Part shown: in pieces, positions 1 through 64,000 of the stretch
How the letters are laid out: every line of letters begins with the position of its first letter
Position numbering within the stretch: the first letter of the stretch is position 1
Virus record (IMG/VR): IMGVR_UViG_3300044695_006401
Reading direction: 5' to 3' (one strand)
Source of the DNA: a virus
Lineage: Duplodnaviria > Caudoviricetes
Length of the DNA: 64,000 nucleotides
Notes under the pieces: model-generated
The model's input: the letters and a program-made list of their open reading frames with translations, nothing else
Databases searched by the model: none
Told to the model about the DNA's origin: nothing
Position numbers and translations under genes: made by a program

Positions 1-90
1 TATGGATTTCATTTCTTTTGAATCTACCGTACCATAGTAACATTTAGCATCATCAAAAACATTTAATTTCGATGTTTTTCCTTTTTTCAT
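1..90 (-). CDS. hypothetical protein, 5' part (runs off window start): MKKGKTSKLNVFDDAKCYYGTVDSKEMKSI...
   Basis: ATG at 90, open for 30 codons to position 1; AT-rich upstream region divergent from bS21. Confidence 0.55.
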   Translation of the reverse strand, partial: MKKGKTSKLNVFDDAKCYYGTVDSKEMKSI

Positions 91-170
91 TCTTCATAAC
101 TTAAAGTTTATTTGTTTTATACAATTATAATAAAAATAAACATCGTTGTCAAAAATCGAAAAATCTTGTA

Positions 171-177
171 TATTTAT
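171..177 (+). promoter_or_regulatory. TATTTAT motif upstream of bS21 (recurrent putative phage late promoter element)
   Basis: Same 7-mer sits upstream of about 20 starts in the window on the coding strand (see findings). Confidence 0.55.
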
Positions 178-181
178 ATCA

Positions 182-189
182 AAAGGAGG
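182..189 (+). promoter_or_regulatory. strong Shine-Dalgarno AAAGGAGG of bS21 gene
   Basis: AAAGGAGG at 182-189, 8 nt before ATG 198; complementary to 16S 3' CCUCCUUU. Confidence 0.85.
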
Positions 190-197
190 AAAAAAAT

Positions 198-380
198 ATG
201 ATTATAGTACCAGTAAAAAACCCTAACTCTATTGAGCAAGCACTTAAACAATATAAATTTAAAGTGTATAAAACAAAACAAATCGAAAGGTTGAGGGAAT
301 TACAGGAGTTTACGAAACCTTCAGTTTCAAAAAGAGACCAGAAGAAAAAGGCAGCTTATTTACAAAAAAAGAATAACTAG
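198..380 (+). CDS. rpsU: phage-encoded 30S ribosomal protein bS21, Bacteroidia type
   Basis: 60 aa basic protein: V.VK...SIEQALK.YK.K...LR..QEF.KPSV.KR...KKAAY; Tyr at residue 54. Confidence 0.93.
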   Translation: MIIVPVKNPNSIEQALKQYKFKVYKTKQIERLRELQEFTKPSVSKRDQKKKAAYLQKKNN

Positions 381-617
381 TTATTTGTTGTCACCTTTTT
401 TGTGTGTAAAGAAATCGACTGAAGTCAAACCTAAACACCCAAAGGCCAACAGACCTACAGCATCCACCAAAGTTGATGATGGTTCGTATTTTCCACAACT
501 AAACATAGATATAAATAATCCTACAATTAGGGATAATCCACAAAGAAGACCAATAAACCTTTTAGAGGAAATCCCCCCATTTGCCCCTTCCATCATTGAT
601 TTAAAAAACCTAATCAT
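381..617 (-). CDS. small two-TM membrane protein (holin-like possible)
   Basis: 78 aa, two hydrophobic stretches, basic C-terminus; couples to upstream gene by ATGA overlap. Confidence 0.6.
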   Translation of the reverse strand: MIRFFKSMMEGANGGISSKRFIGLLCGLSLIVGLFISMFSCGKYEPSSTLVDAVGLLAFGCLGLTSVDFFTHKKGDNK

Positions 618-1345
618 AATCCTTGACTTAAACCCCTCAACTTATAAAGATTGAATCTATCATAAGGTGATTCATTAATTTTTTTGATTGTATTTTCTAT
701 TGTTGATTTTAAATCAGATTCTGTCGATTCGTTCAAAGTAGATTTCAAATTAGAAATAACATTTTCTTTAAGTTGGTCCATTTCGGTTTTGATTTCTTCA
801 TCCGACATAGATGACAACTCCTCTATAACTTTTCTTTCTGATTCTGAAATATTTTTTAATTCTAATTTAATATTTTCTTCAGCAACCTTAACCATTGTTG
901 AAATTGGTAAGTTAACGCTTTCTATTATATCTTCTTTCTTTTCTTCTAAAATAATATTAGACTTAATTTTTCTTTTAGATTCTAAAACCGTGGATAGGTC
1001 TTTGATTGATTTCTTATATATCGTATTATCAATATCCTTGTATTCATTAGTATGTTCCAATACAATAGAATCAATCCAATTACTTACCTTTGTAATATGT
1101 TTTGAATTACCTTCAACTAAAATTTGAGAATACTCAACAGTTTCATTTATGTAATCTTCGGCGATAGATTCATTAATACCCTTGTTAGAAGATAAATCAT
1201 CGTAGATATAATATAACTCAGCAATGTCTTTGTTTTCTAAAACCATTGATTTAAATTGTTTCAAAAAAGATTTAAATTCAGGTTTTCCGTATAAACCGAT
1301 AGATGCTTTTTCTATTTTTGTTTTTATAGTGCCAAAAGTGTTCAT
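614..1345 (-). CDS. hypothetical protein (helical, acidic; possible head-associated)
   Basis: 243 aa ORF downstream of portal; TATTTAT 12 nt upstream. Confidence 0.75.
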   Translation of the reverse strand: MNTFGTIKTKIEKASIGLYGKPEFKSFLKQFKSMVLENKDIAELYYIYDDLSSNKGINESIAEDYINETVEYSQILVEGNSKHITKVSNWIDSIVLEHTNEYKDIDNTIYKKSIKDLSTVLESKRKIKSNIILEEKKEDIIESVNLPISTMVKVAEENIKLELKNISESERKVIEELSSMSDEEIKTEMDQLKENVISNLKSTLNESTESDLKSTIENTIKKINESPYDRFNLYKLRGLSQGL

Positions 1346-1364
1346 AGTTTTTATTTAATAAATA

Positions 1365-3185
1365 TTACTTATTCAATAAAGATTTAACTCTTTCATCTAT
1401 TTCAATCAACGAGTTTCTTCCTTTAGATAATTCTATAACATCTGCAGAATTAAATAATGACAAATCTTCCAATATTAAATCTAATCCATCTTTATTAAAA
1501 CTTTCAGGTGTTACCCCTCCAGGTTCAGGTGATGGTGAGCCTTCAGGTGGTGGTGGGGCTCCTCCGCCTAAATCTCCACCTCCCATATCCATATCACCTC
1601 CTTCAGGTGCCGCACCTCCTTCAGGTGTTGCTTCACCATCTTTTTTACCGTAAAGTTGGTCTATAGTATCAAAAAGTCCGGTTTTAGGTATACTCTCAGC
1701 AGTTTTTACAAGTTCTGCAGCCACTGCCCTTTCTACCCTTTGTTGTTGTATATCTAATCTTATTTCTTCATCTGAGAACCCTAAGATATGTTTTTTAGCC
1801 CAAGACGCTGAAACAGGGGCTACTGTGTCTGCGATAGGTGTAACTGCATCTTTATACAGAAGTATTTTTTCCTTCCATAGTTCGATTGAAAGTAATTCAG
1901 ATTGTTTAGATGGATTGTGTAAACCTAATGTGAAGTTTGTTAATTCGTCTTCAAAACCTAATAAAAAAAGATGAATAATTGCAATTTTATTTAATTCTGC
2001 AATCATAGACTTTTGAATTCTATTGATAGTTCTCGCAAAACGAATATCTAATAATGATAAATTTTTACCATCACCTACCGCCTCTTCGAATCCTAAATAA
2101 GCCTTAGGTATTCTAAGAGCTGTAACTAATTTCTTTTGAATATACTCAATGTCTGCGATTTCAGCTAAGTTCGTACCACCTGGTAATGTTTCAATAGGGT
2201 TGGTTGCTGCCGGATCACGAACAGGAATGAAATAATCTTGGTCTACCGCCATTTGATTATACCTCATATCGACATTACCTGTTGAGTGATCAACAATTTG
2301 ATCTCTTTTAAATTTATTAGCAACTCTTTGTACATATGGGTCAACATCTTTGTCGTCCATGTTACCGACAAATACTTTAAATACTCTTCTTTCAGGTGCT
2401 CTAGATACACGATAGATTAACATCGCATCTTCAGAAAGTAATAATTGTTTCCAAATTCTACGAGCCTTTTCGAGCATCGATGTACCATACGGTAGTTTTC
2501 TATCGTCACCTAAAATTCTAAAGTGTGCTACTTCCCAAGTATTGAACTCCATGTTTTTTTCCTTCCAAGTAAACTTCAAAGCGTCGTTTTCCATTTCTTG
2601 TGAGTACTTATCAGGTTGAAACCTCATCCCTTTTTCTAATCTTTCGATTTGAATGTTTGGTAGTTGTTGACATCCAACAATACCATTTTCAGGATCTAAC
2701 TTAAGATATACAAAGTTGTCACCAAACTTACATGTGTTTCTTGTCCACATTGGTAAGTTGGTGTTAATATCCAATTTATTAACAAAAAGATCGATTAATA
2801 CTGATTTTATTCTTTTTGATTCAGAATAAACTTTTAATATAAGTCCATCTTGATCTGGTGTTGTGGATTCTTCAGAATAAATGTCTAATGCCGCAGAAAT
2901 TTCAGGTGTATATTCCATAGATTCATAATCATAGTATGACGCCATTCTTGTTGGTTCATAATATACCGCTTGTTGGTATAAATTATTTTCTACTTTTTGC
3001 CATTGTTGGCCGATATACATTGTCTGCTGAGATTGTAATTTTTCTTTTTCAAACTCAGATTTATCTGTTGTCTTTAATAGCTCCTTTTTATCAAATTTGA
3101 ATACGGGAGATTGTTGGTCAAGGGTTGCATTAGGACCAAAAGTCCTACTCAATCTTTGCCACACCGTTAATTTTTGTTCTGACAT
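1365..3185 (-). CDS. portal protein (T4 gp20-like) with Gly/Pro/acidic C-terminal tail
   Basis: Motifs YR..RAPERRVFKV.VGNM, DYFIPVR, IETLPGG.NL, DIEY.QKKL..AL.IP. Confidence 0.92.
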   Translation of the reverse strand: MSEQKLTVWQRLSRTFGPNATLDQQSPVFKFDKKELLKTTDKSEFEKEKLQSQQTMYIGQQWQKVENNLYQQAVYYEPTRMASYYDYESMEYTPEISAALDIYSEESTTPDQDGLILKVYSESKRIKSVLIDLFVNKLDINTNLPMWTRNTCKFGDNFVYLKLDPENGIVGCQQLPNIQIERLEKGMRFQPDKYSQEMENDALKFTWKEKNMEFNTWEVAHFRILGDDRKLPYGTSMLEKARRIWKQLLLSEDAMLIYRVSRAPERRVFKVFVGNMDDKDVDPYVQRVANKFKRDQIVDHSTGNVDMRYNQMAVDQDYFIPVRDPAATNPIETLPGGTNLAEIADIEYIQKKLVTALRIPKAYLGFEEAVGDGKNLSLLDIRFARTINRIQKSMIAELNKIAIIHLFLLGFEDELTNFTLGLHNPSKQSELLSIELWKEKILLYKDAVTPIADTVAPVSASWAKKHILGFSDEEIRLDIQQQRVERAVAAELVKTAESIPKTGLFDTIDQLYGKKDGEATPEGGAAPEGGDMDMGGGDLGGGAPPPPEGSPSPEPGGVTPESFNKDGLDLILEDLSLFNSADVIELSKGRNSLIEIDERVKSLLNK

Positions 3186-3222
3186 AATTTTTTTCTTAAA
3201 AAATAATATGGTTAGTTATAAA

Positions 3223-4998
3223 CTAAACCCTTTTACCACTGAATAACCATAAATACTTTTCATAATCACTTTTAGTGACCGTGTTTCTCTGATATCCTGT
3301 TTGATCTCTCTGTGATACTGGTAAACTTGGATTAAAACTTGTATACTCTTTATGATAAGTATTACTTTCTACTGACCAAGAATCTAACATTGCCTTTGTT
3401 TGTTCTGTTACTTTTTCTAATTGGGCAAAAGATGTTTCAGCAACATAAATTGCTATTGCAAATGACATTATCAAGTCATCATGTTGTCCTTTTTGGTGAT
3501 CAGGTCTACCGTTTACATAAACGAATGTATTCAATTCATTAAATAACCTTTGTGATCTGACAACAAAATCATACCTTAAAGCTTCCTCAAATGATTGAAT
3601 AATTAGAACTCGTTTTGCGTTAAAATTAATACCAGGAATTTTATCATTAGCCTTTGGGTCCCACTTCCATTTATCTGCAGGGTTTACCCCATCAACATAT
3701 AAATTTTTATATCCAAGTTCTTGTAATTTTCTTGATGTTGACACTCCCATCCCTCCTGTTATATCAGTCACGATAAGGGAACCATACATAGTTCCCCACT
3801 TGAAAGCAATTTCTGCTAAAACATCGGGTGGGATTTTTCCAATATATTCTAAAACTTGTTCTCTTGAGTCAAAATCAATGATTGATATAGTACTAAAATC
3901 TTCACTATCTCCTCTTGATACATCGACACCCATAATATATTTATGACCAACAATAGGTTCTTTCCATTGCCAAAGTGCACCTCCCATAAATTTATTAACA
4001 GGTTCTTGGATGTGGTTTTCTTTTATTTTTTTCATCGTTTCAGGTGGGATAACATTGTCACCCGAACCTAAAAAATTACATTCTAATTCTTGAGAAATTT
4101 TTCTTTTGTCAAACTTTAACTTTTTGGCCATAGCCTCAAACCAAGAACTATACGGTTTGTAACCTTTATTAATTTTTTCCTTTATTTCTTCAAAGTCTCT
4201 ATTAATTACTTTGACTTCAGTATAGTCTAGTATGATTTCAGAATCATTATAATCCGCCCTATTCAACATATAGTGAACAATATCATCACACTTAATTAAT
4301 TTCAGATCCTTAGAATATCTAGGATCTCGAAACCAATACATTTCTGTTATTTTAAAGTCATTCATTCCTTTTATCGCCTGACTGTAAATTGAATAATATA
4401 TTGGATCAAATCCATTTGGTGTTGATATTACTATAACTTTACCTCCTGTAGATAGGGATGCCATACACGCTGACCAGAAATCTTCGTCCGCATTAATATA
4501 TGCTGCCTCATCAAAGATTAAGATCGTAGGTGTATACCCACGCAAAGCATCCTTAGATGTTGCAACTGCCTTTACTTCACATCCGTTAGTTAATTTAAAA
4601 TGTCTTTGTGAATTTTTTTCGTTAGAGAATGTTACACCTAACCAATTTGGCCACTGTTCAACAAAAGCTCTCACTTTATTTGCCATCTCTACAGCGGTGT
4701 CCATTTTATTTGCAATAATCAATATTTTTTCTGGTTTTGATTTTTTAGCAAATACTAACCTTTTAGATGCCCATGCGGATGTAACGGTTGAAACACCGGC
4801 TTGTCGGTATTTAAGTGCGATATTTTCTTCACACTCGTCATAATCTTTAACAAGTGTAACCTGATCATTAAAAAGTTCTAATGGAACATATTTGGACTGT
4901 GTGTTGTCGTAAGTTTGTAAATATGTTTTTAAGGCGTAAGGTGTATCATTTACACACTTAGCATACTCTAATAATATTTGTTCTTTCGATAACGACAT
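3223..4998 (-). CDS. terL: terminase large subunit (T4 gp17-like)
   Basis: Walker A-like KYRQAGVST, Walker B LIFDEAA, coupling motif ISTPNG, nuclease GVDVSRG..D and HDDL. Confidence 0.93.
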   Translation of the reverse strand: MSLSKEQILLEYAKCVNDTPYALKTYLQTYDNTQSKYVPLELFNDQVTLVKDYDECEENIALKYRQAGVSTVTSAWASKRLVFAKKSKPEKILIIANKMDTAVEMANKVRAFVEQWPNWLGVTFSNEKNSQRHFKLTNGCEVKAVATSKDALRGYTPTILIFDEAAYINADEDFWSACMASLSTGGKVIVISTPNGFDPIYYSIYSQAIKGMNDFKITEMYWFRDPRYSKDLKLIKCDDIVHYMLNRADYNDSEIILDYTEVKVINRDFEEIKEKINKGYKPYSSWFEAMAKKLKFDKRKISQELECNFLGSGDNVIPPETMKKIKENHIQEPVNKFMGGALWQWKEPIVGHKYIMGVDVSRGDSEDFSTISIIDFDSREQVLEYIGKIPPDVLAEIAFKWGTMYGSLIVTDITGGMGVSTSRKLQELGYKNLYVDGVNPADKWKWDPKANDKIPGINFNAKRVLIIQSFEEALRYDFVVRSQRLFNELNTFVYVNGRPDHQKGQHDDLIMSFAIAIYVAETSFAQLEKVTEQTKAMLDSWSVESNTYHKEYTSFNPSLPVSQRDQTGYQRNTVTKSDYEKYLWLFSGKRV

Positions 4999-5004
4999 TC
5001 ATTT

Positions 5005-5523
5005 TTAATTTCTTCTACGAATTACATCGAGAAGTTCACCTTTTGTGGTATGTGGAGGTAAATGATTTTGTAATATTCTAAGAATACCCTCTTCAAGATT
5101 TTTAACTTCTTCGTCCGTTTCTTTTTTCTTGGGTAACCCTTTTCTTTTAGTCGATGCAAAGTCTTCTAATTCTTTGTAAGTCATGTCTTTAGCCATTTTC
5201 TTTACTTCTTTAGAAACTTTAGATTTTGCAGTATCTCCTTTTTTCACTGAAAGTGCCAATCCCATTATTTTTTGTTGTTGTTGGGAAACTGACTTCTCCT
5301 TTACTTCAGTCTCCTCTTCTTTAACCTCAACATCAACACCTGAGTCTGTCATTTTTTTAAGATCGACAGTCCCCAACTTATCTGAAGAAACTGTTACCTT
5401 ACCTTTTTGCTCATTTATTCTTTTAAAAAGAACATTTAACTGGTTTTCGTTTAGTTTTTCTAATGTATTCATAGAAAAACCTTCATGTAAAAGTTTAACT
5501 AATTTAGGATTCATGTGTTTCAT
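5005..5523 (-). CDS. hypothetical protein containing DUF3008-like segment
   Basis: SVSQQQQKIMGLALSVKKG...MT.KELEDFASTKRKGLP resembles DUF3008; also RINEQ motif. Confidence 0.65.
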   Translation of the reverse strand: MKHMNPKLVKLLHEGFSMNTLEKLNENQLNVLFKRINEQKGKVTVSSDKLGTVDLKKMTDSGVDVEVKEEETEVKEKSVSQQQQKIMGLALSVKKGDTAKSKVSKEVKKMAKDMTYKELEDFASTKRKGLPKKKETDEEVKNLEEGILRILQNHLPPHTTKGELLDVIRRRN

Positions 5524-5923
5524 CTTTGACTAAATTTTTTTCCCATTTTAATACGACATCTCTTTCGTAAAGTTTGTTTTCTACAGATTCGTCTGTTTCA
5601 CCAAAGTGAAAAACTAATCTTTTATACTTGTTGAATGTAACTGAGTCAGAATCAGATTTTTCCCAAGCTAACCCAATAACACCATCTACTGCATCATATA
5701 CTCCAAAATAATCAGACTGTTGTATCAGTTCTAATTCTATTTCTGAGTTTCTTAAAACCCCAACCTTTTTTATAAATTCTATTTGAGGGGGGAGTGGTTT
5801 TCCACCTGATGGTGTTGCATCCCAATCTTCACCCCACACATCATTAATATCCGAAAATATAAATTCGTAAATGTTATCACCTTTGTAATTAGGTCCTAGC
5901 TCATTTACATAAATCAAATTCAT
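5504..5923 (-). CDS. hypothetical protein
   Basis: 139 aa ORF, overlapping neighbours in operon. Confidence 0.7.
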   Translation of the reverse strand: MNLIYVNELGPNYKGDNIYEFIFSDINDVWGEDWDATPSGGKPLPPQIEFIKKVGVLRNSEIELELIQQSDYFGVYDAVDGVIGLAWEKSDSDSVTFNKYKRLVFHFGETDESVENKLYERDVVLKWEKNLVKDETHES

Positions 5924-7212
5924 ATAATCGATCCTGTTGGTGTTACTTTAATTTGTTTACCTTCTTTAATAAAAACTAAGTTGGACTTATTGGTTTTACC
6001 AATGAATTTGGTTCCTTTATTTTCCTCTATCAATTCCAAACTAACTTTGTATTGAGTGTTGTTTTCACTTAATTTTCTCAAATCCCTCAATGTATCTATT
6101 TTATTAATTTTAGATTTTATAAAATCTTTTTTTGATTTTTTTTCTAAACCTTTTTTTTCATCTTCATTAATAATAAAATAGTTTGATAAAACACTTTCTA
6201 CAGATTCTTTGAAAGTGTATGTTTCTACAGGTTCAGACATTTCAGGTTCCATTCCCATCGGCTCTTCGCCGTCCATCGGTTCTGGCATTTCAGGTTCCAT
6301 TCCCATATCGAAGTCTTCTTCTCCTGACAAGTCAAACTCACCCTCACCTTCAGCACCATATTCATCAGATTCGTCGAATTTAGAAAGTATATCTTCTTTA
6401 TCGTCTTCATCTAAACTATCTAAATCCATTGCAGATATTATAGAATTAATTACATACTTAATATCTTGAGAATCTAGTCCTTGATCTTTATCAAAAGCTC
6501 TAATTTTTTGACTTAATTTACCTGTTAGTCTTTGAATTGATTTCAAACCTGCTGGTCCTTGTGGTTCTTCGTCACCATCGTCTTCTCCACCCATTTCAGG
6601 TTCCATACCCATTGGCTCTTCACCATCTACGGGTTCTTCTCCACCCATTTCCGGTTCCATACCCATTGGTTCTTCTCCACCCATTTCAGGTTCCATACCC
6701 ATTGGTTCTTCTCCACCCATTTCAGATCCCATAGGAGCATCCGCTGGTGGTTCAGGTGATGGGGAAGGCATTGGTGCCGGTTCCATTGCAGGTTCCGGTG
6801 CTGGCATTTCTTCAGATTTAGGTTTAGGAGTTCTTAAAACATATTTTTTTTTTGCCTCTTGTTCACCAATAAGAGGAATTTCAAATTCGTTTCCAGTTAC
6901 CCTGTTGACTTCGGCAGCGACAAGATTAAGTTTTTTCATCGCTTCAGAATATGATCTATAATATTTCCTTTGTTTCATAGGTTCGTTATAGTCCATTTCA
7001 GACTCGTTCAAACCTTTTTTGAGGATGTATCCTGTTTTTTCTTTAACAATACCATAAGTCATACCATCAGCCAAAGTAATAGTATAGTTAGTTGTGGAAA
7101 GTGGATTAGTTTCAGTTTTAGGTGCTTCGTTATAACGAGCAATCTCCATAATTCTTCTTAATTTTTCAACACCTTCTAATTTCTCACTACCAAGAGGTCT
7201 TAAATCTCCCAT
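5920..7212 (-). CDS. acidic Pro/Met/Glu-rich protein, possible prohead core/scaffold
   Basis: 430 aa; long EPMGMEPEMGGE low-complexity linkers between helical blocks; located in head gene block. Confidence 0.7.
   Translation of the reverse strand: MGDLRPLGSEKLEGVEKLRRIMEIARYNEAPKTETNPLSTTNYTITLADGMTYGIVKEKTGYILKKGLNESEMDYNEPMKQRKYYRSYSEAMKKLNLVAAEVNRVTGNEFEIPLIGEQEAKKKYVLRTPKPKSEEMPAPEPAMEPAPMPSPSPEPPADAPMGSEMGGEEPMGMEPEMGGEEPMGMEPEMGGEEPVDGEEPMGMEPEMGGEDDGDEEPQGPAGLKSIQRLTGKLSQKIRAFDKDQGLDSQDIKYVINSIISAMDLDSLDEDDKEDILSKFDESDEYGAEGEGEFDLSGEEDFDMGMEPEMPEPMDGEEPMGMEPEMSEPVETYTFKESVESVLSNYFIINEDEKKGLEKKSKKDFIKSKINKIDTLRDLRKLSENNTQYKVSLELIEENKGTKFIGKTNKSNLVFIKEGKQIKVTPTGSII
6582..6727 (-). repeat. 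36-nt coding tandem repeat (GEEPMGMEPEMG), about 3.5 copies
   Basis: cttctccacccatttcaggttccatacccattgg near-identical at 6582, 6636, 6672, partial 6708. Confidence 0.85.
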
Positions 7213-7226
7213 TTTTATATTTGTTT

Positions 7227-7427
7227 TTAATTGTTTAGTCCATTAAATCCGCCCAAGGCAACTCCATTACATTGTAAAGAAACAACACTCGCCTCATTTT
7301 TAACCGTATCGTTCCATACAGGTTTCGGAGTATTGAAAGTCACAATAGTACCTACTGTAGTTCCAGAAGCCGGAAGATAACCAACTACGGTAGTAGTATA
7401 ATAAGATGTACATGCAGTTGTAGACAT
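7227..7427 (-). CDS. small Thr-rich hypothetical protein
   Basis: 66 aa; TATTTAT motif 14 nt upstream. Confidence 0.6.
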   Translation of the reverse strand: MSTTACTSYYTTTVVGYLPASGTTVGTIVTFNTPKPVWNDTVKNEASVVSLQCNGVALGGFNGLNN

Positions 7428-7472
7428 AGTAATTTTTCTATATAAATATATTGTTAATTGGTAATTTTTACA

Positions 7473-8246
7473 TTATTCAGATTTTTCTTGCTCTAAGGAC
7501 AATTTTTTATCCGATAATGTATTTTTGAAATCTTCTAATTTGGATAAGTACCCATTTCTTCTTAGGTATTTAAACACTAAATTCTCATAAGAAAATTCAC
7601 CCTCTTTTTTAAGTCCGCAAGTTCTATACTTCCTCAACTTTTCTCGATATTTCTTCAAAAGATTCAAACCATCCTCCAAACTTTCATCTTCGGCATTTTC
7701 TATTACACCGTCAATTATTGTTTCCCATTGATCAACCTTGTCCTTTAAGACCTTTTCATCTATTGAAAATTCTTCTTTGTTGGGGTACCTTACCCACCTG
7801 TCACTTAAGATAGAGTAGGACCCCGCACTCTCTTCGGGGTCAGTAGATGCTTGGGCATAAACCTCTACTTCATATCCTTTTATTTTGATATCGTGTTTTG
7901 CGTTGAATACAGTTTTTTTAAGTCTAAAAAGTTCTTTGTATAATTCAACATCTCCATCTAATTTATCTATGTTGTAAATGATGTGTAAGTCGAAATCAGA
8001 AAATTCCGACCAATTATATCCTGTTAATGATCCGATTAAGACTACATCTTCAACATATAAATCAACATCCAAATAATCTATAAAAATATTTGCGATTTTT
8101 AATAAACGATCTCTGATTTCAGATTTAAGTTTTTCTTCTTGTCCCTCAGAATCTCCCATGTATTTTTCTTTTGGGAAATACCAAATTTTTGGGTTTAACT
8201 CATTTTGTAGGTATAAACTATCAATAATTTTTTTATCGGATGCCAT
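7473..8246 (-). CDS. nucleotidyltransferase (Pol-beta superfamily)
   Basis: LIGS...YNW...SDFDLHI (GS...DxD) plus third acidic residue in EVEVY. Confidence 0.8.
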   Translation of the reverse strand: MASDKKIIDSLYLQNELNPKIWYFPKEKYMGDSEGQEEKLKSEIRDRLLKIANIFIDYLDVDLYVEDVVLIGSLTGYNWSEFSDFDLHIIYNIDKLDGDVELYKELFRLKKTVFNAKHDIKIKGYEVEVYAQASTDPEESAGSYSILSDRWVRYPNKEEFSIDEKVLKDKVDQWETIIDGVIENAEDESLEDGLNLLKKYREKLRKYRTCGLKKEGEFSYENLVFKYLRRNGYLSKLEDFKNTLSDKKLSLEQEKSE

Positions 8247-8267
8247 ACATATAAATATGATAAAAAA

Positions 8268-8516
8268 TTAATTATCTAATTTTTTATATTTGAATGTTCT
8301 TGATATTTGAGAATTGAAAAATTTTCCTTGGGATTCTGACAATCTAAATTGAGCAAAGATGTTGTGCGGAACATCTTCATATTCATATCTTAAACCGTTT
8401 TTAAATGTAGTTATTAACTTTTTTGATTCTGTATCATACTCGGTTTTTACCAAGTTAGAAGATTCGATTTCACAAACAATTCTTGTGCCTTCTATGTCAG
8501 TTCTTTTTATTGCCAT
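8268..8516 (-). CDS. KTSC domain protein
   Basis: SSNL....YD....L...F.NG..YEY..VP.......SES.G.FFN..I...F. Confidence 0.88.
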   Translation of the reverse strand: MAIKRTDIEGTRIVCEIESSNLVKTEYDTESKKLITTFKNGLRYEYEDVPHNIFAQFRLSESQGKFFNSQISRTFKYKKLDN

Positions 8517-8811
8517 CTGGTTCTCTTAATGGGGTTATGTCATCTATATGACTAAGTTTATCCATAATATAATAATGAACTTCGTCTCTGTCAACATCAA
8601 AACCATAATCCTTAATTGTTTGAAAAATCTCACGCATTTTTGGTTGGAATTCGGAGTGCAATTTTAATAAGTCTTGGGGGAAGTATCTTGGACTTGCCAA
8701 CTCTTCTTGTGTCCACCCTTCTCTTTGAAATATTTTTCTCATGTCAAAATAATTCTGTTCTAAATCTTTTGTCAATTCCAAAGTATCCACGAATTTTCTC
8801 CAAGCTTTCAT
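8497..8811 (-). CDS. hypothetical protein
   Basis: 104 aa; TATTTAT 4 nt upstream. Confidence 0.65.
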   Translation of the reverse strand: MKAWRKFVDTLELTKDLEQNYFDMRKIFQREGWTQEELASPRYFPQDLLKLHSEFQPKMREIFQTIKDYGFDVDRDEVHYYIMDKLSHIDDITPLREPDGNKKN

Positions 8812-8836
8812 AACTATAAATACTACAGATTGGCAA

Positions 8837-8867
8837 TTGATTATTATTTAACTTATGTTTAATTTTG
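8837..8867 (+). promoter_or_regulatory. Bacteroidota sigma70-type promoter (TTG-N20-TAATTTTG)
   Basis: TTG 8837-39, TAnnTTTG 8860-67, 16 nt before clp ATG. Confidence 0.7.
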
Positions 8868-8883
8868 AGTCAAATTAGAAGTT

Positions 8884-10920
8884 ATGATAGAATCCGTAGA
8901 CGAAAACGAAAAACCAAAAAACAAACCTAAAGATAGTTCCTCAAAAACCCCCGTATTAGATAATTTCTCAAGAGATCTAATTAAGGCGGCAGAAGAAGGG
9001 AAGTTGGACCCTGTGATAGGGAGAGAAAACGAGATCAATAGGATTGCTCAAATTTTATCAAGGAGAAAGAAAAACAATCCAATTATTTTAGGGGAACCGG
9101 GTTGTGGTAAAACTGCAATTGTTGAGGGACTTGCAAAAAAGATTTTTGAAGGTGATTGTCCTCAAAATTTAGCAAACAAAAGAATAGTATCGTTAGATAT
9201 GACATCAGTTGTGGCAGGGACAAAATATAGAGGTCAGTTTGAAGAGAGGATGAAGGTTATAATGGAAGAATTATATGGAAATCCCGATATTATAATTTTT
9301 ATTGATGAAATACATACTATGATTGGTGCTGGTAATTCATCAGGTTCTATGGATGCGTCAAACATATTTAAACCCGCACTTTCAAGAGGGGAACTTCAAT
9401 GTATTGGGGCGACAACTTTAGACGAATACAGAAAAAATATTGAGAAGGATGGGGCATTAGAAAGAAGATTCCAAAAAGTTATTGTTGACGCATCAACAAA
9501 AGAAGAAACATTACTAATTCTTCAACAATCCAAAGAAAGTTATGAAAATTACCACAAAGTAATTTATAGTGATGATATTATGAAACTTTGTGTGGAGTTA
9601 GCCGATAGATATATTACTGATCGTGAATTTCCAGATAAGGCATTTGATATTATTGATGAGGTTGGGGCAAGATCTCAAGTGGAAGTAAAACTTCCTGAAA
9701 TTATTGAGGACTTGAAAAAAGAAGCTTTGAAAATCAAAGAAGAAAAGTTAGATGTCATCAACAAACAAAAGTATGAGGAGGCGGCTAATTTACGAGACAA
9801 AGAAAGAAAAGTTCTTGCCGAATTAGAAAATGAGAAACAAAAATTCGAAAAGAATCGTGACATGTTTAAAAGAGAAGTGACTGAAGATGTCGTTTATGAT
9901 GTAGTTTCTTTAATGACAAAAATTCCTGTGAATAAAATATCTACAGATGAAACACAACAACTTATTTCTTTAAAAGAAAATTTGAACACAAAAGTTATTG
10001 GTCAGGATGATGCTGTAAGTAAAATAGCAAGGGCAATTCAGAGAAATAAAGTTGGTTTAAACGATCCGAAAAAACCTATTTTCAGTGGTCTGTTAATTGG
10101 TAATTCGGGAGTCGGGAAAACAGAACTCGCAAAACAATTGGCAAAACATATGTTTAACAGTGAAGACGCTTTAATCCGTTTAGACATGAGTGAGTTTTCA
10201 GATAAAATTTCAACATCCAAATTGACGGGAACATCACCAGGTTATGTGGGGTTTGAAGAGGGCTCACCATTTTTGAATAAAATCAAAAACAAGCCATACT
10301 CTGTAATTCTATTAGATGAAATAGAAAAGGCACATTCCGATATATTCAATGTTTTTTTACAGATGTTGGATGAGGGTATGTTAACAGACGGTCATGGGAG
10401 AAAAATAAATTTTAAAAATTGTATTATTCTAATGACTTCTAATGTGGGAACTAAGGTTGTACAAGATTTTGGGACGGGTGTCGGTTTTTCAACAACGGCA
10501 AAAACTGAAAGAAAAGACGATGAGATCAAAACACTTTTGGAAAAAGAGCTATTCAAAAAATTCCCGCCTGAGTTTATCAATAGATTTGATGATATAGTTT
10601 ATTTCAAAGACCTTAATAAAGAGGATTTGTTAAAAATTGTTGATTTAGAACTTAATAAATTCTACGAAAGAATTTCTAAGTTAGAGTTTTCTGTAGATGT
10701 CGATGAGACACTAAAAAAACATCTAATAGAAGTCGGAATGGATACTCGTTTTGGGGCTAGAATACTTAAAAGAACCGTACAGAAATGGATTGATGATGCA
10801 ATCACTGAAAAAATCCTTACAGATAACCCAGAAAAAGGATCAAAGTTTGTTCTTACTTATAACGAGAAGGAAAAGAAAACTGATGTTAAAATAAAAAAAC
10901 CAATTAAAAGAAAAAAATAA
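8884..10920 (+). CDS. clpC: ClpC/ClpA-type AAA+ unfoldase lacking the N-terminal Clp-repeat domain
   Basis: Two AAA modules ([14 protein letters not shown]; [17 protein letters not shown]), UVR-like M-domain ([11 protein letters not shown]), ClpP-docking VGF loop; sequence begins just before LDNFSRDL. Confidence 0.9.
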
Positions 10921-10921
10921 T

Positions 10922-10952
10922 TTTGCAAATGTTAAAAACTTTTGTACATTTG
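10922..10952 (+). promoter_or_regulatory. Bacteroidota sigma70-type promoter (TTTG-N19-TACATTTG)
   Basis: Perfect consensus and spacing; it overlaps the ORF-track start 10942, so true start is ATG 10966. Confidence 0.8.
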
Positions 10953-10965
10953 TAAAAAAACAGCA

Positions 10966-12018
10966 ATGAACATAGAAAAATTTAAAGAGCTCCTTTCAGT
11001 CCCAAGCAAGACATATCAAGAAGAAGATATGGTAGAGTTTATTTGTGACGAGTTGGGGGATATGGAAGGGGTTACTTTCTATCGTGATGTAATGATGAAC
11101 ATCTACGCGACAAAAGGTGTGTTAGAGGAAGGTGAATTTTACCCTATGTTTATTGCTCACACAGATACAGTACACAGTAAGATTGAAAAAATAGTAGTTA
11201 AAGAAGAAAAACTTGCTCGACCTTACACTTTTGGTAAATCCTTTGACAACACACCAGTTGATGTATTAAAGGCTTATGACACTAACGGTAACCCAACAGG
11301 TATTGGTGGTGATGACAAGTGTGGTATTTTTATTTGTTTAGAGTTACTAAAACAATTAGACAAAGTAAAAATTGGTTTTTTTGTTTCAGAAGAAACAGGA
11401 TGTCACGGTTCATCAAAATGTGATGAAAACTTTTTACAGAATGTTGGTTATATCACTCAATATGACGCACCTGGTAATCACTTAATTACCGAGATTTGCT
11501 CGGGAGTTCGTTTGTTTGAAAGGGAGAGTGAGTTCTTTGAAAAAACATTAGAAGTTATTACGGAATCTTTTGGTAATGAAATGTTAGTTCAATCTCACCC
11601 TTACACCGACATTTCACAACTAAAAAAGAAAATCAATGTTTCTTGCATTAACATGTCTTGTGGTTATTACAATATGCACTCAGTTCAAGAGTTTGTATCC
11701 TTAGACGATGTAAAAAATGCGATTGAAGCAGGAAAGAAGATGGTTGCAGTATTGGGACTTAAAAAATACACATACGAATATGCTCCTATCAAATATACTC
11801 CTCAATTAATAATGAATTCACTTGTGGAAGATTTAGATGAAGAAGTTTTTGATTACCCTGAAGAAACTTTTCATCGTTTAGGGAGTATAGACGCATATGA
11901 AGAAAAAGATGGTATCACATTAAGTGACGCTTATGACGATGGATTTTTATTTATCCCCGATGAGGATTTAGTAAGTCTTTATGAAATTATTAAAGAAAGA
12001 TTGATTAAAAAGTATTAA
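10966..12018 (+). CDS. zinc metallopeptidase, M28/M20/M42 clan
   Basis: AHTDTVH, GGDDK, SEETG, QYD, YYNMH..E metal-ligand pattern; start moved to MNIEKF. Confidence 0.8.
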   Translation: MNIEKFKELLSVPSKTYQEEDMVEFICDELGDMEGVTFYRDVMMNIYATKGVLEEGEFYPMFIAHTDTVHSKIEKIVVKEEKLARPYTFGKSFDNTPVDVLKAYDTNGNPTGIGGDDKCGIFICLELLKQLDKVKIGFFVSEETGCHGSSKCDENFLQNVGYITQYDAPGNHLITEICSGVRLFERESEFFEKTLEVITESFGNEMLVQSHPYTDISQLKKKINVSCINMSCGYYNMHSVQEFVSLDDVKNAIEAGKKMVAVLGLKKYTYEYAPIKYTPQLIMNSLVEDLDEEVFDYPEETFHRLGSIDAYEEKDGITLSDAYDDGFLFIPDEDLVSLYEIIKERLIKKY

Positions 12019-13163
12019 TCAATATAAGGAACAATCGGTGGAGTTTCCAACATATCCAAGATACGACGTAATGGGGCGGACCCTTTTTTAAATGGTTCTC
12101 CCCATGTGTTTCCTTTACGTAAACCATAATTAACCATTAAAGTGTCACTATCAACATCAAATATTCTAATTTCATATCCTCCTGGAATTTTTTTACTACG
12201 ATTAAATCCTATTTTTTCATTTAGTGTGTTTAAAATTTGAAAATATTTTTTCATTTTTTCTTCTCCACCCTCTTGAACCATATCGTCTAACTCTTCCATT
12301 AAACTTTCTAAATCTCTAATACTTCTTTTATTAAATTCTTCGTAAAATACATCTCTGTTCCAAGCTTCGTATTGAATTTCATAATATTCTGAAGCGTGGT
12401 TTGTAACTTCTTTTTCTATTGCTTTAAACATTATATCCAGCAAACAATCTTCGGGAGTTCCGTATCTTACAAATAACATAATGGCGTCACCCCAACTTAA
12501 AAAATATTTCCAATAACAATTTTTTGATTGATTTTCAATACCAATAACAGATAAAGAATTACAATATATTTCATCAATATATCTTGGCACTTCCGCATCC
12601 GTTGCTCTATCATTTGCATATGCATAAGCCTCTATTAAATCATCCTTTGTTCTGCTACTTACAGATTCAATAAAATCACATATTTTATCCGTTTCTTTAC
12701 CATCTTTCCACTTAACGTGATTATCAATAACCTCAAAAGAATTTAATAAGTGTGGTTGATATTTTTTTAATATCTCATATAAAAGTTTTAATGGATCACC
12801 GTTTATTGATTCAATTATATACCCATCATTCCAATCTTCACTTGCTCTATCCCAAGTATCCCATTCCCATTGACCTCTACGCATAGAATCAAGATATCCC
12901 GCTTCATACCAAGCATCTGAACCTTCATCACCATAAGTTTCTTTGAAAAAAAATCTTAGGTATTCTTCTAATCCATCATGGAAAGTGAAAGTTATACCAT
13001 CATAACCTACTTCATAATAGTCTGAATAATCAGTACCATCACACCCATCAAAATCAGTTTCATATGGGTCAATCTTTCTTTTATTTAAAGCAAGAATTTT
13101 TTCGTAGTCGGTTAATTCTATCTCATCTTCGTCTTGTTCAAAAATATCTAATATTTTTCGCAT
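12015..13163 (-). CDS. hypothetical acidic protein
   Basis: 382 aa ORF; two overlapping TATTTAT motifs directly upstream. Confidence 0.75.
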   Translation of the reverse strand: MRKILDIFEQDEDEIELTDYEKILALNKRKIDPYETDFDGCDGTDYSDYYEVGYDGITFTFHDGLEEYLRFFFKETYGDEGSDAWYEAGYLDSMRRGQWEWDTWDRASEDWNDGYIIESINGDPLKLLYEILKKYQPHLLNSFEVIDNHVKWKDGKETDKICDFIESVSSRTKDDLIEAYAYANDRATDAEVPRYIDEIYCNSLSVIGIENQSKNCYWKYFLSWGDAIMLFVRYGTPEDCLLDIMFKAIEKEVTNHASEYYEIQYEAWNRDVFYEEFNKRSIRDLESLMEELDDMVQEGGEEKMKKYFQILNTLNEKIGFNRSKKIPGGYEIRIFDVDSDTLMVNYGLRKGNTWGEPFKKGSAPLRRILDMLETPPIVPYID

Positions 13164-13208
13164 ATATAAATAAATATATTATTAACAACATATATTAAAA
13201 AAAAATAT

Positions 13209-13216
13209 TATATTTG
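13209..13216 (+). promoter_or_regulatory. Bacteroidota -7 element TATATTTG (no clear -33)
   Basis: TAnnTTTG 36 nt before ATG 13253. Confidence 0.5.
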
Positions 13217-13252
13217 TATCTAATCTCAACATTCTAAAACCCCATTTTAACC

Positions 13253-13693
13253 ATGCAAAAATTTTCTATAACTCTATTAATTTTTTTATCATCTTTTTTT
13301 TCAATTTCACAAGTTATTACGGTTGAATTTGAAAAAACTAAATTTTTTATTTCTGAAGGTAGAATATCACCAAAGGATTTATTACTCGATACCTCCTCGA
13401 TGTATGCAAGTGAGCCAAGTAAGTATAAAAAAGTTTTTGATTTAGATAGTAATATTTGTAAATTTTATATTAATGATTCTCTTCAGAGTTCTTTAAGTAT
13501 AACCAAAGTCGAAAAGATTGAAGGAAGTTTAATTAAATTAACCTTTATTGAAAAAGATTTAAGAGACGGATTCCCTCTAGTTACCCATCAATTTGTAAGT
13601 GATACAATATGTTATTATTATTGGTATTGGGGAGGTCAGGATAACTTATCTAATTTAATTTTAGAAGAGGTAAGTAGTATATCTATAAAATAA
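13253..13693 (+). CDS. secreted hypothetical protein (SPI signal, Gln at +1)
   Basis: MQKFSITLLIFLSSFFSIS|Q. Confidence 0.75.
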   Translation: MQKFSITLLIFLSSFFSISQVITVEFEKTKFFISEGRISPKDLLLDTSSMYASEPSKYKKVFDLDSNICKFYINDSLQSSLSITKVEKIEGSLIKLTFIEKDLRDGFPLVTHQFVSDTICYYYWYWGGQDNLSNLILEEVSSISIK

Positions 13694-13720
13694 AAAAAGG
13701 TGGGTATACCCACCTTTTTT
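13693..13720. terminator. bidirectional intrinsic terminator
   Basis: aaaaaaggtggg-tata-cccacctttttt perfect inverted repeat between convergent genes. Confidence 0.88.
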
Positions 13721-13740
13721 ATTAAATTAATTTAAAGTCT

Positions 13741-14094
13741 TTAACAATCGGATTTAAGGGTCCCCTTCCAATTAGGGTGATTTAAAGTTAGTTGAGAAAC
13801 CACCATGGAAGAAATAGGTTGATTACTTTCATCCACTATCTGACCAGTTTTACATGAATAAGTATAATCTTTTCCACTTCTATCATTTATCCATCCTAAA
13901 TCTTGACTCCACTGTTTTAAATCAAACCCGACTCCGTCGGCACCATTGTTTCCAGTATTAGCAATACGCATTCCTTTTCTATTTTTTTCCGCAGCTACAG
14001 AATATTGCGCCCAATCCATCACTTCTTGTTCGTTGATTACTCTGGATACGATTCTTTTCAAGTCACTTTCAGTTAATCTTACAATTTTACTCAT
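13741..14094 (-). CDS. hypothetical protein with LTESDL..IV.RVI.EQ N-terminal leader
   Basis: MSKIVRLTESDLKRIVSRVINEQ. Confidence 0.75.
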   Translation of the reverse strand: MSKIVRLTESDLKRIVSRVINEQEVMDWAQYSVAAEKNRKGMRIANTGNNGADGVGFDLKQWSQDLGWINDRSGKDYTYSCKTGQIVDESNQPISSMVVSQLTLNHPNWKGTLKSDC

Positions 14095-14166
14095 AATTAA
14101 TATTTTAATATAATTTTATTTACTATATTCTATAAGTATATTGTTTTAAGTAAAAAAATTAATTAA

Positions 14167-14198
14167 TTTGATTTTTTAGGATATAATATTTATATTTG
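14167..14198 (+). promoter_or_regulatory. tmRNA promoter: TTTG-N20-TATATTTG, overlapping a TATTTAT motif (14187-14193)
   Basis: Consensus host promoter 36 nt upstream of mature tmRNA 5' end. Confidence 0.75.
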
Positions 14199-14234
14199 TA
14201 TTATTATTCTTTGAAGTAGTCAATTAAGATATAT

Positions 14235-14652
14235 GGGCCTATATTGGATTTGACGGGCGTTGGTTGAATAAAAGAAGCATGTCGGGACTGAATTAATCTC
14301 GTTAAAAACTGATTCGAACAACAACTGGCAATGTGCTAAACAACCTTGAGACTTTGGGACTTATCTCAACTCAAGAAGTTACTGTAGCTTAATTTAAGTA
14401 CGGAAACGGGGGGTCGGTGGATACATAACCTAGCAACAGAAATCCTTAAGGTGTGGTTTCTACCCAAAAAGAAACAAACGGTCTCGTTCAGAGGTCTACC
14501 GTAACAAAAGTGAACTCGACACAGTTTTTGGTAACGATGTTAAAATAGGAACCAAATATTTTGGAAGGTATGAAAAACCTTATCCTAAACATGTAGTTGT
14601 CTCTTAGACAAGACGAGCCGGACGAGGGAGTCGGAGCCCTCTAGGTCCACCA
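14235..14652 (+). ncRNA. ssrA: tmRNA (418 nt)
   Basis: Acceptor GGGCCTA/TAGGTCC+ACCA with G3:U70; GGATTTGAC D-loop-like motif; GCATGT/ACATGT helix 2; PK1 (CGGGA/TCTCG and GAATTA/TGATTC); GGAC-GAGGG/CCCTC T-arm. Confidence 0.93.
14327..14392 (+). other. tmRNA tag reading frame (A)GNVLNNLETLGLISTQEVTVA*
   Basis: AACT-GGC resume context after PK1 as in Bacteroidota tmRNAs (Gly resume codon); 21 codons then TAA. Confidence 0.7.
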
Positions 14653-14656
14653 ATTA

Positions 14657-14691
14657 ATCCCATCATTTAATTATGGTGGGATATTTTTTTT
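14657..14691 (+). terminator. intrinsic terminator after tmRNA
   Basis: ATCCCATCAT-ttaatt-ATGGTGGGAT stem then T-run. Confidence 0.8.
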
Positions 14692-14710
14692 AAAATATTT
14701 TTAAAAGTGT

Positions 14711-14740
14711 TTTGCAAATCAAAAAAAGGTCTTATCTTTG
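14711..14740 (+). promoter_or_regulatory. Bacteroidota promoter TTTG-N18-TATCTTTG
   Basis: Consensus elements; covers ORF-track TTG start 14712, so true start is ATG 14778. Confidence 0.7.
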
Positions 14741-14777
14741 TAGTGTAATCATTCATAAACCCTTTAAACCAAATAAC

Positions 14778-15221
14778 ATGAAAAATTTATTGACCTTAGT
14801 TTTCGCATTATTCTCAACAATTACTGTTTTCTCTCAAGCAAATTTGAACTTCCATACTTTGGGTGGTTTTGATTATTTTGACATTACAAATAAAAATATC
14901 AATCCTGAGGATCTTTTAAAGGGTAAGACTGTGGGTCAAGTTCTACAATCAGATGGATTTAATCTTTACGAGATCAACTTAGATAAAAAAACATTGACCC
15001 ACAATTATATTACTTTGGAATCGGGATCAAAAGACCGTAAAGAAGTGGTATACAAGATTACAAATTTGGAAGATGAGACATACTTTACAAAATTTGATGT
15101 TGTGACTGAAGATTTTGGTACGATGACTTTTGTAATTAATAAAATGAAATCAACAAACAAAGATTTGATTGTAGTCTTCAAAGATAATAACCGTACTTAC
15201 GCGGCAGTAGTAAATATGTAA
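14778..15221 (+). CDS. secreted hypothetical protein (SPI signal, Gln at +1), probable paralog of 13253..13693
   Basis: MKNLLTLVFALFSTITVFS|Q; INPEDLL vs ISPKDLL. Confidence 0.75.
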   Translation: MKNLLTLVFALFSTITVFSQANLNFHTLGGFDYFDITNKNINPEDLLKGKTVGQVLQSDGFNLYEINLDKKTLTHNYITLESGSKDRKEVVYKITNLEDETYFTKFDVVTEDFGTMTFVINKMKSTNKDLIVVFKDNNRTYAAVVNM

Positions 15222-15231
15222 TATTACCCAA

Positions 15232-15266
15232 AACAAAAAAACCCTCTTTTCGGAGGGTTTTTTGTT
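15232..15266. terminator. bidirectional intrinsic terminator
   Basis: aacaaaaaaaccctc-ttttcg-gagggttttttgtt between convergent genes. Confidence 0.85.
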
Positions 15267-15281
15267 CAATTAGTTTTTTAA

Positions 15282-15755
15282 TTATTTTGACATTGATAAT
15301 GCTTTTTTAGCATCTCCAATGTAATTTACAGCATTTCCTGCAGTTGGTGAACTAGGTTGACCTTTAGATTGACAAAAATTTCTAACCATTTTATCTACTA
15401 CACTACCTCTTCCAAAAACATAAGTACTACCACCTTCGAAAACATCCGCAGAACTTCTTGGACTTAATGCCCCTGGATTGGCGCTAGGACCACATGCGGC
15501 ATAAAGAACAATGTTTCCTTTTGTTACAGGAGATCCATTATCTTTGATTCTAACTCCGTTGAATTTAACCTGAGCAGTCACTGTTCCCTTGTAACCTGAA
15601 CCACCAGCGATAGTTGGTTGAGAAAGTACAATAGCGTAATCTTGCATATCACGACTATATCCAGCATCAATAACAGCTGGTGTAGTTTGTTCCTCGATTA
15701 CTCTTTTTACGATATTAACTAAATCGGATTCAGTTAGTCTAACAATTTTTTTCAT
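15282..15755 (-). CDS. hypothetical protein with LTESDL..IV.RVI.EQ N-terminal leader
   Basis: MKKIVRLTESDLVNIVKRVIEEQ. Confidence 0.75.
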   Translation of the reverse strand: MKKIVRLTESDLVNIVKRVIEEQTTPAVIDAGYSRDMQDYAIVLSQPTIAGGSGYKGTVTAQVKFNGVRIKDNGSPVTKGNIVLYAACGPSANPGALSPRSSADVFEGGSTYVFGRGSVVDKMVRNFCQSKGQPSSPTAGNAVNYIGDAKKALSMSK

Positions 15756-15830
15756 AATTTTTTTTTATTCTAAGTTAATTTTATTATCTTTACCATATAA
15801 ATATATCACTTTTTCAAAAAAATTAATTTT

Positions 15831-16322
15831 ATGCAAACTTTTCTTCCATATACTGATTTCAGAAAGTCTTTAGAGTCTTTAGACAACAAGCGCTTAGGAA
15901 AACAAAGAGTAGAAGCATATCAAATAATTTCAGCAATAACAGGTCGCACTAGAAAAGATGGTAAACCATATAAGGGTTGGTTAAATCACCCATGTTCTGT
16001 TATGTGGAAAGATTATGTAAACGCGTTAAAACAATACTATAATGATAGTATTGATGTATGGGTTTCTCGTGGATTTAAAAACACAATGGAACACGAACAA
16101 ATTGAAGGTGAGTTTGTTTTACCTCATTGGTTGGGTATGGAAGAATTTCACACTTCACATAGATCAAATCTATTAAGAAAAGATTCTGAGTATTATTCTA
16201 AACATGGGTGGACTGAGGACCCTAACGATCCATATGTATGGATGGATTCTAATGGTGAATGGTACAAACAAATGGTAGGTTCAAAAGAACGAGTATATTT
16301 TAGTGTTGGTGTTCTTGTATAG
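15831..16322 (+). CDS. MSMEG_6728 family / pyrimidine-dimer DNA glycosylase-like protein
   Basis: MQTFLPY.DF..S...LD.KRLGKQRVEA.QI, HP...MW, P.WLG....H.SHRSNLLRKD. Confidence 0.85.
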   Translation: MQTFLPYTDFRKSLESLDNKRLGKQRVEAYQIISAITGRTRKDGKPYKGWLNHPCSVMWKDYVNALKQYYNDSIDVWVSRGFKNTMEHEQIEGEFVLPHWLGMEEFHTSHRSNLLRKDSEYYSKHGWTEDPNDPYVWMDSNGEWYKQMVGSKERVYFSVGVLV

Positions 16323-16434
16323 TATATTCTATAATATTACCATAATCCTCTATCCATTGTAAACATTCCTCCTGAGTCTTATCCGAGAGGACAATGTTTT
16401 CTGTTTCTATTTCTATTACATCGTAAGTAATCAT
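16300..16434 (-). CDS. 44-aa small protein missed by ORF track (MITYDVIEIETENIVLSDKTQEECLQWIEDYGNIIEYTIQEHQH)
   Basis: ATG 2 nt after upstream TAG; 45 codons; tail overlaps convergent gene by 23 nt. Confidence 0.55.
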   Translation of the reverse strand: MITYDVIEIETENIVLSDKTQEECLQWIEDYGNIIEYTIQEHQH

Positions 16435-16436
16435 AT

Positions 16437-17318
16437 CTAACTAAATGTTAAAGTTATTGTTTGAGATGGTGCCCCTACCGTACTTTGATTAGTCCCTCCC
16501 CAGTTAGCATTATTAATCATAGGTCTAAGAGCATATGTACTACCCGCGTTACAACTAGCAATGTTTGAGAACTCAACGGCAACCCCACCAATTTTAGGTG
16601 TACCACATCCCGTACCAACTCTCCAAGACACACTATTAATAGTTACTGAAGTTATTGTGGCGGTTCTTAACCCATTCGCTAAGGTCTGTACTAAGGTTGG
16701 ATCTGAAACCGTTATTGAATTTCCATTTGTACTTGACCATACAAATTGGGTGTATGTAGTACCAGTTAATTGACTTCTAAATGTATTCCAAGCAGTTTCT
16801 ATTGCGGATGATGGTGCAGTCGCCCCTGTGAATGCTTGTGAGAATGTAACACCACTTTCAGGTATAGGATTAGTTGTTGGGGTTGGAGTTGGTGTTGCAG
16901 TAGGAGTAGCTGTTGGTGGTATTGGTGTTGCCGTTGGTGTAGGTGTTGCTGTAGGGGCAACAAAATTCCAAGAACTCCAATACCCATTACCACTTAACCA
17001 TAGATATGCTTCGTTTCCTGTGTTAAATGTTTGTCCTGAAGAAATAAGTTCCGACAACTCAATAAAGTCATTTTCTAAAAAACCATCAGTTCTAAAAAAA
17101 CCAACTGAAGCAGTTTGACCCGATACATTAGTAGGTTGGCTGTTATCAGGTACTGATTGGGCAACAACATAACCAAGATCTTCATCAGGTCCATTCCACC
17201 AAACTGGTGGACCTGAAAACCCCGAAAATGGGGTACCAACGCATAGATCACCAATTTGTGTTGTTCCTGAAATAGAAACTCTTGATGGGTTATATGCAAA
17301 TGGTCTTAGTGTTGGCAT
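16437..17318 (-). CDS. virion fibre-like protein with Pro/Thr linker
   Basis: Start at MPTLRP via TAATG overlap with upstream stop; [11 protein letters not shown] linker; Ser/Thr/Gly-rich beta C-domain. Confidence 0.7.
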   Translation of the reverse strand: MPTLRPFAYNPSRVSISGTTQIGDLCVGTPFSGFSGPPVWWNGPDEDLGYVVAQSVPDNSQPTNVSGQTASVGFFRTDGFLENDFIELSELISSGQTFNTGNEAYLWLSGNGYWSSWNFVAPTATPTPTATPIPPTATPTATPTPTPTTNPIPESGVTFSQAFTGATAPSSAIETAWNTFRSQLTGTTYTQFVWSSTNGNSITVSDPTLVQTLANGLRTATITSVTINSVSWRVGTGCGTPKIGGVAVEFSNIASCNAGSTYALRPMINNANWGGTNQSTVGAPSQTITLTFS

Positions 17319-17584
17319 TAGATAGTTGGCATCGGTGATGTCCATTCAGGAGTTGATAGAATCACCAAAATTTCATCATATGTGTATGGACCTTCTTTTG
17401 TTGTTAAGTTGTTAACACAAGATGGTATCGTACCGTCCCATTTAACAAATGTTTTTGTTTCATTGACTGATTTTCTCACAGTTTCTGCAGATGTTTCTAA
17501 TACGGTTGAGAAGTCGATTTGACCTAACTCACTCACATTAAAAATCATAAATCTTCTGTTGTCGTATTCTTCTAAAGTTGCCAT
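17318..17584 (-). CDS. small hypothetical protein (fibre-associated)
   Basis: 88 aa between LamG and PT-linker genes. Confidence 0.7.
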   Translation of the reverse strand: MATLEEYDNRRFMIFNVSELGQIDFSTVLETSAETVRKSVNETKTFVKWDGTIPSCVNNLTTKEGPYTYDEILVILSTPEWTSPMPTI

Positions 17585-17600
17585 ATCTTTTTATTTATAA

Positions 17601-18566
17601 TTATAATCCAAATCTCGATTTTTGTGCGTTAAAGTTTTGTAATATTTCAGCATCGCTTAATACCCTATTATATACTTGAGCAATTGCAATTCTACCTCCA
17701 AAAACATTAGAACCTGTACCATAAGCACCGACAAGTATTTCACTACCACCATTAAATGTTGATGTACTACTAGAAGTTGACTCAGACGCGCCATTTACAT
17801 ATAATTTCCATCCTGTGGTTGTGTTAAAAGTAACAGCACCAAAATACCAAGTGTTTAAAGATAAAGAAGTCGTACTTACAACGGTTGACCACTGTCCGTT
17901 GTGACCGGCATGTAGTTTATTTGTACCCGCTAACCAAAAAGCATGTTGACCATTATTACCACCACTAATTATGTTATAAAGATAACTGGTTATATAGAAC
18001 CATGAGATTTTTGTATAAGTACTATATGAAAGTATATTAGCATTGGAATTAACTACAACACAATCATTAACACCATCAAATACGATACTACCTCCGTTTG
18101 AGGAGTTAAAAGTGGGCCCATTGGTTAATGTCCCATCATTAACCCCATACGACAAATCATACCATGTGGTTCCTGAAGTGGTGTATGACGGGGTAAATCC
18201 CGCATCCAAGTTCAAAATTAAACCATTAGAACTAATAGCATCATAATCTCTATTAACACAAACATAATTTGTTTGCGTTGCATACCAATTTAAACATTGC
18301 GTAGCGGTATTAAAATTTTGACCTGAAACTCCATTTGTATATGCGATAAGTGCAGCATCGTTATTTGCAGAATGAAAACTCAACCTAGATACCTGACTTG
18401 CATTATATGAATATATTGTGTAACCACCGGCAGAAGGAGTAACCCCATTATAATATGTTGTTGCACTTGAAGGTCCTTTTCCAACATCACCAACACCAAA
18501 GAATATATTACCCTTCTTTAATGAGAGTGTATCACCTGTGGTTGAATATTTAATTGCGTTTGGCAT
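17601..18566 (-). CDS. LamG/concanavalin A-like lectin domain protein (virion fibre/adhesin)
   Basis: LDAG...SY...GTTWYDLS, FDGVND, NTWY...TF......LYVNG, GRIA....YNRVLS..EI.QNFNA. Confidence 0.85.
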   Translation of the reverse strand: MPNAIKYSTTGDTLSLKKGNIFFGVGDVGKGPSSATTYYNGVTPSAGGYTIYSYNASQVSRLSFHSANNDAALIAYTNGVSGQNFNTATQCLNWYATQTNYVCVNRDYDAISSNGLILNLDAGFTPSYTTSGTTWYDLSYGVNDGTLTNGPTFNSSNGGSIVFDGVNDCVVVNSNANILSYSTYTKISWFYITSYLYNIISGGNNGQHAFWLAGTNKLHAGHNGQWSTVVSTTSLSLNTWYFGAVTFNTTTGWKLYVNGASESTSSSTSTFNGGSEILVGAYGTGSNVFGGRIAIAQVYNRVLSDAEILQNFNAQKSRFGL

Positions 18567-18592
18567 CTAATCTTTTATTAGATAAATACCAA

Positions 18593-19522
18593 CTAAATCA
18601 ATTCTATTACCTTATTATAAACTTGAATTACCGATGGGTGACATTCAAAAGTTTCTTTTCTTTCTAAACAACCCACTAAAGATGGGACCCCTTGTATTGT
18701 ACCCCATTCTCTAACCCCGTATTTAACATCCGACGCACAATTTAATCCACAACCACCTCTAACATAATGATATTTATATTCTTGGGATCCGTGTCTGTAT
18801 GGTGATCTAAATTCAGGATTTATTGAACTTCCTAATTGTAATATTTCGCAATCTGTAGTCCCTGCCAAATGTAAAAGACCTGAATCCATTGTTACAAAAC
18901 AAGAACAGTTATTTAATAAATGCCAAGTCTGATCTAAACTTGTTTGATTCATCAAGTTATAACCAATTTTAATTGGGAAATTAAAAATAGGTTTGTCAAC
19001 ATTTGAACCACCTAATTCAGAAGAATCTTTACCTACGGAAATAACATAAATTCCTTTTTCATTTAATAACTGAGTTAACATTTGCCAATTTTTTGCAGTC
19101 CAAGTTCTCGAATCCCAATTTTGTACAGGATGGATTAAAACATATTTTTTTGGTAAATCAGGGAGGATAACATCTCTTGGGAAATAATCTAAAGTCATTT
19201 CATCTTTATTTAACATAAACCCTAAAGAGATCGCATGAAACTGTCTTATATCCATGGCATTATGTTTATTACATATACCATCAGATTTATATGAAATATC
19301 AAATGTATTAATTACATGGTACATTTCTTTTAATTGATCCTGATTTGTAGAACCATCAAAAATATTTTCCACATATGGATTTGATTGAAATAACTCAGGT
19401 ATGTTAGTTATTATAGATATTTTTTTACCATAAGAATTATATAGTTTTTTAATTGTTGGTGTCGAGCATAGTGTGTCCCCTAATGCTCTACAACCAGTTA
19501 TATCTAAACATATTTCTTTCAC
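18593..19522 (-). CDS. GT9-like glycosyltransferase (heptosyltransferase fold) with C-terminal Cys cluster
   Basis: ALGDTLC.TP, YVLIHP...R.W...W..L, FVTMDSGLLHLAG; C-terminal CGLNC...C...FECHP. Confidence 0.8.
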   Translation of the reverse strand: MKEICLDITGCRALGDTLCSTPTIKKLYNSYGKKISIITNIPELFQSNPYVENIFDGSTNQDQLKEMYHVINTFDISYKSDGICNKHNAMDIRQFHAISLGFMLNKDEMTLDYFPRDVILPDLPKKYVLIHPVQNWDSRTWTAKNWQMLTQLLNEKGIYVISVGKDSSELGGSNVDKPIFNFPIKIGYNLMNQTSLDQTWHLLNNCSCFVTMDSGLLHLAGTTDCEILQLGSSINPEFRSPYRHGSQEYKYHYVRGGCGLNCASDVKYGVREWGTIQGVPSLVGCLERKETFECHPSVIQVYNKVIELI

Positions 19523-19574
19523 ATTATAAGAATAAGATACTTCACAATTAAAATCTATATTTTATTTTTTTACT

Positions 19575-22511
19575 ATGGAAAAAATTACACTTCTTTATTT
19601 AACTCCCCACCTTTCAACAGGAGGGATGCCACAGTTTGTACTCAAAAGAATCGAGTCTCTTAAAAAACATTCAGATAAAATTGAAATAGTAGTTGTTGAA
19701 TATTCACAATTTAGTGACACATATGTTGTACAAAGAAACAAAATCATAAATCTAATTGGTCAACACAACTTTTATAGTTTAGGTGATACTACAGATACAC
19801 AAAAAAAGTATGATTTAATAAAAATCATAAAAGATAGAAATATTGATATTGTTCACGCAGAAGAGATACCTGAGGCGTTCGAAAGTTTTAATAGGATACC
19901 TATAGATCTTTTGAATAAACTTTATGATAATTTTAGAACTTGGAAAATTGTTGAGACATGTCACAATGTTTGGTTTGATGCAAATAACAAAAAGAAACTA
20001 CATCCTGATTATTATTGTTTAGTTACGCCGTATCATGAAAAAGTATCGTTTAATCAAACGATATCACCAAAAAAACTTTTAATGTTCCCATACGAAGATA
20101 AAGTAAAACCAATTTTAGAGGAACTTGAAATATATTATGAAGATCACAGAATTCCACTATTAAAAAAAATGACCGAAAGAACTAATTTGGGAATCGACCC
20201 AACGAAGACACATATTTTAAATGTTGGTCTTTGGACGGAAGGTAAAAATCAAAAAGAGGGTATTGAGGTGGCAAGACTTTTACAGGATTCACACCCAAAC
20301 TTACATTTCCATTTTGTTGGAAATCAAGCACCTAACTTCGAAAACTATTGGGGTCCTATCATGAATAATTTACCCAAAAATGTTACAGTTTGGGGAGAAA
20401 GAAATGATGTGGACTCATTTATGATGTCTTGTGATGTTCTCATGTTTAATTCGACATGGGAATGTAATCCACTTGTAGTAAGAGAAGCGGTCAACTATGG
20501 AATGAAAATTTTAACAAGAAATTTACCACAATACATGGGAATGTTTGATAACTACATTACTAGTATTGCAAATGAAGACACATTTGAAAGTATTTCCGAA
20601 AAATTAGTTTCAGTCATTAATTCAGAAAGTTCTTATAAAATTGAAAGTGGTTATGATTTTGGTGATGAGTTAATGTCATTTTATACTGAAGTTAAAAACA
20701 CACCACATATGGGGAATCAACCAATAAAAAATGATTATACGGTTAACCAACATTTTGTTGTAAATCCATACATTGAAATTTTAGGTGATTCAACAAATGA
20801 CATGGAAATATCGGTTTATGATAATCAAAATAATGAGTTGGTGTACACAAACAAATTACCAATAAAACATTGGGTAAAATTAAATCGTGAATATTTCACA
20901 GAATGGAGAACCGAAATAAAAGAAAATGGTGAAACATTTTATTTTGATATTTTGAGTTTAAAAAATAGAAGAGTTTATATTTCATTTGGGTCCAAATCTT
21001 TGGGTGACACAATGGCTTGGATCCCTTATTGCGAAGAGTTCAGAAAAAAACATAATTGCCATTTGATTGCATCAACATTTATGAATGAGCTATTTGTTGA
21101 TCAGTATTCCGAAATAGAATTTGTAAAACCTGGTGATTCAGTTAATAACATCTATGCACAATATAGATTAGGTTGGTTCTATAATGAAGATGGGACCTTC
21201 AATTCAAATGTACATAAAAATGATATTCGAAGACAGCCACTTCAAAAAACAGCAACAGATATATTGGGGTTAGATTATATTGAAATCAGACCAAACCTTA
21301 ATCTACCAAAAGTTGAAAAAAGAAAAAAGGTTGGTATAGGATTTCATTCCACGGCACAATCAAAGTATTGGAACAACCCGAATGGATGGCAAGAAGTTGT
21401 AGATTATTTAAATAATTTGGGGTATGAGTGTATGATATACTCAAGAGAAGGTGATGGTTACATGGGTAATAATTACCCAAAAGGCGTAACAATCTATAAA
21501 GGTGGAAACTTACAAGAAGTGATTAATGATTTATCTACATGTGAGTTTTTTATAGGTTTAGGTTCAGGATTAAGTTGGTTGGCTTGGGCTTGTGAATTAC
21601 CTGTGGTTTTAATCTCAGGGTTTAGTGAAAAATGGGCGGAAACAACTTTAGATACTTACAGAGTTATTAACGAAAATGTTTGTCATGGATGTTTTAATTC
21701 AGAAAGATTAGATGCGGGTGATTGGAACTGGTGTCCGTTACATAAAAATACAGACAGAATGTTTGAGTGTACCAAAAGAATAAGCTCCGATATGGTAGTA
21801 AAAGAAATAAATAAAATAATAAATAAAGAAGTGGTTGAAGAAAGAAAAAATAAATTAGAAGGATTTGATTGGGGTGGAAAAGATAATTGGTATGTTGACG
21901 CAACAATTGAAGAAATGGGTTATGGTAATATGTACGATAGATTTTTTACGGTTGAGGAAAATGATGTTGTTGTAGACTTAGGGGGGTCTTTAGGTCCGTT
22001 CACATATTCAATTCTCCCTAATAACCCAAAACAGTGTTATGTTGTTGAACCCCTAAATTCTCAAGTTGAGGTTATCAAAAAAAATCTTAATAAACCTAAT
22101 GTAAAAATTATTAGAGGTGCAATTACAGATAAAAAACATCTAACAATCACTTGGGACGATGTTTCTGAAAATGTACCAACATTTACATTTAAAGAGTTCT
22201 TAGAGGAAAATAATATAAACCATATTGATTTCTTAAAATGTGATTGTGAGGGAGGGGAATACGATGTATTTCAACCAAGTAATATTGAGTTTTTAAAAAC
22301 CATACCAAAAATTGTAACTGAATTCCATATGAGGGTTAATGAGAATTTTCATAACTGTAAGTTCAGATGGTTTAGAGATAATATACTACCACAATTTAAT
22401 AACTATCAAGTTTTTTCTGTTGATGGTGTTGATATTAAATGGGATTTATGGAATGACCATTTCTTGGATTGGTATTGTGAAGTAATAATTTATATAGACA
22501 ATAGAAACTAA
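19575..22511 (+). CDS. three-domain fusion: GT4-type glycosyltransferase + AAH/TibC-like autotransporter heptosyltransferase + FkbM-like methyltransferase
   Basis: GT4: PHLSTGG, KNQ.EG, FNSTWECNPLVVREA; BAHT: SLGDT.AW.PY.E.F, KYWNN..GW.EV, FFIGL.SGLSWLAWA..LPVVLISGFS, CHGC, WCP.HKNTDR.FECT; FkbM: VVDLGGSLG, IDFLKCDCEGGEY. Confidence 0.88.
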   Translation: MEKITLLYLTPHLSTGGMPQFVLKRIESLKKHSDKIEIVVVEYSQFSDTYVVQRNKIINLIGQHNFYSLGDTTDTQKKYDLIKIIKDRNIDIVHAEEIPEAFESFNRIPIDLLNKLYDNFRTWKIVETCHNVWFDANNKKKLHPDYYCLVTPYHEKVSFNQTISPKKLLMFPYEDKVKPILEELEIYYEDHRIPLLKKMTERTNLGIDPTKTHILNVGLWTEGKNQKEGIEVARLLQDSHPNLHFHFVGNQAPNFENYWGPIMNNLPKNVTVWGERNDVDSFMMSCDVLMFNSTWECNPLVVREAVNYGMKILTRNLPQYMGMFDNYITSIANEDTFESISEKLVSVINSESSYKIESGYDFGDELMSFYTEVKNTPHMGNQPIKNDYTVNQHFVVNPYIEILGDSTNDMEISVYDNQNNELVYTNKLPIKHWVKLNREYFTEWRTEIKENGETFYFDILSLKNRRVYISFGSKSLGDTMAWIPYCEEFRKKHNCHLIASTFMNELFVDQYSEIEFVKPGDSVNNIYAQYRLGWFYNEDGTFNSNVHKNDIRRQPLQKTATDILGLDYIEIRPNLNLPKVEKRKKVGIGFHSTAQSKYWNNPNGWQEVVDYLNNLGYECMIYSREGDGYMGNNYPKGVTIYKGGNLQEVINDLSTCEFFIGLGSGLSWLAWACELPVVLISGFSEKWAETTLDTYRVINENVCHGCFNSERLDAGDWNWCPLHKNTDRMFECTKRISSDMVVKEINKIINKEVVEERKNKLEGFDWGGKDNWYVDATIEEMGYGNMYDRFFTVEENDVVVDLGGSLGPFTYSILPNNPKQCYVVEPLNSQVEVIKKNLNKPNVKIIRGAITDKKHLTITWDDVSENVPTFTFKEFLEENNINHIDFLKCDCEGGEYDVFQPSNIEFLKTIPKIVTEFHMRVNENFHNCKFRWFRDNILPQFNNYQVFSVDGVDIKWDLWNDHFLDWYCEVIIYIDNRN

Positions 22512-23098
22512 TGGAATTTAAGGAAAACAAAATAGACCCGCAAAATTATTATTGGTATCAAAATGGGTTTAGTAAGGAAGAATTAATCAAAGTACATGAA
22601 GGTGTTTCTAATTTACCATTCAGTGAAGCCACTGTTTTTGGAAATGATAATCCTGAGATAATTAAAAAAATTAGAAGTTCGTCCGTTAAGTGGATACCAA
22701 AAACAGATGAGTGGATGTGGTTATATGAAAAACTACTCGACATGGCGAGCACCGCAAACAGAGAGGTTTGGAAGTTTAATCTGATATCAGCTCCCGAGTT
22801 AATTCAGTATACCGAATATTATGACACCGCAGGTGGTCATTATGATTGGCATCAAGATATTGGGCCCGGTATCGGATCAAGTAGAAAGGTTTCTTTGACC
22901 GTTCAACTTTCAGATCCAAGTGAGTATGATGGTGGAGATTTACAGTTATGGAGAGGTGGTGACGATGTTGTTAACGCCGAAAAAGGTGCTGGAGTTGTTT
23001 TTATTTTTCCAAGTTACATGATGCATAGAGTAACCCAAGTGACCAAAGGTACTAGAAGAAGTTTTGTGTTATGGGTTGGTGGTGACCACTATAGATAA
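22511..23098 (+). CDS. 2OG-Fe(II) oxygenase (prolyl-hydroxylase/PKHD-type)
   Basis: YDWHQD, RK.S..VQLS.P.EY.GG.L, HRVT.VTKG.R.S.V.W. Confidence 0.88.
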   Translation: MEFKENKIDPQNYYWYQNGFSKEELIKVHEGVSNLPFSEATVFGNDNPEIIKKIRSSSVKWIPKTDEWMWLYEKLLDMASTANREVWKFNLISAPELIQYTEYYDTAGGHYDWHQDIGPGIGSSRKVSLTVQLSDPSEYDGGDLQLWRGGDDVVNAEKGAGVVFIFPSYMMHRVTQVTKGTRRSFVLWVGGDHYR

Positions 23099-24291
23099 GA
23101 TGAAATTTCTTTTGATTTAAGTATATTGTCCTCTATTGAACAATATGTCCACTCACCGTACCTACCTATTGAAAATATATTTTTTGGGTTGTGTTTTTCA
23201 CACCATCGATTGTAAGTATTTTTTGAGTCATTAGTTATATGCACATATGCGGGGTTCATGATTAGAAATTGGTGGTCGACAAGTTTATGATCGGATATGA
23301 CATTTGTCTTCCTTAAATCATTAAGTACGGTGTCAAGTAAATCAATCTCGTCAACTAAATCATCTTTTTCCAAACCAATCTCAACATACAAACTCAATTT
23401 TTCCTGACCTAAAATATTGTTATAGAAACCAACCCTATAAAAAACCTCTTCATTTGGGTAATATCTCCAATGAGTTTTTATGTCAGAACCTTTATCAAAA
23501 CCTAAATTAAAAACCGCAACTTTATTGGCCGATAAATTATATCTTTGTTTTGTTAAATCTAATAATTTATTTAATGGTAGAGTACTAACTAATTTGTTGA
23601 ATCTTATGTCTCCGATATTTGTTCTAACAATTTTATTAGATAAGTCTATATCTATAACATTAGTATTTAATTGTATTTTACTTTGATCAACCCTCTTTAA
23701 TATAGATTTGATGTATTCATAACTACCATTTATTGGATAAATAAATGTGTCATTGTAACTTATATTAATATTTTCTTGTGGTGGTTTTGGAAAAAATCTA
23801 CCCATGGAATCAAACTCGAGTTGGTTAAGATCACAAGCATATAATTTTTCATTGTAGGGTATAATAAACTTATCACAAATACCATTCCCTAAAGTTGTTC
23901 TAACATAATTCTTAAATGTAGATCTATCTTCAGGTCCACAATTTTTAAGGTCAGTTAGGCACTCGTCATATTCTTCTTTATTAAGTTGGGATATGTTGTG
24001 TTGGAAAGGAAAATTAATAATCTTACCTTGATAATCAATGTCGGTTATTTTATTAACCTCTAACAATTCACAATCAATTTCAGATAAAACATAGTTTTTA
24101 ATTTCTTCATTTCTAAAATGAAAAAAATGTCCCGAATAATCCCATACATAATCACCTCTGATTGTTGTTTTACAATAACCACCTAACTCATTATCTTTCT
24201 CTATGATTAGATAATCTTTCCCATTTAAAAAAGACGCTAAGGATAAACCAGTCACACCACCACCAATAATAAGAATATCAGTTTGTTTCAT
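23089..24291 (-). CDS. FAD-dependent oxidoreductase, UDP-galactopyranose-mutase-like
   Basis: IIGGGVTG, IEK...LGG.C, YSGHFFH, GRYGEW.Y. Confidence 0.75.
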   Translation of the reverse strand: MKQTDILIIGGGVTGLSLASFLNGKDYLIIEKDNELGGYCKTTIRGDYVWDYSGHFFHFRNEEIKNYVLSEIDCELLEVNKITDIDYQGKIINFPFQHNISQLNKEEYDECLTDLKNCGPEDRSTFKNYVRTTLGNGICDKFIIPYNEKLYACDLNQLEFDSMGRFFPKPPQENINISYNDTFIYPINGSYEYIKSILKRVDQSKIQLNTNVIDIDLSNKIVRTNIGDIRFNKLVSTLPLNKLLDLTKQRYNLSANKVAVFNLGFDKGSDIKTHWRYYPNEEVFYRVGFYNNILGQEKLSLYVEIGLEKDDLVDEIDLLDTVLNDLRKTNVISDHKLVDHQFLIMNPAYVHITNDSKNTYNRWCEKHNPKNIFSIGRYGEWTYCSIEDNILKSKEISSYL

Positions 24292-25423
24292 TAATAGTAA
24301 TTTTTTCCATAAAGAAGTTATAGTTTGTGGTTAACCTATCTTTGTGACCCTCAAATAACGGATCGTTAATAATGTTGTTTAACAAATATAAACCTTCATC
24401 ATATCTCTGAGTCCAATAACAAGAAACCGATAACTCATCATTAACATAATTATTATACGAGGTGTCATCCACAAATAGTATATATTTCTTTTTTACATCC
24501 TCAAGGGAAAGATTTTTGGCAATTTTCAAATGTTTGTAACCCATCTCAAAGTCACCAATCTGATTAAAATATAAACCTATTTTATAGTGTGGTTCGGCTC
24601 TGTCCGAAAATATATTAATAGCCCTTAACATTTCGTTATATATTTTTTCTCGATCAAAATTTAATTTCATCATACATATTGAAATTCTCATCTGAGACTC
24701 AAACAATTCTTCCACCCAAGCGTCTTTTAAGTTGGTATATAGTTTGTTCCACTTTAACGCTTCTTCAAACATACCATAGTCCATAAAACTTTGGGCCGCG
24801 TAGAATACGGATCTATAATTCAAACCATCAGGATCGTCAATCAAAGTATCCCAAAATTGTTTTTGGAGTCTTTCAGCGTCGTAATAATATTTCTTAGGGT
24901 CAAAGGCTCTTGACCCAACACCATCCGCAATCACATAACCACGATTGGATAAATCACCAGTCGTGTAATGGTCTTTATCTAAACATTTAATTATTGTGTG
25001 TGCAACGCCACAGAATTTCCACCTTAATCTGTTGTTGTAAATTACGGTTGCCTTCCATGTTGAGGTTCCTCGTTTCATCATCATGAAATAATTGTCATAA
25101 CCAACATCATCAAACCCAAAAGAAAAGTCACCTGCTAAAATATCATCAGCATCTAAATGTAAAACATAATCAGTTTTATCAAAAACATATTCCATCATCA
25201 TGTTTTTGTTTTTATCAAAACCAAACCACTCATCACGATGAATTTCACCAGGTATACCTGTACGATCCATGAACTCTTGTACAATATCTAATGTTCTATC
25301 AGTCGATCCGTTATCGGCAACAACCAAATAATCTATATATGGTGCAACCGCATCTAATACGGTTCCGATGATGTGTTCTTCATTTTTACACATCGTAGCA
25401 AATGCTAATGTTGGTCTATTCAT
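24278..25423 (-). CDS. GT2 glycosyltransferase with C-terminal TPR-like helices
   Basis: CKNEE, D.GSTDRT, LDADD; helical C-terminal half with Y/A TPR pattern. Confidence 0.85.
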   Translation of the reverse strand: MNRPTLAFATMCKNEEHIIGTVLDAVAPYIDYLVVADNGSTDRTLDIVQEFMDRTGIPGEIHRDEWFGFDKNKNMMMEYVFDKTDYVLHLDADDILAGDFSFGFDDVGYDNYFMMMKRGTSTWKATVIYNNRLRWKFCGVAHTIIKCLDKDHYTTGDLSNRGYVIADGVGSRAFDPKKYYYDAERLQKQFWDTLIDDPDGLNYRSVFYAAQSFMDYGMFEEALKWNKLYTNLKDAWVEELFESQMRISICMMKLNFDREKIYNEMLRAINIFSDRAEPHYKIGLYFNQIGDFEMGYKHLKIAKNLSLEDVKKKYILFVDDTSYNNYVNDELSVSCYWTQRYDEGLYLLNNIINDPLFEGHKDRLTTNYNFFMEKITINETN

Positions 25424-26666
25424 AAATTTTGTTTAATATTTCTTCTTCTTGATAATATTTTTTGGTGTAGATCATGTTCTGAAATTTCTGAGAGTGTCCT
25501 ACCGAATCATCCCAATTCCAATCTTTTTTACCTAACTCTAATATTCTATTGTGTATTTGATTATCATAAAAATCTCTAATCAGTCTTGATCTACGATTAA
25601 TATCTACTGAGTTATTATCCACAGTACTATTTCTATCGTTCCATTGTAGATATAACATCTTTTTAATGTGTACTATTTCAGTATTTAAAAATGTTCTAAC
25701 AATCAATTCATAATCATCCGCAACGGGTGTATGAGTATTGTGACCTCCGATCTTATCATACACTCCTTTTTTCCAAACCCTAACATGATTTGGCATACTA
25801 ATATTAAACCTAATTGTGAGGGGATTAATATCGGGATAATGATGATTAATATATGTTTTTCCATCGACCTCCACATAAGTGTGACCTGCATACCCAAAGT
25901 CAAAATAGTTATCGTGTCTGGCATACCAATTACCTGAATAGTCATGATCATAAGTTTTCATCTCACCATCTTCATAAAGTTCACACACATCACTATACAT
26001 AAAACCAGCATTTGGAAACTGTAAACTTGCTTTATGACATTCCTCTAAACATGTTGAAATTAATGTATCATCATGATCTAACTCAACTAACCATTCACCA
26101 TTACAAAGTGATGTCGCTCGATGTTTAACCAAACCAATATTACCGTTACTTTGGGGTAATATGCGGTGTATCTTCACTCTAAAATCTTTTTCAGATATAT
26201 CTTTTATAATATTCCAAGTCGTACCATCATTTGAATCATCAACAATAACCCATTCCCAATCATCGACGGTTTGATTTTTTATACTTTCATAAGTTCTGAT
26301 TATTTTTCTACCTGTTTGAAAAGTTGGTGTGAAGATTGAAAACTTAGGTCTAATATTTTGACAATTTCTAAATGTTGATTGGCATACAACATCATTTGCT
26401 AAAATATTGTCGGGTGGAAAACTTAAATATCTAATTATTCTATTCGAAATAATTTTATTATTTGAGGAAACTCTGTTGTCGCAACCCATGATAATATCAG
26501 GTTGGTAAACCGAAAAATCTTTAATTATATCATCGCTAAAAGGTAATGAATAAATTATAACTTCCTCTAAAAGATTTTCTTCATAATATACATCAGATGT
26601 TAGAGTGAATGTACCTAACTCCCTCCAACCATAAACGATCGCGGATGGTTTTTTTGTTTTCATCAT
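25416..26666 (-). CDS. GT2 glycosyltransferase with N-terminal extension
   Basis: FSIFTPTF, WEWVIVDDS.D, LVELDHDD, IGG....P.ADDYEL; start may be 26663. Confidence 0.85.
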   Translation of the reverse strand: MMKTKKPSAIVYGWRELGTFTLTSDVYYEENLLEEVIIYSLPFSDDIIKDFSVYQPDIIMGCDNRVSSNNKIISNRIIRYLSFPPDNILANDVVCQSTFRNCQNIRPKFSIFTPTFQTGRKIIRTYESIKNQTVDDWEWVIVDDSNDGTTWNIIKDISEKDFRVKIHRILPQSNGNIGLVKHRATSLCNGEWLVELDHDDTLISTCLEECHKASLQFPNAGFMYSDVCELYEDGEMKTYDHDYSGNWYARHDNYFDFGYAGHTYVEVDGKTYINHHYPDINPLTIRFNISMPNHVRVWKKGVYDKIGGHNTHTPVADDYELIVRTFLNTEIVHIKKMLYLQWNDRNSTVDNNSVDINRRSRLIRDFYDNQIHNRILELGKKDWNWDDSVGHSQKFQNMIYTKKYYQEEEILNKIYE

Positions 26667-27247
26667 TTTTCAGTATCAAAAAAGAATGTTTGAAATAAAC
26701 GGCCATCATAAATGTCTTGACCAAAATAATCCAAGGAAATGTGAAAATGATCACCCCTATAAAGAACCAAACGATTATAAACATTTCCAATTCTATCAAC
26801 TAATTCCCATTTAGTCATGTCTTGTGAATCTTTATATATTTGATTTAATATATCCATATTATAGGATCCGTCCTCATTTTTAGGTGCCATTGTTAGACCT
26901 GTTGGTTTATGTTTAAATAAACCAGTGCCTGAACTTAGTGGAGCATCTGGGGTTAAATAACATACTCCAGCCCATTTAGTTGTTTGATCTGCGTGGATCC
27001 AACTACGATCTTTAGATGTTGTAAATTGGTATGACCCTGTATATTGTTCTTCAGACCAATAAGTTACTTTTCCATAATATGGGAATACAACAGATTCTAT
27101 AACATCTTTCATAGAATCGTTTAAAAAAGATTTGGTTCTCCTACCTGGATAATTACCACTTACAGGGTAATCTTGCTGTAGTGCGAACTTTCTAACTTCA
27201 TCAACATCTGAGTAAAAGTCATCAATAATATAAGTGGATATTTGCAT
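26663..27247 (-). CDS. 2OG-Fe(II) oxygenase-fold protein (DUF6445-like)
   Basis: IIDDFY, YPG.RT, WIHAD, YL.P...SGT, NRL..Y....FH, RL.Q.FF. Confidence 0.72.
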   Translation of the reverse strand: MQISTYIIDDFYSDVDEVRKFALQQDYPVSGNYPGRRTKSFLNDSMKDVIESVVFPYYGKVTYWSEEQYTGSYQFTTSKDRSWIHADQTTKWAGVCYLTPDAPLSSGTGLFKHKPTGLTMAPKNEDGSYNMDILNQIYKDSQDMTKWELVDRIGNVYNRLVLYRGDHFHISLDYFGQDIYDGRLFQTFFFDTEK

Positions 27248-27293
27248 ATTTTTATTGTAAAAATATGAAATGTTTAAGTTAAATAAATAGAAG

Positions 27294-27746
27294 TTAACAA
27301 GGACCTTGATAAACTAAAGTAGATCCATTCCATTGGTAACAATCGTTCCCATCTGAATAAAATCCACTTGGTGCTGGAGTAGTACATTGATCCTCATCAA
27401 ATATTCCAGTGGCAAATGCTAATAAACATGGGTCATCCTGACAAGTTCGTTTCAAATAAACACTTCTTATATCATTACACTCACAAGACTTTCTACAATC
27501 ATCTCTGTCAAAACATAAGTTAGCAGGACAACAGTCAGGTACACATGTAGGTGTTGGAGTAGGTGTTGGTCTTGGAGTAGGTGTTGGTCCTCCAGGTGTT
27601 GGTGTTGGTGTTGGTGTTGGGGTAGGTGTTGGACAAAATGGGTTGTCATCCCAAAATTTTATATCTCCACCAGCACCCGCTAATAAATTATTAACCGCAT
27701 TTATATTACCACATAATACATCATTAAGTTTAGTTATATTACCCAT
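27294..27746 (-). CDS. small Cys-rich protein with Pro/Thr linker
   Basis: PTPTPTPTP linker then about 10 Cys in C-terminal domain. Confidence 0.75.
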   Translation of the reverse strand: MGNITKLNDVLCGNINAVNNLLAGAGGDIKFWDDNPFCPTPTPTPTPTPTPGGPTPTPRPTPTPTPTCVPDCCPANLCFDRDDCRKSCECNDIRSVYLKRTCQDDPCLLAFATGIFDEDQCTTPAPSGFYSDGNDCYQWNGSTLVYQGPC

Positions 27747-27753
27747 ATTAACA

Positions 27754-30700
27754 TCATACTAATTCAATCCAATCTTGTGAAGGATTAAAGTAAATTATAT
27801 CAGCTGAAATCGCATAACCAACAACTCTTACTATGTCACTAGTGCCCGATGGTTGAGTGGATGTTATATCTCCATCGGTAGTTGATAAATACAACACTTG
27901 ACCTGGAGTCCAGTTCCATGCCGATCTATATGCATAACCTCGTAACATCATACCCGAGTTGAATTGAACACCTATCGCCATTCCAAGTAGACCCTGAGCG
28001 GTTGCAGAACTATCAGCATCCGCAAGTGCCCATGCTGAACCACTTGTCCAATAGTATACATTATATTTAGTTGAGGTTCCGCTACCACCAAATGTTACAA
28101 GTTCGCCATAATAATCATCGATAGTCATGAGTGTGGTCGGATCAGTCGCTAATCTCCATTCACCCTCTAATAAGGTTGTTGAACTAGTATTAGCTCTAAA
28201 CAAGTTAGCACCTGTATTAATGGTAAAGGCGGCACTTGAGTTCGCTGAATTCGATGTACCGTTTGCAACTAAAATATTATTAGCAGTAGTTGGAGAAATT
28301 GATGTAAATCCTGCACCTTGGGCCCCTTGTGCCCCCTGTGGACCAGGACCTCCCGTTGCACCTTGAGCCCCTTGGGCTCCAGTTGCCCCTAATCCCGCAG
28401 GTCCAGTTGGTCCTTGTGCTCCTTGAGGTCCAGGTCCGCCTGTCGCTCCTTGTGCTCCTTGAGGTCCAGGACCGCCTGTAGCTCCTTGTGCTCCTTGAGG
28501 TCCAGGACCACCTGTTGCTCCTTGAGCTCCGGTCGCTCCTTGGGCACCTTGAGGTCCAGGTCCGCCTGTTGCTCCTTGTGCACCTTGAGGTCCAGGTCCG
28601 CCTGTTGCTCCTTGGGCACCTTGAGGTCCAGGTCCGCCTGTTGCTCCTTGAGCTCCGGTCGCTCCTTGTGCACCTTGAGGTCCAGGTCCGCCTGTTGCTC
28701 CTTGTGCTCCGGTTGCTCCTTGTGCTCCGTTAACTCCGCTAGTTCCATTTGTTCCTGAAGTACCAGCAGCACCTTGTGCTCCGGTTGCTCCTTGTGCTCC
28801 AGTTGCTCCTTGTGCTCCGGTTGCTCCTTGTGCTCCGTTAACGCCTGAAGTACCTCTCGTACCGCTAGTTCCATTTGTTCCTGAAGTACCAGCGGCCCCT
28901 TGTGCTCCGGTTGCTCCTTGTGCTCCAGTTGCTCCTTGTGCTCCGTTAACTCCGCTAGTTCCATTTGTTCCTGAAGTACCAGCGGCCCCTTGTGCTCCGG
29001 TTGCTCCTTGTGCTCCAGTTGCTCCTTGTGCTCCGTTAACTCCGCTAGTTCCATTTGTTCCTGAAGTGCCAGCGGCTCCTTGTGCTCCAGTTGCACCTTG
29101 TGCTCCAGTCGCTCCTTGTGCTCCGTTAACTCCGCTAGTTCCATTTGTTCCTGAAGTGCCAGCAGCTCCTTGTGCTCCAGTTGCACCTTGTGCTCCGGTT
29201 GCTCCTTGTGCTCCGGTTGCTCCTTGTGCTCCGTTAACTCCGCTAGTTCCATTTGTTCCTGAAGTACCAGCAGCACCTTGTGCTCCGGTTGCTCCTTGTG
29301 CTCCAGTTGCTCCTTGTGCTCCGGTTGCTCCTTGTGCTCCGTTAACGCCTGAAGTACCTCTCGTACCGCTAGTTCCATTTGTTCCTGAAGTACCAGCGGC
29401 CCCTTGTGCTCCGGTTGCTCCTTGTGCTCCAGTTGCTCCTTGTGCTCCGTTAACTCCGCTAGTTCCATTTGTTCCTGAAGTACCAGCGGCCCCTTGTGCT
29501 CCGGTTGCTCCTTGTGCTCCAGTTGCTCCTTGTGCTCCGTTAACTCCGCTAGTTCCATTTGTTCCTGAAGTGCCAGCGGCTCCTTGTGCTCCAGTTGCAC
29601 CTTGTGCTCCAGTCGCTCCTTGTGCTCCGTTAACTCCGCTAGTTCCATTTGTTCCTGAAGTACCAGCGGCTCCTTGTGCTCCAGTTGCTCCTTGTGCTCC
29701 GTTAACACCTGATGTTCCTCTCGTACCGCTAGTACCGTTTGTTCCTGAAGTCCCATTCGTTCCATTTGTACCTGACGTTCCGTTAGTCCCGTTTGTTCCA
29801 TTTGTCCCGTTAGTACCTGACGTACCATTTGTTCCGCTAGTACCGTTTGTTCCTGACGTTCCATTTGTACCGTTTGTACCTGAAGTACCATTGGTTCCAC
29901 TTGTGCCGTTAGTTCCGTTAGTACCTGAAGTTCCATTTGTACCATTTGTTCCCGAAGTTCCGTTAGTTCCTGATGTGCCATTTGTTCCTGATGTTCCATT
30001 TGTACCACTTGTGCCGTTTGTTCCTGATGTTCCATTAGTACCATTGGTACCTGATGTTCCGTTTGTACCATTCGTCCCATTAGTTCCTGACGTTCCGTTT
30101 GTGCCATTCGTTCCTGATGTACCTCTTGTACCTGACGTACCGTTTGTTCCATTCGTTCCGCTAGTACCATTTGTTCCTGAAGTTCCGTTGGTTCCATTAG
30201 TCCCCGATGTTCCATTGGTTCCGTTGGTACCTGATGTGCCATTAGTTCCATTTGTTCCTGATGTTCCGTTTGTACCATTAGTACCTGAAGTGCCGGCAGC
30301 ACCTTGAGCTCCCTGAGGTCCAGTTGGTCCTTGTGCTCCCTGAGGTCCAGTCGCGCCTTGTGCTCCAACCGCACCTTGAGCTCCCTGAGGTCCAGTTGCG
30401 CCTTGTGCTCCGTTTACTCCTGATGTACCATTAGTACCTGAAGTACCCGCAGCCCCTTGAGCTCCTTGTGGTCCAGTCGCCCCTTGAGCGCCTTGTGGTC
30501 CAGTGGCACCTTGTGCCCCATTTACTCCTGATGTTCCGTTTGTCCCCGATGTACCATTTGTACCATTAAGACCACTTACTCCCGAAGTACCATTAGTTCC
30601 TGATGTACCATTAGTTCCGTTCGTACCTGAAGTCCCATTAGTACCATTAGTTCCCGAAGTTCCGTTTGTTCCATTAGTTCCTGATGTTCCTCTTGTCCCT

Positions 30701-33700
30701 GAAGTTCCATTGGTTCCTGAAGTGCCGTTTGTTCCACTAGTACCATTTGTACCATTAGTTCCTGATGTTCCGTTTGTTCCACTAGTACCATTTGTTCCAC
30801 TAGTACCATTTGTACCTGAAGTACCATTTGTCCCATTCGTTCCGCTAGTTCCGTTAGTTCCATTAGTACCGCTAGTTCCGTTCGTTCCTGATGTACCGTT
30901 TGTACCATTAGTTCCGTTAGTTCCTGAAGTTCCATTTGTACCGTTTGTTCCACTTGTACCATTTGTCCCCGAAGTCCCGTTGGTTCCATTAGTTCCTGAT
31001 GTTCCTCGTGTCCCTGATGTTCCATTCGTTCCGCTAGTACCGTTAGTTCCCGATGTTCCATTAGTACCGTTGGTGCCACTTGAACCATTCGTTCCCGATG
31101 TTCCATTAGTACCGCTCGTACCGTTAGTACCATTCGTTCCACTAGTACCGTTAGTTCCCGAAGTACCGTTAGTACCTGAAGTCCCATTAGTTCCATTTGT
31201 TCCTGAAGTACCATTAGTACCGTTTGTACCTGAAGTACCATTAGTTCCACTTGACCCGTTTGTCCCTGAAGTACCATTTGTCCCACTAGTTCCATTTGTT
31301 CCTGATGTACCATTGGTTCCATTTGTTCCCGATGTACCGTTTGTACCTGATGTTCCATTAGTTCCTGAAGTACCATTCGTGCCTGAGGTTCCATTTGTTC
31401 CGTTAGTTCCGCTTGTACCATTAGTCCCGTTTGTGCCTGATGTTCCATTAGTTCCGCTTGTACCATTAGTCCCGTTAGTACCATTTGTACCGGATGTTCC
31501 TCTTGTGCCAGAAGTCCCGTTCGTTCCGCTAGTACCGTTTGTACCATTCGTTCCTGAAGTTCCATTTGTGCCTGATGTGCCGTTAGTTCCATTGGTTCCC
31601 GAAGTTCCATTAGTACCTGAAGTACCATTTGTCCCGTTTGTACCGCTAGTACCATTAGTTCCCGATGTTCCATTAGTACCATTCGTACCTGAGGTTCCAT
31701 TTACACCACTTGTTCCATTTGTTCCGTTTGTACCAGAAGTCCCATTAGTTCCACTTGTACCGTTGGTTCCACTTGAACCATTTGTTCCTGAAGTCCCGTT
31801 GGTACCATTTGTTCCTGAAGTCCCGTTGGTACCATTTGTTCCGTTAGTTCCTGATGTTCCATTCGTTCCGCTAGTACCGTTAGTTCCATTAGTACCTGAT
31901 GTTCCGTTAGTACCACTCGTACCATTTGTACCGTTAGTTCCTGAAGTTCCATTAGTACCGCTTGTTCCGTTAGTTCCTGAAGTACCATTCGTGCCTGAGG
32001 TTCCATTTGTTCCGTTTGTACCACTAGTACCGTTCGTACCATTCGTTCCGTTAGTACCTGAAGTTCCGTTTGTACCGGATGTTCCATTAGTACCGCTAGT
32101 ACCATTAGTTCCATTTGTTCCGTTCGTACCCGATGTTCCGTTCGTACCATTCGTTCCTGATGTTCCTCTTGTACCACTAGTGCCATTTGTTCCTGAAGTA
32201 CCGTTAGTTCCGTTTGTACCTGATGTGCCGTTTGTTCCTGAAGTTCCATTGGTCCCGTTAGTTCCTGAAGTACCATTTGTACCGGATGTTCCATTAGTAC
32301 CGTTTGTTCCATTGGTTCCTGAAGTTCCATTTGTTCCACTAGTTCCATTGGTACCGTTAGTTCCTGAAGTACCATTTGTTCCATTAGTCCCTGATGTTCC
32401 GTTAGTTCCAGATGTTCCATTTGTCCCGCTAGTTCCGTTTGTACCGCTAGTTCCGTTTGTTCCATTAGTCCCTGATGTACCATTTGTACCCGAAGTTCCA
32501 TTAGTTCCTGATGTACCATTTGTGCCAGATGTTCCGTTTGTTCCATTAGTTCCTGATGTACCGTTTGTTCCTGAAGTACCATTCGTTCCGTTTGTACCGC
32601 TAGTACCATTCGTTCCTGAAGTACCATTCGTTCCACTTGTACCATTTGTACCATTCGTTCCGCTAGTCCCGTTTGTTCCACTAGTACCATTCGTACCGTT
32701 AGTTCCAGATGTTCCGTTAGTTCCAGATGTTCCGTTGGTTCCGTTCGTTCCTGAAGTTCCATTCGTACCATTTGTCCCTGATGTTCCTCTTGTTCCTGAA
32801 GTTCCATTCGTACCTGAAGTTCCGTTAGTTCCGCTAGTTCCATTCGTACCATTTGTCCCGTTGGTTCCTGATGTTCCATTAGTACCATTCGTACCGCTAG
32901 TTCCATTTGTTCCTGATGTTCCATTAGTACCATTCGTACCGCTAGTCCCATTTGTTCCTGATGTACCATTGGTTCCATTTGTTCCTGACGATCCATTAGT
33001 TCCGTTTGTTCCTGACGATCCATTCGTACCATTTGTGCCAGATGTTCCGTTAGTTCCACTAGTTCCATTCGTACCGTTTGTTCCGCTTGTTCCATTGGTC
33101 CCGTTTGTTCCCGAAGTACCATTTGTGCCTGAAGTACCATTTGTACCATTCGTTCCGCTAGTTCCATTCGTACCGCTAGTTCCATTCGTACCGCTAGTTC
33201 CGTTTGTTCCATTAGTCCCTGATGTACCGTTGGTTCCGCTAGTTCCATTTGTACCATTTGTCCCACTAGTGCCATTAGTTCCATTGGTACCGTTTGTTCC
33301 TGATGTTCCTCTTGTTCCTGAAGTTCCGTTTGTTCCACTAGTACCATTCGTACCATTTGTACCGCTAGTTCCATTTGTACCGCTAGTTCCATTTGTTCCT
33401 GATGTCCCGTTTGTACCGTTAGTTCCTGAAGTACCATTCGTTCCGCTAGTTCCATTTGTACCTGATGTACCATTTGTTCCTGATGTTCCGTTCGTACCGT
33501 TAGTGCCTGAAGTACCATTCGTTCCGCTAGTACCATTCGTACCATTCGTGCCTGATGTACCATTCGTGCCGTTCGTTCCAGAAGTTCCGTTTGTTCCATT
33601 CGTTCCGCTAGTTCCGTTTGTACCATTAGTTCCCGATGTTCCGTTTGTTCCGCTAGACCCGTTTGTTCCATTTGTACCTGAAGTCCCATTCGTTCCGCTA

Positions 33701-36700
33701 GTACCATTCGTACCATTTGTACCTGAAGTACCATTGGTTCCGTTTGTACCACTTGAACCATTTGTTCCGCTAGTACCGTTAGTTCCTGATGTTCCATTGG
33801 TCCCGTTTGTACCTGAAGTACCATTGGTTCCTGATGTTCCATTGGTCCCGTTTGTTCCGCTAGTGCCATTCGTACCGTTAGTTCCCGATGTTCCGTTAGT
33901 TCCTGATGTACCATTAGTTCCATTTGTACCATTAGTCCCACTTGTTCCGTTAGTACCGTTCGTTCCTGATGTTCCATTTGTACCATTAGTTCCTGAAGTT
34001 CCGTTGGTTCCGTTTGTACCATTCGTACCTGAAGTTCCATTCGTACCATTAGTCCCTGATGTTCCTCTTGTTCCTGAAGTACCGTTGGTACCGCTTGAAC
34101 CATTTGTTCCGTTTGTTCCCGATGTCCCATTAGTACCATTTGTACCTGAAGTACCATTAGTTCCGCTAGTTCCGTTTGTACCTGATGTTCCATTCGTACC
34201 ATTGGTTCCTGACGTTCCGTTAGTACCATTTGTACCTGAAGTTCCATTAGTTCCTGATGTTCCGTTAGTACCATTTGTACCTGAAGTTCCATTTGTACCT
34301 GAAGTTCCATTAGTTCCAGATGTTCCGTTTGTTCCATTGGTCCCACTTGTACCATTAGTTCCGTTTGTTCCGCTAGTGCCATTAGTACCCGAAGTTCCGT
34401 TGGTTCCTGAAGTACCGTTCGTACCATTTGTTCCTGAAGTCCCATTCGTACCGTTTGTACCCGATGTTCCGTTTGTACCGTTAGTACCACTTGAACCATT
34501 CGTTCCGCTAGTTCCATTAGTTCCGTTGGTACCTGAAGTACCATTTGTTCCGCTAGTACCATTCGTACCATTTGTTCCTGAAGTTCCTCTTGTCCCTGAT
34601 GTTCCGTTAGTTCCGGAAGTACCATTTGTTCCGTTTGTACCCGAAGTACCGTTTGTACCCGATGTTCCGTTAGTTCCATTAGTGCCTGACGTACCGTTAG
34701 TTCCGTTGGTTCCGTTCGTTCCTGAAGTTCCATTTGTACCGTTAGTACCTGATGTACCGTTGGTACCATTCGTACCGCTAGTCCCATTAGTACCATTGGT
34801 CCCGCTCGTACCATTAGTTCCTGATGTTCCATTAGTTCCGTTGGTACCTGAAGTTCCATTCGTTCCTGATGATCCATTAGTACCATTAGTACCGCTTGAT
34901 CCATTTGTTCCATTCGTACCTGAAGTACCGTTAGTTCCCGATGTACCGTTAGTTCCTGATGTACCATTCGTACCATTTGTTCCACTTGTACCGTTCGTTC
35001 CATTTGTTCCCGAAGTTCCATTAGTTCCACTAGTTCCATTAGTTCCGTTTGTACCATTTGTTCCTGAGGTTCCATTAGTACCGCTAGTACCATTCGTTCC
35101 GTTAGTTCCTGATGTACCATTGGTCCCGCTCGTACCGTTGGTTCCCGAAGTTCCATTTGTACCATTCGTACCTGAAGTTCCGTTTGTACCATTAGTACCT
35201 GATGTGCCGTTTGTTCCTGAAGTTCCGTTTGTTCCTGAGGTACCATTTGTGCCTGAAGTCCCATTGGTTCCGTTTGTACCCGATGTTCCGTTAGTTCCAT
35301 TAGTGCCACTTGTCCCATTAGTTCCATTCGTACCGTTTGTTCCCGAAGTTCCGTTAGTTCCTGACGATCCATTTGTGCCGTTAGTACCTGAAGTACCGTT
35401 TGTTCCGCTCGTACCATTAGTACCATTCGTTCCTGATGTGCCATTAGTACCATTCGTTCCTGATGTACCGTTTGTTCCACTGGTTCCATTAGTTCCTGAA
35501 GTTCCGTTGGTGCCCGATGTTCCATTAGTCCCATTCGTTCCTGAGGTACCGTTTGTTCCGTTTGTACCTGAAGTTCCACGAGTACCTGAAGTCCCATTAG
35601 TCCCCGAAGTACCATTAGTCCCACTTGTTCCATTAGTACCGTTCGTACCTGAAGTTCCATTAGTACCGTTCGTACCTGAAGTTCCGTTTGTGCCGCTAGT
35701 ACCATTCGTTCCTGATGTACCATTCGTACCATTTGTACCTGATGTTCCATTCGTCCCATTAGTTCCGGATGTTCCGTTAGTACCATTTGTTCCATTGGTA
35801 CCTGAAGTACCATTAGTACCATTAGTTCCATTTGTTCCCGATGTACCATTTGTACCGTTAGTACCATTTGTTCCTGAAGTTCCATTAGTACCGTTCGTGC
35901 CTGATGTACCATTCGTTCCGTTTGTTCCATTAGTCCCGCTAGTCCCGTTTGTACCATTAGTTCCATTTGTTCCACTAGTTCCATTTGTTCCTGATGTCCC
36001 GTTGGTACCATTCGTTCCGCTAGTTCCATTTGTTCCTGATGTACCATTGGTTCCATTTGTTCCTGATGTACCATTTGTACCGCTAGATCCATTGGTTCCT
36101 GATGTACCATCAGTACCTGAAGTACCTCTAGTTCCTGAAGTCCCGTTTGTACCATTAGTGCCTGATGTTCCGTTCGTACCAGATGTCCCATTTGTGCCTG
36201 AAGTTCCATTAGTCCCGTTGGTTCCTGAAGTACCGTTTGTTCCATTAGTTCCTGAGGTTCCATTTGTACCATTCGTCCCTGAAGTCCCATTCGTTCCGCT
36301 AGTACCATTTGTACCGTTGGTGCCTGATGTTCCATTAGTTCCTGAAGTACCATTCGTACCATTGGTCCCTGATGTTCCATTTGTACCGTTGGTACCATTA
36401 GTGCCTGAAGTACCTCTTGTTCCTGATGTCCCATTAGTTCCGCTAGTACCATTTGTGCCTGAGGTTCCGTTTGTACCACTGGTACCATTGGTACCATTTG
36501 TACCCGAAGTCCCATCGGCACCCGCAATGTCCCAATTTGATCCATCACTTTGTACGGTTATTGAGCCATATTGTGTTAAAGTTTTTGTTGAGCTACCATC
36601 TATAGTTTGACCTCCTGTTGTTGCAAGAGTAATTGTTCCTGATCCACTATTTTTGATGACAAAAATTTGTCCCGCAATACCAACAGATGTCGGTAAGGTG

Positions 36701-36837
36701 ACCGTAAATGTACCTGTGGTACAATCTACAAGATAATTACTTCGATTAATTGTGTATGTCGTGGTAACCGCACTATACGGAAATAATACCCCACCTAAAG
36801 ATTTGACCCCATTACGGGCTACGAATTCATTTGACAT
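27754..36837 (-). CDS. giant collagen-like fibre protein A (3027 aa)
   Basis: About 105-aa N-terminal beta domain, about 2740 residues of Gly-X-Y, C-terminal domain resembling capsid cement/decoration fold. Confidence 0.88.
28309..36522 (-). repeat. Gly-X-Y repeat region (GTN/GTS dominant; GAQ/GAT/GPQ blocks toward C-terminus)
   Basis: Gly every third residue, essentially unbroken by eye apart from a GL interruption near the end. Confidence 0.95.
28694..29660 (-). repeat. 504-bp-period near-exact tandem duplication inside fibre A
   Basis: Marker ctccgttaac at 28725/28833/28941/29031/29121 recurs at +504 (29229/29337/29445/29535/29625). Confidence 0.8.
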
Positions 36838-36946
36838 CTATTTTTTCTTTTTTCCCTCTCCAAAAGAAAACCCTTTGATTTATGTTTTATAGATAAATAT
36901 TACCTGAGTAAAGTTTATCCACCAAAAAGAAAAATTAAATAATTAT

Positions 36947-39900
36947 TTAGAATATAATTCTTGTTGAAACAAGTATAGTCCATGTTCCTCCACCTATAGC
37001 GCAAGCTAATTCGACACTACCACCAGAAACCTGAACTTTCCAAACAAAATTTGCCGTGGAACCACCCAAATCAGGACTTGATACATCGGTACCATCCCCA
37101 TTCGTGTTATTCCATACTGCGTACACTTGACCTATCCTTTTTGCTCCACCATTTTCAGTAACACAATATTCAAATATAGCACCACACCCAATATCAGTAC
37201 CGTAAGATTCAACAACTTGTCCAGAAGAGATATTCGTCAAACTTGTTGTATTAACTAAACTGTGTGTAGAATTAAGAGTTAAAGTACCATCAGATCCGTT
37301 ATATGTAAATCCAGATTCAGCAACAATATTACCAGACCCATCCGAAGTTAGTACCTCGTTGTCAGCCCCAGGAACTATAGGTGTAGTACCACTTGTTCCA
37401 TTCGTTCCGTTAGTTCCTGATGTACCGTTAGTCCCGCTAGTTCCATTTGTTCCAGAAGTACCATTAGTTCCTGATGTTCCATTAGTCCCTGAAGTTCCGT
37501 TTGTACCTGAAGTACCATTCGTACCGTTAGTACCTGATGTACCATTAGTTCCCGATGTCCCGTTAGTCCCGTTTGTTCCCGAAGTACCATTCGTACCGCT
37601 AGTTCCGTTAGTTCCACTCGTACCATTCGTACCGCTAGTTCCATTTGTTCCGTTAGTTCCACTCGTACCATTCGTACCGCTAGTTCCATTTGTTCCGTTA
37701 GTTCCACTCGTACCATTCGTACCATTGGTACCGCTAGTCCCATTTGTCCCACTAGTTCCGTTCGTCCCATTAGTCCCGTTAGTACCTGAAGTACCATTTG
37801 TACCATTTGTTCCAGAAGTACCGTTTGTACCTGATGTTCCGTTGGTTCCATTTGTTCCGTTTGTTCCTGAAGTACCGTTTGTACCGTTGGTTCCACTTGT
37901 CCCATTAGTCCCTGAGGTTCCATTTGTACCATTTGTTCCAGAAGTACCGTTTGTACCTGATGTACCATTTGTTCCCGAAGTACCATTAGTACCGTTTGTT
38001 CCTGATGTTCCGTTAGTACCGTTGGTACCACTAGTTCCATTAGTCCCTGAGGTTCCGTTAGTTCCATTCGTTCCGCTAGTTCCATTCGTTCCGCTAGTTC
38101 CGTTTGTACCTGATGTTCCGTTTGTTCCATTAGTTCCTGAAGTTCCATTCGTTCCGCTAGTTCCGTTTGTACCATTCGTCCCTGAAGTTCCATTGGTACC
38201 TGAGGTACCGTTTGTCCCATTCGTTCCGCTAGTACCATTAGTTCCTGATGTTCCGTTAGTTCCATTCGTTCCTGATGTACCATTTGTTCCATTAGTCCCT
38301 GACGTTCCGTTTGTACCATTTGTACCTGACGATCCATTAGTCCCTGAAGTTCCGTTTGTACCTGATGTACCGTTTGTACCATTCGTCCCTGAAGTTCCAT
38401 TGGTTCCACTTGAACCATTTGTTCCGTTAGTTCCTGAAGTACCGTTAGTACCGTTCGTTCCCGATGTTCCGTTTGTTCCACTAGTACCATTAGTTCCTGA
38501 AGTCCCATTCGTTCCGTTTGTACCTGATGTTCCGTTTGTTCCATTAGTTCCTGAAGTACCGTTAGTACCCGATGTTCCGTTTGTTCCTGATGTTCCATTT
38601 GTACCTGAAGTACCATTAGTTCCATTTGTACCTGAAGTTCCATTAGTACCTGATGTTCCATTAGTACCATTTGTTCCTGAAGTTCCATTAGTACCATTTG
38701 TTCCTGAAGTTCCGTTAGTACCTGAAGTACCATTAGTTCCGTTAGTTCCTGACGTTCCGTTCGTTCCTGATGTACCATTAGTTCCTGAAGTTCCATTCGT
38801 ACCGTTAGTTCCGCTAGTACCATTCGTACCGCTTGTTCCGTTAGTCCCCGAAGTTCCATTGGTTCCATTAGTACCTGATGTTCCATTAGTACCTGATGTT
38901 CCGTTTGTACCTGATGTTCCATTTGTACCATTAGTCCCACTTGTACCGTTTGTACCATTTGTCCCGCTAGTTCCATTAGTACCTGAAGTTCCGTTTGTTC
39001 CTGAAGTTCCATTAGTACCGTTAGTTCCTGACGTTCCGTTAGTTCCGTTTGTTCCCGATGTTCCATTAGTACCATTTGTTCCACTTGTGCCGTTAGTACC
39101 GTTAGTTCCTGAAGTACCATTTGTTCCGCTAGTTCCGTTAGTACCATTCGTTCCACTAGTACCATTAGTTCCGTTTGTTCCCGATGTTCCATTCGTTCCA
39201 CTAGTACCATTAGTTCCCGAAGTACCATTAGTACCATTAGTTCCTGATGTTCCATTTGTACCTGAGGTTCCATTTGTTCCATTTGTTCCGCTAGTGCCGT
39301 TTGTACCTGAAGTTCCGTTAGTTCCTGAAGTTCCATTTGTACCATTTGTACCGCTAGTTCCATTTGTCCCATTCGTACCTGAGGTACCATTTGTTCCACT
39401 TGTACCATTTGTTCCATTTGTACCTGAAGTGCCGTTTGTTCCGTTGGTTCCTGAAGTTCCGTTTGTCCCATTGGTACCATTTGTTCCTGAAGTTCCGTTT
39501 GTACCTGAAGTACCATTAGTTCCACTCGTACCATTAGTTCCCGATGTTCCATTGGTGCCGTTAGTCCCATTCGTTCCACTAGTTCCGTTAGTTCCATTTG
39601 TACCTGATGTGCCGTTAGTACCATTTGTTCCAGAAGTCCCGTTAGTACCTGAAGTACCATTAGTCCCGTTAGTACCAGAAGTTCCGTTTGTACCACTAGT
39701 TCCATTAGTTCCACTAGTTCCATTAGTTCCATTAGTTCCACTAGTTCCTGAAGATCCATTTGTACCATTAGTACCTGAAGTTGATGTGTAAGCAACCGCA
39801 GCAACTCCGATGTTCTTGATAGTTACTATAATTGATGGTGCCGCAGGTGCTATGTAAGGTGATGTTTGAGCCGCCTCCGCTGTCAATTGGACATCTTCTG

Positions 39901-42900
39901 AAGTACTAGCAAAAACTAATTCCAAGTAATCATTTTGTTGTAAATCAGCCACGATCGAAACAAATGGTAATTGTTTGACGCTATTAGACACTAATCCTAA
40001 AATACTATCAGTTCTTATTATATTAGTACCATTTTTTCTAACAAAGAAATCCACATCTACAGCAGCACCCCCTTGATTTTTTTCAACTTGGGGGGAAAAA
40101 CTGAATTCATATATACCTGAGTATTGTACAGTTACCCTACTTCCGCTCACAACCGAAATACCATTCTCAATTTCAACCGTATTGTATGTTACAACCGTAG
40201 GGGTATTTGCCCCTGAAACTTGTTGTGTTAAACTACTACTATATTGGGCATAATAGTTAGCAACCCCCGCACCACTACTTCCTGAAGTCCCATTTGTCCC
40301 GCTAGTTCCGTTCGTACCATTAGTCCCTGAAGTTCCGTTTGTACCATTAGTCCCTGAAGTTCCATTAGTCCCTGAAGTACCATTTGTACCGTTAGTTCCG
40401 CTAGTTCCATTTGTACCATTGGTCCCGTTCGTACCTGATGTTCCATTTGTTCCGCTAGTTCCATTTGTTCCGCTAGTACCGCTAGTTCCATTTGTTCCGC
40501 TAGTACCGTTAGTTCCATTCGTTCCTGAAGTCCCATTTGTACCGCTTGATCCATTAGTACCCGATGTTCCATTGGTTCCGTTCGTTCCGCTCGTACCATT
40601 TGTTCCACTTGAACCATTGGTTCCATTTGTTCCGCTAGTACCATTAGTTCCTGAGGTTCCGTTCGTTCCGTTAGTACCACTTGTACCATTTGTTCCGTTA
40701 GTACCTGAAGTTCCGTTCGTTCCACTAGTTCCATTTGTACCATTCGTTCCACTCGTACCGTTAGTACCCGAAGTACCATTTGTTCCATTGGTTCCGCTCG
40801 TACCGTTAGTACCTGAAGTTCCATCTGTTCCGTTGGTTCCTGAAGTTCCATTAGTACCACTTGACCCATCTGTTCCATTAGTTCCTGATGTTCCGTCTGT
40901 ACCATTAGTCCCTGAAGTACCATTTGTTCCACTTGACCCATCCGTACCATTAGTTCCGCTGGTTCCGTCGCTACCACTAGTACCATCTGTTCCGTTTGTT
41001 CCTGAAGTTCCGTCAGTTCCCGACGTTCCATTAGTTCCGTCAGTACCGCTAGTACCATCTGTTCCGTTAGTTCCTGAAGTTCCATTAGTCCCATTTGTAC
41101 CTGAAGTTCCGTTGGTACCATTCGTACCGCTAGTTCCATTCGTACCATTTGTACCACTACTTCCATCCGTACCGCTAGTTCCATCGGTACCATTAGTTCC
41201 GTTTGTACCATTCGTTCCTGACGTTCCATCCGTTCCTGACGTTCCATCCGTACCTGAAGTTCCATCTGTCCCTGAAGTTCCATCCGTTCCGTTTGTTCCA
41301 CTTGTACCATCCGTTCCGTTAGTACCTGAAGTACCATCTGTTCCGCTTGAACCATCCGTTCCATTAGTACCTGATGTTCCGTCTGTACCGTTGGTTCCTG
41401 AAGTTCCATCTGTACCATTTGTACCTGAAGTACCATCCGTACCATCCGTACCATTTGTTCCGCTAGTTCCATCTGTTCCGCTAGTACCATCCGTACCATT
41501 AGTTCCTGAAGTTCCATTCGCACCATTAGTCCCATTTGTACCATTAGTCCCGCTTGTACCATTTGTACCATTAGTCCCGCTTGTACCATTTGTACCTGAT
41601 GTTCCGTTTGTACCTGAAGTACCGTTAGTTCCATTTGTTCCGTTAGTACCCGAAGTTCCGTTGGTGCCACTTGTACCATTGGTTCCATTTGTACCAGAAG
41701 TCCCATTTGTTCCACTAGTACCATTAGTCCCTGAAGTACCGTTTGTACCGTTAGTTCCACTTGTGCCGTTCGTACCTGAAGTTCCATTAGTACCGTTTGT
41801 ACCTGATGTTCCATTCGTACCGTTAGTACCTGAAGTACCATTTGTTCCTGATGTTCCATTGGTTCCTGATGTACCGTTAGTACCATTTGTTCCTGAGGTT
41901 CCATTGGTTCCGGATGTTCCGTTTGTTCCGCTAGTACCATTCGTTCCGTTAGTACCTGATGTCCCGTTTGTCCCATTTGTACCTGATGTTCCATTTGTAC
42001 CACTAGTACCGTTTGTACCTGAAGTTCCGTTAGTTCCATTAGTTCCGCTAGTACCATTAGTCCCTGATGTCCCATTTGTACCATTACTTCCCGATGTTCC
42101 ATCGGTCCCGCTAGTACCATTAGTTCCAGAAGTTCCGTCGGTACCGCTCGACCCTGAAGTTCCTGATGTGCCGTCTGTTCCTGAGGATCCACTTGTTCCG
42201 CTAGTACCATCCGTACCACTAGAACCTGATGTTCCACTTGTGCCATCGGTACCGCTTGATCCTGAAGAACCTGATGTTCCACTTGTTCCGTCAGTACCTG
42301 AAGAACCGCTTGTGCCGCTTGAACCAGATGTCCCTGATGTACCGTCTGTTCCGCTAGAACCTGAAGTTCCACTTGTACCGTCAGTACCGCTCGACCCTGA
42401 AGTTCCTGATGTGCCGTCTGTTCCTGAGGACCCACTTGTTCCGCTAGAACCTGATGTCCCGCTAGAACCTGATGTCCCGCTAGTTCCGTCAGTTCCTGAA
42501 GATCCACTTGTTCCACTAGTACCATCTGTACCTGAAGATCCGCTCGTCCCATTAGTACCATCTGTTCCTGAAGTTCCATCCGTACCTGAAGTACCATCTG
42601 TTCCTGAAGTACCATCTGTTCCACTTGTCCCGTCTGTTCCGTTAGTACCTGAAGAACCACTAGTGCCATCCGTACCATTTGTTCCTGATGAACCACTAGT
42701 TCCATCAGTTCCGCTTGAACCCGAAGTTCCGTTAGTACCATCCGTACCGCTTGTTCCACTAGTCCCATCTGTTCCGCTAGAACCAGATGTTCCATCTGTG
42801 CCTGAAGACCCATTTGTCCCATCAGTACCTGAGGTTCCACTTGACCCACTAGTGCCATTCGTACCACTTGAACCTGATGTACCGTTAGTTCCATTAGTTC

Positions 42901-45043
42901 CTGAAGATCCGCTAGTCCCGTCTGTACCGCTCGTTCCATCGGTACCGCTAGAACCTGATGTTCCGTCTGTCCCTGAAGAACCTGAAGTTCCGCTAGTTCC
43001 ATCCGTACCTGAAGTTCCGCTAGTTCCATCCGTACCTGAAGATCCGCTAGACCCATCTGTTCCGCTAGTCCCTGAAGTTCCATCTGTACCATTAGTGCCT
43101 GATGTTCCGCTAGTCCCTGAAGTTCCATCTGTTCCGTTAGTTCCACTTGAACCATTTGTTCCATTCGTTCCGCTAGTACCATTCGTTCCGTTTGTACCTG
43201 ATGTTCCGTTTGTACCATTAGTTCCCGAAGTTCCGTTTGTACCACTTGAACCATTTGTTCCTGATGTACCGTTAGTTCCATTTGTGCCTGAGCTTCCGCT
43301 AGTACCATTTGTTCCACTAGAACCATCTGTACCATTTGTTCCCGAAGTTCCGTCTGTACCATCTACACCCGATAAACCACTAGTTCCGTTTGTACCTGAC
43401 GATCCATCGGTACCGTTTGTTCCGCTAGTTCCGCTAGTTCCATTCGTACCTGAAGACCCATTTGTACCGTTAGTTCCTGATGAACCATTAGTTCCATTTG
43501 TGCCCGATGATCCGTTAGTTCCATCAGTGCCGCTTGTACCATTGGTTCCGTTTGTTCCTGAAGTCCCATTAGTTCCATCATTACCACTCGTACCATCTGT
43601 ACCACTAGACCCATCTGTTCCACTAGTACCATCAGTACCGTTTGTTCCGCTACTTCCGCTTGTTCCGTTTGTACCTGAAGTACCATCAGTACCGTTTGTT
43701 CCTGAAGATCCGTTAGATCCGTTAGTTCCGTTTGTACCTGAGGTACCGTCAGTACCACTAGTCCCATTAGTACCAGATGTACCGTTTGTACCGGAAGTAC
43801 CATCAGATCCTGAAGTACCATTTGTTCCAGATGTTCCGTTAGTTCCATTAGTACCGCTAGTACCATTCGTTCCATTTGTTCCTGAAGACCCATTTGTGCC
43901 GTTAGTTCCTGATGATCCGTCTGTACCACTAGACCCATCAACACCACTTGTTCCATTTGTACCTGAAGACCCGTTAGTACCATTGGTACCACTACTTCCT
44001 GAAGTCCCATTTGTACCTGATGTACCATCGGACCCCGAAGACCCATTAGTCCCCGAAGTTCCACTCGTACCATTAACTCCCGAAATACCACTAGTACCAT
44101 CAGTACCATTTGTTCCTGATGTCCCACTTGACCCGTTAGCAGTTATTCCTGTAATAGAAACAACTCCATTGTCAGTTCTAAATAATTCAATTGTACTTGA
44201 CGCTGAATAGTATGTTCCTCCGGTCACATATATGTCTGTAAAACCAGTTAAAAACCCTGTTACATTGAATGTTCCTCCCGTATTATTTGTAAAAGTCGCA
44301 GTACCATTATTTGGGTCATAGGTACCACCTGTGACAACTATTTCAGGAGGTAAACCTAAATAAGTTGTTGCAGAAAAACTACCATTAACAGTCAAACCTG
44401 TAAAATCATTTACAGTTGTAGAGTAAGTCCCGCCTGTCACATCAAATATCGTAAATGTATTATTACCATATGTAAAAGCAGAAATACCACTTCCTTGACC
44501 ACCTGTTGTAAATTTTCTCCATGTCGAATTACTACCTCCACCATTATAACCTTCAACAGTATTTCCTGTCCAAGCATTTATAAAAGCAATACCCGCGGCA
44601 CTATTAGATTTTACAGTTGTACCAAATTCTGAAACAACTACAGTGGATCCACCAGGACCTGTTGCCCCTGTGGCATTATTCCATAATGTTTGGTAGTTTG
44701 GAATTTGAAATTGATATACTTCTTGTGTTTCTTGAACATAAGCCAACATACCTAATCTTCTTCTTCCTGAAGAGATGTTATCTGATCCAAGTGTTAATAC
44801 ATCAGGTGAAAATATAGACCCTGTTCCTTTTTGTAATTGAATAGGGATAGTATTACCTGATATTTCTATATATCCTGTTGAACCTGATGGTACGGTGAAA
44901 AATAAGTCACTTATATTGTATACCTCCATGTACCCACCAACTCCTAAAATACTGAAGTTTGTTCCATAGGTACTTGTTCTAGATACTGAACTTGCACCTA
45001 GTACATTTATTGGGGTTATTGGGTTTTTATATAATCCAGACAT
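36947..45043 (-). CDS. giant collagen-like fibre protein B (2698 aa) with internal C1q/BclA-CTD-like domain
   Basis: About 300-aa N-domain, about 1290 Gly-X-Y residues, about 160-aa beta insert, about 800 Gly-X-Y residues, C-terminal beta domain. Confidence 0.88.
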   Translation of the reverse strand: MSGLYKNPITPINVLGASSVSRTSTYGTNFSILGVGGYMEVYNISDLFFTVPSGSTGYIEISGNTIPIQLQKGTGSIFSPDVLTLGSDNISSGRRRLGMLAYVQETQEVYQFQIPNYQTLWNNATGATGPGGSTVVVSEFGTTVKSNSAAGIAFINAWTGNTVEGYNGGGSNSTWRKFTTGGQGSGISAFTYGNNTFTIFDVTGGTYSTTVNDFTGLTVNGSFSATTYLGLPPEIVVTGGTYDPNNGTATFTNNTGGTFNVTGFLTGFTDIYVTGGTYYSASSTIELFRTDNGVVSITGITANGSSGTSGTNGTDGTSGISGVNGTSGTSGTNGSSGSDGTSGTNGTSGSSGTNGTNGSSGTNGTSGVDGSSGTDGSSGTNGTNGSSGTNGTNGTSGTNGTNGTSGTNGTSGSDGTSGTNGTSGTNGTSGTDGTSGTNGTNGSNGSSGTNGTDGTSGTNGTSGSSGTNGTDGTSGTDGSSGTDGTSGNDGTNGTSGTNGTNGTSGTDGTNGSSGTNGTNGSSGTNGTNGSSGTNGTSGTSGTNGTDGSSGTNGTSGLSGVDGTDGTSGTNGTDGSSGTNGTSGSSGTNGTNGTSGTNGSSGTNGTSGTNGTNGTSGTNGTNGTSGTNGTNGSSGTNGTDGTSGTSGTSGTNGTDGTSGTSGTDGSSGSSGTDGTSGTSGTDGTSGTSGSSGTDGTSGSSGTDGTSGTDGTSGSSGTNGTNGTSGSSGTNGTSGSSGTSGTDGTNGSSGTDGTSGSSGTDGTSGTSGTDGTNGTSGSSGTDGTSGSSGTNGTDGTSGSSGTNGTDGTSGTDGTSGTDGTSGTDGTSGTDGTNGTSGSSGTDGTSGTSGSSGTDGTSGTSGSSGTSGSSGTSGSSGTDGTSGTSGSSGTDGTSGTSGSSGTDGTSGTSGSSGTSGSSGTDGTSGTSGSSGSSGTDGTSGTSGSSGTDGTSGTSGSSGTDGTSGTSGSSGTDGTSGTNGTSGTDGTSGSNGTNGTSGTNGTSGTNGTNGTSGTNGTSGTNGTSGTNGTNGTSGTNGTNGTSGTNGTSGTNGTSGTNGTNGTSGTNGTSGTNGTSGTNGTNGTSGTNGTNGTSGTNGTSGTNGTNGTSGTNGTSGTNGTSGTNGTNGTSGTNGTSGTNGTNGTNGTSGTNGTSGTNGTSGTNGTNGTSGTNGTNGTNGANGTSGTNGTDGTSGTDGTSGTNGTDGTDGTSGTNGTDGTSGTNGTDGTSGTNGTDGSSGTDGTSGTNGTDGTSGTNGTDGTSGTDGTSGTDGTSGTDGTSGTNGTNGTNGTDGTSGTDGSSGTNGTNGTSGTNGTNGTSGTNGTNGTSGTNGTDGTSGTDGTNGTSGTDGTSGTNGTDGTSGSDGTSGTNGTDGSSGTNGTSGTNGTDGTSGTNGTDGSSGTNGTSGTNGTDGTSGTNGTSGTNGTNGTSGTNGTSGTNGTNGTSGTNGTSGTNGTNGTSGTNGTNGTSGTNGTSGTNGTNGSSGTNGTSGTNGTNGTSGTNGSSGTNGTSGTNGTNGTSGTNGTSGTSGTNGTSGTNGTSGTNGTNGTNGTSGTNGTNGTSGTNGTSGTNGTNGTSGTNGTNGTSGTNGTSGSSGAGVANYYAQYSSSLTQQVSGANTPTVVTYNTVEIENGISVVSGSRVTVQYSGIYEFSFSPQVEKNQGGAAVDVDFFVRKNGTNIIRTDSILGLVSNSVKQLPFVSIVADLQQNDYLELVFASTSEDVQLTAEAAQTSPYIAPAAPSIIVTIKNIGVAAVAYTSTSGTNGTNGSSGTSGTNGTNGTSGTNGTSGTNGTSGTNGTNGTSGTNGTSGTNGTNGTSGTNGTNGTSGTNGTNGTNGTSGTNGTSGTNGTSGTNGTSGTNGTNGTNGTSGTNGTNGTSGTNGTNGTSGTNGTSGTNGTNGTSGTNGTNGTSGTNGTSGTNGTSGTNGTNGTSGTNGTSGTNGTNGTSGTNGTSGTNGTSGTNGTNGTSGTNGTNGTSGTNGTSGTNGTNGTSGTNGTNGTSGTNGTNGTSGTNGTNGTSGTNGTSGTNGTSGTNGTNGTSGTNGTNGTSGTNGTSGTNGTSGTNGTNGTSGTNGTSGTNGTSGTNGTNGTSGTNGTSGTNGTSGTNGTNGTSGTNGTSGTNGTNGTSGTNGTNGTSGTNGTSGTNGTNGTSGTNGTSGTNGTSGTNGTSGTNGTNGTSGTNGTNGTSGTNGTSGTNGTSGTNGTNGTSGTNGTNGSSGTNGTSGTNGTNGTSGTNGTSGTNGSSGTNGTNGTSGTNGTNGTSGTNGTNGTSGTNGTSGTNGTNGTSGTNGTSGTNGTNGTSGTNGTSGTNGTNGTSGTNGTSGTNGTSGTNGTNGTSGTNGTSGTNGTNGTSGTNGTNGTSGTNGTSGTNGTSGTNGTNGTSGTNGTSGTNGTNGTSGTNGTNGTNGTSGTNGTSGTNGTNGTSGTNGTNGTNGTSGTNGTSGTNGTNGTSGTNGTNGTSGTNGTSGTNGTNGTSGTNGTSGTNGTSGTNGTSGTNGTNGTSGTNGTSGTNGTNGTSGTNGTSGTNGTSGTNGTSGTNGTSGTNGTSGTNGTNGTSGTTPIVPGADNEVLTSDGSGNIVAESGFTYNGSDGTLTLNSTHSLVNTTSLTNISSGQVVESYGTDIGCGAIFEYCVTENGGAKRIGQVYAVWNNTNGDGTDVSSPDLGGSTANFVWKVQVSGGSVELACAIGGGTWTILVSTRIIF
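37388..44134 (-). repeat. two Gly-X-Y tracts (40274-44134: [12 protein letters not shown]; 37388-39775: GTN/GTS)
   Basis: Direct translation. Confidence 0.95.
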
Positions 45044-45061
45044 TAATTGTAAACATTAAAA

Positions 45062-46225
45062 TTATGGTTGGGTGTCGTTCCCTCTAAAATAAATATTTGT
45101 TGAATCAAGTATTTTGAATATTTGGTAAGGGAATGTGGTATATACTTTATACGTATCTGCAGGAATTGTCGAACCAGTATACACCAAGTCATATTGGTAA
45201 ATCGTTGGTTCAGTATTAACTCCTGTAAATAAATTAGCATCACCCGTAGTGTTTATGTCAATTTTAACTTGGTATTCGTCGTTAGTTGCACTAAATGGTA
45301 TCAACCATGTATACCAAGCCTGTCCGTTCACTGTCCCGGCAGGTACTTCTGTTGTTAAGAAGTTGTAAGCGTATATAGGGTTACCAAAACTATCCAAACC
45401 TCCACTTACTTGTGGTACAGTTTGAGTAATTATTGATGGGAATTGAGAGTTAGTCCACCCTGCGTAATCAACATATAAGTTCATATCGATATCGAATTGA
45501 GCTTGATTTTGTGTTGGTTGCGAAGAGTTAGAGAATCCAAAGAAGTTAGATCCGCTGTTATACATCCATGTACCAATGTCTTCTGATCCATCTATAGGTT
45601 CTATGAATAAGTATGCAAATGTATTCAAGAACGGAGTAGGTGTTGGAGTAGGTGTTGCAGTTGGTGTTGGTGTAGGTGTTTCTGTTGGTGTTGCAGTCGG
45701 CGTTGTTGTCGGTGTTGGGGTTACGGTTGGTGTCGGTGTTATAGTTGGTGTTGGTGTTGCAGTTGGTGTTGATGTCGGAGTTGCGGTTGGCGTTGCAGTC
45801 GGTGTTGGTGACATTGTTGGTGTCGGAGTTGGTGTAGGAGTTGGATCCAATGTAACAGGTGGAGGTGCCGGAAAACAACAAAAATCACTATCCACAATTG
45901 ATTCCAAAATAGATATAAATAAAACATCTCTTAAAGGTAGAATTACAGTTCCTTGAGTTGTTTGGATACTAAATTCTCCTTTAAACCTACCTATTTTACT
46001 TGTATTTTTTTCTGTGAATTGATAATATATAGAATTTCTTTCAGATGAGTAAGAACACAAAGCATTTGCAATACGATATACACCTGTGTCAACATCTATC
46101 ATGGAAAAATAGATGGTACTCCCCGTTAAGTTATTATAAGGGTAGTTATAATCTAATTTTCCGTCTTTGATGAGGTCTATTTCAAGGTATGGTAGAGTGC
46201 TCTTTTTGCGAATAAAAAATTCCAT
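45062..46225 (-). CDS. structural protein: BppU-N-like domain + long Pro/Thr linker + C-terminal domain
   Basis: F.I.K.STLP.LEI.L, YQFT...T...G.F.GEF.I resembles baseplate upper protein N-domain; about 70-aa PT linker. Confidence 0.65.
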
Positions 46226-46240
46226 ACAGATAAATACCTC

Positions 46241-46276
46241 AAAAAAGAAAAGGTGTTCTCTACGAACACCTTTCTT
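46241..46276 (-). terminator. intrinsic terminator
   Basis: AAGAAAGGTGTTC-GTAGA-GAACACCTTTTCTTTTTT on minus strand. Confidence 0.7.
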
Positions 46277-46376
46277 AGATTTAGAACACCCCCCTTTTCT
46301 TTAAAGGTTTATGAAAACTCAAACTACTTGTGTTTTCAGATTTTGTTGGATATACCGCCAACAACTTCGGTATGTC

Positions 46377-48077
46377 TTATAGTCTTGTCATAATTTCGTG
46401 AAATTCTTCATTAACTATAGTTTTATTATAACCAAAATCGATCAATTTACTCTTTTCTTCAATAAGTGATTTTTTGATTGTTTTTGAGTGACTATTTTCA
46501 ACAATAAAACTCAAACGATTGCGAATGATTTTTGATTCATTCGATGAATCTTGTTTTCTTTGTTTGTGCTCTAACACAACTTTAGAAATGGTTTTAGAAA
46601 GTTCCATAACTTTTTTATTATAAATATCTTCTTTATTGTAATGTTCAGGTAAAATTAATTGGAAATCTAAAAATTGTCCTACAGGATTTCTCATTAGTAG
46701 TATGTTTTTTTCGCCGATTTTCCTTCTAAAACCTTTCACATCCTTATATTTGTTCCAACAAAATTGTAATTGATTTTTAACAGATTTTAATTGTTCATTA
46801 TTTTTTAGATCTGAAAAATTTATTTCTTTTTCAGTATCTAATAAACTAAGGTTTGTTGGGAATTTACCAGTTTGGTGCATCACTTTCAAATCTTCGCCAT
46901 ATTCTGAAAGTTTTTGAAGGCAATCTTCTTCTAAAGTTTTTGGTGTGGATTTATCTTTATACCCTCCTCTATTATCGGATGGTACAAACATATTACGATA
47001 CCAATCAGTATTGAATGATTTTTTAGAAAGATCAGATTTATTAAATTCTACAGTTTCAGTTTCTGACTTTTTGAGTTGCTTATTAGGTGATAAAATCAAA
47101 TTAACTATTTCGTTATCTTCATCAATATCTAATTCATCTATTTTTAAAAAAAAGTAACGACTATCACCATGAGATAGAGTTGCCGTTAAAACATAAACAC
47201 CATAATTTATATCCTCAATTAAAAAATCACCATTTTTGTCACTTTTACCTATTTTAACATCGTCTTTATTATCTTTTCTAACTAATTTCACACTTACATT
47301 TGGTAGTGTTCCTTCAAATGTTCTCGAAAGGTTATTTGACTTCCTATCCTCGGGTTTTTCTTTATAAACAATTGTGGATTTGAAATTTGTTACTCCTTTT
47401 AAATTTGCGGACTTTCTTACATTAAAAGTCAAACTATCGTTTTTTACAGGATTTACACTTATTTCAGAATCAAAAATATTTTTAATTACGGTTCCATCAG
47501 ATAGGGTAACACCTATTACAATATCATTTTGTTTAAATGTTCCTTTTATTTCTTTACCTGTAGATAGTGATTTATATGTCCCGACGCCATCAATCATTCC
47601 GTTTTTGAACTCGCCCTTATAGGTGTCTTTACTGTCTAAAAATATGATCGTACCTTTACCACCTATTTTACCATCTATAAATTCACCAGCGTATTTCCAA
47701 TTATTAGTAAAAAAATTATAATCTTTTGAATCCGTTAAAGTTCCATACTGAAATTTATTTGCTTTTGAGTTGTCTCCTTTAAATGGTCTTGGCGTCGATA
47801 GTGGTGTAGAGTCACTGTAATATTCTCCATTGAAGGTTCCTCTGTCCCCAGTTTCCGATTCCATTGTACGAATCAATTTATAACTATCGAAACAAGCCTT
47901 TACCTTAATATTTTTACCATCAATTACACCATCAAATTCTGCATAACCAAATTCGGGAGGTGTTGATAGTGGACCTAAAGAATATAAATTTACAAAAGGA
48001 CTTGGGTCTCCACATCCTTTCCATTTGGATCTGTTCTGATCTAATGTTCTTTTAATTATGACGGTTTCAAAATCCAT
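46377..48077 (-). CDS. MORN-repeat protein with prealbumin/carboxypeptidase-regulatory-like domain
   Basis: YAGEFIDGK..GKG, YKGEFKNG.IDG.G; L.NVSV.L...G.SD.NG.F.I..I.YG.Y.L.A. Confidence 0.75.
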   Translation of the reverse strand: MDFETVIIKRTLDQNRSKWKGCGDPSPFVNLYSLGPLSTPPEFGYAEFDGVIDGKNIKVKACFDSYKLIRTMESETGDRGTFNGEYYSDSTPLSTPRPFKGDNSKANKFQYGTLTDSKDYNFFTNNWKYAGEFIDGKIGGKGTIIFLDSKDTYKGEFKNGMIDGVGTYKSLSTGKEIKGTFKQNDIVIGVTLSDGTVIKNIFDSEISVNPVKNDSLTFNVRKSANLKGVTNFKSTIVYKEKPEDRKSNNLSRTFEGTLPNVSVKLVRKDNKDDVKIGKSDKNGDFLIEDINYGVYVLTATLSHGDSRYFFLKIDELDIDEDNEIVNLILSPNKQLKKSETETVEFNKSDLSKKSFNTDWYRNMFVPSDNRGGYKDKSTPKTLEEDCLQKLSEYGEDLKVMHQTGKFPTNLSLLDTEKEINFSDLKNNEQLKSVKNQLQFCWNKYKDVKGFRRKIGEKNILLMRNPVGQFLDFQLILPEHYNKEDIYNKKVMELSKTISKVVLEHKQRKQDSSNESKIIRNRLSFIVENSHSKTIKKSLIEEKSKLIDFGYNKTIVNEEFHEIMTRL

Positions 48078-48100
48078 ATCAACTAATAAATACTTTGAAA

Positions 48101-48970
48101 TTAAAACTTGTAACGAATTCCGAACTTACCGTCAAATTTTCTGTCACACTCAGATAGAATATGGTCTACTACTTTTTGGTGGTCCTCTTGTATACTATTG
48201 TCATTTTTAACCAAGTATAATGATCGACAAAAACCTCTATTAACTCTAATTTTTGGGGAATTAGATTTCAATTCATCAAAAAATAAAGAGGTTGGTTTCA
48301 GTTTGTAAATTTTGATTTTGTCATTGAAAGCTGAGTTTATTTCACTTTCAGTATAAAAGTCTTTAAAGAACTGAAATGGGGGTATTGTAGTCCACCCATT
48401 TTCCATTTTTTCTTTTACCTTACCTTTGATTTTAATCGGTAACCTATTAACACCATTAAGTTCATTCACTTTTAGTGTTTCTATTGCTTTTTGTTCTTTT
48501 TTTTTTAAACCGTCTTCAGGTTTTTCTCTTGGTTCATCTTCCTCTTTTGACTTTCTCTCGATTTTTTTTAAATCCATATTTGAAAGTTCTTTTTTGTTAA
48601 ATGATCCTTTTACTAAAAACCAGTTACCGTCGGCAGGTCTTGAAACAGACCAAATTTCCATTTCTCCTCTTGATTCTCTTAAAGATTGTAAAACCTTAAC
48701 TAAACCAACAAGTTCGACAGATTCGGTCAAATGTGCTAAATCCTTTGTAAACATAATTTTAACAACATCTTCATGCGTGTCAACCACTGCTCTTACAAAT
48801 GAGTCGTCCTCATCATATTTTTTTCTGTAATGGTTTATTCTATCCATCACATCTTCCATGTTAATTTTCACATCTTTGTATTCACCTTTTTCTTCATCAT
48901 ACGATTTAAATTTGAAAGTGTCCTTCCAGTGTTTAAAATTATCTTCGTCGAATCTTTTTCCTGTTTCCAT
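48101..48970 (-). CDS. hypothetical protein
   Basis: 289 aa ORF in operon. Confidence 0.7.
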   Translation of the reverse strand: METGKRFDEDNFKHWKDTFKFKSYDEEKGEYKDVKINMEDVMDRINHYRKKYDEDDSFVRAVVDTHEDVVKIMFTKDLAHLTESVELVGLVKVLQSLRESRGEMEIWSVSRPADGNWFLVKGSFNKKELSNMDLKKIERKSKEEDEPREKPEDGLKKKEQKAIETLKVNELNGVNRLPIKIKGKVKEKMENGWTTIPPFQFFKDFYTESEINSAFNDKIKIYKLKPTSLFFDELKSNSPKIRVNRGFCRSLYLVKNDNSIQEDHQKVVDHILSECDRKFDGKFGIRYKF

Positions 48971-48974
48971 GTTA

Positions 48975-51647
48975 TTATTTTTTGTAATATGTATCTATAA
49001 AGTCTTTTATTGTGTTGTAAGTTCTTTCCGTATTCAAGTCTAAATTATTAAATTCAGGAGTAACCCACATAATTTCTTGTCCTTTAGGGAAACTATTATA
49101 AACACTTTCTGGTAATGAGTAGATATCTCTTTTTTGTAGAACTACTAAGTATTGTACATTATCACCATTTAAGACTATAGACCCTAAATCCACCCCTCGT
49201 GGGATTGATACTGATGTTATATCAATATTTGACACACCAAATATTGTGTTCATTTTTGTCAACAATTCACCCGCATTACCAGCGGCAACCATTTCTTTTT
49301 GTTTTTGTTTTACCATATTTAAGTAATCCTTGGGTAACTTTGGAACATATTTCATATTGTTTTTTACAAATTCTCCTTGTTCTTTATCGATAATTCCCTC
49401 TTTTACTAAGTCGTCTACTCGATTTTTAAAAATCGGTAGAGCAATTTGTTGAGTCTTAATTATTTGATCATAACCAACTTCTTCAACTCTCTCCTCCAAA
49501 CGATTGTTAGTCTTTTCAATTATCTTATCATTTTTCTTAATTATTTCTTGATTAGATTTCTCTCCTACTGCCGCTTTAGTTGCATCCACAATATTGTCAT
49601 ACTCACCAGGGTTGTCTTTATAATAACTAAGCCTGTTATAAAGTTGAATTATCGTGTTGTCCGCAAATCCTGGAACTGCGATTTGTAGTACGTCGGTCCA
49701 TTCATTACCTCCAGGTATTTTACCCATATATTGCTCAAACCCAAATTCTACAATTGACTTACCTGATATAAAATCGATATATTCGGGTAACCAGTAAGCC
49801 TCAAATAAATTTTTATCCTTGGTGTCCATCCCAACTACATTTCTCGCCTTTTGGAATGCGTCAAAAATAGCAGAGAGTAATCCGGCAACAAACGGAACTA
49901 AAATATATCTTAAACCAATAGTTTTTAATGTGTTGTAATAAATCGTCCTTCCTCTATATCCCTTTGTTGCCAATAATCTCTCAACCTCTCTAGGTGTCTT
50001 CCAAGATCCTGTCGTAAACCATGACAGTACTTTACTGTTCATAATAAACTCACCCATTTTGTCCTTAATAACTGTGGTAACTTCATTATTTTTTACGGTT
50101 TTGGACATGTCTTCGAATTTTTTACTAGTTTCTTCTGACATTTTTTTAAAGTCCATACCACCCTCATCGACAGATGCTTTATTAAAAAGGTCTCTAATAG
50201 ATGCTGATCTAAAACCCGGAGGTTGTTCATCAACCACTTTACAAAAACTTTGGAATGACTCTATATCTTGTTGGGTTGTAAGTTTCTTAACCGCGTTTTC
50301 TTTGAAAGCCTTCCACAAATCTTCTACAAAAAGTTCTCGACTATATTTTGCCGGATCCAAAATAATTTCAGATCGTAGTTTTAGTAATCTATCTTTTATT
50401 TTAAAAAGATAATATGGATCTAACTTTGTTGGGTTTTCACTAACATTTCTATATGCTGCCAATCCCTCTCCGAACGCCTTTTCAAATTCTTTAGCATATG
50501 TTTCAAATTTAGGTTTCAAGGTACTATTGATTACTGCATCAACTAATACTTCAAAATTTGCAACCCACCATCTAAATAATGGTCTAAAATATTTAACATA
50601 CCATGAATCAAAATTTACATTTTTCGCACTCAAAATTTTAAATGTGTTTCCTAATTCTTCCAATCTTTCTGATCTAATTACAAATTCAAGGGAGTCATCA
50701 AGATTTACATCAATCCCCTTTTTGAAATCATCAACATCTTTTATAAATTGTTTTTGTTGGTCGTTTAATTCATCCTGATTTTTTTGTAATAATTCTTCGT
50801 ATTTGCTTAAAAACTTTGCATCAACTCCTTGTCCACCAATGCTTTTAATAACCTCATCAGCGTTTAAACCTAAAGGGGCGTCCCCATATTTTACAGTTTT
50901 TGTTCTTTTTGGATAGTTGAATACTTGTTTGTTTTCAACCATATCATCTAGTAACTGTTTTGTTTTTGAAAAATTTCTTAAGAATTCTGATGTTTGTTGA
51001 AAAAGCAAGTTTGGATCCACTATCGACGGGTCAATTTTTCCCGTTTTTACATTGTGTTTAATTATGTAATTAATGTTATCGTCGATCAAATCAAATACTT
51101 CGTCAACATTATTTAACTTTTGTCCTGATGTGGATATTCCATATATCGCCTCGTAAAAAGTTTCATCTAATAGCGTATATAAACGATTCATTGGATGGTT
51201 TCTGTTACGAAGTAATGCTTTTACGGCATCTTCTGATATTTTCTTTATTTGATCGGGATTAAGTTTAATTTTGGAAAGTCCCGCCAATGATGTATTCGGA
51301 ACGGCATCGTCAGGGAATTTATTTGCCAAATCAGATAAAAAATCATCTGTAGTAGAAAGTATTTTTCTCACTTCGATGTCATTTCTTAAAACTTTCATCA
51401 GATTTTCAATTTCATCATCAGTAAGACCACCAGCTTCAATTAGTTTGAGTTGTATTTCATCTAATTCCGAATCAGTTATTTTAACGCCCTTTTGTCTTAC
51501 AGACTTTAATATTGTCATAAAACTATCAAACGATCTAGGTGCTTTGATTGCTAAAGTTTTTAACCAAGTTCCTTGTTCAACAATTAGTTTTTGAACACCC
51601 ATGAGTTCCTGTATTCTCGATATTTCAGATATGAGTTCTTTTTTCAT
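48975..51647 (-). CDS. large helical protein with LISEISRIQELM...LIVEQ leader
   Basis: 890 aa; one hydrophobic segment; TATTTAT 5 nt upstream. Confidence 0.8.
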   Translation of the reverse strand: MKKELISEISRIQELMGVQKLIVEQGTWLKTLAIKAPRSFDSFMTILKSVRQKGVKITDSELDEIQLKLIEAGGLTDDEIENLMKVLRNDIEVRKILSTTDDFLSDLANKFPDDAVPNTSLAGLSKIKLNPDQIKKISEDAVKALLRNRNHPMNRLYTLLDETFYEAIYGISTSGQKLNNVDEVFDLIDDNINYIIKHNVKTGKIDPSIVDPNLLFQQTSEFLRNFSKTKQLLDDMVENKQVFNYPKRTKTVKYGDAPLGLNADEVIKSIGGQGVDAKFLSKYEELLQKNQDELNDQQKQFIKDVDDFKKGIDVNLDDSLEFVIRSERLEELGNTFKILSAKNVNFDSWYVKYFRPLFRWWVANFEVLVDAVINSTLKPKFETYAKEFEKAFGEGLAAYRNVSENPTKLDPYYLFKIKDRLLKLRSEIILDPAKYSRELFVEDLWKAFKENAVKKLTTQQDIESFQSFCKVVDEQPPGFRSASIRDLFNKASVDEGGMDFKKMSEETSKKFEDMSKTVKNNEVTTVIKDKMGEFIMNSKVLSWFTTGSWKTPREVERLLATKGYRGRTIYYNTLKTIGLRYILVPFVAGLLSAIFDAFQKARNVVGMDTKDKNLFEAYWLPEYIDFISGKSIVEFGFEQYMGKIPGGNEWTDVLQIAVPGFADNTIIQLYNRLSYYKDNPGEYDNIVDATKAAVGEKSNQEIIKKNDKIIEKTNNRLEERVEEVGYDQIIKTQQIALPIFKNRVDDLVKEGIIDKEQGEFVKNNMKYVPKLPKDYLNMVKQKQKEMVAAGNAGELLTKMNTIFGVSNIDITSVSIPRGVDLGSIVLNGDNVQYLVVLQKRDIYSLPESVYNSFPKGQEIMWVTPEFNNLDLNTERTYNTIKDFIDTYYKK

Positions 51648-51688
51648 TTTATATAAATATACCCTAATTATTTAAATAATATAGTTTA

Positions 51689-53815
51689 TCAGTTCTTTAT
51701 CAAGGTGTCTGATTTTTTACTTACCATATTTAACATATTTTCATCAAACTCGAGGTCATTTAAATCATCGGTAATTTCTTTTATTTTTTTTCCTTTTTGT
51801 TTGTTTAATTCCTCCTGTACTTCTTCTTTAGTGACTTGACTTTCATTCTTCTTTTCCCACTCAAGTTGATTTTTTTCGATTTGAGAACTCGCTTGTTCTA
51901 TAGCTAATTTTATTGATTTTGAATCTAAAGAAATATTACCGTAATTATTTATTTTGTCAAATTTTTTGGAGTCTTCCAATAATGATTCTAATGTATCATT
52001 TCCACAAACACCGTCAGGATTCAATCCTCTATTTTTTTGATATTTTTTAATTACATTTTCAGTGTATTTATCATAATATCCCCATTTGAATGATGAATTA
52101 ACGGCACCCAAATTATATGCGGGAGACGACTTTTTCAAAGAAAATATTTTGAAGTTTCGTTTTGTATCGTCCGATAATGTAATATTAACTATATATACCC
52201 CTTCTTGTAATTTAGACATGTCAACAAGTATGTTAGTTTTTTCATCATTATTTTTTGATGCCATTTCTCTACCGTAAACACTATACACTTTGACACTACT
52301 TATTTCTTCAGCATTCTGAAAGTTCAAAATCATATTTTTACTATCGTAGCTATAGCTAGCAACTTTTTGATCACTTTTAATACCTAGTTTTTTTAGAACA
52401 TACTGAATAAAAACAACTTCATACATAAAAGTATTCTTAAAATTTTTCTCACTAAATGTAAGATTAGATTTTATTATTTGTTCCAATGACATGACAACAA
52501 TATCCTTTAAAGTACTAAGTTGTTTCTCTATGTCATCAATTAGTTTTTCTTTCTCTTCTGTATCGCATCTTTCAGCAAATCTTTGTGTTGCTCCGCCAAT
52601 TTTACCTAAGAGAGATAATATTTTATTTTCTGAACCTTCAAGGTCTTGTAGACTAAACGACCTACAAACTCCAAGACCACTTGCGATTGCGTCCCATGTC
52701 ATAAAACCACCTCCCATTACAAGACCTGCTTGTGTTAAAAAATTTGCAGGTAACAAAGATTTTTTTACTAAGTATAGTAAAAATTCTAAAAACTTTTCTA
52801 CATTTTTAGTTAGAGTCATTAGTGTTTTGGTTACTACATTTTTCATGGCAGTTTTAAGTGCCAATTTTACATAATAGTCTTGATTCTCAATAAATTCATT
52901 TAAAGCTTGTCTTTCTTGTGAACTTAACGATTCGGAACCGATCTTTCCTGCTTTCCATAAACCTAACTTTTCTAAAAACTTTTTGAACTTAGGTATGCCC
53001 ATATTCTTTAGGTATTTTGCCAAAAGAGTAAAACCAGGCACTAAAGCAAATACCATACCTAATCCTGCCATATATATATCACCATCTACCGTGGCATAAA
53101 TAGCAGCATCTAATAATTCGAGTGAAAACTCTACTAATCCATAACCTAAACTAGTTCCAATACCACCCGTCGCTATTGCAACTAATACCGCAGATACGGG
53201 TAACACAACATGTAAAAGTTCTCTTGTATATGGAGGTATCATTTGTTTGGCTATTGTTGTGGATGGGTCAAAAACTGATTCATAAGAATATTTTTCATAT
53301 GGATTAAATTTTTGAAGAATATTTTGATATTGTATTAACCATTTGTCATTTTTCTGATATTGTATTTCAGAAGCCATATTAACATCCCTATTAAGTTCTT
53401 GAAAAAATGGGTCTTGGGCAACACTAAACTCTTGTTGTTGTAAAAACTGAATTATTGTTAACCCTACCGATTCGGGAAAATTTTTGTGTATTAATTTTAA
53501 AAGTATGTCATACTGATTTTTGTTTTTTAAGGTTTTTAATGATTCTAGTAATCCGTCCTCATCTGTACCCCATTTCCAAAACTCAACCCAGTATGAATCT
53601 TTGTTTATTTCTTTTTTAATTTTTTCAAAAACTCTATATGCAACTGTCGTGTCTTTAGATGGTCTGTTAGTATCAATTAATGGTTGGAACTGCCCTTCTG
53701 AACCTAATCTATCACTTTTAACGGTTTGTTCCATTAAAGTCTTAGATCTATCAAAATTGATTAATGATAATTGTCTAAGTAGTTCAATATTTAGTGATAA
53801 ATCTTTGTCCATCAT
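51689..53815 (-). CDS. multi-domain protein: leader, hydrophobic helices, PG-binding domain split by T9SS-CTD-like insert
   Basis: Start at 53815 by ATGA overlap; EVVFIQYVLKKLG ... T..VIKKYQKNRGL.PDGVCG..TL. Confidence 0.75.
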   Translation of the reverse strand: MMDKDLSLNIELLRQLSLINFDRSKTLMEQTVKSDRLGSEGQFQPLIDTNRPSKDTTVAYRVFEKIKKEINKDSYWVEFWKWGTDEDGLLESLKTLKNKNQYDILLKLIHKNFPESVGLTIIQFLQQQEFSVAQDPFFQELNRDVNMASEIQYQKNDKWLIQYQNILQKFNPYEKYSYESVFDPSTTIAKQMIPPYTRELLHVVLPVSAVLVAIATGGIGTSLGYGLVEFSLELLDAAIYATVDGDIYMAGLGMVFALVPGFTLLAKYLKNMGIPKFKKFLEKLGLWKAGKIGSESLSSQERQALNEFIENQDYYVKLALKTAMKNVVTKTLMTLTKNVEKFLEFLLYLVKKSLLPANFLTQAGLVMGGGFMTWDAIASGLGVCRSFSLQDLEGSENKILSLLGKIGGATQRFAERCDTEEKEKLIDDIEKQLSTLKDIVVMSLEQIIKSNLTFSEKNFKNTFMYEVVFIQYVLKKLGIKSDQKVASYSYDSKNMILNFQNAEEISSVKVYSVYGREMASKNNDEKTNILVDMSKLQEGVYIVNITLSDDTKRNFKIFSLKKSSPAYNLGAVNSSFKWGYYDKYTENVIKKYQKNRGLNPDGVCGNDTLESLLEDSKKFDKINNYGNISLDSKSIKLAIEQASSQIEKNQLEWEKKNESQVTKEEVQEELNKQKGKKIKEITDDLNDLEFDENMLNMVSKKSDTLIKN

Positions 53816-54261
53816 GATGCGTATTTTCCTGTTGGTCCGTAACCTCTTCCTGAAGTCCATTTATAACCCGTACCTTGGTAAGTCGGACCTTTAGTTCTCC
53901 CACTATCCCAAACAGTGTTCCCGACAGGGTTTCCCTTAGATCTATTGACTCCACTTTCCCACTTACTTACAGTACCTCCCCCTGAAGATGCGGTATCAGT
54001 AGTGGTATCTGTGGTAGTATCTGTTGTAGTTGCAGTTTCTTCACCCTCTTCTTTGATTTCACCTTCACCCATCCCATCAGAATCATAACTATCCATTTCT
54101 TTGTCCATTTCTGGATTTACACCATATTGTGATGGTCCTGTTTGTCTTGGGTCTTGGTCGTCCGCATAGTCACCATACGGATCTTTTGTAAACTCCGTTG
54201 ATCCTTCTAAGATATTCATCAAATTTTTGATGCGTGATATGCTCTCTTGTAAATTTTTCAT
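53812..54261 (-). CDS. hypothetical protein with LQESISRIKNLM leader and WxSG repeats
   Basis: KWESG/VWDSG/KWTSG in C-terminus; TTTD repeats. Confidence 0.75.
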   Translation of the reverse strand: MKNLQESISRIKNLMNILEGSTEFTKDPYGDYADDQDPRQTGPSQYGVNPEMDKEMDSYDSDGMGEGEIKEEGEETATTTDTTTDTTTDTASSGGGTVSKWESGVNRSKGNPVGNTVWDSGRTKGPTYQGTGYKWTSGRGYGPTGKYAS

Positions 54262-54298
54262 TTACTAATAAATACTTTAACAATAAGAAAAATAAGAT

Positions 54299-55636
54299 TT
54301 ATCCTTTGTATTGTAAATGGAAGTGAGGACCTGTGGAAGCATCCGAGGGGTCATTATATTCGTCAATATAACCGAATCCAGAATATTGACCTTTATAATT
54401 ATTCAATAGATTTATAAATTGGCGATGATAACCCCCATCCAAAGTAACATCTAAAGCCTTACCCATAGAGTGTAGACTAGTATAATTTAATCCATGATGG
54501 AATTTATCATTTCCAGATGTCACAACTAAATTTGCGTTAGGAACCATTTTTTTAAATTCCTGAAATAGTGATGTTACAATACCTAAAAACTTAGGATCAA
54601 CATTTCCTCCACTATCTATATCTGCACCACCACCCTTTAGTTGTACGCCAATATTAGACATTTCTTGTTTGAAATCCGAAACGGACCTGTTAATCATCTC
54701 GAATTCATCTTCAGGTTCAACATCTTTTAATATTTTACTTAAAAACTTACTCAAGTCATCCTCATCAAATCCATGAACTCTTAATTCATAAATTAATTCC
54801 TCTAAAGTGTCATTATCAGATATACCTGTTGGTTGAATTGTATTATCCATTTGGAACTTTTTTACCGCCTTTTCTGTTTCTTCATCGTAAAACCCATTTT
54901 CGGTCAAGTCCCCATACCCTAAGAATGATAATGCTATTTTAATAATCCTAACATCATCAATATCACTAAACCTGTCATCAATACTGTAACTATTTTTTGA
55001 TTTAACAATTAAATCGAAGTTATCTAAAAACTCATATATCGTGTCGTAATCTGTTTCGTCATTAATATTAAGGTTTTGGTTTTTCTGTAAAATTTCTTTT
55101 TGATCTTCATTTTCAAATTCAAATCCACCATCGTTAATAAAATTATCAACAACCCCTCTTAGGTTTCTTATAACTTTACTACCCTTTGAAAGTACCTCAT
55201 CCCCAAAAGAAAAGTAGTTACCGACAACATTTACTTTGTCTTTTTCTAACATCTGATGAAATATGATTTCATCATCACCAATTTTGTCCCATTGTTCGTC
55301 ATCAAAGTCATATTCATCGATATCAATATATCCTTTCATCAAATAAAGTTCAGCATTAGGAAATACTCTTGAAAGTTCATTAACTAATGCCGATATGCTC
55401 GTATTTGGGTCAAATAAATCGTTTGACCCAACAGAAAAAAACAAAGTATCAACAAATGGATATGGTTCTTGTCTAGTAAGTTGCATCAATAATAGATTGA
55501 CATCGATGTTTGGATCTATAAGGTCTATTGGTCTAAATAAATCTGAATTATCCAACAAGTAGGCAATTTCATCACCGATTACTGCAACATTTGGTTCGTT
55601 AACAAAATCCTCTTGTAAATTAAAAATCTTTTTCAT
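54299..55636 (-). CDS. SGNH-like + PG-binding + M15/Hedgehog-like Zn peptidase
   Basis: IGDEI, VGSND; AVKKFQ....I..TG..D..T; TSG, SLHSMGKALD, HFH. Confidence 0.72.
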   Translation of the reverse strand: MKKIFNLQEDFVNEPNVAVIGDEIAYLLDNSDLFRPIDLIDPNIDVNLLLMQLTRQEPYPFVDTLFFSVGSNDLFDPNTSISALVNELSRVFPNAELYLMKGYIDIDEYDFDDEQWDKIGDDEIIFHQMLEKDKVNVVGNYFSFGDEVLSKGSKVIRNLRGVVDNFINDGGFEFENEDQKEILQKNQNLNINDETDYDTIYEFLDNFDLIVKSKNSYSIDDRFSDIDDVRIIKIALSFLGYGDLTENGFYDEETEKAVKKFQMDNTIQPTGISDNDTLEELIYELRVHGFDEDDLSKFLSKILKDVEPEDEFEMINRSVSDFKQEMSNIGVQLKGGGADIDSGGNVDPKFLGIVTSLFQEFKKMVPNANLVVTSGNDKFHHGLNYTSLHSMGKALDVTLDGGYHRQFINLLNNYKGQYSGFGYIDEYNDPSDASTGPHFHLQYKG

Positions 55637-55938
55637 TTGATTTGTGTTTTAGGTAGTTTGTCGGGATACACAACATAATATTCATTCAAAAATGTCAATA
55701 AGTCATCTTCGTTATTAATATAATCATATTCATCATTATCCCATTCGTCCTCCTCGTCGATTATTGATTCAAAAATATCAAAGTCTTTACTGTTGTCAAA
55801 ACCAAACTCTTCAAAAAAAGAATATTCGATAATATCTTCTCTTACATTATCTTCAGAGTCGCCTAATAACCTAAACTCAATGTTTATTATATTTTGAGTT
55901 TTGTCAACATAATGTGATATAACTTCAATTACTTCCAT
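55633..55938 (-). CDS. hypothetical acidic protein
   Basis: 101 aa, coupled overlaps. Confidence 0.7.
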   Translation of the reverse strand: MEVIEVISHYVDKTQNIINIEFRLLGDSEDNVREDIIEYSFFEEFGFDNSKDFDIFESIIDEEDEWDNDEYDYINNEDDLLTFLNEYYVVYPDKLPKTQIK

Positions 55939-56432
55939 TAATTGTATTTTTGAAATCTTTTGAACATATCTAATGATTTATATACATTCTCCTCAATTTG
56001 ATCTCTTTGTTGTTGTAAATCTTCATCCTTATTAAGTAAATCATCTAAATTAGATTCTTCGTAAACTTCTTCCTCCACTTCATATTCATAAACATCCGAA
56101 GGTCCCTTTGATTCAAAATCATAAGGTCTTTTACCCATACCCATTTGTGTCATAGATTGTTGTGGACCTTTAGAGTCAAAGTCATACGCCGGTGTAATCT
56201 CATCATAGTTGAGTGGTTTTGCTGTAATCTCATTAATATTATGATTTCTGTAGTTCCCAACCTCACCTCTAGAATTAACAGTAATTCCTTCTTTATCACC
56301 AGTGGCGTCGTAAACCCTCAATGGAGTCATATTAGATGGAATATTACCTACCGCATAACCATTATATAATTCACTGTGTTTTTTTAATATTTCTTGTCTT
56401 TCATCATTAGACATTATTGAATATCCTCTCAT
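55938..56432 (-). CDS. hypothetical protein with internal YDF.SKGP repeat
   Basis: 164 aa. Confidence 0.7.
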   Translation of the reverse strand: MRGYSIMSNDERQEILKKHSELYNGYAVGNIPSNMTPLRVYDATGDKEGITVNSRGEVGNYRNHNINEITAKPLNYDEITPAYDFDSKGPQQSMTQMGMGKRPYDFESKGPSDVYEYEVEEEVYEESNLDDLLNKDEDLQQQRDQIEENVYKSLDMFKRFQKYN

Positions 56433-57112
56433 TCTATTTCTTTATTTAAAAATTTATTACCTCCAAACATCCAAAATTGTTTAGCCGTTGTTGCCAAACG
56501 ACCCATAGTTCTTTGAACCCTCGGAATACTTATTTCTTCGTTTTTTTTCTCAAGATATTTTAAGGATGCCCTTACAAACAAATCATAAATGTCTTGGGAT
56601 CGACCAACAAGTTTATCTATAAGTATCTGCTTATCTTCATCAGGAGTTCTGTGGTAACTTTGTAATTTGAAAAAATCTTTTATATAGTCAGGACCCATTA
56701 ATAAAAACTTACCACCTTCCGTAGCCATATTGTGTGAACCGATTCTTCTTTCAAGCTCCAAAAACTTATATATCTCATCTAAATCTCTTGTTGAAAAACA
56801 TGCTAAAAAATCACCTTTAGCCATTAGGTCATCAAGATTTTTAAAATTAATTTCTTGTATGTCTTCCTTTTTTTCTTCTTCATCCATTAACCACCCATCA
56901 ACATCGGGTAATAATGAAAGAGTACTGATTACTTTACCATCATTATCAAACCAATTCACTCGGTATTGGTAATCAACGGAACCACCGAAAGAAGGTATTT
57001 TTTCTACTTTTATAACTTCACCTTTAGTTCCGGGACCAACATCCTCCCCATCCATATGGACAAGAATGATTTTATCACCGGTGTCAAGTTTAGGGTTTAA
57101 TCCTTTTTTCAT
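56429..57112 (-). CDS. hypothetical protein, N-terminal DUF4314-like (SH3-like) domain
   Basis: GD.I.L.HM......PGTKG.V..V......V.W......L.L.P..D.W. Confidence 0.6.
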   Translation of the reverse strand: MKKGLNPKLDTGDKIILVHMDGEDVGPGTKGEVIKVEKIPSFGGSVDYQYRVNWFDNDGKVISTLSLLPDVDGWLMDEEEKKEDIQEINFKNLDDLMAKGDFLACFSTRDLDEIYKFLELERRIGSHNMATEGGKFLLMGPDYIKDFFKLQSYHRTPDEDKQILIDKLVGRSQDIYDLFVRASLKYLEKKNEEISIPRVQRTMGRLATTAKQFWMFGGNKFLNKEIE

Positions 57113-57132
57113 ATCTATAAATAGTATATAAA

Positions 57133-57164
57133 AACAAAACCCAATCGTATGATCAGGTTTTGTT
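57133..57164 (-). terminator. possible intrinsic terminator
   Basis: aacaaaacc/ggttttgtt stem, 14-nt loop. Confidence 0.4.
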
Positions 57165-57168
57165 AAAA

Positions 57169-57789
57169 TTAGTGTCCGTTAAATTTTAATCCTTCATTAG
57201 GTCCTGTTCCTGTCACAACAACTGTAGATACCATAGAACCCTTAATCATCACATCAATGGCAATATACTTGTAGTCTCTATCTTCCAAAATCTTTTTGTG
57301 TGGTGGAGAATTTAAAAAAGACTCTAAAACTTTTTTTGCCTGAACCTCATTAGATGGTCTAACCCCTCCACTATTTATTACCTCACCAATAGGTCCAAAG
57401 TCTTTATTCGTATTGTAGTATCTGATTCTATCTGCAAAGTTTGGAATTAACTGTGTTTTACCCTTGTATTCAAAAGTTGATCCGTCACTAGTGGTGCTTT
57501 TTTGTGGTTCCCCGTGACTAATAAAATACTTTTCTTGTTTGAAAGACTTATCTTGATTTTGTGGTTTATTTACCCAAACCATATCAAACAAATAATTGTT
57601 ATGATGCTCACACGCAAGACTTGCATTTTTATTTATTGTTAAATCAACAACAGAGTCACCATACAAAGTCTTTCTGTGTTCGTTCAGATATTTTAAAAAA
57701 TAAAACTCAACACTATCTGAAAAAATAGTTGTTTGTGTATAACCAAAAGTGTAAATAAAAAAAGATAAAAAAACTAATAGACTTTTCAT
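57169..57789 (-). CDS. secreted CAP/SCP domain protein
   Basis: Signal MKSLLVFLSFFIYTFGYT|Q; YLNEHR, AC..H, GEVI, FLNSP.H..IL; host-type TATATTTG upstream (57809-16). Confidence 0.8.
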   Translation of the reverse strand: MKSLLVFLSFFIYTFGYTQTTIFSDSVEFYFLKYLNEHRKTLYGDSVVDLTINKNASLACEHHNNYLFDMVWVNKPQNQDKSFKQEKYFISHGEPQKSTTSDGSTFEYKGKTQLIPNFADRIRYYNTNKDFGPIGEVINSGGVRPSNEVQAKKVLESFLNSPPHKKILEDRDYKYIAIDVMIKGSMVSTVVVTGTGPNEGLKFNGH

Positions 57790-57860
57790 GTGGAGGTGGT
57801 TTATACCACAAATATATACATTTTTTTATTTTTAAAGATATTTATTTTAAAATATTTTAA

Positions 57861-59441
57861 ATGGAAAATGAAAAAAAAATATTAGAAGAAATCAAAAGGT
57901 TTTCTTTTATGACAAATTACGACCCAAGTAAAGTAATTAATGAACAAGAAACAGAGAGAAGAGGTTTTAATATAGGTGCAGATCTTTTTGGTAACGAATT
58001 CAACATGAGAGGAATTCAAAGAAGTCCAACTAAAATTGGTTTAGGTTTTGAATACGATAAAGAACTAGATAAAGAACTGACGACCGCAGGTGATGTATAT
58101 TCTAAAATGTCTGCAGAAATACAAGATGGGGATTATCAAAAACTACCAGCAGAAACTAAAAATATGTTTGCAGAAGGTTTTTATAATGCAATAGAAGCGG
58201 TTATCAACGGACAGAAAGTTAATAAGGAAGATAAAGAAAGTGTAAAAAAACTAAGAAAGTTTTTTAAAAAATCACAAAGATGGTCCTTTTCTGTTATAGA
58301 ACCCGAAGATGTTGGGGTAGTTAAGTTAAGTGTGACATCGAAAGGCGATTTATCAACATTAGAGGGTCTTAATCAAGTAATGAATCAAGAAGTCTTTAAC
58401 CTTAATGAGGCGAATTCTAAAGAAGGTACTATATTATCAAAACAAGGTTCATATTTTTATTACGATAAAAAAGAGGGTGATGTCTCATCAAATGTAATTA
58501 ATAAACCTATACTATCATCATTATTTGCGAGAGCATCTAAACCATTAACTATTAAGGAACTGTCACCTGACGAAAAATACACGACCGTTGGTGGTTTTGA
58601 AATTGTTGTTCCTAAAATCCCTGGAAAGTATGTTGCTGGTTCTTCTGACCCCCAAATGTTCCTCCCAAACATGATGAAAACAATTTTGGATATAGTTTAT
58701 AAAACATCAGTATCATTTAGTGATGGTGATCCGGCAATTACAGTTAAAGAAATGATCGAATGTGGTGATGGTAACTGTGATAGCACATATACAATTAATG
58801 TGACTAGTGCATCAATATTGTCTTCAGCAAGTAACACTTGGGTTAGAGATGAAATATTAGATTATACTCATGAAAATAATGGCACCAAAGTCAAAGATAT
58901 TGGTAGTTTAGATCGTAAAGGAAATAATATTAAAAACTTTAAATTAGCGAAAGAAAGGGGTAATAAGTTAATTCAGGCGGTTCTTACTGACATCGCAAAA
59001 ACACCAGGAATTAAATTATCACAGTCTTTTGATTGGTCGAGTGATATCGAGACGGAAATTCGTATCACAAATACAGGTGGAAAAGTAGACGAAACAAAAA
59101 CATCTGAATTTCCGAATCCCGGTCAATATTCTGAAATATTAATAGATTTTTCGGTTACAAAAACAAAACAAAGGACTAGAGCATCAGTGAACCAACTTAA
59201 AGGTGAAATAACACAGAAAATTATCGTACTGAAATATACAGGACGCAAAGGTGGTGGTTTTGATATAGATTTTTCTTTAATTCCAGGAAGTAAAGAAAAA
59301 TCAATGTACTTAAGAAAAGGATTATTCGGTGGTCGTAAGTGGCTTTCACAAAACACAACAGATCGAAGACTCTCTAATATGTACAAAAAAAGAGATAAGG
59401 CGTTTGAAAGAAAAAGAAAGGCAAATAACCCAAACAGATAA
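57861..59441 (+). CDS. hypothetical protein with ILEEIKRF...VINEQ leader; possible OmpA-like motif
   Basis: 526 aa; N.KLAKERG..L recalls the OmpA-C N..LS..RA motif (weak). Confidence 0.75.
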   Translation: MENEKKILEEIKRFSFMTNYDPSKVINEQETERRGFNIGADLFGNEFNMRGIQRSPTKIGLGFEYDKELDKELTTAGDVYSKMSAEIQDGDYQKLPAETKNMFAEGFYNAIEAVINGQKVNKEDKESVKKLRKFFKKSQRWSFSVIEPEDVGVVKLSVTSKGDLSTLEGLNQVMNQEVFNLNEANSKEGTILSKQGSYFYYDKKEGDVSSNVINKPILSSLFARASKPLTIKELSPDEKYTTVGGFEIVVPKIPGKYVAGSSDPQMFLPNMMKTILDIVYKTSVSFSDGDPAITVKEMIECGDGNCDSTYTINVTSASILSSASNTWVRDEILDYTHENNGTKVKDIGSLDRKGNNIKNFKLAKERGNKLIQAVLTDIAKTPGIKLSQSFDWSSDIETEIRITNTGGKVDETKTSEFPNPGQYSEILIDFSVTKTKQRTRASVNQLKGEITQKIIVLKYTGRKGGGFDIDFSLIPGSKEKSMYLRKGLFGGRKWLSQNTTDRRLSNMYKKRDKAFERKRKANNPNR

Positions 59442-59442
59442 T

Positions 59443-59472
59443 AAAAAACCCAACCGAAGTTGGGTTTTTTTT
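59443..59472. terminator. bidirectional intrinsic terminator
   Basis: aaaaaacccaac-cgaa-gttgggtttttt. Confidence 0.88.
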
Positions 59473-60307
59473 ATTTAAGTAAGTTGTAATACTCTTTGAA
59501 ATGTTTGATTCGATCGGCTAAACCTATTGTACCACCATTTACTCTTTTAGTAACTGATGTTACGGTAGCGTCATCAGCACCTTTATCACAAATCGCCCAT
59601 AACTTATTTGAATCAAAAAAGAACGCGGCGGAAGCTAATGGATATTTAGTGGCTACTAAGTCAGGGTTAGCAACACAATCCTCACCAATAAACTTTGTAA
59701 AGTTTGTGTAGTTTGCCTTTCCTGTCAATTGAATATAACCTCTTCCTCTGAATTTGAAACCTTCACCTGACGCTTCGTCACCATTACCCATTCTTGATGC
59801 GTAAACACGAGCTGCAATTTTTTCAGGTTTACGAGCGTAAGATTCGTTCAAATTTCCTGGAAAATATTTACCAAATATTTTCTTTAATCCATCCGCAGAA
59901 TAATTTAAGTTTTCACTTACCGCCTTAAAGTTACCCGATTCGTGACCACACTGAGCTAAGAAATGTGCTAACCTTAAATTATTTGTAATATTAAACTTAG
60001 CCGCCGTCTCAGGTATTTGAGTTAGAACCGCATCAGGAATATGACCTTTTAACTTTTCAATATTTAATGGACCCCCTTTTGGAAGAACCACATCTTCTTT
60101 AATGACTTCTGTTTTTGGCGATTGTTCTCCGAACAATTTTGTCCATGTTGTATCTCCAACAATACCATCGTCTTTTAACCCGTTTGCTTTTTGCCAAGCT
60201 TTCACAGCCGCTTCAGTTTTTGGACCGAAGGTTCCTATTGCTTCGACTCCAAGTTTTACCTGTAATTTTTTTACATCTTCTCCTTTAGATCCGACCTTTA
60301 ATAACAT
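59471..60307 (-). CDS. endolysin: PG-binding domain + GH19 lysozyme/chitinase-like
   Basis: GSKGEDVKKLQ..L, AVK.WQ..NGL.DDG.VG; AHFLAQC.HES, FRGRGYIQLTG..NY, VTKRVNGG..GL.DR. Confidence 0.92.
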   Translation of the reverse strand: MLLKVGSKGEDVKKLQVKLGVEAIGTFGPKTEAAVKAWQKANGLKDDGIVGDTTWTKLFGEQSPKTEVIKEDVVLPKGGPLNIEKLKGHIPDAVLTQIPETAAKFNITNNLRLAHFLAQCGHESGNFKAVSENLNYSADGLKKIFGKYFPGNLNESYARKPEKIAARVYASRMGNGDEASGEGFKFRGRGYIQLTGKANYTNFTKFIGEDCVANPDLVATKYPLASAAFFFDSNKLWAICDKGADDATVTSVTKRVNGGTIGLADRIKHFKEYYNLLK

Positions 60308-60361
60308 ATTTTTTAGTTTTATTAATTAATGTGTTTCCACATAAAATAAATATAAGTAAGT

Positions 60362-62596
60362 CTACCTTATTATTGTTAAATTTCCGTGATATTCTTTAAC
60401 CTCATCAGTGTTTGACACACCAAACTGTAAAATCCAAGTATAAGAACCGTCAGGACATATAACATTATTGTATGTACCATCCCAACCAACTTTAGAATCC
60501 ATACTTTCCCATATCACTTCTCCCCAACGATTGTAGATAGTCATGCGATACTGATATAAATCAACACCTGAAGTTATTACCGGTAAAAAATACTGATTAT
60601 GTTCATTACCATCAGGAGTAAATGTATTAGGTATATAAATCAATTCTTGCGGACATAGACTTAGAGCTACGGTAATCGTTTCAGGATTAGAAATACAACC
60701 ATTACTCCATCTCACAACATCAAATTGAAATATACCTTCTTGATCCCAAGTTAAACTAATTGTGGGTCCTTGTAGTGTATCACCAAACACATACCATTCA
60801 TTATAACCAACGAATGGTGATTGTGCTTCATATAAATCTTGTATTGTGTCCCCATCACATATTTCGTGATATTCATAATTAACACCAACCCTCCCATCGA
60901 TTACAGGAATTACGGTCGGTCTTGGGAATACATTTACTGATATTGTGGTATCAAACCAACAACCAGATTGTGTTACAAAATAACTTACACCATCAACCCC
61001 AATAAAACCATTGTTGGGACAATAATCATTCAACCATACATTATTACCACTAAATGTTCCTCCAGCCGGGACAGCAGTAAGAGGTGTACACCCATCGTAT
61101 TCACAAAAAGGTCCGATTTGTGCAACTTGGGGTAATAAATTGAAATTAACTAACGAAAAGTTTACAGGGTTACTCATACACCCAAATTGGTTAATTCCAT
61201 AAACAGATAACACATTATTATAGAATCCACTGTTTTCACCACTTACATCTAAATTAATTTGTTGTGTTCCTTGACCTGATGTTATATTACCTAAATTGGT
61301 TGACCAGTTATATGTCAAATTAGGAAACACACTACCAACATTAAAAATATTGTTTGTCGAATTATAACATAGAGTGTCTGACCCAACTATCGGTGTTAAA
61401 GTTACTTGTGGTGGGTCAACTAAGTTTACGACACCCGTAACACTACAACCAAGTGCGTCCGTAATAGTAAATGGATATGTGCCGGCACATAAACTTAAAT
61501 TTATAAAATTATTTGGTAATTGACCGTTCCACGAAATTGTTTGAACTCCGTTACCACCTTGTGCAATAATATCAATAAAACCATCGCAACTTTGAAAACA
61601 AGTTGGGTTACCGAAATTAATTATTGGTTGAGGTAGGTTTGGTGGACCAGGTAAAACAAATACTGTGTCAGGTCCTAAATTACTGCCTTGACCCGCATTA
61701 CAAGTGTTCCATCCTGCATTACAGGTTGGGTATACAAACTGACAGGTATAATTCGCACCTGCAGCAGGTGGGGTAACGGTTATTGTTGGTCCTGTACCAA
61801 TAGGATTTGGGTTACCGACTTGGTACCAAGTTAAAGTTGGCAAAACTACCGGTCCTGTTGGTGTCCATCGGTAAGCATCATTAACTGCTGTCCATACAGA
61901 TGAGTTTCTACCAGGAACGGCAATTCCAATAGTACCTAATTGATTATGAATACCTTGTGTTGCTGTTCCATTCTGCCATTGTAGACAAGCAGGTTTGTTT
62001 TGAATGTAACTATCAATATAATTTGTTGATTCGTTTATCACAATATGGAATGTTCCAAAGTTATTAGTGCAAGAGAACATAGGCATGTTAGTCCAAGACA
62101 CAATTAACTTTCTACAAGGAGCAACTCCTGTTGTTTGGTATCTGATCTGACCACCAATACCAGGATGCCAGTCTTGCCATGGTCCCATAATACAGTTTTT
62201 AGGGACATTTATATTACCTGTTGGTATAGTTTGTGTTGTGAAGGTTATTGGTTGTGCTGGTGAGAAGGAAATCCACCCATTTGACCCCACCCAAAACTGA
62301 GTATAAGTCTGACCAAAGAAACAAAAGGTAAACCCAATGTTAAAAGGACCTTGTTGTGAGTCATCAGTCATGAATAACTGATTACCTGTGTTAGTTTGAT
62401 TCACATAAGGGATTGGTGCAACACTATAGTTTGTTGTTTGATTAGGTGTAGGTCCACCAACACCACACTGACTAAGGTCTGCAGTTAAGGTTGTGGATCC
62501 AACTCCACACGGAAGAATTTGGTCAGGTCCTAATGCCGGACAGAATTGCGAATACGCAAAAAGGGGGAATAAGAATAAAAGTATTAGATGTTTCAT
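60362..62596 (-). CDS. SprB-like T9SS cargo protein (signal peptide, NIDO-like, SprB repeat, type-B/CHU_C CTD)
   Basis: MKHLILLFLFPLFAYS|Q; PTC..SCDG.I.....GG...Y.FTITD..GC; YIPN.FTPDG...N, IYNRWGE.I, WDGTYN, G.Y...L. Confidence 0.88.
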   Translation of the reverse strand: MKHLILLFLFPLFAYSQFCPALGPDQILPCGVGSTTLTADLSQCGVGGPTPNQTTNYSVAPIPYVNQTNTGNQLFMTDDSQQGPFNIGFTFCFFGQTYTQFWVGSNGWISFSPAQPITFTTQTIPTGNINVPKNCIMGPWQDWHPGIGGQIRYQTTGVAPCRKLIVSWTNMPMFSCTNNFGTFHIVINESTNYIDSYIQNKPACLQWQNGTATQGIHNQLGTIGIAVPGRNSSVWTAVNDAYRWTPTGPVVLPTLTWYQVGNPNPIGTGPTITVTPPAAGANYTCQFVYPTCNAGWNTCNAGQGSNLGPDTVFVLPGPPNLPQPIINFGNPTCFQSCDGFIDIIAQGGNGVQTISWNGQLPNNFINLSLCAGTYPFTITDALGCSVTGVVNLVDPPQVTLTPIVGSDTLCYNSTNNIFNVGSVFPNLTYNWSTNLGNITSGQGTQQINLDVSGENSGFYNNVLSVYGINQFGCMSNPVNFSLVNFNLLPQVAQIGPFCEYDGCTPLTAVPAGGTFSGNNVWLNDYCPNNGFIGVDGVSYFVTQSGCWFDTTISVNVFPRPTVIPVIDGRVGVNYEYHEICDGDTIQDLYEAQSPFVGYNEWYVFGDTLQGPTISLTWDQEGIFQFDVVRWSNGCISNPETITVALSLCPQELIYIPNTFTPDGNEHNQYFLPVITSGVDLYQYRMTIYNRWGEVIWESMDSKVGWDGTYNNVICPDGSYTWILQFGVSNTDEVKEYHGNLTIIR

Positions 62597-62702
62597 ATAA
62601 TTAATAAATATGAAATACTAAACCTAATACTTCATTTAGTCAAATTAGATTATCAAATATGGGTATTTAGTTATTAAATGATATTTATTAAAATATATCT
62701 AA

Positions 62703-63284
62703 ATGAAATTATTAAAAATACTCAAAGAAAACATTTACGAACAAGGTGGTAAGTTCGGATCGATGATCGATCCTGAGAGCGGAATCTCTGTTGGTCAAAC
62801 TATTGGGTCTTTGGATTTTTCAGACTCGTCAAGTGTTAAGACAAGAAAACCAAAAGATGTATATACTTCAGAAGTAGGTTCAAAAATTATTGCATCGGCA
62901 GAATCTCAAATTGGTAAACCTTATGTGTGGGGATCTGAAAGTGAAAGTGATGGGTTTGATTGTAGTGGATTAGTAACATGGGCATATAATGATGCTGGGG
63001 TTTCAATACCGAGAGGTACCGCACAATCATTTTTTAATAGTGCTGAGAAAATAGATAAAGAAAATGCACAAGTAGGTGATATGATATTTTTTGATGCAAA
63101 TACAGAAAGTAGTGATATTGATCATATTGGTATTGTTCACGCAGTAAATGAAGATGGAACTATAGATATGATACACTCTTCAACAGATAAGGGTGTAAAT
63201 ATTCAAAAAAATGTCTTAAGTGGTTATTATGGAAGGGTATTCAAAGGGTTTGGTAGGATGTCCCAAGTATCTCAAGAACCATAA
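62703..63284 (+). CDS. NlpC/P60 (C40) cell-wall peptidase with ILKENIYEQ leader
   Basis: GKPYVWG, GFDCSGLV, HIGI, MIHSS. Confidence 0.88.
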   Translation: MKLLKILKENIYEQGGKFGSMIDPESGISVGQTIGSLDFSDSSSVKTRKPKDVYTSEVGSKIIASAESQIGKPYVWGSESESDGFDCSGLVTWAYNDAGVSIPRGTAQSFFNSAEKIDKENAQVGDMIFFDANTESSDIDHIGIVHAVNEDGTIDMIHSSTDKGVNIQKNVLSGYYGRVFKGFGRMSQVSQEP

Positions 63285-63289
63285 ATAAA

Positions 63290-63315
63290 AAAACCGTAAC
63301 TTTCGTCACGGTTTT
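63290..63315. terminator. bidirectional intrinsic terminator
   Basis: aaaaccgt...acggtttt stem between convergent genes. Confidence 0.7.
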
Positions 63316-63336
63316 CCTGCTCAGATGATACGCCTT

Positions 63337-63798
63337 TTATTTTAAAAATCTTAATTTATAAAGTGTAGAATTAATTAATTCACAAACAGTATCAATTTGA
63401 TTTTGAATATAAGAATCTTCACAACAATCTCTTAATTCTATAACTTTTTCACATAAACCTTTCATGTATTTTACAGTGTCTTCAGTACTTTTCCATTCTT
63501 GTAGGTTCATACTTTTATATCCTTTAATAATACCGTATTTACCTTGAAAAGATTCAACTAAACCGTCAACTATCCCATCAATACCTTCATAATAATTTTG
63601 AAGTGCTTTATGTTCTGAATAGGATTCAGTTTGGAGATGTAATGTATGGGCTTGAGTTTGTGAGTGTAAAAGAATAGACATCATTTCTGCAAAGTCCCAA
63701 TTGTTAGTTTCTTTTTCATCTTTTTTATCTTCCTCTTCTTCATTCAAAAAAGAAAATGATTTGTAATTTCTATTTAATAAATCTTTTTTAGTAATCAT
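63337..63798 (-). CDS. ferritin-like four-helix protein (DUF5856-like)
   Basis: Q.H..H.QT.SYSEH.AL..YY......D.L.E..QG.YG. Confidence 0.72.
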   Translation of the reverse strand: MITKKDLLNRNYKSFSFLNEEEEDKKDEKETNNWDFAEMMSILLHSQTQAHTLHLQTESYSEHKALQNYYEGIDGIVDGLVESFQGKYGIIKGYKSMNLQEWKSTEDTVKYMKGLCEKVIELRDCCEDSYIQNQIDTVCELINSTLYKLRFLK

Positions 63799-63865
63799 AT
63801 CTAGTCTAGTGCTAGTTTATTTAAAGCTAGTAGCAAGCTTGCTGCCTAGTATTATATTTATAAAT

Positions 63866-64000
63866 ATGCTACTATATGAAGAAATTTTAAAAATTAAGAA
63901 CTTAATGAACTTAAACGAAACCAAAATGGACAAAAACAATTTGTTTTATAAGTTTGATTATTCATCATTTAAAGATGTTCCACCACCTTCAGATTCTAGT
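63866..64000 (+). CDS. hypothetical protein, 5' part (runs off window end), LYEEILKIKNLMNLNE leader
   Basis: ATG 63866, open to window end; TATTTAT 4 nt upstream. Confidence 0.65.
   Translation, partial: MLLYEEILKIKNLMNLNETKMDKNNLFYKFDYSSFKDVPPPSDSS

Follow-up and report, generated by a model that had tools for sequence, protein, structure and literature searches.

A Shine-Dalgarno sequence on the bS21 gene of a freshwater phage and its possible link to the rpsU circuit of Bacteroidota

The gene for a viral ribosomal protein bS21, encoded in a 64,000-nucleotide stretch of phage DNA (IMG/VR record IMGVR_UViG_3300044695_006401; hereafter the window), is preceded by the only positioned strong Shine-Dalgarno (SD) sequence among the 49 open reading frames (ORFs) called there. 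As judged from sequence comparisons, the association of an SD with bS21 is recurrent in phages, being found in two unrelated groups. The observation is real and more than chance, and reading it as a response to the host's ribosomes is plausible and better supported by the recurrence; it concerns a minority of the bS21-encoding phages. The broad proposal developed below is that, among phages whose Bacteroidota hosts are SD-blind, an SD has been placed on the viral bS21 gene on two or more separate occasions. It would recruit ribosomes that lack bS21, so that a vacant site is detected and then filled by phage bS21, in direct competition with rpsU autoregulation of the host. We hold this proposal tentatively, with slightly less than even confidence.

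In Bacteroidia, ribosomes that carry bS21 hide the anti-SD, and Tyr54, a signature residue of Bacteroidia-type bS21, stacks on A1534 of the 16S rRNA (Jha 2021, PMC7797042). The Flavobacterium johnsoniae bS21 gene, rpsU, is translated preferentially by bS21-lacking ribosomes, which results in autoregulation (McNutt 2023, PMC9976891). This circuit, cited correctly in the sequence-only reading that preceded our analysis, offers one of the clearest bacterial examples of ribosome specialisation. Those who described it speculated on a link to phage bS21, for which sequence evidence was previously absent. SD-led bS21 genes in two unrelated phage groups whose genes are otherwise SD-less constitute a sequence link to the host circuit and, if the proposal is true, would represent a virus exploiting ribosome heterogeneity.

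The bS21 gene and its leader

The features of the bS21 locus are as follows.

169..178, plus strand: promoter-like box TATATTTATA, with the core TATTTAT at 171-177 (conservation and motif positions)
181..197, plus strand: predicted leader of 16-17 nt, purine except for the last base (by analogy)
182..189, plus strand: Shine-Dalgarno sequence AAAGGAGG (sequence and pairing energy)
190..197, plus strand: A-rich spacer AAAAAAAT, 8 nt (sequence; ATG at 198)
198..380, plus strand: phage bS21 gene, 60 aa (matches in Pfam, NCBIfam, and PDB)
357..359, plus strand: Tyr54 codon, TAT (ungapped alignment to 7jil_z)

The ORF at 198-380 matches Pfam PF01165, Ribosomal_S21 (38.2 bits, cut-off 27, residues 4-54), and the NCBIfam equivalog TIGR00030 (31.3 bits, cut-off 28.95, residues 3-58). 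Its best solved relative is F. johnsoniae bS21 (PDB 7jil chain z, E 1.6e-11), and the alignment to this ribosome-bound protein is ungapped over residues 1-57, lending indirect support to the suggestion that the phage protein may be incorporated into the 30S subunit. In that alignment, KAAY54LQ of the phage sits on KAAY54IQ of F. johnsoniae, in agreement with the sequence-only reading, which had placed the Tyr of KAAY at position 54. Among 100 unique phage bS21 proteins, position 54 is occupied by Tyr in 85, by Phe in 7, and by His in 5. The conservation of this residue is already published and is not new: Tyr54 is kept in 54 of 61 phage bS21 proteins, with an aromatic residue in the remainder (Chen 2022, PMC9723584). 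The nearest relatives of the protein are IMG/VR phage proteins that are 86-88% identical to it, and the best bacterial matches are just 50-58% identical. In this phage bS21 family, the C-terminal part (residues 43-60 in the window protein, nt 324-377) is shortened relative to host bS21 of Bacteroidota; it is also more basic and is without the acidic tail found there. The domain that follows KPS has a net charge of +6 and a pI of 10.4, compared with charges of +2 to +5 in seven Bacteroidota bS21 proteins. Bacteroidia-type bS21 is described as distinctly less basic in this domain than its counterparts from other phyla (Jha 2021, PMC7797042). Such a shorter, more basic C-terminal part could alter the grip of phage bS21 on the 3' tail of the 16S rRNA.

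Upstream of the gene, AAAGGAGG lies exactly where the sequence-only reading had seen a strong SD, with a spacer of 8 nt before the ATG. It can form eight consecutive Watson-Crick pairs with CCUCCUUU of the 16S rRNA 3' tail (taken as nt 1535-1542), with a pairing energy of -11.8 kcal/mol against a 9-nt anti-SD and -12.2 kcal/mol against a 13-nt anti-SD. The spacer AAAAAAAT has A at -3 and -6, which are SD-independent start-site signals of Bacteroidia, where the role of upstream adenines in initiation has been described (McNutt 2023, PMC9976891; Arpin 2026, PMC13000457). When 181-270 is folded, the SD is unpaired in the centroid structure (z-score, 0.55), and the leader is predicted to be unstructured. 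The stretch is identical across DNA contigs of independent lake metagenome runs, which match positions 1-1767 with zero differences, so the SD is not an assembly error. All 17 nt of the leader are also identical between the window and its seven closest relatives, and the rest of the intergenic region differs by ~16%; this is weak evidence of constraint, since such a pattern would have roughly a 5% chance of arising. Among RNA contigs over 1-4000, one run labelled "RNA?" contains a relative ~93% identical across 1-351, and one metatranscriptome contains two 150-nt contigs within 613-885; neither marks the start, strand, or level of a bS21 transcript.

The box TATATTTATA resembles the Bacteroidota -7 element TAnnTTTG. 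Nearly every one of ~180 related phage bS21 loci has it ~20 nt 5' of the start codon, and the form TA(T/C)TATTTATA is present at this distance 5' of the ATG in all 80 of the closest IMG/VR loci. TATTTAT occurs 42 times in the window, and ~44 copies are expected from composition, so that it is not over-represented overall. Eighteen of the 42 lie in sense orientation no more than 40 nt upstream of a called start (0.76 expected); examples are at 8257(-), 8822(-), 46236(-), 57123(-), 51659(-), 54274(-), 62610(-), and 171(+). The positions of the motif suggest that it may function as a promoter element. With a promoter-like box of the TATTTAT type to itself, bS21 appears to form a unit of one gene. 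Several copies end 4-8 nt before an ATG; were the motif a -7/-10-type promoter box, the mRNAs from these sites would have little or no leader. By analogy with the host, transcription of bS21 is predicted to start at ~181-182, because the TTTG box of host rpsU ends 5 nt before its mapped 25-nt leader and the window motif ends 4-5 nt before several ATGs. The SD would thus lie at the extreme 5' end of the mRNA; the start is a prediction only, and one a few nucleotides further downstream would leave the SD clipped.

Distribution of the SD in the window and among related phages

To score SDs, 49 non-overlapping ORFs were called greedily with a 50-aa threshold, covering 96% of the window, and the best duplex of the 20 nt upstream of each start with the anti-SD was taken. 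The bS21 gene is the sole ORF with a positioned strong SD (-11.8 kcal/mol). The runners-up score -7.2, -6.9, and -6.3 kcal/mol, and the median is +0.2 kcal/mol, bearing out the two claims of the sequence-only reading that this SD is the only strong one in the window and that other starts have none. Since ~0.9% of random 20-nt windows score -10 or below, the chance of a lone such site landing on bS21 is ~1 in 49. The statement that it is the only SD applies to the 64-kb window, roughly a fifth of the likely genome (a near-complete relative, at 99%, is 292 kb). The remaining AGGAGG strings of the window are either internal to coding sequence or without a start codon at SD spacing. The one at 16373(-) sits within a small uncalled ORF (16300-16433, minus strand; ~44 codons and hence below the 50-aa threshold) that begins right after the stop of the gene at 16437-17345, and the one at 13397(-) has no start codon in SD range. 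No extended SD-like RNA was found in the intergenic regions of the window, and AAGGAGG is elsewhere confined to the portal gene.

The portal protein has a C-terminal low-complexity tail rich in Gly, Pro, and Glu (window ~1500-1700, minus strand, and also in related loci), the coding DNA of which is rich in GGAGG and AAGGAGG. This DNA gives rise to false calls of strong SDs when a truncated ORF starts at an internal Met codon. All apparent strong SDs at other genes of the related loci are of this kind, and no genuine strong SD was found at ~445 other unique gene starts of these loci. Together with the second family described below, the SD scan of loci from bS21 phages, a check of the kind that the sequence-only reading had named, gave no genuine strong SD at ~575 other unique phage gene starts.

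The SD itself is rare among bS21 genes of the window's own family (family 1). In similarity-based samples totalling 182 IMG/VR loci (the 80 closest and 102 from two further scans), it is present in 7, in addition to the window. Across the 80 closest loci (66-88% protein identity), only the seven closest (86-88%) carry it, and in the 73 others the leader is A-rich and pairs with the anti-SD at energies above -5 kcal/mol. None of the 102 further loci has a strong SD; AAAGGA takes its place in six of them. The tree of bS21 proteins sets those of phages apart from those of bacteria (99% SH-aLRT), and the SD-bearing members form one small, shallow group amid SD-less ones. On this phylogenetic evidence, the family 1 SD is a derived, clade-specific trait, neither a general design nor, in all probability, a relic of gene capture, and the SD is dispensable for phage bS21 function, because 175 of the 182 related genes are without it.

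Weaker purine runs occur in the same place in SD-less relatives: AAAGGA in loci L169, L200, L208, L209, L212, and L215, and AAAGGG in L078/L080, all ~8-15 nt before the bS21 ATG (-4.7 to -6.2 kcal/mol). In these several separate lineages they may be either intermediates or neutral wander in a purine-rich leader. We had considered a 3-nt GGA duplication that would convert AAAGGA leaders to AAAGGAGGA, but leader lengths gave no clear support and the idea was dropped.

A second family of SD-led phage bS21 genes came from a pattern scan of IMG/VR (GGAGG, 4-12 nt, ATG, and a degenerate bS21 N-terminus), which returned the seven known contigs and eight others. Because the eight loci came from a search that required an SD, overall frequencies are taken only from the similarity-based sets (7 of 182). 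The family 2 proteins have a DRALKILK motif, are 64-66 aa long, retain the Tyr, and have an acidic, host-like C-terminal tail. Their contigs (behind L235-L238, L285-L288, and L222) are 10-243 kb long with a GC content of 25-30%, and the neighbouring genes encode thymidylate synthase, glycosyltransferase, and homing endonuclease rather than head proteins. Similarity scans seeded from two of these loci defined a subclade A of seven unique proteins, or lineages. Five of the seven have a strong SD (AAAGGAGG, AAGGAGG, AGAGGAGGT, or GGAGGG), one has a weaker AAGGAG, and one has none; the SD-to-ATG spacers vary among the lineages, and the sister subclade is SD-less. At 132 unique gene starts in family 2 loci, the four strongest SDs all belong to bS21. 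In this family, the SD is preceded at a distance of ~20-25 nt by a TATATATA-type box. A tree that unites all SD-bearing bS21 genes in one clade is rejected by the approximately unbiased (AU) test (p=0.018). These large, low-GC phages resemble those of family 1 in encoding a bS21 with the equivalent Tyr and in having on it the only or strongest SD of otherwise SD-less loci, but they differ in bS21 family and genomic context, and the SD is the rule there and the exception in family 1.

This recurrence is the main argument against a chance SD. The neutral account would be that the 8-mer is a by-product, formed when a purine-rich leader underwent a small duplication or a few A-to-G substitutions, and is ignored by SD-blind ribosomes. 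Its origin by drift is conceivable because AAAGGA and AAAGGG occur in the same place in SD-less relatives, AAAGAGA being a further partial version among the several separate lineages, and with dozens of lineages sampled, it would be no great surprise for family 1 to contain one SD by chance. The absence of the SD from 175 of 182 related loci fits such an account, as do its pairing energy, weaker than that of any host rpsU SD measured, and the lack of effect of a weak AGGA in reporters (McNutt 2023, PMC9976891). However, neutrality does not readily explain why family 2 keeps an SD of varying sequence in six of seven lineages, why no other genuine strong SD is found at the ~575 gene starts, or why the leader is unchanged amid the intergenic divergence. 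Furthermore, SDs are selected against or under-represented in Flavobacteriales genomes, and a 7-nt SD suffices for a measurable response to bS21 loss (McNutt 2023, PMC9976891). We therefore consider the neutral account unlikely, though far from negligible.

Comparison with host rpsU and a proposed mechanism

Host rpsU genes from a sample of Bacteroidota genomes were scored by the same energy calculation. Flavobacteriales-type leaders, (A/G)AGAGGAGGTG, gave -17.5 to -22.1 kcal/mol, and the F. johnsoniae-type leader gave -19.8 kcal/mol, in agreement with the published value of "close to -20". The hallmark of the host rpsU SD is a pairing of 9-13 bp and an energy below -13 kcal/mol, with values of -14 to -21 kcal/mol (McNutt 2023, PMC9976891). 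With 8 bp and -12.2 kcal/mol, the phage SD falls narrowly outside this hallmark; in energy it ranks with published examples of weaker SDs, rpsR being one. The sequence-only reading had described the phage gene as copying the host rpsU design. It gave the gene, the SD, its spacing, and Tyr54 correctly, but the phage SD is a lighter version of the host rpsU SD and not a copy.

Like F. johnsoniae rpsU (McNutt 2023; Naeem 2026; Arpin 2026), the phage gene is a strong-SD gene amid SD-less genes (in the phage, those of the 64-kb window), with a short leader, an apparent promoter of its own, and a Tyr54 product of the type that helps to hide the anti-SD. In contrast to the host gene, it combines its shorter SD with a long A-rich spacer, and its SD is not conserved across family 1. 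The closest experimental analogue is a tuf'-gfp reporter, in which AGGAGGU was placed in the A-rich tuf leader, again pairing an SD-independent leader with an SD of 7-8 nt. Expression of this reporter rose 1.7- to >2-fold in bS21-deltaC, Y54A, and bS21-depleted cells (McNutt 2023, PMC9976891, Figure 3C). The reporter is artificial, with a 257-nt leader, and was assayed in F. johnsoniae, whereas a leader of 16-17 nt is predicted for the phage gene. Recent work on F. johnsoniae showed that one mismatch in the SD of rpsU is enough to abolish initiation by wild-type ribosomes but has hardly any effect on bS21-deltaC ribosomes, and that the ribosome accommodates either the SD-anti-SD helix or bS21 but not both (Naeem 2026, PMC13000453; Arpin 2026, PMC13000457).

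By analogy with these findings, our preferred reading is that the phage SD may make bS21 synthesis respond to ribosomes without bS21, a claim for which we judge the case to be evenly balanced. The leader would combine two signals, the A-rich spacer used by SD-blind Bacteroidia ribosomes and the 8-nt SD. Ribosomes carrying either host or phage bS21 would hide their anti-SD and read the mRNA at a basal level via the A-rich signals. Those free of bS21, whether new 30S subunits or ribosomes that have lost the protein, would expose the anti-SD and start more efficiently on the phage mRNA. Synthesis of phage bS21 would rise with the number of empty bS21 sites and fall once these are filled, a negative feedback via total bS21 occupancy. 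The phage mRNA would also compete with the SD-led host rpsU mRNA for the specialised ribosomes, so that empty sites would tend toward the phage protein. The sequence-only reading went further and proposed that anti-SD occlusion, which would suit late phage mRNAs, might in this way be restored. Each of these steps (preferential initiation, feedback, and competition with rpsU mRNA) we infer from the host system. Since the phage SD is shorter than that of the host, it is probably unable to pry the anti-SD from replete ribosomes, and the SD-dependent part of initiation would be limited to bS21-free ribosomes and modest, ~2-fold as in the tuf reporter. That a short SD might be readable only by bS21-free ribosomes follows from the tolerance of bS21-deltaC ribosomes for rpsU SD mismatches and from the exclusion of bS21 by the SD-anti-SD helix.

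The same leader could serve dose tuning or act as a decoy, with no feedback involved. The SD might soak up bS21-free ribosomes and so blunt the rebound of host rpsU, or its G residues, in place of favourable A-12 and A-13, might lower translation by replete ribosomes and thus set the dose. The proposal that host autoregulation is a counter-defence to phage bS21 exchange, a speculation in the work on the circuit, would suit the decoy, and a strong SD somewhat lowered reporter output in wild-type cells (McNutt 2023, PMC9976891). That the leader is very short and is predicted to begin almost directly with the SD also lends itself to these uses. No sequence feature separates them from the feedback reading, but since most relatives keep A-rich leaders, lowering the dose does not seem to be generally required, and we regard tuning or decoy action as improbable. 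That the SD arrived with the leader of a captured host rpsU and was kept passively is very improbable: leaders of the (A/G)AGAGGAGGTG type do occur in host rpsU of many Bacteroidota and the family 2 phage L285 has the host-like AGAGGAGGT, but the window clade lies amid SD-less phage genes well separated from bacterial bS21, many losses of the SD would be required, and in its promoter box and leader the window resembles SD-less phage relatives and not the host TTTG type. For family 2 taken separately, the SDs could be what remains of a host leader that was captured and is now decaying.

The SD-led phage leaders are natural constructs suited to existing F. johnsoniae strains (wild type, bS21-deltaC, Y54A, and depletion), with the SD-less sister phages as built-in controls, and the short phage SD is a natural gauge of the pairing needed by the bS21-free ribosome. 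If an effect proved absent, it would follow that SD-blindness of the host allows an SD of 8 bp to be retained neutrally. Phage bS21 genes led by an SD are mentioned neither in Chen 2022, Jha 2021, and McNutt 2023 nor in the two 2026 NAR papers (Naeem 2026; Arpin 2026), nor in those parts of a 2024 review that are picked out by phage phrases. The statement in the sequence-only reading that such coupling had not been described for phages accordingly stands for these papers on bS21 phages and on bS21/rpsU autoregulation.

The phage and its other genes

Further genes of the window that are relevant here are as follows.

1365-3185, minus strand: portal gene (PHROGs phrog_213, E 1.4e-65)
3223-4998, minus strand: large terminase gene, TerL (PHROGs phrog_2, E 8.9e-34)
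8884-10920, plus strand: ClpA/ClpC-like double AAA+ unfoldase (AAA, AAA_lid_9, AAA_2, and ClpB_D2-small domains; phrog_4871, 742 bits)
10942-12018, plus strand: peptidase, 3' of the unfoldase (phrog_4191, weak M42 match)

The head and packaging module (1365..4998, minus strand) is convergent with bS21, which lies on the opposite strand. The window is best explained as a portion of the genome of a large phage that lives in fresh water, infects Bacteroidota, and belongs with the bS21-encoding phages of Chen et al. 2022 (PMC9723584; see also Mizuno et al. 2019). As in those phages, a small bS21 gene lies on the strand opposite terminase and portal, an arrangement near head genes that the sequence-only reading had rightly called known, and residue 54 is aromatic and mostly Tyr. 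The settings are also alike, namely, lake water (the stretch is present in 18 lake-water metagenome runs, with at least 80% of sampled words) and large genomes of up to ~292 kb. The two accounts differ in that the initiation region of the phage gene is not discussed by Chen et al. and one clade here carries a strong SD; set against that system, the C-terminal part of the family 1 protein also stands out as more basic than that of host bS21. Megablast of window positions 1-6000 against GenBank phages gave no match, and tblastn of bS21 against the same set gave six distant matches only, in unannotated huge phages, so that no cultured relative emerged.

Bacteroidota are the probable host phylum, because the genes are SD-less throughout and two phage proteins have type IX secretion sorting domains. 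The proteins in question (51689-53860 and 60362-62596, both minus strand) combine type IX secretion C-terminal sorting domains (Por_Secre_tail and CHU_C) with PG_binding_1 and PKD-like domains. These domain matches suggest that the proteins may be routed through the type IX secretion system of the host. The only loci from a contig scan with the phage protein, five of Prevotella, stem from the peptide patterns of that scan and carry no information on the host.

A phage protease that might remove host bS21 has been suggested as a speculation (McNutt 2023, PMC9976891), and the Clp-like unfoldase and the adjacent peptidase are a candidate for such removal. The presence of the unfoldase shows no correlation with the SD. 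Five relatives, some with the SD and some without and among them the 292-kb near-complete record, have an unfoldase of 87-93% identity, which rules out the idea that it is specific to the SD clade. Elsewhere in the window, two giant ORFs lie next to each other on the minus strand, at 27754-36837 (3027 aa) and 36947-45043 (2698 aa).

Follow-up and report, generated by a model that had tools for sequence, protein, structure and literature searches.

The peptide tags encoded by tmRNAs are usually read as lineage-specific bacterial degrons, and those of the ssrA type finish in non-polar residues with a terminal Ala-Ala and are read by ClpXP, ClpAP, Tsp or Lon. Long ssrA tags are known from Mycoplasma, where, as Gur and Sauer reportedly described in 2008, the protease that reads the tag switched from ClpXP to Lon. 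The one-piece tmRNAs of Bacteroidota carry a 9-residue tag of the GENNYALAA type and a 7-nt T-loop of the form UUCGAnU.

In bacteriophages, tmRNA genes have been described in the Bxz1-like mycobacteriophages and in Bacillus phage G (PMC4131195), and ARAGORN has identified them in 402 of 18,146 phage genomes, including two-piece forms in marine phages such as the OM43 phage Melnitz and pelagimyophages (PMC9004378). Huge phages with a tmRNA have also been reported, some of them encoding SmpB as well (PMC7162821), and the largest tmRNA database is fed by ARAGORN and Rfam matches from NCBI genomes and RefSeq viruses (PMC11915505). The known phage genes are complete ssrA genes of large, mostly lytic, myovirus-type phages; they resemble the tmRNAs of a bacterial lineage, most of them were found by ARAGORN, and their suggested role is either the upkeep of the hijacked translation apparatus or protein recycling. 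In addition, the mycobacteriophage DS6A carries a TLD-only fragment, a tmRNA-derived RNA that could interfere with the trans-translation of the host (PMC4131195, PMC11915505).

Our study analyzes a stretch of viral DNA of 64,000 nucleotides (IMGVR_UViG_3300044695_006401), called the window throughout, in which an earlier note had placed a phage tmRNA gene. The window is DNA of an uncultured T4-like lake phage: it encodes a T4-type portal, a large terminase, a pyrimidine-dimer glycosylase and a ClpC/ClpA-type double AAA+ protein, and it found no match by megablast and blastn in 50,697 deposited phage records. Its tmRNA gene shares with those of Bacteroidota the 7-bp acceptor stem with G3:U70 and ACCA, the GG of the D-loop analogue, the long helix 2, a pseudoknot 1 (PK1) before the tag, a Gly resume codon, an A at -4, a stop codon in helix 5, the T-stem GAGGG/CCCUC (present in more than 120 bacterial tmRNAs) and a Bacteroidota-type promoter. 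It differs from them in a tag of 21 residues ending in EVTVA, in an 8-nt T-loop, AGUCGGAG, and in its location on a phage without smpB. Phage tmRNAs are already known; what is new here is a variant with its own tag family and its own T-loop forms, most members of which ARAGORN misses. In the literature that we searched, we found no description of this tag family, of an 8-nt tmRNA T-loop or of a linkage between GOLLD, smpB and tmRNA.

Identity, relatives and structure of the tmRNA gene

The earlier note had named Rfam and ARAGORN as ways of checking its call, and the two programs disagreed. Rfam RF00023 matches the plus strand at exactly the same coordinates, 14235-14652 (71.5 bits against a gathering score of 47, E 7.6e-26, model positions 1-374), with a score well under the 108-153 bits of Bacteroidota tmRNAs. 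ARAGORN called no tmRNA in the window, and again none when a canonical 7-nt loop was swapped into the gene in silico; the T-loop alone therefore does not account for the missed call. We found no ORF of 50 residues or more overlapping the gene. The comparative analyses presented here confirm it as a genuine, selected, phage-specific tmRNA variant, whose elements and neighbors are listed in Table 1.

Table 1. Features of the tmRNA locus in the window (A1, alignment of 26 tmRNA sequences).
Feature	Position	Strand	Details
ClpC/ClpA-type double-AAA+ unfoldase without N-domain	8884-10920	+	Pfam AAA_2, AAA_lid_9, ClpB_D2-small; phrog_4871
M20/M28/M42-like metallopeptidase	10942-12018	+	Pfam; phrog_4191; relative in 584 viral contigs
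Acidic 382-residue orphan protein	12015-13163	-	Between peptidase and tmRNA in nearly all loci
Bacteroidota-type promoter	14167-14198	+	-33 TTTG (14167-14170), 20-nt spacer, -7 box TATATTTG (14191-14198)
TATTTAT, candidate late phage promoter-like element	14187-14193	+	Overlaps the -7 box
tmRNA (ssrA) gene, one-piece standard form	14235-14652	+	418 nt including encoded CCA; RF00023 full model; 64 distinct relatives
Acceptor stem, 5' strand GGGCCUA	14235-14241	+	Pairs with 14642-14648; G3:U70
D-loop analogue GGAUUUGAC	14246-14254	+	GG at 14246-14247; invariant or nearly so in A1
Helix 2, 5' strand	14255-14283	+	Alifold consensus pairing with 14589-14619
PK1, stems CGGGA/UCUCG and UGAAUU/GAUUCG	14283-14316	+	Covariation
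Tag reading frame	14327-14392	+	Resume codon GGC, 21 codons, stop TAA (14390-14392); tag (A)GNVLNNLETLGLISTQEVTVA
Helix 5 hairpin holding the stop codon, CUUAA/UUAAG	14388-14398	+	Read from the sequence
Pseudoknot-rich body (PK2-PK4, putative)	14399-14588	+	A1 columns 170-345
Helix 2, 3' strand	14589-14619	+	Contains TTGTCT-CTT-AGACAA at 14597-14611
T-arm, 5-bp stem GAGGG/CCCUC	14624-14641	+	8-nt loop AGUCGGAG (14629-14636); identical in 38 viral contigs
Acceptor 3' strand UAGGUCC, discriminator A and encoded CCA	14642-14652	+	Read from the sequence
Intrinsic terminator directly after the CCA	14657-14692	+	10-bp stem and T-run; stem covaries among relatives

Relatives were collected in two ways. 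An identical 22-nt T-arm occurs in 38 IMG/VR contigs, and all 18 of the T-arm-sharing contigs that were scanned hold full-length tmRNAs (Rfam, 69-99 bits). An alignment of the neighboring peptidase (A2) was used as a further search query, a relative of this protein being encoded by 584 viral contigs. Among the 79 new peptidase loci kept, 66 have a tmRNA that matches the family profile; since the remaining 13 extend no farther than about 1.8 kb beyond the peptidase gene on its downstream side, they are judged to stop short of the expected place of the tmRNA, so that it is present in all 66 loci with enough downstream DNA. The two sets together comprise 64 distinct tmRNA genes from uncultured lake phages, and each of five large related contigs has exactly one tmRNA above the Rfam gathering score. 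ARAGORN misses the whole branch with 8-nt loops (0 of 30 genes found) and 22 of the 34 genes with 7-nt loops. A profile of the phage genes, compared by nhmmer with 120 bacterial tmRNAs that share the T-stem, reached at most 21 bits, and consequently no donor lineage was identified among these 120 sampled tmRNAs.

The Ala identity elements (G3:U70 and CCA) and PK1, which the earlier note had described as intact, can both be read from the sequence, and G3:U70 and PK1 are conserved in the relatives. Pairing statistics were drawn from the 26 distinct sequences of alignment A1, in which the 7-bp acceptor stem is 100% paired, with double-sided changes at four of its seven pairs and an invariant G3:U70. 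Both stems of PK1, which sits just upstream of the resume codon, are likewise 100% paired and show double-sided changes at 5 of 11 pairs, and the canonical pairing of helix 2 is found in 99% of cells, nine of its 20 pairs being compensatory. Pooled, these three elements are 99-100% paired, with double-sided changes at 18 of 38 pairs. Helix 5 has a compensatory U-A to C-G change in three sequences of A1 (L013, L027 and L033), and the D-loop analogue is the same in relatives with 7-nt and with 8-nt loops. The PK2-PK4 region is modular, with at least three alternative versions among the relatives; plausible H-type pairings were recognized there by eye only, and the posterior probability of the Rfam alignment is low in this region. 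One structural element of the earlier note had to be given up, namely an extra hairpin in helix 2 (14597-14611): its letters are present, but only 81% of cells are paired and compensation is inconsistent, and it is a by-product of the sequence of the helix 2 3' strand in the window phage and not a separate element.

The tag peptide and the T-loop

The reading frame predicted from the window recurs in all 64 relatives and bears a coding signature. Despite the strong divergence of the RNA, 63 genes have a frame of 21 codons and the remaining one a frame of 22; 62 genes resume at GGC, 63 have the A at -4, and 62 stop at TAA. The 22 distinct tag peptides follow a single pattern, G-[NDE]-[VT]-[LFI]-x-[KN]-[LM]-x-x-[LVI]-G-L-[LIV]-x-x-x-[EQ]-V-x-V-A. 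By codon position, the entropy of the tag is 0.91/0.46/1.12, the third position being the most variable and the second the least, and synonymous changes make up 33% of the tag codon differences in frame versus 15% and 2% in the shifted frames. This protein-coding pattern of substitution points to a long tag that is translated and selected as a peptide. When the tag is divided (codons 1-12 and 13-21), each half retains the signal, with a synonymous share of 0.36-0.37 in frame versus at most 0.17 and at most 0.03 out of frame. ARAGORN calls the full 21-residue tag in 4 relatives and a later Ala resume codon in seven; given the coding signal in both halves, we argue that the predicted resume codon, or a position close to it, is where translation begins, and not the later Ala codon.

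The C-terminus of the tag, V-T-V-A, is non-polar and Ala-terminated, without being LAA, and V18, V20 and A21 are nearly invariant in the family; the tag of relative L237 ends in Y-A-A. The first half forms a conserved amphipathic segment, and G11-L12 are invariant. The tag matches no known degron, and no tag-like motif was found elsewhere in the six frames of the window. Among the bacterial tmRNAs that share the T-stem, mostly of Bacteroidota, 85 of 102 have 9-residue tags, of which GENNYALAA is the commonest, in agreement with the statement of the earlier note that the phage tag is not of the ...YALAA type found in the host phylum. Taken together, the comparisons indicate a conserved and, by its substitution pattern, translated peptide unlike that of the host type. 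The earlier note had suggested that such a tag might divert or blunt proteolysis; by analogy, its hydrophobic, Ala-terminated end looks closer to ssrA-type degrons than to a blunted tag. Like the Mycoplasma tags, it is about twice the usual length and is proposed here to be tuned to a different recognizer. The two share no sequence similarity, and whereas the Mycoplasma switch belongs to a bacterial lineage that lost ClpXP, the window tag is viral and the hosts keep a short tag. A virus-specific tag that is kept as a peptide in hundreds of genomes of uncultured phages, and is unrelated to that of the host, suggests that phages can do more than raise rescue capacity, namely give the rescue products a new address.

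Few parts of tmRNA are as highly conserved as the T-loop (PMC1168896), and that of the window does not have the canonical 7-nt form UUCRANY. As the earlier note had stated, it is 8 nt long and without TTC, and this form is constant in the 8-nt branch: AGUCGGAG is present in 29 of the 30 genes and AGUCAGAG in the other. The 34 genes of the 7-nt class have ordinary UUCGAnU-type loops. Because the 8-nt loop remains constant while it sits on four covarying stems (GAGGG/CCCUC, GUGGG/CCCAC, GAGGA/UCCUC and GUGAG/CUCAC), it is considered to be under selection.

A search of 185,579 bacterial and archaeal species, with one genome per species, gave no match to the loop-specific 8-nt pattern; more than 120 genomes, mostly of Bacteroidota, combine the same T-stem with a canonical loop. 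Among 401 sampled Bacteroidota genomes, the 7-nt T-arm pattern matched 365, with genuine T-arms, whereas the 8-nt T-arm pattern had matches in 88, about the level of the reversed-pattern control. The 8-nt Bacteroidota strings listed lack complementary stems, except for one likely chance case in a genome that has a normal tmRNA too. As far as it was searched, the 8-nt loop thus appears to be found only in phages, to be derived within this phage family and to be held by selection.

The earlier note had named the tag and the T-loop side by side, but the relatives show that they are not one package: the tag is common to sister phage tmRNAs with ordinary 7-nt loops. Since the same tag occurs in genes of both loop classes, tag and T-loop are separate innovations, the long tag being the ancestral trait of the family and the 8-nt loop a later one. 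Moreover, these sister genes with canonical loops have the same tag, PK1, synteny and promoter, so the membership of the window gene among tmRNAs stands by descent. A tree of the tmRNA body requires at least five changes of loop type, with the 8-nt-loop gene L031 nested in a deep clade of 7-nt genes; given the visible mosaicism of the gene, the tree does not fix the number of origins of the 8-nt loop. The CCA is encoded in all 30 distinct genes with 8-nt loops versus 19 of 34 with 7-nt loops, counts that are not phylogenetically independent.

An RNA with an altered T-loop has nevertheless to be accepted by AlaRS, SmpB, EF-Tu, RNase P and the ribosome. The 8-nt loops, along with 6-nt loops found in other relatives (see below), constitute a natural experiment on how far the elbow between T-loop and D-loop can change. 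As a side observation, introns sit in the T-loop of relatives L181 and L231, and a group I intron scar has been raised as an idea for the 8-nt loop.

Expression, neighboring genes and partners

The elements TTTG and TAnnTTTG form the -33/-7 pattern of Bacteroidota sigma-A promoters. They occur with a spacing of about 20 nt upstream of nearly all of some 60 distinct relatives, followed by a conserved leader, GTTCTTTGAAAAT; in the window, the predicted leader between promoter and mature 5' end is about 30 nt, and the genes with 8-nt loops have about 17-20 nt of extra leader. The heptamer TATTTAT lies within 60 nt upstream of 17 of the 46 window genes versus 1.7% of random 60-mers, an enrichment that makes it probably a phage promoter element. 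Of the overlapping host-type and TATTTAT promoters in the earlier note, the host-type one is conserved and TATTTAT is promoter-like in the window, but their overlap is not conserved: most relatives have TATTATATTTG at the -7 box instead, and a palindrome containing TATTTAT farther upstream, beside the divergent orphan gene. The conserved promoter and terminator indicate that the tmRNA is its own transcription unit, and early-plus-late expression, as the note had suggested, is plausible from these elements.

Parts of the tmRNA gene were also found in six metatranscriptome runs from four studies. Contigs from four of these runs, one per study, lie on 14240-14621, and several are identical to the window; they show no ends, strand or level, and DNA carry-over into the RNA libraries is possible. 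Across 13700-15300, no contig lies on 13700-14239 or 14672-15300, and none covers the first 5 nt or the T-arm. It is important to note that these runs were chosen for holding the gene, and the bare flanks accordingly say nothing about a discrete RNA or its ends.

Three genes precede the tmRNA (Table 1). In the ClpC-like protein, two Walker A motifs and a GYVG pore loop are accompanied by a GVGF loop, which was assigned to the ClpP-docking type by motif only. The orphan gene, transcribed divergently from the tmRNA in the relatives, has no match to Pfam, PHROG or Atlas features. Its AF2 model is confident (pLDDT 91), but a Foldseek search of PDB and BFVD returned nothing at E <= 0.001, and the best VIA-align hit (Z 6.0) reflects generic helices; nothing in these sequence or fold searches suggests an SmpB stand-in. 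About 30 loci retain the order ClpC-like protein, peptidase, orphan, tmRNA, although the identity of the ClpC-like protein falls to 46-63% and that of the orphan to 23-39%. This neighborhood may be a rescue-and-recycle module, with which it is compatible, or merely an inherited gene order.

The window has no smpB, as the earlier note had observed: tblastn with three Bacteroidota SmpB proteins gave a best E of 1.0. Neither SmpB nor ClpP nor AlaRS was found in five large contigs with 8-nt-loop tmRNAs, one of them 272 kb long and 93% complete. In relative L204, the same tblastn revealed an smpB gene (150.9 bits to Pfam SmpB, 48-57% identical to Bacteroidota SmpB) in convergent orientation to a 7-nt-loop tmRNA of the window family, at a distance of 97 nt. 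A search with this SmpB recovered 73 viral loci. In about 30 of these, on related phage contigs that reach 322 kb, smpB and a tmRNA of the window family are 0.1-1.5 kb apart, and the tag is of the same kind, as in GNVLDKMSAIGLIRAEEVVVA or the 22-residue GNVLNKMALVGLVRQDELVNVA. Some huge phages described previously also carry SmpB. The best indirect evidence for trans-translation by the RNAs of this family is the presence of a phage-encoded SmpB in some lineages. In the tmRNAs that accompany a phage smpB, the T-loop has either 7 nt or, within a palindromic arm of 16 nt, 6 nt, and never 8 nt; the tRNA-like elbow therefore appears, from these sequences, to be unusually plastic in this phage family. 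The smpB-tmRNA pairs usually adjoin the enigmatic GOLLD RNA, and this recurrent arrangement of GOLLD, smpB and tmRNA provides a testable lead to its function.

Function of the phage tmRNA and alternative readings

We consider it probable that the gene encodes a functional, phage-borne, one-piece tmRNA that performs trans-translation with host factors. After removal of the 5' leader, the host AlaRS would charge the RNA with alanine via G3:U70, and host SmpB and EF-Tu would carry it to ribosomes stalled on the broken mRNAs of lytic infection. Translation would resume at GGC (14327), adding (A)GNVLNNLETLGLISTQEVTVA, so that the phage would keep ribosomes free and the unfinished proteins would be marked with a phage signal and not with a GENNYALAA-type host tag; most likely, an ATP-dependent protease still recognizes this signal. 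With its 8-nt T-loop, the tRNA-like elbow would be a derived form that selection maintains and that still permits function. Several points weigh against this explanation: a loop of 8 nt that lacks UUC might hinder SmpB binding, processing or the fit into the ribosome, the relatives that carry smpB have only 6- or 7-nt loops, the Rfam score is well under those of Bacteroidota tmRNAs, and the tag corresponds to no known degron.

The alternative that survives best, which we nevertheless regard as unlikely, is that the phage tags and degrades on its own account. The phage ClpC-type unfoldase, working on host ClpP, would read the tag, the aminopeptidase-like enzyme would finish the peptides to amino acids, and the rescue products would be sent to phage-controlled recycling instead of the host ClpXP route. 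Such a module would explain a gene order that persists in about 30 loci despite protein divergence, the tmRNA in every one of the 66 testable peptidase loci and a tag wholly different from that of the host. The ClpC-like protein also has the Walker A, pore-loop and docking-type motifs of an unfoldase, and these phages lack ClpP, so that a host partner would be needed. However, synteny within one phage clade may be inheritance, no member lacking one of the parts is available for a co-occurrence test, the docking loop is a motif-level assignment, and the SmpB-bearing relatives have their tmRNA beside smpB and GOLLD.

A wider conjecture, which we rank just behind the previous one and likewise hold to be doubtful, is that giant freshwater Bacteroidota phages run a trans-translation of their own, comprising a private tag with phage proteolysis, an elbow remodeled to 8 or 6 nt by which some host or phage factor can tell the RNA from host tmRNA, and the linkage to smpB and GOLLD. 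If this were true, GOLLD would gain its first functional lead, in ribosome rescue.

More doubtful again is a rescue without destruction, in which the tag is a weak degron or none, and the phage spares its truncated products from host ClpXP, or, in another version, uses the tag for a purpose such as sequestration or assembly. The tag does lack the YALAA/LAA end of the host, and its amphipathic first half with the invariant G11-L12 looks like a binding motif rather than a minimal degron. On the other hand, the strictly conserved V-x-V-A end (Y-A-A in L237) keeps an ssrA-like, non-polar and Ala-terminated character, and conservation of the peptide over 21 residues argues for some recognizer.

It is very improbable that the RNA is a decoy that titrates host SmpB or blocks host trans-translation, the altered T-loop disabling its normal function. 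The departure of the 8-nt loop from a highly conserved element (PMC1168896), the lack of smpB in the 8-nt-loop phages and the precedent of the DS6A TLD-only RNA (PMC4131195, PMC11915505) would fit this idea. Nevertheless, a decoy would not require a reading frame. Here both the frame and its length are conserved, as are the A at -4, the stop codon in helix 5 and PK1, the whole bearing a coding signature, and genes with 8-nt and 7-nt loops keep the same frame. The DS6A fragment lacks both tag frame and pseudoknots, whereas the window gene keeps all of them under selection.

Finally, that the gene is a decaying relic or an integration-site copy of a host ssrA, as could be imagined from the frequent use of ssrA 3' ends as phage attachment sites (PMC9004378) and from the low Rfam score relative to bacterial tmRNAs, is already contradicted by the comparative data and can hardly be maintained, as the gene is of full length, possesses a promoter and a terminator of its own, is kept with compensatory changes in all 66 testable relatives, shows no more than the 21-bit nhmmer likeness to sampled bacterial tmRNAs and lies in a T4-like, lytic genomic context. 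ARAGORN, on which the cited surveys of phage tmRNAs relied, misses the 8-nt branch and two thirds of the remaining genes, so that these surveys undercount the family.

SmpB genes and GOLLD RNA beside phage tmRNA genes

Our study identified related giant lake phages that encode their own SmpB, the protein partner of tmRNA in trans-translation, in genes adjoining a tmRNA of the same family (L204 and about 30 loci among L261-L299, all related viral contigs), and none of the tmRNAs adjoining these genes has the 8-nt T-loop. The phage trans-translation genes are also adjoined by GOLLD RNA (RF02032, 268-327 bits). All 12 of the smpB loci scanned for it were positive (L262, L266, L268, L269, L271, L274, L275, L281, L283, L285, L286, and L289); the association also draws on loci L021-L038 and L204. 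In six of the 12, GOLLD and smpB share a strand and 62-70 nt separate the end of GOLLD from the smpB gene downstream; a convergent tmRNA comes third, as exemplified by L274 in the table. Among the loci whose tmRNA has the 8-nt loop, GOLLD is found approximately 0.1-1 kb from the tmRNA in 9 of 18, and in the window it is absent at the gathering score. Our literature search found no paper connecting GOLLD to SmpB or to phage tmRNA.

Coordinates of the features discussed, local to each contig
Locus	Feature	Position	Strand	Remarks
Window	TATTTAT examples	1358-1364, 8251-8257, 13166-13176, 46230-46236, 57117-57123	-	
Window	Orphan protein	12015-13163	-	Acidic, 382 residues
Window	ORF	14712-15221	+	Directly downstream of tmRNA terminator
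L181	Group I intron	8638-8890	+	RF00028, 92.7 bits
L231	Group I intron	9920-10136	+	RF00028, 67.9 bits
L204	smpB	8759-9208	-	Pfam 150.9 bits; 48-57% identity to Bacteroidota SmpB
L274	GOLLD	2530-2936	+	RF02032
L274	smpB	3001-3438	+	
L274	tmRNA	3933-4348	-	

Other departures in the T-arm

Intron-form tmRNA is already known in bacteria; in two relatives, L181 and L231, it is phage-borne, the T-loop region of the tmRNA being split by a group I intron. Besides the 8-nt loop, this phage tmRNA family shows a second T-arm departure, a 16-nt palindromic arm with the core GGCUUCGAAGCC, observed at the tmRNA 3' ends of L269, L275, and L289. The arm can be read in two ways: 5 bp of stem closing a 6-nt loop, or 4 bp closing an 8-nt loop.

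Flanking proteins, leader motif and TATTTAT element

The orphan protein is conserved between the peptidase and the tmRNA in nearly all relatives. It has no Pfam or PHROG match, and its AF2 model is confident (pLDDT 91, pTM 0.80) and gave no convincing match in a PDB/BFVD fold search; a new fold is possible. The ORF on the other side of the tmRNA has no family match, and its N-terminus is hydrophobic and signal-peptide-like (MKNLLTLVFALFSTITVFSQ). Between the promoter and the mature tmRNA 5' end, the motif GTTCTTTGAAAAT is conserved in both loop classes (for example, in L025, L002, and L179), and the 8-nt-loop genes carry 17-20 nt of additional sequence 3' of it. This leader motif may serve in processing or regulation. 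Many window genes have TATTTAT on their own strand, 9-22 nt before the start codon (17 of 46 genes versus 1.7% of random 60-mers). The motif is a candidate late-promoter element and resembles the TATAAATA of T4.

Follow-up and report, generated by a model that had tools for sequence, protein, structure and literature searches.

A candidate protein-glycosylation system encoded beside giant collagen-like genes in a large lake phage

Gene content of the locus and the two giant proteins

The window, i.e., the whole 64,000-nucleotide stretch analysed here (IMG/VR record IMGVR_UViG_3300044695_006401), comes from a large uncultured lake phage. Gene calls and profile searches place genes for two giant Gly-X-Y proteins next to seven genes for modification enzymes. 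At the left of the locus, three genes lie on the minus strand: one for a 302-aa PT-linker protein (16437..17345), recognised from its translation, which has no Pfam family and has relatives of 46-60% identity on the same side of the locus; one for a conserved 88-aa protein (17318..17584), copies of which (76-84% identical) stand beside LamG genes in relatives; and one for a protein with a LamG/concanavalin-like lectin fold (17601..18566; PF13385 Laminin_G_3, 62.3 bits). The LamG protein matches phrog_8510 ("virion structural protein") and phrog_24074 and is probably a virion structural protein; one to several copies of its gene occur at the locus of each relative. The seven enzyme genes follow at 18593-27247. 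To their right, all on the minus strand, are a gene whose 150-aa product combines a PT linker with a Cys-rich C-terminus (27294..27746, from its translation), giant 1 (27754..36837; 3027 aa), giant 2 (36947..45043; 2698 aa) and, just upstream of the start of giant 2, a gene for a 387-aa PT-linker protein (45062..46225, from its translation). In relatives, the 150-aa protein is 43-57% conserved directly past the 3' end of the giant, whether or not the accessory cassette described below is present, and homologues of the 387-aa protein (48-83% identical) adjoin the giant 2 N-terminal domain. A preliminary description made from the sequence had placed seven modification genes between fibre/LamG/PT-linker genes and two Gly-X-Y giants, and every element was found where it had been placed.

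The motif TATTTAT lies upstream of both giants, the portal gene and the enzyme operon, at -22 from the LamG gene, -42 from the DUF6445 gene, -62 from giant 1 and -11 from the 387-aa PT-linker gene. Half of its occurrences (21 of 42) lie in sequence upstream of genes, against an expectation of about 1.3. The exact motif was not found before the BAHT fusion gene or the GT9 gene. ARAGORN found nothing in the window; a tmRNA was found there by Rfam. A megablast search of the head-gene region of the window against deposited phages gave no match.

The giants are real and consist mostly of GTN and GTS triplets. Giant 1 contains 904 uninterrupted Gly-X-Y triplets and 8 more (912 in all; 440 GTN and 295 GTS), and giant 2 contains runs of 430 and 266 (696 in all; 312 GTN, 252 GTS, 64 GTD and 54 GSS). 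Such long uninterrupted runs (904; 430 and 266) are the mark of collagen-like proteins. The X position is almost always Thr or Ser in both giants, and the Pro/Hyp-rich X and Y positions of collagens are not present; proline makes up 1% of giant 1 and less than 1.4% of giant 2, where it falls outside the eight commonest residues. Giant 1 runs from a 105-aa N-terminal domain through GTN/GTS triplets and then GAQ/GAT/GPQ-type triplets to a 184-aa C-terminal globular domain. Its N-terminus matches phage families, including a weak match to Phage_depo_C, and viral contigs contain 31 relatives of its C-terminal domain. Giant 2 consists of a 303-aa N-terminal domain (54-81% conserved among relatives), 430 triplets, an internal domain (39776-40264; residues 1594-1756), 266 triplets and a 144-aa C-terminal domain. 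The AlphaFold2 (AF2) model of the internal domain has a pLDDT of 91, and its top Foldseek matches are the BclA C-terminal domain, F-BclA, TNF ligands and C1q. By its predicted structure, this is a C1q/TNF/BclA_C-type trimerising domain, and a domain of this type was identified in giant 2 only of the two giants. Pfam searches of the terminal domains of the giants gave almost no matches.

The other long open reading frames across the giants were rejected as shadow frames, as the chosen frame leads on past the repeats into end regions for which homologues exist and a fold is confidently predicted. Shadow frames are annotated over the repeats by gene callers and in one deposited record, so that fibres of this kind are under-counted. 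The giants and their pairing with the enzymes are not due to chance, since random sequence does not yield such runs of glycine in every third position, and the pairing is seen again in many independent contigs.

Core and accessory enzyme modules

The seven enzyme genes had been described as a single cluster. The genes stand, but not as one unit: across relatives they split into a conserved core and an accessory cassette and thus form, as judged from gene content, two modules. The core module comprises a stand-alone, BAHT-like GT9 (18593..19522, minus strand; PF01075, 57.3 bits) and a 978-aa fusion protein (19575..22511, plus strand; TIGR04414, PF00534 and PF05050/TIGR01444) in which a GT4 domain (residues ~200-353), a BAHT domain (409-748) and an FkbM methyltransferase domain (798-922) follow one another. 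The GT9 has a weak match to TIGR04414 (28 bits) as well as WaaF-like matches, is 25% identical to the BAHT domain with its LGD motif aligned, and is 64-77% conserved next to the fusion gene in most relatives.

The BAHT domain scores 270.8 bits against TIGR04414, above the equivalog cut-off of 200, and covers model positions 28-374 of 374; the call of an AAH/TibC-type enzyme made earlier is therefore correct at equivalog level. It aligns to residues 61-386 of TibC (4rap; E=7e-66). The TibC residues named in PMC4358343 are T226, K230, W305, F368 and C339/342/358/370. The catalytic and donor-phosphate residues D110, T226 and K230 and the heptose-O4 contact W305 correspond to D478, T593, K597 and W668 of the window enzyme, where F368 is kept too; D110 is Ala in the 4rb4 entry. 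The catalytic Asp, the Lys, the Trp and the four Cys are invariant across 63 phage BAHT homologues, and when cellular homologues are included (141 sequences with the phage ones), the iron-finger cysteines (C703, C706, C720 and C732) are still kept in nearly all. Enzymes of this family assemble into ring-shaped dodecamers by way of their thumb and iron finger, an arrangement that the fused domains of the window enzyme may alter; at the thumb tip, F265/V266 of TibC appear as Tyr and Met in the alignment with the window enzyme. Elsewhere in the domain, Val replaces the adenine-contact Arg286, and Gly stands at residue 300, the stereoselectivity position, in place of Pro or Ser. Residue 286 is mostly Val, Ile or Leu in BAHTs partnered with collagen-like proteins and Arg in all 11 of those partnered with autotransporters. 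Homologues of gmhA and rfaE were not found in close complete or near-complete relatives, near-cut-off matches to gmhA and rfaE-II being confined to a 373-kb phage, and the sequence data neither support nor refute heptose as the transferred sugar. No autotransporter genes were found in the window, where the neighbours of the BAHT gene encode Gly-X-Y proteins. As the family score is reached and an AIDA-type partner is missing, its sequence places the window BAHT in the enzyme family, within a subfamily that has a different partner.

The accessory cassette consists of genes for a DUF6445 protein, GT2b, the SunS-like GT2a and a UDP-galactopyranose mutase (UGM) homologue, accompanied by a 2OG-Fe(II) oxygenase of the prolyl-4-hydroxylase-like (PKHD) type (22511..23098, plus strand). 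The oxygenase scores 52.3 bits against PF13640 (cut-off 27), and its translation contains the H-Q-D motif and distal His of the family; PiuC/PKHD hydroxylases are its nearest solved relatives (E=3e-6), and it has a weak P4H match. The FAD enzyme at 23089..24291 (minus strand) is a UGM homologue by its PDB sequence matches, all 23 of which are UGMs (best E=4.8e-20), with a Pfam GLF score of 17.7 bits that lies under the cut-off of 26.3. GT2b (25416..26666, minus strand; PF00535, 52.3 bits) is a generic GT2 with matches to chondroitin synthase and TarP-type enzymes and a fixed position in the cassette; it is a probable chain extender. The DUF6445 protein (26663..27247; PF20043, 50.4 bits) is the product of the leading gene in the minus-strand enzyme operon. 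Its translation shows an H-x-D motif and a distal His, one Atlas cluster joins DUF6445 with PF13640, and the protein is probably a second 2OG-oxygenase-like enzyme.

GT2a (24278..25423, minus strand) combines a GT2 domain with a helical TPR-like domain. Its AF2 model (pLDDT 91) has strands followed by 11 helices, and Foldseek matches it over its full length to SunS/ThuS (E ~4e-13; next class ~1e-7). By sequence, it matches GmaR (E=1e-4) and scores only 22.5 bits at equivalog level, far under the cut-off of 350; it is therefore an architectural relative of SunS/ThuS and not a member of the family. The earlier lead that GT2-TPR enzymes often modify proteins holds, as GT2a is predicted to fold like SunS/ThuS. 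Many GT2a homologues bear an N-terminal P4H-like domain. The fused domain of one such protein, P0056, was considered as a copy of the window 2OG oxygenase or of DUF6445; similarity to both is marginal, and the domain is a third, separate type of hydroxylase.

Loci with the cassette all have a giant that ends in GAQ/GAT/GPQ triplets, and the cassette is absent elsewhere. All eight cassette loci have giants rich in GAQ/GAT/GAA, against a median of 0 in 207 other loci, a contrast to be read knowing that the cassette loci may share one ancestor and that the cassette physically adjoins the segment with which it covaries. The 2OG gene is present in the seven cassette loci whose giant has Pro triplets and absent from the one whose giant has none.

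Pairing of BAHT and collagen-like genes in phages and bacteria

Relatives were found on 357 IMG/VR contigs. In close relatives, a giant begins directly after the fusion gene, in convergent orientation. That BAHT genes co-occur with the giants in relatives was a prediction of the preliminary description, and this was borne out: a Ser/Thr-rich Gly-X-Y gene lies within 12 kb of 34 of the 38 distinct phage BAHT domains with enough flank, deep branches included, although many of the later-sampled phage loci were picked for having the repeat and phage linkage is partly inherited synteny. Of five exceptions without a nearby Gly-X-Y gene, three have such a gene in another part of the record; a BAHT without a repeat of this kind was seen in G015 (85% complete) and in the 636-kb phage LR756504. 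Conversely, a BAHT above the cut-off is present in six of nine large giant-bearing contigs and in both records that are at least 90% complete, and absent from three giant-bearing fragments. By comparison, 4 of 50,697 deposited phage records (INPHARED) have a BAHT. The pairing also occurs in the isolate Microcystis phage Mel-JY01, whose GTS/GSS protein is encoded at positions 2-3049 of its record, and in a 735-kb phage. The locus is hypervariable, with BAHTs 51-79% identical among relatives and giants of ~500 to more than 3000 aa. A lineage-controlled 2x2 test based on the terminase gave no contrast, because the best 80 terminase matches are all 83-89% identical and lie mostly on small fragments.

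The same pairing was found in cellular chromosomes, which is new here. Among cellular BAHTs at least 41% identical to that of the window, 27 of 40 lie beside a Ser/Thr-rich Gly-X-Y gene, the gap having a median of 222 nt. More distant cellular BAHTs have a Gly-X-Y neighbour in 5 of 39 cases, and those checked adjoin AIDA/ESPR autotransporters. In a complete Methylobacter chromosome, the BAHT gene lies 40 nt from a gene for a GTN/GTS-repeat protein, i.e., with the same repeat as the giants, and the pair sits among the housekeeping genes GrpE, DnaK, CsiV and MiaB. In a tree of 141 rows, BAHTs partnered with collagen-like proteins and those partnered with autotransporters are separated by a single change. 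Within the set of papers searched, none linked BAHT with phages or with collagen-like proteins, and none dealt with Mel-JY01.

Together with the enzyme families, this pairing points to a phage-encoded soluble protein-glycosylation system of two modules, the substrates of which are probably the phage's own collagen-like fibre proteins. It is unlikely that the giants are mere neighbours within a structural-gene region and that the enzymes act instead, or as well, on other phage proteins such as the PT-linker, LamG, capsid or tail proteins. The PT-linker and LamG genes are also conserved neighbours of the core module, the 150-aa PT/Cys-rich gene lies between giant and enzymes in relatives, and PT linkers could equally be hydroxylated by the P4H-like enzyme. 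Glycosylation in mycobacteriophages falls on capsid and tail-tube proteins, according to PMC12619734 (citing Freeman et al. 2023). However, cellular BAHTs are partnered with a collagen-like protein and no LamG or PT-linker genes were noted around them, the neighbour shared by Mel-JY01 and the deep-branch phage loci is the Gly-X-Y gene, and the cassette covaries with the type of triplet within the giant.

We give slightly less credence to a role in altering the LPS core, capsule or O-antigen of the host during infection, for example to prevent superinfection or hide receptors. GT9 is the family of the LPS heptosyltransferases, and GT4, GT2 and UGM are common in polysaccharide loci; clusters of glycosyltransferase, 2OG and methyltransferase genes in jumbo cyanophages, similar to this one, have been interpreted as modifying the host capsule (PMC7824862). 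Against this, BAHT is a protein-directed family at equivalog level, the architecture of GT2a is that of peptide glycosyltransferases, and the P4H fusion indicates a protein substrate. Neither a flippase, a polymerase or a priming transferase nor a membrane segment was found in the cluster, and so tight a linkage to collagen-like genes, seen in bacteria as well as in phages with different hosts, would be unexpected. The remaining alternative, that fibre and sugar genes are fast-evolving cargo of a plastic region without a functional link, the enzymes acting on DNA bases or small molecules, is very improbable: the locus is indeed far more variable than the terminase and phage glycosyltransferases often modify DNA (PMC12619734), but a plastic region explains poorly the 222-nt median gap in unrelated bacteria and the clean split of the tree, and base-modifying enzymes were not found in the cluster.

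A candidate fibre-glycosylation pathway and its known relatives

The preliminary description held that the phage builds a glycan coat on its own long fibres rather than modifying DNA or LPS, a proposal supported, at the level of sequence, by the co-occurrence and by the protein-directed enzyme families. In the glycosylation system favoured here, the BAHT domain would act in the cytoplasm and place the first sugar on Ser/Thr hydroxyls of GTN/GTS/GSS triplets, further sugars would come from the GT4 domain of the fusion and from the adjacent GT9, and the fused FkbM domain would methylate the glycan. The accessory cassette would act on the GAQ/GPQ-type segment near the C-terminus of giant 1, where the P4H-like oxygenase, and perhaps DUF6445 as well, would hydroxylate proline, the SunS-like GT2a would glycosylate, and GT2b would lengthen the chain, with the UGM homologue supplying a furanose donor. 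The product would be a trimeric, BclA-like "glycocollagen" fibre on the virion, ~0.6-0.8 micrometres long if fully triple-helical. Membrane segments were not found in the seven enzymes, nor lipid-carrier genes in the window. BAHT partners elsewhere consist of GTS, GSS, GTT and GTA triplets with little Asn, which suggests that the common feature is the hydroxyl residue. N-glycosylation, for which GTN before GT offers an N-X-T sequon, was rejected, as no N-glycosyltransferase-type enzyme was found and BAHT partners elsewhere are Asn-poor.

The window enzyme is homologous to TibC/Aah (4rap, 4rb4; PMC4358343) over the beta-barrel, the GT-B catalytic domain, the thumb and the iron finger. TibC/Aah are likewise encoded beside a long repetitive Ser/Thr-rich surface protein, and cytoplasmic hyperglycosylation would match. 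Unlike TibC/Aah, the window enzyme is fused to GT4 and FkbM domains, and its partner is a Gly-X-Y collagen-like protein instead of an AIDA-type beta-helix; TibC threads a beta-helix, not a triple helix. We know of no BAHT demonstrated to act on a collagen-like sequence.

BclA, a glycosylated hair protein from the exosporium of Bacillus anthracis, and F-BclA, from F-ENA fibres, combine a Thr-rich Gly-X-Y stalk with a TNF/C1q-like trimer domain, as does giant 2, and the number of triplets varies among relatives in BclA as in the giants. The Thr residues of BclA carry O-linked oligosaccharides capped by an O-methylated sugar, and the number of repeats sets the length of the hair. BclA has tens of GPT-type triplets with Thr at Y, whereas the giants have 700-900 triplets with Thr at X and ~1% Pro, and the BclA_C-like domain is C-terminal in BclA and internal in giant 2. 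The enzymes differ as well, no BAHT being known for BclA. In Mimivirus, collagen-like proteins are paired with the bifunctional hydroxylase/glycosyltransferase L230, and in animals LH3 is a collagen lysyl hydroxylase-glycosyltransferase. The present phage likewise has a 2OG hydroxylase and a glycosyltransferase encoded beside its collagen-like genes, activities that are fused in its relatives, but its hydroxylase is of prolyl/PKHD rather than lysyl type, its glycosyltransferase is a SunS-like GT2 and its host is bacterial.

SunS, ThuS and GmaR share with GT2a the architecture of a GT2 domain followed by helical repeats, over the full length of the model and at ~14% identity. GmaR is an O-GlcNAc transferase that glycosylates flagellin, and the names SunS and ThuS denote peptide glycosyltransferases, namely glycocin S-glycosyltransferases; unlike many GT2a relatives, SunS and GmaR have no P4H-like fusion. 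In mycobacteriophages, the phage's own glycosyltransferases have been proven experimentally to decorate its own structural proteins, whereas the candidate system here is known from genes; as PMC12619734 reports, that system uses other enzyme families, and its acceptors are the C-termini of capsid and tail-tube subunits.

A more far-reaching reading, which we put forward tentatively, is that a BAHT clade common to bacteria and phages makes a proline-free glycocollagen, in which dense O-glycosylation instead of hydroxyproline would hold the helix, with phage fibres of up to ~0.8 micrometres and with triplet classes matched to modules. BAHT, GT4 and FkbM would then serve GT(N/S) triplets, and the P4H-fused SunS-like GT2 and the mutase would serve GAQ/GPQ triplets. 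Such a natural proline-free collagen helix, if it exists, would be of biomaterials interest. The only role of BAHTs known so far is a virulence-linked one, the modification of autotransporter adhesins; with collagen-like proteins they would gain a second and probably larger class of substrate. Abundant lake jumbo phages would make fibres that are coated with sugars and greatly exceed known tail fibres in length, which would bear on how they find hosts, stick to particles and biofilms, and resist proteases. Two tractable systems are at hand, the isolate Mel-JY01 and the two-gene cassette of the cultured Methylobacter.

Giant collagen-like fibre proteins

The window covers part of the genome of a tailed phage with a low GC content (about 31%). 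A large terminase and a portal protein (phrog_213, E=1e-65) are encoded on it. No close relative was found among deposited phages; near-complete IMG/VR relatives are 274-292 kb in size. The preliminary description had placed two giant Gly-X-Y proteins and seven modification genes among genes for PT-linker and LamG proteins, and every one of these features was found: the enzyme genes occupy 18593-27247, and PT-linker and LamG genes border the whole region. A 163-aa gene at 15831-16322 (+), 79-91% identical in relatives and assigned to PF03013 (pyrimidine dimer glycosylase) in one counterpart (L417), is the conserved left border of this variable fibre/glycosylation region.

Giant 1 (27754-36837, -; 3027 aa) contains 904 unbroken Gly-X-Y triplets and 8 more, including 440 GTN and 295 GTS, and its C-terminal stretch is [12 protein letters not shown]. 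In giant 2 (36947-45043, -; 2698 aa), 430 and 266 triplets flank a 163-aa globular insert with a confidently predicted fold (pLDDT 91). The best PDB fold matches of the insert model are the BclA C-terminal domain, F-BclA, BxpB/ExsF, TNF ligands and C1q, identifying it as a predicted trimeric jelly roll of the kind known from the ends of collagen-like stalks. Mtd_N is also present in small phage proteins with this type of domain. Proline makes up only ~1% of the giants, which therefore fall outside the compositional definition of classical collagen. The collagen helix rises ~0.29 nm per residue, at which full helices would measure roughly 780 nm in giant 1 and 370 + 230 nm in giant 2. Phages sharing 83-89% terminase identity have triplet counts as low as tens and as high as about 1000.

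Gene callers place V/Q/L-rich "proteins" in shadow frames over the repeat, as at 4062-6383 of phage locus L333, where the real gene encodes a 2553-aa GSS/GTS giant (frame 2..7660), and at other loci. Such fibres are therefore under-counted in protein databases.

Of the 42 copies of the motif TATTTAT in the window, 21 fall within 90 nt upstream of genes (about 1.3 expected), on the coding strand and often just 11-22 nt ahead of the start codon. It precedes both giants, the portal and LamG genes and the DUF6445 gene at the head of the enzyme operon, with example sites upstream of 36837, 45043, 27247 and 3185; the BAHT fusion gene has a variant only and the GT9 gene has none. Its placement makes it a candidate for a promoter or an initiation-region element of the phage.

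The BAHT fusion and its neighbours

The gene at 19575-22511 (+) encodes a 978-aa GT4–BAHT–FkbM fusion, BAHT being the Aah/TibC O-heptosyltransferase family. Against the Aah/TibC equivalog model (cut-off 200) the middle domain reaches 270.8 bits, and it aligns with TibC residues 61-386 (E=7e-66). Residues singled out in the publication on the TibC structure (PMC4358343) were mapped through this alignment: T226, K230, W305, F368 and the four iron-finger cysteines are retained. D110, for which the 4rb4 entry has Ala, is retained too. The D, K, W and four cysteines do not vary across 63 distinct phage BAHT homologues. Two donor contacts depart from TibC: Val replaces the adenine contact R286, and Gly occupies position 300, the stereoselectivity residue. 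The adjoining 309-aa GT9 (18593-19522, -) can be aligned with the BAHT domain, and the alignment takes in the LGD motif.

A 373-kb BAHT-bearing phage record with terminal repeats (G012) carries gmhA-like (188 bits, cut-off 209) and rfaE-domain-II-like (107 bits) genes (L244, L241), so activated heptose may be phage-made in some relatives.

Pairing of BAHT domains with collagen-like proteins

Relatives of the BAHT domain are encoded on 357 IMG/VR contigs, and only 4 of 50,697 deposited phage records matched the domain. The co-occurrence of BAHT domains and giants across phages, proposed as a test in the preliminary description, was observed: a Ser/Thr-rich Gly-X-Y gene lies within 12 kb of 34 of the 63 distinct BAHT domains, although common descent accounts for much of this phage co-occurrence and the repeat was itself the selection criterion for loci from L115 onward. 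The others comprise 25 with truncated flanks and four with full flanks lacking such a gene. Among five exceptional records, three have GSS/GTS giants elsewhere (172-738 pattern matches; reversed-pattern control, 0), and the pattern search found none anywhere in the other two. Close relatives share a conserved order of GT9, LamG and fusion gene, followed almost immediately by a convergent GTN/GTS giant.

Starting instead from the GTN/GTS repeats, a search with a degenerate DNA pattern matched at least 119 contigs. Of nine large giant-bearing contigs whose short loci had no BAHT, six encode an above-cut-off BAHT elsewhere; the two contigs with at least 90% completeness are both among these six. 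The pairing extends to deep branches, including a 735-kb phage and Microcystis phage Mel-JY01 (PP395634.1), in which an open GTS/GSS frame, at least 1016 aa long (2-3049, +) and cut by the record start, lies 1.7 kb upstream of an FkbM-BAHT gene. Over this frame the deposited record places two "hypothetical protein" CDSs on the minus strand (1-651 and 739-2298), and a 177-aa plus-strand CDS covers the end of the frame (2519-3052); the annotation of the collagen-like gene is probably wrong.

A profile of the phage BAHT domains matched 521 stretches in species-representative genomes, from which 79 loci were kept and divided at 41% identity to the window BAHT. A Ser/Thr-rich Gly-X-Y neighbour was found at 27 of the 40 loci at or above this value vs only 5 of the 39 below it, at a median gap of 222 nt (at most 2 kb in 30/32). 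Many of the more distant BAHTs adjoin G/T/A-rich proteins of 1500-2500 aa, and both of the two scanned are AIDA/ESPR autotransporters. In a joint FastTree of 141 BAHT domains, a single change parts the 65 Gly-X-Y-partnered from the 11 autotransporter-like-partnered rows. Arg286 is kept in all 11 of the latter, whereas collagen-partnered domains mostly have V/I/L.

On a complete Methylobacter chromosome (L343 8881-11065), a gene encoding a 281-aa protein, which has a signal peptide and a GTN/GTS stretch (PF01391), stops 40 nt ahead of the gene for a 432-aa BAHT. The pair is flanked by GrpE/DnaK on one side and CsiV, glycolate-oxidase-like and MiaB-like genes on the other, and is therefore not in a prophage. 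About 30 further cellular loci (L336-L381), from methanotrophs, Polaromonas, Arenicellales, Bdellovibrio-like and other bacteria, likewise hold a two-gene cassette in which a BAHT gene is paired with that of a small secreted [12 protein letters not shown] collagen-like protein.

The accessory cassette and proposed fibre glycosylation

DUF6445, GT2b (25416-26666, -), GT2a (24278-25423, -; with or without a fused P4H domain) and an FAD enzyme recur in this order immediately past the giant's 3' end on divergent contigs. The FAD enzyme is homologous to UDP-galactopyranose mutase (UGM): 23/23 PDB matches are UGMs, best E=5e-20. The GT2a model (pLDDT 91) matches SunS/ThuS peptide glycosyltransferases over its full length (E about 4e-13), and its best sequence match is GmaR. 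In many of its more than 634 homologues a P4H-like domain is fused at the N-terminus, giving proteins of ~617 aa. Giants at all eight cassette loci contain 9-117 GAQ/GAT/GAA triplets, vs a median of 0 (95th percentile 2.7, maximum 22) at 207 giant-bearing loci without the cassette. Proline triplets number 12-52 at the seven cassette loci with a separate 2OG gene (22511-23098, +, in the window) and 0 at the one without; physical linkage and common descent may partly account for this covariation. Beyond the cassette, relatives (L415, L416, L333) encode a DegT aminotransferase, a hexapeptide acyltransferase, an NTP transferase and additional GT9/FkbM/GT2 downstream. Glycan composition probably varies between closely related phages.

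Already known are BAHTs, the glycosylated collagen-like protein BclA, modification of Mimivirus collagen and glycosylation of mycobacteriophage virions; our literature search found no paper tying BAHTs to collagen-like proteins or to phages. From the observed family membership, linkage and covariation, we infer that the BAHT domain would O-glycosylate Ser/Thr in GT(N/S)/GSS triplets in the cytoplasm, that the GT4 domain and GT9 would extend the glycan and that FkbM would methylate it. Where the cassette is present, the GAQ/GPQ segment would be hydroxylated and glycosylated from a furanose donor.

Other virion proteins are unlikely to be the acceptors instead, set beside the covariation with triplets of the giants themselves. 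Modification of host glycans, as proposed for similar cyanophage clusters (PMC7824862), is slightly less likely still: no flippase, polymerase or priming transferase was found within the window, and the seven enzymes show no convincing membrane segment. That fibres and enzymes are neighbours with no functional link is very improbable alongside their pairing in both phages and cells.

Type IX secretion C-terminal sorting domains are present on two large phage proteins (51689-53860, -, and 60362-62596, -; Por_Secre_tail, 27.3 bits, and CHU_C, 47.4 bits, the latter with a PKD-like domain). These domains point to a putative Bacteroidota host and raise the question of whether the host T9SS exports phage proteins. 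A tmRNA gene at 14235-14652 (+) matches Rfam RF00023 over the full model length (71.5 bits, gathering score 47) and is atypical, since ARAGORN gives nothing on the whole window. Near it, at 8884-12018 (+), genes for a ClpC-like AAA+ protein (phrog_4871, 742 bits) and then an M20/M42-type peptidase may form a phage proteolysis module.

Follow-up and report, generated by a model that had tools for sequence, protein, structure and literature searches.

The giant lake phage represented by the analysed window, a stretch of 64,000 nucleotides, encodes P0001, a protein of 978 amino acids in which a GT4 glycosyltransferase, a TibC/AAH-type glycosyltransferase and an FkbM methyltransferase are joined in a single unbroken ORF. 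We propose, with a probability of roughly 55%, that this fusion would O-glycosylate the collagen-like fibres of the phage itself and would then extend and methylate the glycan. Genes for a portal protein (1365-3185) and a large terminase (3223-4998) in the same window demonstrate that the phage setting is real.

Three modules in one phage protein

The fusion and its parts are located as follows:

19575..22511, + strand: fusion protein P0001, GT4 + TibC/AAH-type glycosyltransferase + FkbM methyltransferase (ORF, domains, model)
19575..20699, + strand: GT4 retaining GT-B module, residues 1-375, EX7E motif E296...E304 (PF00534, fold)
20739..20951, + strand: TibC-type N-terminal beta-barrel, residues 389-459 (modelled entirely as strands, Foldseek alignment)
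20970..21824, + strand: TibC/AAH-type catalytic GT-B module, residues 466-750 (NCBIfam, phmmer, alignment; residue roles from PMC4358343)
21885..22499, + strand: FkbM-family SAM methyltransferase module, residues 771-975 (PF05050, TIGR01444, model)

The original prediction, made from the nucleotide sequence, had described just such a triple fusion, and Pfam, NCBIfam and phmmer searches confirmed this architecture with matches far beyond chance. Its middle domain, placed at 20745-21820 (residues 391-748), fits the match to TIGR04414 (hepto_Aah_TibC) at residues 409-748, which scored 270.8 bits against an equivalog cut-off of 200 in NCBIfam. A phmmer search against the PDB aligned residues 431-748 with TibC (4rap; E 6.8e-66), and Pfam assigned residues 581-680 to Glyco_transf_9 with 24 bits. 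All motifs quoted in the prediction were recovered, namely SLGD (D478), KYWNNPNGWQEV, SGLSWLAWACELPVVLISGFS and the cysteine motif CHGC...WCPLHKNTDRMFECT, comprising C703, C706, C720 and C732. The GT-B fold of TibC, proposed as a check, was present in the AlphaFold2 model of P0001 (pLDDT 86.7), for which Foldseek returned 4rap and 4rb4 with an E value of 4e-33 and a target TM score of 0.81-0.83. The alignment spans about 390 columns, TibC itself having 380-390 residues.

The catalytic residues of the central module are intact. D478 (base), T593 and K597 (phosphate) and W668 (sugar O4) are the equivalents of TibC D110, T226, K230 and W305, and the putative iron-finger cysteines C703/C706/C720/C732 align with C339/C342/C358/C370 of the 1Fe-0S finger in TibC. 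Mutagenesis demonstrated that these residues, including the four cysteines, are needed in TibC (PMC4358343), and the alignment showed that they are kept in 48/48 viral sequences. TibC assembles into a dodecameric ring by way of its beta-hairpin thumb and F368; the hydrophobic pair at the tip of that thumb (F265/V266) is likewise retained as Y629/M630, and F368 corresponds to F730. A role in DNA glycosylation and a non-catalytic role were both rejected, because the catalytic residues are invariant and the core matches a protein O-glycosyltransferase at equivalog level.

In the N-terminal module, residues 200-353 matched Glycos_transf_1 (PF00534) with 52.8 bits against a gathering score of 26.4, and Foldseek identified the GT4 enzymes MshA, WaaG, PimB' and BshA as fold matches (E 1e-11 to 1e-13). 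Among 37 homologues, E296 is invariant and E304 is conserved in at least 90%. The C-terminal module matched FkbM in Pfam (PF05050; residues 860-922, 46.7 versus 22.7 bits) and fkbM_fam in NCBIfam (TIGR01444; 49.1 bits, cut-off 37.7). It carries the SAM motif VVDLGGSLG at residues 798-806, and its model displays a Rossmann-like alternation of strands and helices.

In related loci the three modules are either all fused, fused in part (GT4-core, or core-FkbM with GT4 encoded separately) or encoded by three adjacent genes. In the cultured Microcystis phage Mel-JY01 the order is GT4, a middle segment and the core. The GenBank name of that protein is FkbM; however, BLAST found no similarity between its middle segment and the FkbM module of the window, and no Pfam family was assigned, so we do not claim a methyltransferase there. 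An exhaustive search yielded 762 clusters at 50% identity (E up to 1e-30). Among the 150 nearest clusters, almost every one represents a multi-domain protein and about 140 exceed 420 amino acids; the position of the core varies. Judging from these arrangements, the modules recombine in an assembly-line manner. Since they recur fused in other orders or adjacent to each other, the proposal that initiation, extension and capping would take place within one polypeptide gains support and is plausible.

The viral clade and its donor sugar

Bacterial and viral sequences fell into two clades, separated with an SH-aLRT support of 100 in the quick IQ-TREE tree on which this split rests. By this phylogeny, the viral TibC-like enzymes are a large and deeply separate clade. 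The gene directly downstream of the bacterial-clade enzymes often encodes a repetitive adhesin, with AIDA repeats in two of five tested, in agreement with the published rule that BAHT-type enzymes sit beside their own substrate. Literature searches returned no paper on a phage BAHT enzyme or on phage collagen-like glycosylation; core glycosyltransferases do come up in the 'moraphage' paper (PMC12619734), which refers neither to a fusion-type enzyme nor to collagen.

A second enzyme of the same kind is encoded next to the fusion:

18593..19522, - strand: GT9 enzyme, 309 aa, divergently transcribed partner of the fusion (PF01075, 57.3 bits)

It is TibC-like without a barrel, keeps G15-D16 as well as the cysteines C258, C262, C285 and C294 (...FEC; conserved in 23 homologues), and finds its best PDB match in WaaF (1psw, E 8e-7). 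Its identity to the fusion core is 25%. In most related loci it adjoins the fusion, with identities of 63-76%. Two GT9-type enzymes side by side speak for heptose.

The original prediction had doubted ADP-heptose as donor on the grounds that many Bacteroidota are reported to have LPS cores devoid of heptose. The doubt itself stands, because TibC Arg-286, the adenine contact, is replaced by V649; an ADP-sugar is not assured when this residue is missing. The reason given for it found no support: in a sample of genomes belonging to the same phylum as a Bacteroidetes-titled MAG, which was taken as the host phylum, GmhA-like genes occurred in 107/151 and RfaE kinase-domain genes in 27/41, 20 of the latter above the curated cut-off. 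The argument against heptose is thus weak.

A switch of the viral clade to another nucleotide or sugar, such as GDP-heptose or a hexose, would concern the donor only and would otherwise be compatible with fibre glycosylation; we regard it as a serious possibility, if the lesser one. In TibC, Arg-286 forms a hydrogen bond with adenine N1 and the R286A exchange abolishes or strongly reduces activity (PMC4358343). Position 286 is occupied by Val, Leu or Thr in all 48 viral sequences and never by Arg, in contrast to 42/53 sequences from bacterial genome contigs that contain Arg. In addition, position 300, a stereoselectivity determinant, is Gly here and not Pro or Ser. The search for heptose genes, which covered related IMG/VR genomes and the host-phylum sample, found no heptose pathway genes in the closest relatives with near-complete genomes, which stand at 73% identity and 93-97% completeness. 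Against a switch stand the conservation of W305, T226 and K230, the second GT9 enzyme as a conserved neighbour and the frequency of GmhA and RfaE in the host phylum. Moreover, the Arg-adenine bond was termed weak in PMC4358343 itself, and G003, a complete related phage whose enzyme also has Val at position 286, carries GmhA (188 bits), an RfaE-type kinase of the ADP pathway (301 bits) and an RfaE-II-like gene.

Collagen-like fibres beside the enzyme

The following genes surround the fusion and its GT9 partner:

16437-17345: Pro-Thr linker protein
17601-18566: LamG fibre protein
22511..23098, + strand: 2OG-Fe(II) oxygenase, prolyl-hydroxylase-like family PF13640, accessory (Pfam)
23089..27247, - strand: accessory cassette (domain matches), consisting of the next four genes
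23089-24291, - strand: FAD/NAD oxidoreductase, weak UDP-galactopyranose-mutase-like match
24278-25423, - strand: GT2
25416-26666, - strand: GT2
26663-27247, - strand: DUF6445
27294..27746, - strand: 150-aa protein just downstream of fibre gene A, co-occurring with the fibre in several loci
27754..36837, - strand: collagen-like fibre protein A, 3027 aa, proposed acceptor
36947..45043, - strand: collagen-like fibre protein B, 2698 aa, proposed acceptor
45062-46225: Pro-Thr linker protein

The start codon of the oxygenase gene overlaps the stop codon of the fusion (TAATG), and the two are translationally coupled. Of the 80 related loci, L024 alone shares the accessory cassette with the window, and the oxygenase has counterparts solely in L024 and L056.

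Fibre A consists of Gly-X-Y triplets from residue 106 to 2733 (440 GTN, 295 GTS). Fibre B contains them at residues 304-1590 and 1757-2554 (312 GTN, 252 GTS, 64 GTD, 54 GSS), separated by a globular insert at residues 1595-1758. Most triplets of the fibres lack proline. The C-terminal domain of fibre A and both terminal domains of fibre B are conserved across related loci. The N-terminus of fibre A gave a sub-threshold Pfam match to Phage_depo_C (23.4 bits, cut-off 25), and an AlphaFold2 model of its C-terminal domain, calculated from 12 sequences, reached a pLDDT of 41 and provided no fold assignment. No Pfam family exceeded its threshold in the non-collagen parts of the fibres, the 150-aa protein or the Pro-Thr linker proteins. 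TibC acts on beta-helical strand-loop-strand motifs and not on Gly-X-Y chains, and the Pro-Thr-rich linker proteins are also close by, both of which speak against the fibres as acceptor. In their favour, the target residue of TibC is Ser and not Thr (PMC4358343), and fibres A and B together offer 689 triplet-internal Ser.

An ORF with Gly-[TS]-[NSD] triplets was found near the enzyme gene in 49/80 IMG/VR loci. Where both flanks extend over 8 kb or more, 28 of 34 loci have one, and the median separation is 1.7 kb. These loci are not independent, as related phages owe part of their shared gene order to common descent. Such a collagen-like gene occurred in 0/50 bacterial loci. When assigned by clade, the ORF accompanied 32/55 viral and 0/46 bacterial enzymes. 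Bacterial genomes contributed 58 loci (951 kb), of which just two had such an ORF, both with an enzyme of the viral clade. The pairing recurs in distant phages, namely Mel-JY01 and a 735-kb megaphage. Six long-flank loci, which belong to two lineages, and one megaphage contain the enzyme without a nearby collagen-like gene, and no other obviously repetitive neighbour was detected in the six. The original prediction had left the acceptor unnamed; the adjacent fibres A and B are the obvious candidate.

The same chemistry could be directed at another acceptor, the Pro-Thr linker proteins or the LamG fibre protein, with the collagen-like genes being merely syntenic. Thr/Pro linkers are classic O-glycosylation sites, and Pro-Thr linker ORFs were present in the flanks of 30/80 related loci, two of them in the window. 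We nevertheless consider this reading unlikely: these ORFs are absent from Mel-JY01 and from the distant loci L049, L054, L058, L061, L062, L067 and L068, which keep the collagen-like gene, and the linkers are almost free of Ser, the residue that TibC uses to the exclusion of Thr.

Bacterial relatives of the fusion modify surface adhesins, and phage glycosyltransferases that alter the host surface are established in the literature on seroconversion. We consider it very improbable, however, that P0001 acts in the infected cell on adhesins of the host surface or on envelope glycans, to exclude other phages or to take over the host, instead of on the virion. The fusion gene lies in the structural-gene region with fibre-like genes on either side, and the genes that it closely and repeatedly adjoins are phage collagen-like genes. 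The scanned neighbours contained neither an autotransporter nor an AIDA domain, and no membrane segment or export signal was evident in the P0001 sequence.

As a modifier of the fibres, P0001 would be a soluble, phage-encoded assembly line with a protein-linked glycan as product. The TibC/AAH homologous core, with Asp478 as base, would attach the first sugar to Ser and possibly Thr hydroxyls in Gly-Thr-Ser and Gly-Thr-Asn triplets of the two giant fibres, which are encoded 5 kb downstream. This sugar is most likely a heptose, which the host would supply in nucleotide-activated form. The retaining GT4 module and the barrel-less GT9 neighbour would then extend the glycan, and the FkbM module would O-methylate it, probably as a cap. 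We infer this order of steps, as well as any dodecameric ring.

Related systems and implications

P0001 shares with TibC/AAH (BAHT; CAZy GT9; TIGR04414; 4rap, 4rb4; PMC4358343) the beta-barrel and GT-B core, the Asp base, the Thr and Lys that bind phosphate, the Trp that binds the sugar, the four Cys residues, the hydrophobic thumb pair, F368, a score above the equivalog cut-off and a gene beside a long, repetitive, Ser-rich protein. It differs by its place in a separate viral clade (SH-aLRT 100), the replaced Arg-286, Gly at position 300 and the fusion of the core with GT4 and FkbM. The partner is a Gly-X-Y collagen-like fibre of a phage, whereas TibC/AAH are paired with a beta-helical autotransporter of a proteobacterium.

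BclA, the collagen-like exosporium glycoprotein of Bacillus anthracis/cereus (PMC8968730), resembles the fibres as a Thr-rich collagen-like protein of prokaryotic type with O-glycan and methylation, which are proposed in our case. The enzymes are unrelated, however, and the phage fibres comprise 2700-3000 residues with mostly proline-free triplets. BclA itself, which belongs to the spore, has about 400 residues and Gly-Pro-Thr triplets, in which Thr occupies the Y position. Its Thr-rich triplets bear O-linked oligosaccharides based on rhamnose and GalNAc, the terminal anthrose is O-methylated, and glycosylation is thought to help hydration and stability.

Mimivirus, a eukaryotic giant virus, encodes collagen-like proteins and the L230 hydroxylase/glycosyltransferase and has glycosylated fibrils, with Lys hydroxylation preceding glucosylation. 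It likewise carries collagen-like proteins together with modifying enzymes, comparable to the 2OG oxygenase coupled to the fusion, although the enzyme families are unrelated. In WsaE of the Geobacillus stearothermophilus S-layer glycan, glycosyltransferase domains and a methyltransferase that caps a protein-linked glycan also form a single polypeptide. In contrast to P0001, WsaE contains no BAHT-type protein-initiating module, and the rhamnan on which it acts is still linked to lipid and reaches the protein in a later step. Mycobacteriophages decorate their own structural proteins, at the C-termini of capsid and tail-tube proteins, by phage-encoded glycosyltransferases (Freeman et al. 2023, cited in PMC12619734); as described there, these belong to other families and involve neither a collagen-like acceptor nor a fusion enzyme.

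To our knowledge, BAHT enzymes are known solely as modifiers of proteobacterial autotransporter adhesins. The present findings extend the family by a viral clade with recombining modules and a probable new kind of substrate, collagen-like fibres with mostly proline-free triplets. Consequently, 'autotransporter strand-loop-strand O-heptosyltransferase', the name assigned automatically, misleads when applied to phage proteins of this clade. More tentatively, and with the odds against it, the whole viral clade may be a dedicated collagen O-glycosylation system with a new acceptor class, which together with GT4 and methyltransferase hyperglycosylates proline-free Gly-Thr-Asn/Ser triple helices. 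In this case, hundreds to thousands of Ser/Thr residues would bear sugars that replace the stabilising role of hydroxyproline in animal collagen, and jumbo phages, cyanophages and megaphages would possess sugar-coated fibres several hundred nanometres long. The cultured phage Mel-JY01 is a carrier suited to direct testing. If confirmed, fibre glycosylation by the fusion would rank with the most extensive protein glycosylation in phages and would bear on protease resistance of the fibres, host recognition and folding without hydroxyproline.

Modules and fold of the fusion protein

The window is phage DNA: it contains genes for the portal (phrog_213, E 1e-65) and the large terminase, and further virion-type genes surround the fusion locus. 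The fusion is encoded by a single unbroken ORF of 978 aa (19575-22511, +), whose A/T-rich leader is devoid of a Shine-Dalgarno sequence. The original prediction of a phage protein joining a GT4 glycosyltransferase, a TibC-like heptosyltransferase and an FkbM methyltransferase was borne out by this intact ORF and by matches in Pfam, NCBIfam and the PDB, and every motif it cited was found. Residues 409-748 matched TIGR04414 ('autotransporter strand-loop-strand O-heptosyltransferase'; 270.8 bits, curated cut-off 200), the bacterial autotransporter heptosyltransferase (BAHT) family, and the C-terminus matched TIGR01444 (FkbM family; 49.1 bits, cut-off 37.7) in NCBIfam. A PDB sequence search aligned TibC (4rap, 4rb4) with residues 431-748 (E 7e-66).

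Domains and modules of the fusion protein (residues)
1-375: GT-B module (AlphaFold2)
200-353: Glycos_transf_1 (Pfam)
389-459: all-beta barrel (AlphaFold2)
466-750: second GT-B-like module (AlphaFold2)
581-680: Glyco_transf_9, weak match (Pfam)
753-758: short linker of low confidence (AlphaFold2)
771-975: Rossmann-type methyltransferase module (AlphaFold2)
860-922: FkbM (Pfam)

The AlphaFold2 model, calculated from an alignment of 37 homologues, had a mean pLDDT of 86.7. All TibC chains in the PDB headed the Foldseek list (E 4e-33, target-normalised TM 0.81-0.83), with an alignment of about 390 columns covering almost the entire TibC protomer including the barrel, followed by the retaining GT4 enzymes MshA, WaaG, PimB' and BshA. 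The model, Foldseek and the aligned cysteines revealed both the GT-B fold and the Cys finger on which the prediction had been staked.

Elsewhere in the window, a 678-aa FtsH-like ATP-dependent protease (8884-10920, +; phrog_4871, 742 bits) is followed by a peptidase gene (10942-12018), a pairing unusual in phages. Two otherwise unrelated small proteins (13741-14094, -, and 15282-15755, -) share the N-terminal leader M-x-K-I-V-R-L-T-E-S-D-L.

Catalytic residues and relatives

Residue roles described for TibC (PMC4358343) were mapped onto the fusion using a HMMER alignment and an alignment of 101 sequences. The catalytic base Asp-110 corresponds to D478, the beta-phosphate-binding residues Thr-226 and Lys-230 to T593 and K597, and Trp-305, which binds heptose O4, to W668; all four are kept in every one of the 48 distinct viral relatives. 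So are C703, C706, C720 and C732, predicted iron ligands equivalent to Cys-339, 342, 358 and 370 of TibC. The thumb-tip pair F265/V266 is replaced by Y629/M630, and F368 aligns with F730. Two positions depart systematically from the family pattern. Arg-286 touches adenine N1, and its replacement by alanine abolished or strongly reduced TibC activity (PMC4358343). Val-649 takes its place in the fusion, and each of the 48 viral sequences has Val, Leu or Thr there; 42 of 53 sequences from bacterial genome contigs carry Arg. Position 300, which decides between D,D and L,D stereoselectivity and is Pro in TibC and Ser in AAH (PMC4358343), is occupied by Gly. The EX7E motif of the GT4 module (E296...E304) is intact, as is the glycine-rich SAM motif of the FkbM module.

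The fusion is no isolated case: metagenomes yielded more than 120 full-length homologues with 69-88% identity, on contigs of up to 296 kb, and 388 IMG/VR stretches match it. Most of the 80 fetched loci have the modules in the order GT4-core-FkbM; others encode GT4-core, core-FkbM plus an independent GT4 gene, or the core as its own gene with GT4 and FkbM genes close by, and longer homologues gain a GT25 or a second methyltransferase module. The cultured Microcystis phage Mel-JY01 encodes a protein of 1226 aa in which GT4 is followed by a middle segment and, at the C-terminus, a TibC-type module (317 bits). When 1.84 billion cluster representatives were scanned exhaustively with HMMER, 762 clusters matched with E up to 1e-30. 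Of the nearest 150, only about 10 have the size of stand-alone TibC; the others span 500-2033 aa with the core in N-terminal, middle or C-terminal position. Such repeated fusion in differing orders provides good evidence that the three modules act on one product.

Core sequences fell into two clades in a quick maximum-likelihood tree (SH-aLRT 100 on each side), a bacterial one of 46 sequences, mostly Pseudomonadota, and a viral one of 55 rows comprising every IMG/VR sequence and seven MAG contigs. Sequence, fold and most catalytic residues mark the core as a BAHT-family homologue. It lacks two defining features of that family, Arg-286 and the autotransporter partner. We therefore class it not as an autotransporter heptosyltransferase, the automatic JGI name borne by part of the metagenome homologues, but as a distinct viral branch that probably acts in a BAHT-like manner on a different kind of substrate. 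A literature search returned nothing on phage BAHT enzymes or on a tie to collagen-like fibres.

Gene neighbourhood and candidate acceptors

Features flanking the fusion
16437-17345 (-) and 45062-46225 (-): Pro-Thr linker proteins, with PT repeats of up to about 90 residues between globular parts
18593-19522 (-): GT9 enzyme, 309 aa, upstream of the fusion and divergent
22511-27247: accessory cassette downstream of the fusion, with a 2OG-Fe(II) oxygenase of a prolyl-hydroxylase-like family whose start overlaps the fusion stop codon (TAATG), followed by an FAD oxidoreductase that faintly matches UDP-galactopyranose mutase, two GT2 genes and a DUF6445 gene
27754-36837 (-): collagen-like gene, 3027 aa, beyond the cassette
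36947-45043 (-): collagen-like gene, 2698 aa, beyond the cassette

The GT9 enzyme finds its closest PDB counterpart in the LPS heptosyltransferase WaaF, shares 25% identity with the fusion core and accompanies the fusion in most of the 80 loci (63-76% identity). Its 23 homologues keep the LGD-type Gly-Asp along with four cysteines (C258, C262, C285 and C294, ending ...K..FEC). We read it as a TibC-like paralogue lacking the beta-barrel, and its cysteines resemble a metal finger of the TibC type. Among the 80 loci the cassette is confined to the window and L024, the oxygenase occurring also in L056; it may add hydroxylation and more sugars to the collagen-like fibres.

Gly-X-Y triplets make up nearly all of both giant proteins (752 GTN, 547 GTS, 65 GTD, 67 GSS), amounting to 689 Ser and 1414 Thr with almost no Pro. 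Globular ends on both sides of the repeats are kept in related loci. The genes have a GC content of 0.42-0.53 compared with about 0.31 elsewhere, and a strong AT skew. The proteins contain 442 (3027 aa) and 315 (2698 aa) Asn-Gly-Thr sequons of the N-x-S/T type, so N-glycosylation of their Asn residues may be considered as well.

An ORF of the type Gly-[Thr/Ser]-[Asn/Ser/Asp] was present in the flanks of 49 of the 80 loci, and in 28 of the 34 flanked by 8 kb or more on each side (median distance 1.7 kb). Distant viral-clade members (40-60% identity) retain it. Mel-JY01 (PP395634.1) encodes a 1016-aa Gly-Thr/Ser-Ser ORF (2-3052, +) 1.7 kb upstream of its fusion; GenBank lists minus-strand ORFs there (1-651 and 739-2298), which read as Val-Pro-Glu repeats, as well as a short C-terminal piece, and this annotation is probably on the wrong strand. 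A 735-kb megaphage carries a shorter collagen-like example beside the enzyme, and in a 636-kb megaphage none was found within 12 kb of it. In 58 bacterial-genome loci (951 kb) serving as control, only two, both viral-clade contigs, had such an ORF, and none of the 46 bacterial-clade loci did. The latter often have a repetitive adhesin downstream instead, with AIDA repeats in two of five tested, in agreement with the published rule that BAHT genes stand ahead of their substrate gene. At three bacterial BAHT loci (L100, L115 and L133) giant Hint-domain or cadherin-like proteins rather than classical autotransporters come next; bacterial-clade enzymes, too, may act on more kinds of substrate than described.

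Long Pro-Thr linkers are typical O-glycosylation targets; PT-linker proteins stand at both sides of the modification cluster in the window, and PT-linker ORFs occur in 30 of the 80 loci. They are nevertheless the weaker candidate acceptor, as they are missing from distant loci that retain collagen-like genes and are nearly without Ser, the residue which TibC modifies rather than Thr (PMC4358343). The likelier acceptors are the collagen-like proteins, whose genes adjoin three intact and recurrently associated catalytic modules.

Sugar donor and proposed pathway

The original prediction had doubted ADP-heptose as donor because heptose is reportedly lacking from many Bacteroidota LPS cores. That reason found no support in genomes sampled from the phylum to which a MAG titled 'uncultured Bacteroidetes' belongs: 107 of 151 have GmhA-like genes (E up to 1e-40), and 27 of 41 have RfaE kinase-domain genes, 20 exceeding the curated cut-off. 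The doubt itself gains support from the missing Arg-286, and the interpretation as a whole is supported in part. G003 (loci L081, L083 and L084), a complete 373-kb relative with a 56% identical fusion and likewise Val at position 286, may make its own nucleotide-heptose, judging from GmhA-like (188 bits), RfaE-I-like kinase (301 bits) and RfaE-II-like adenylyltransferase (107 bits) genes dispersed over its genome. Heptose genes were not found in the two closest near-complete relatives. Weighing the host-phylum genes, those of G003 and the conserved second GT9 enzyme against these two relatives and the loss of Arg-286 across the viral clade, we put the probability of heptose, from a nucleotide-activated form, at roughly 60-65%.

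Late in infection, the soluble fusion enzyme would use its TibC-like module to attach the first sugar to Ser, or perhaps Thr, in the Gly-Thr-Ser/Asn chains, with Asp478 serving as base in an inverting GT9 mechanism. The retaining GT4 module, together with the barrel-less GT9 enzyme, would lengthen the glycan, and the FkbM module would O-methylate it. A TibC-like dodecameric ring working processively along the fibre chain is possible, if speculative. In collagen-like glycoproteins such as BclA, sugars are thought to bring hydration and stability (PMC8968730), and a proline-free triple helix would require hydration and stability derived from sugars. The proposed acceptor is concrete and testable, and Mel-JY01 offers a cultured model phage.
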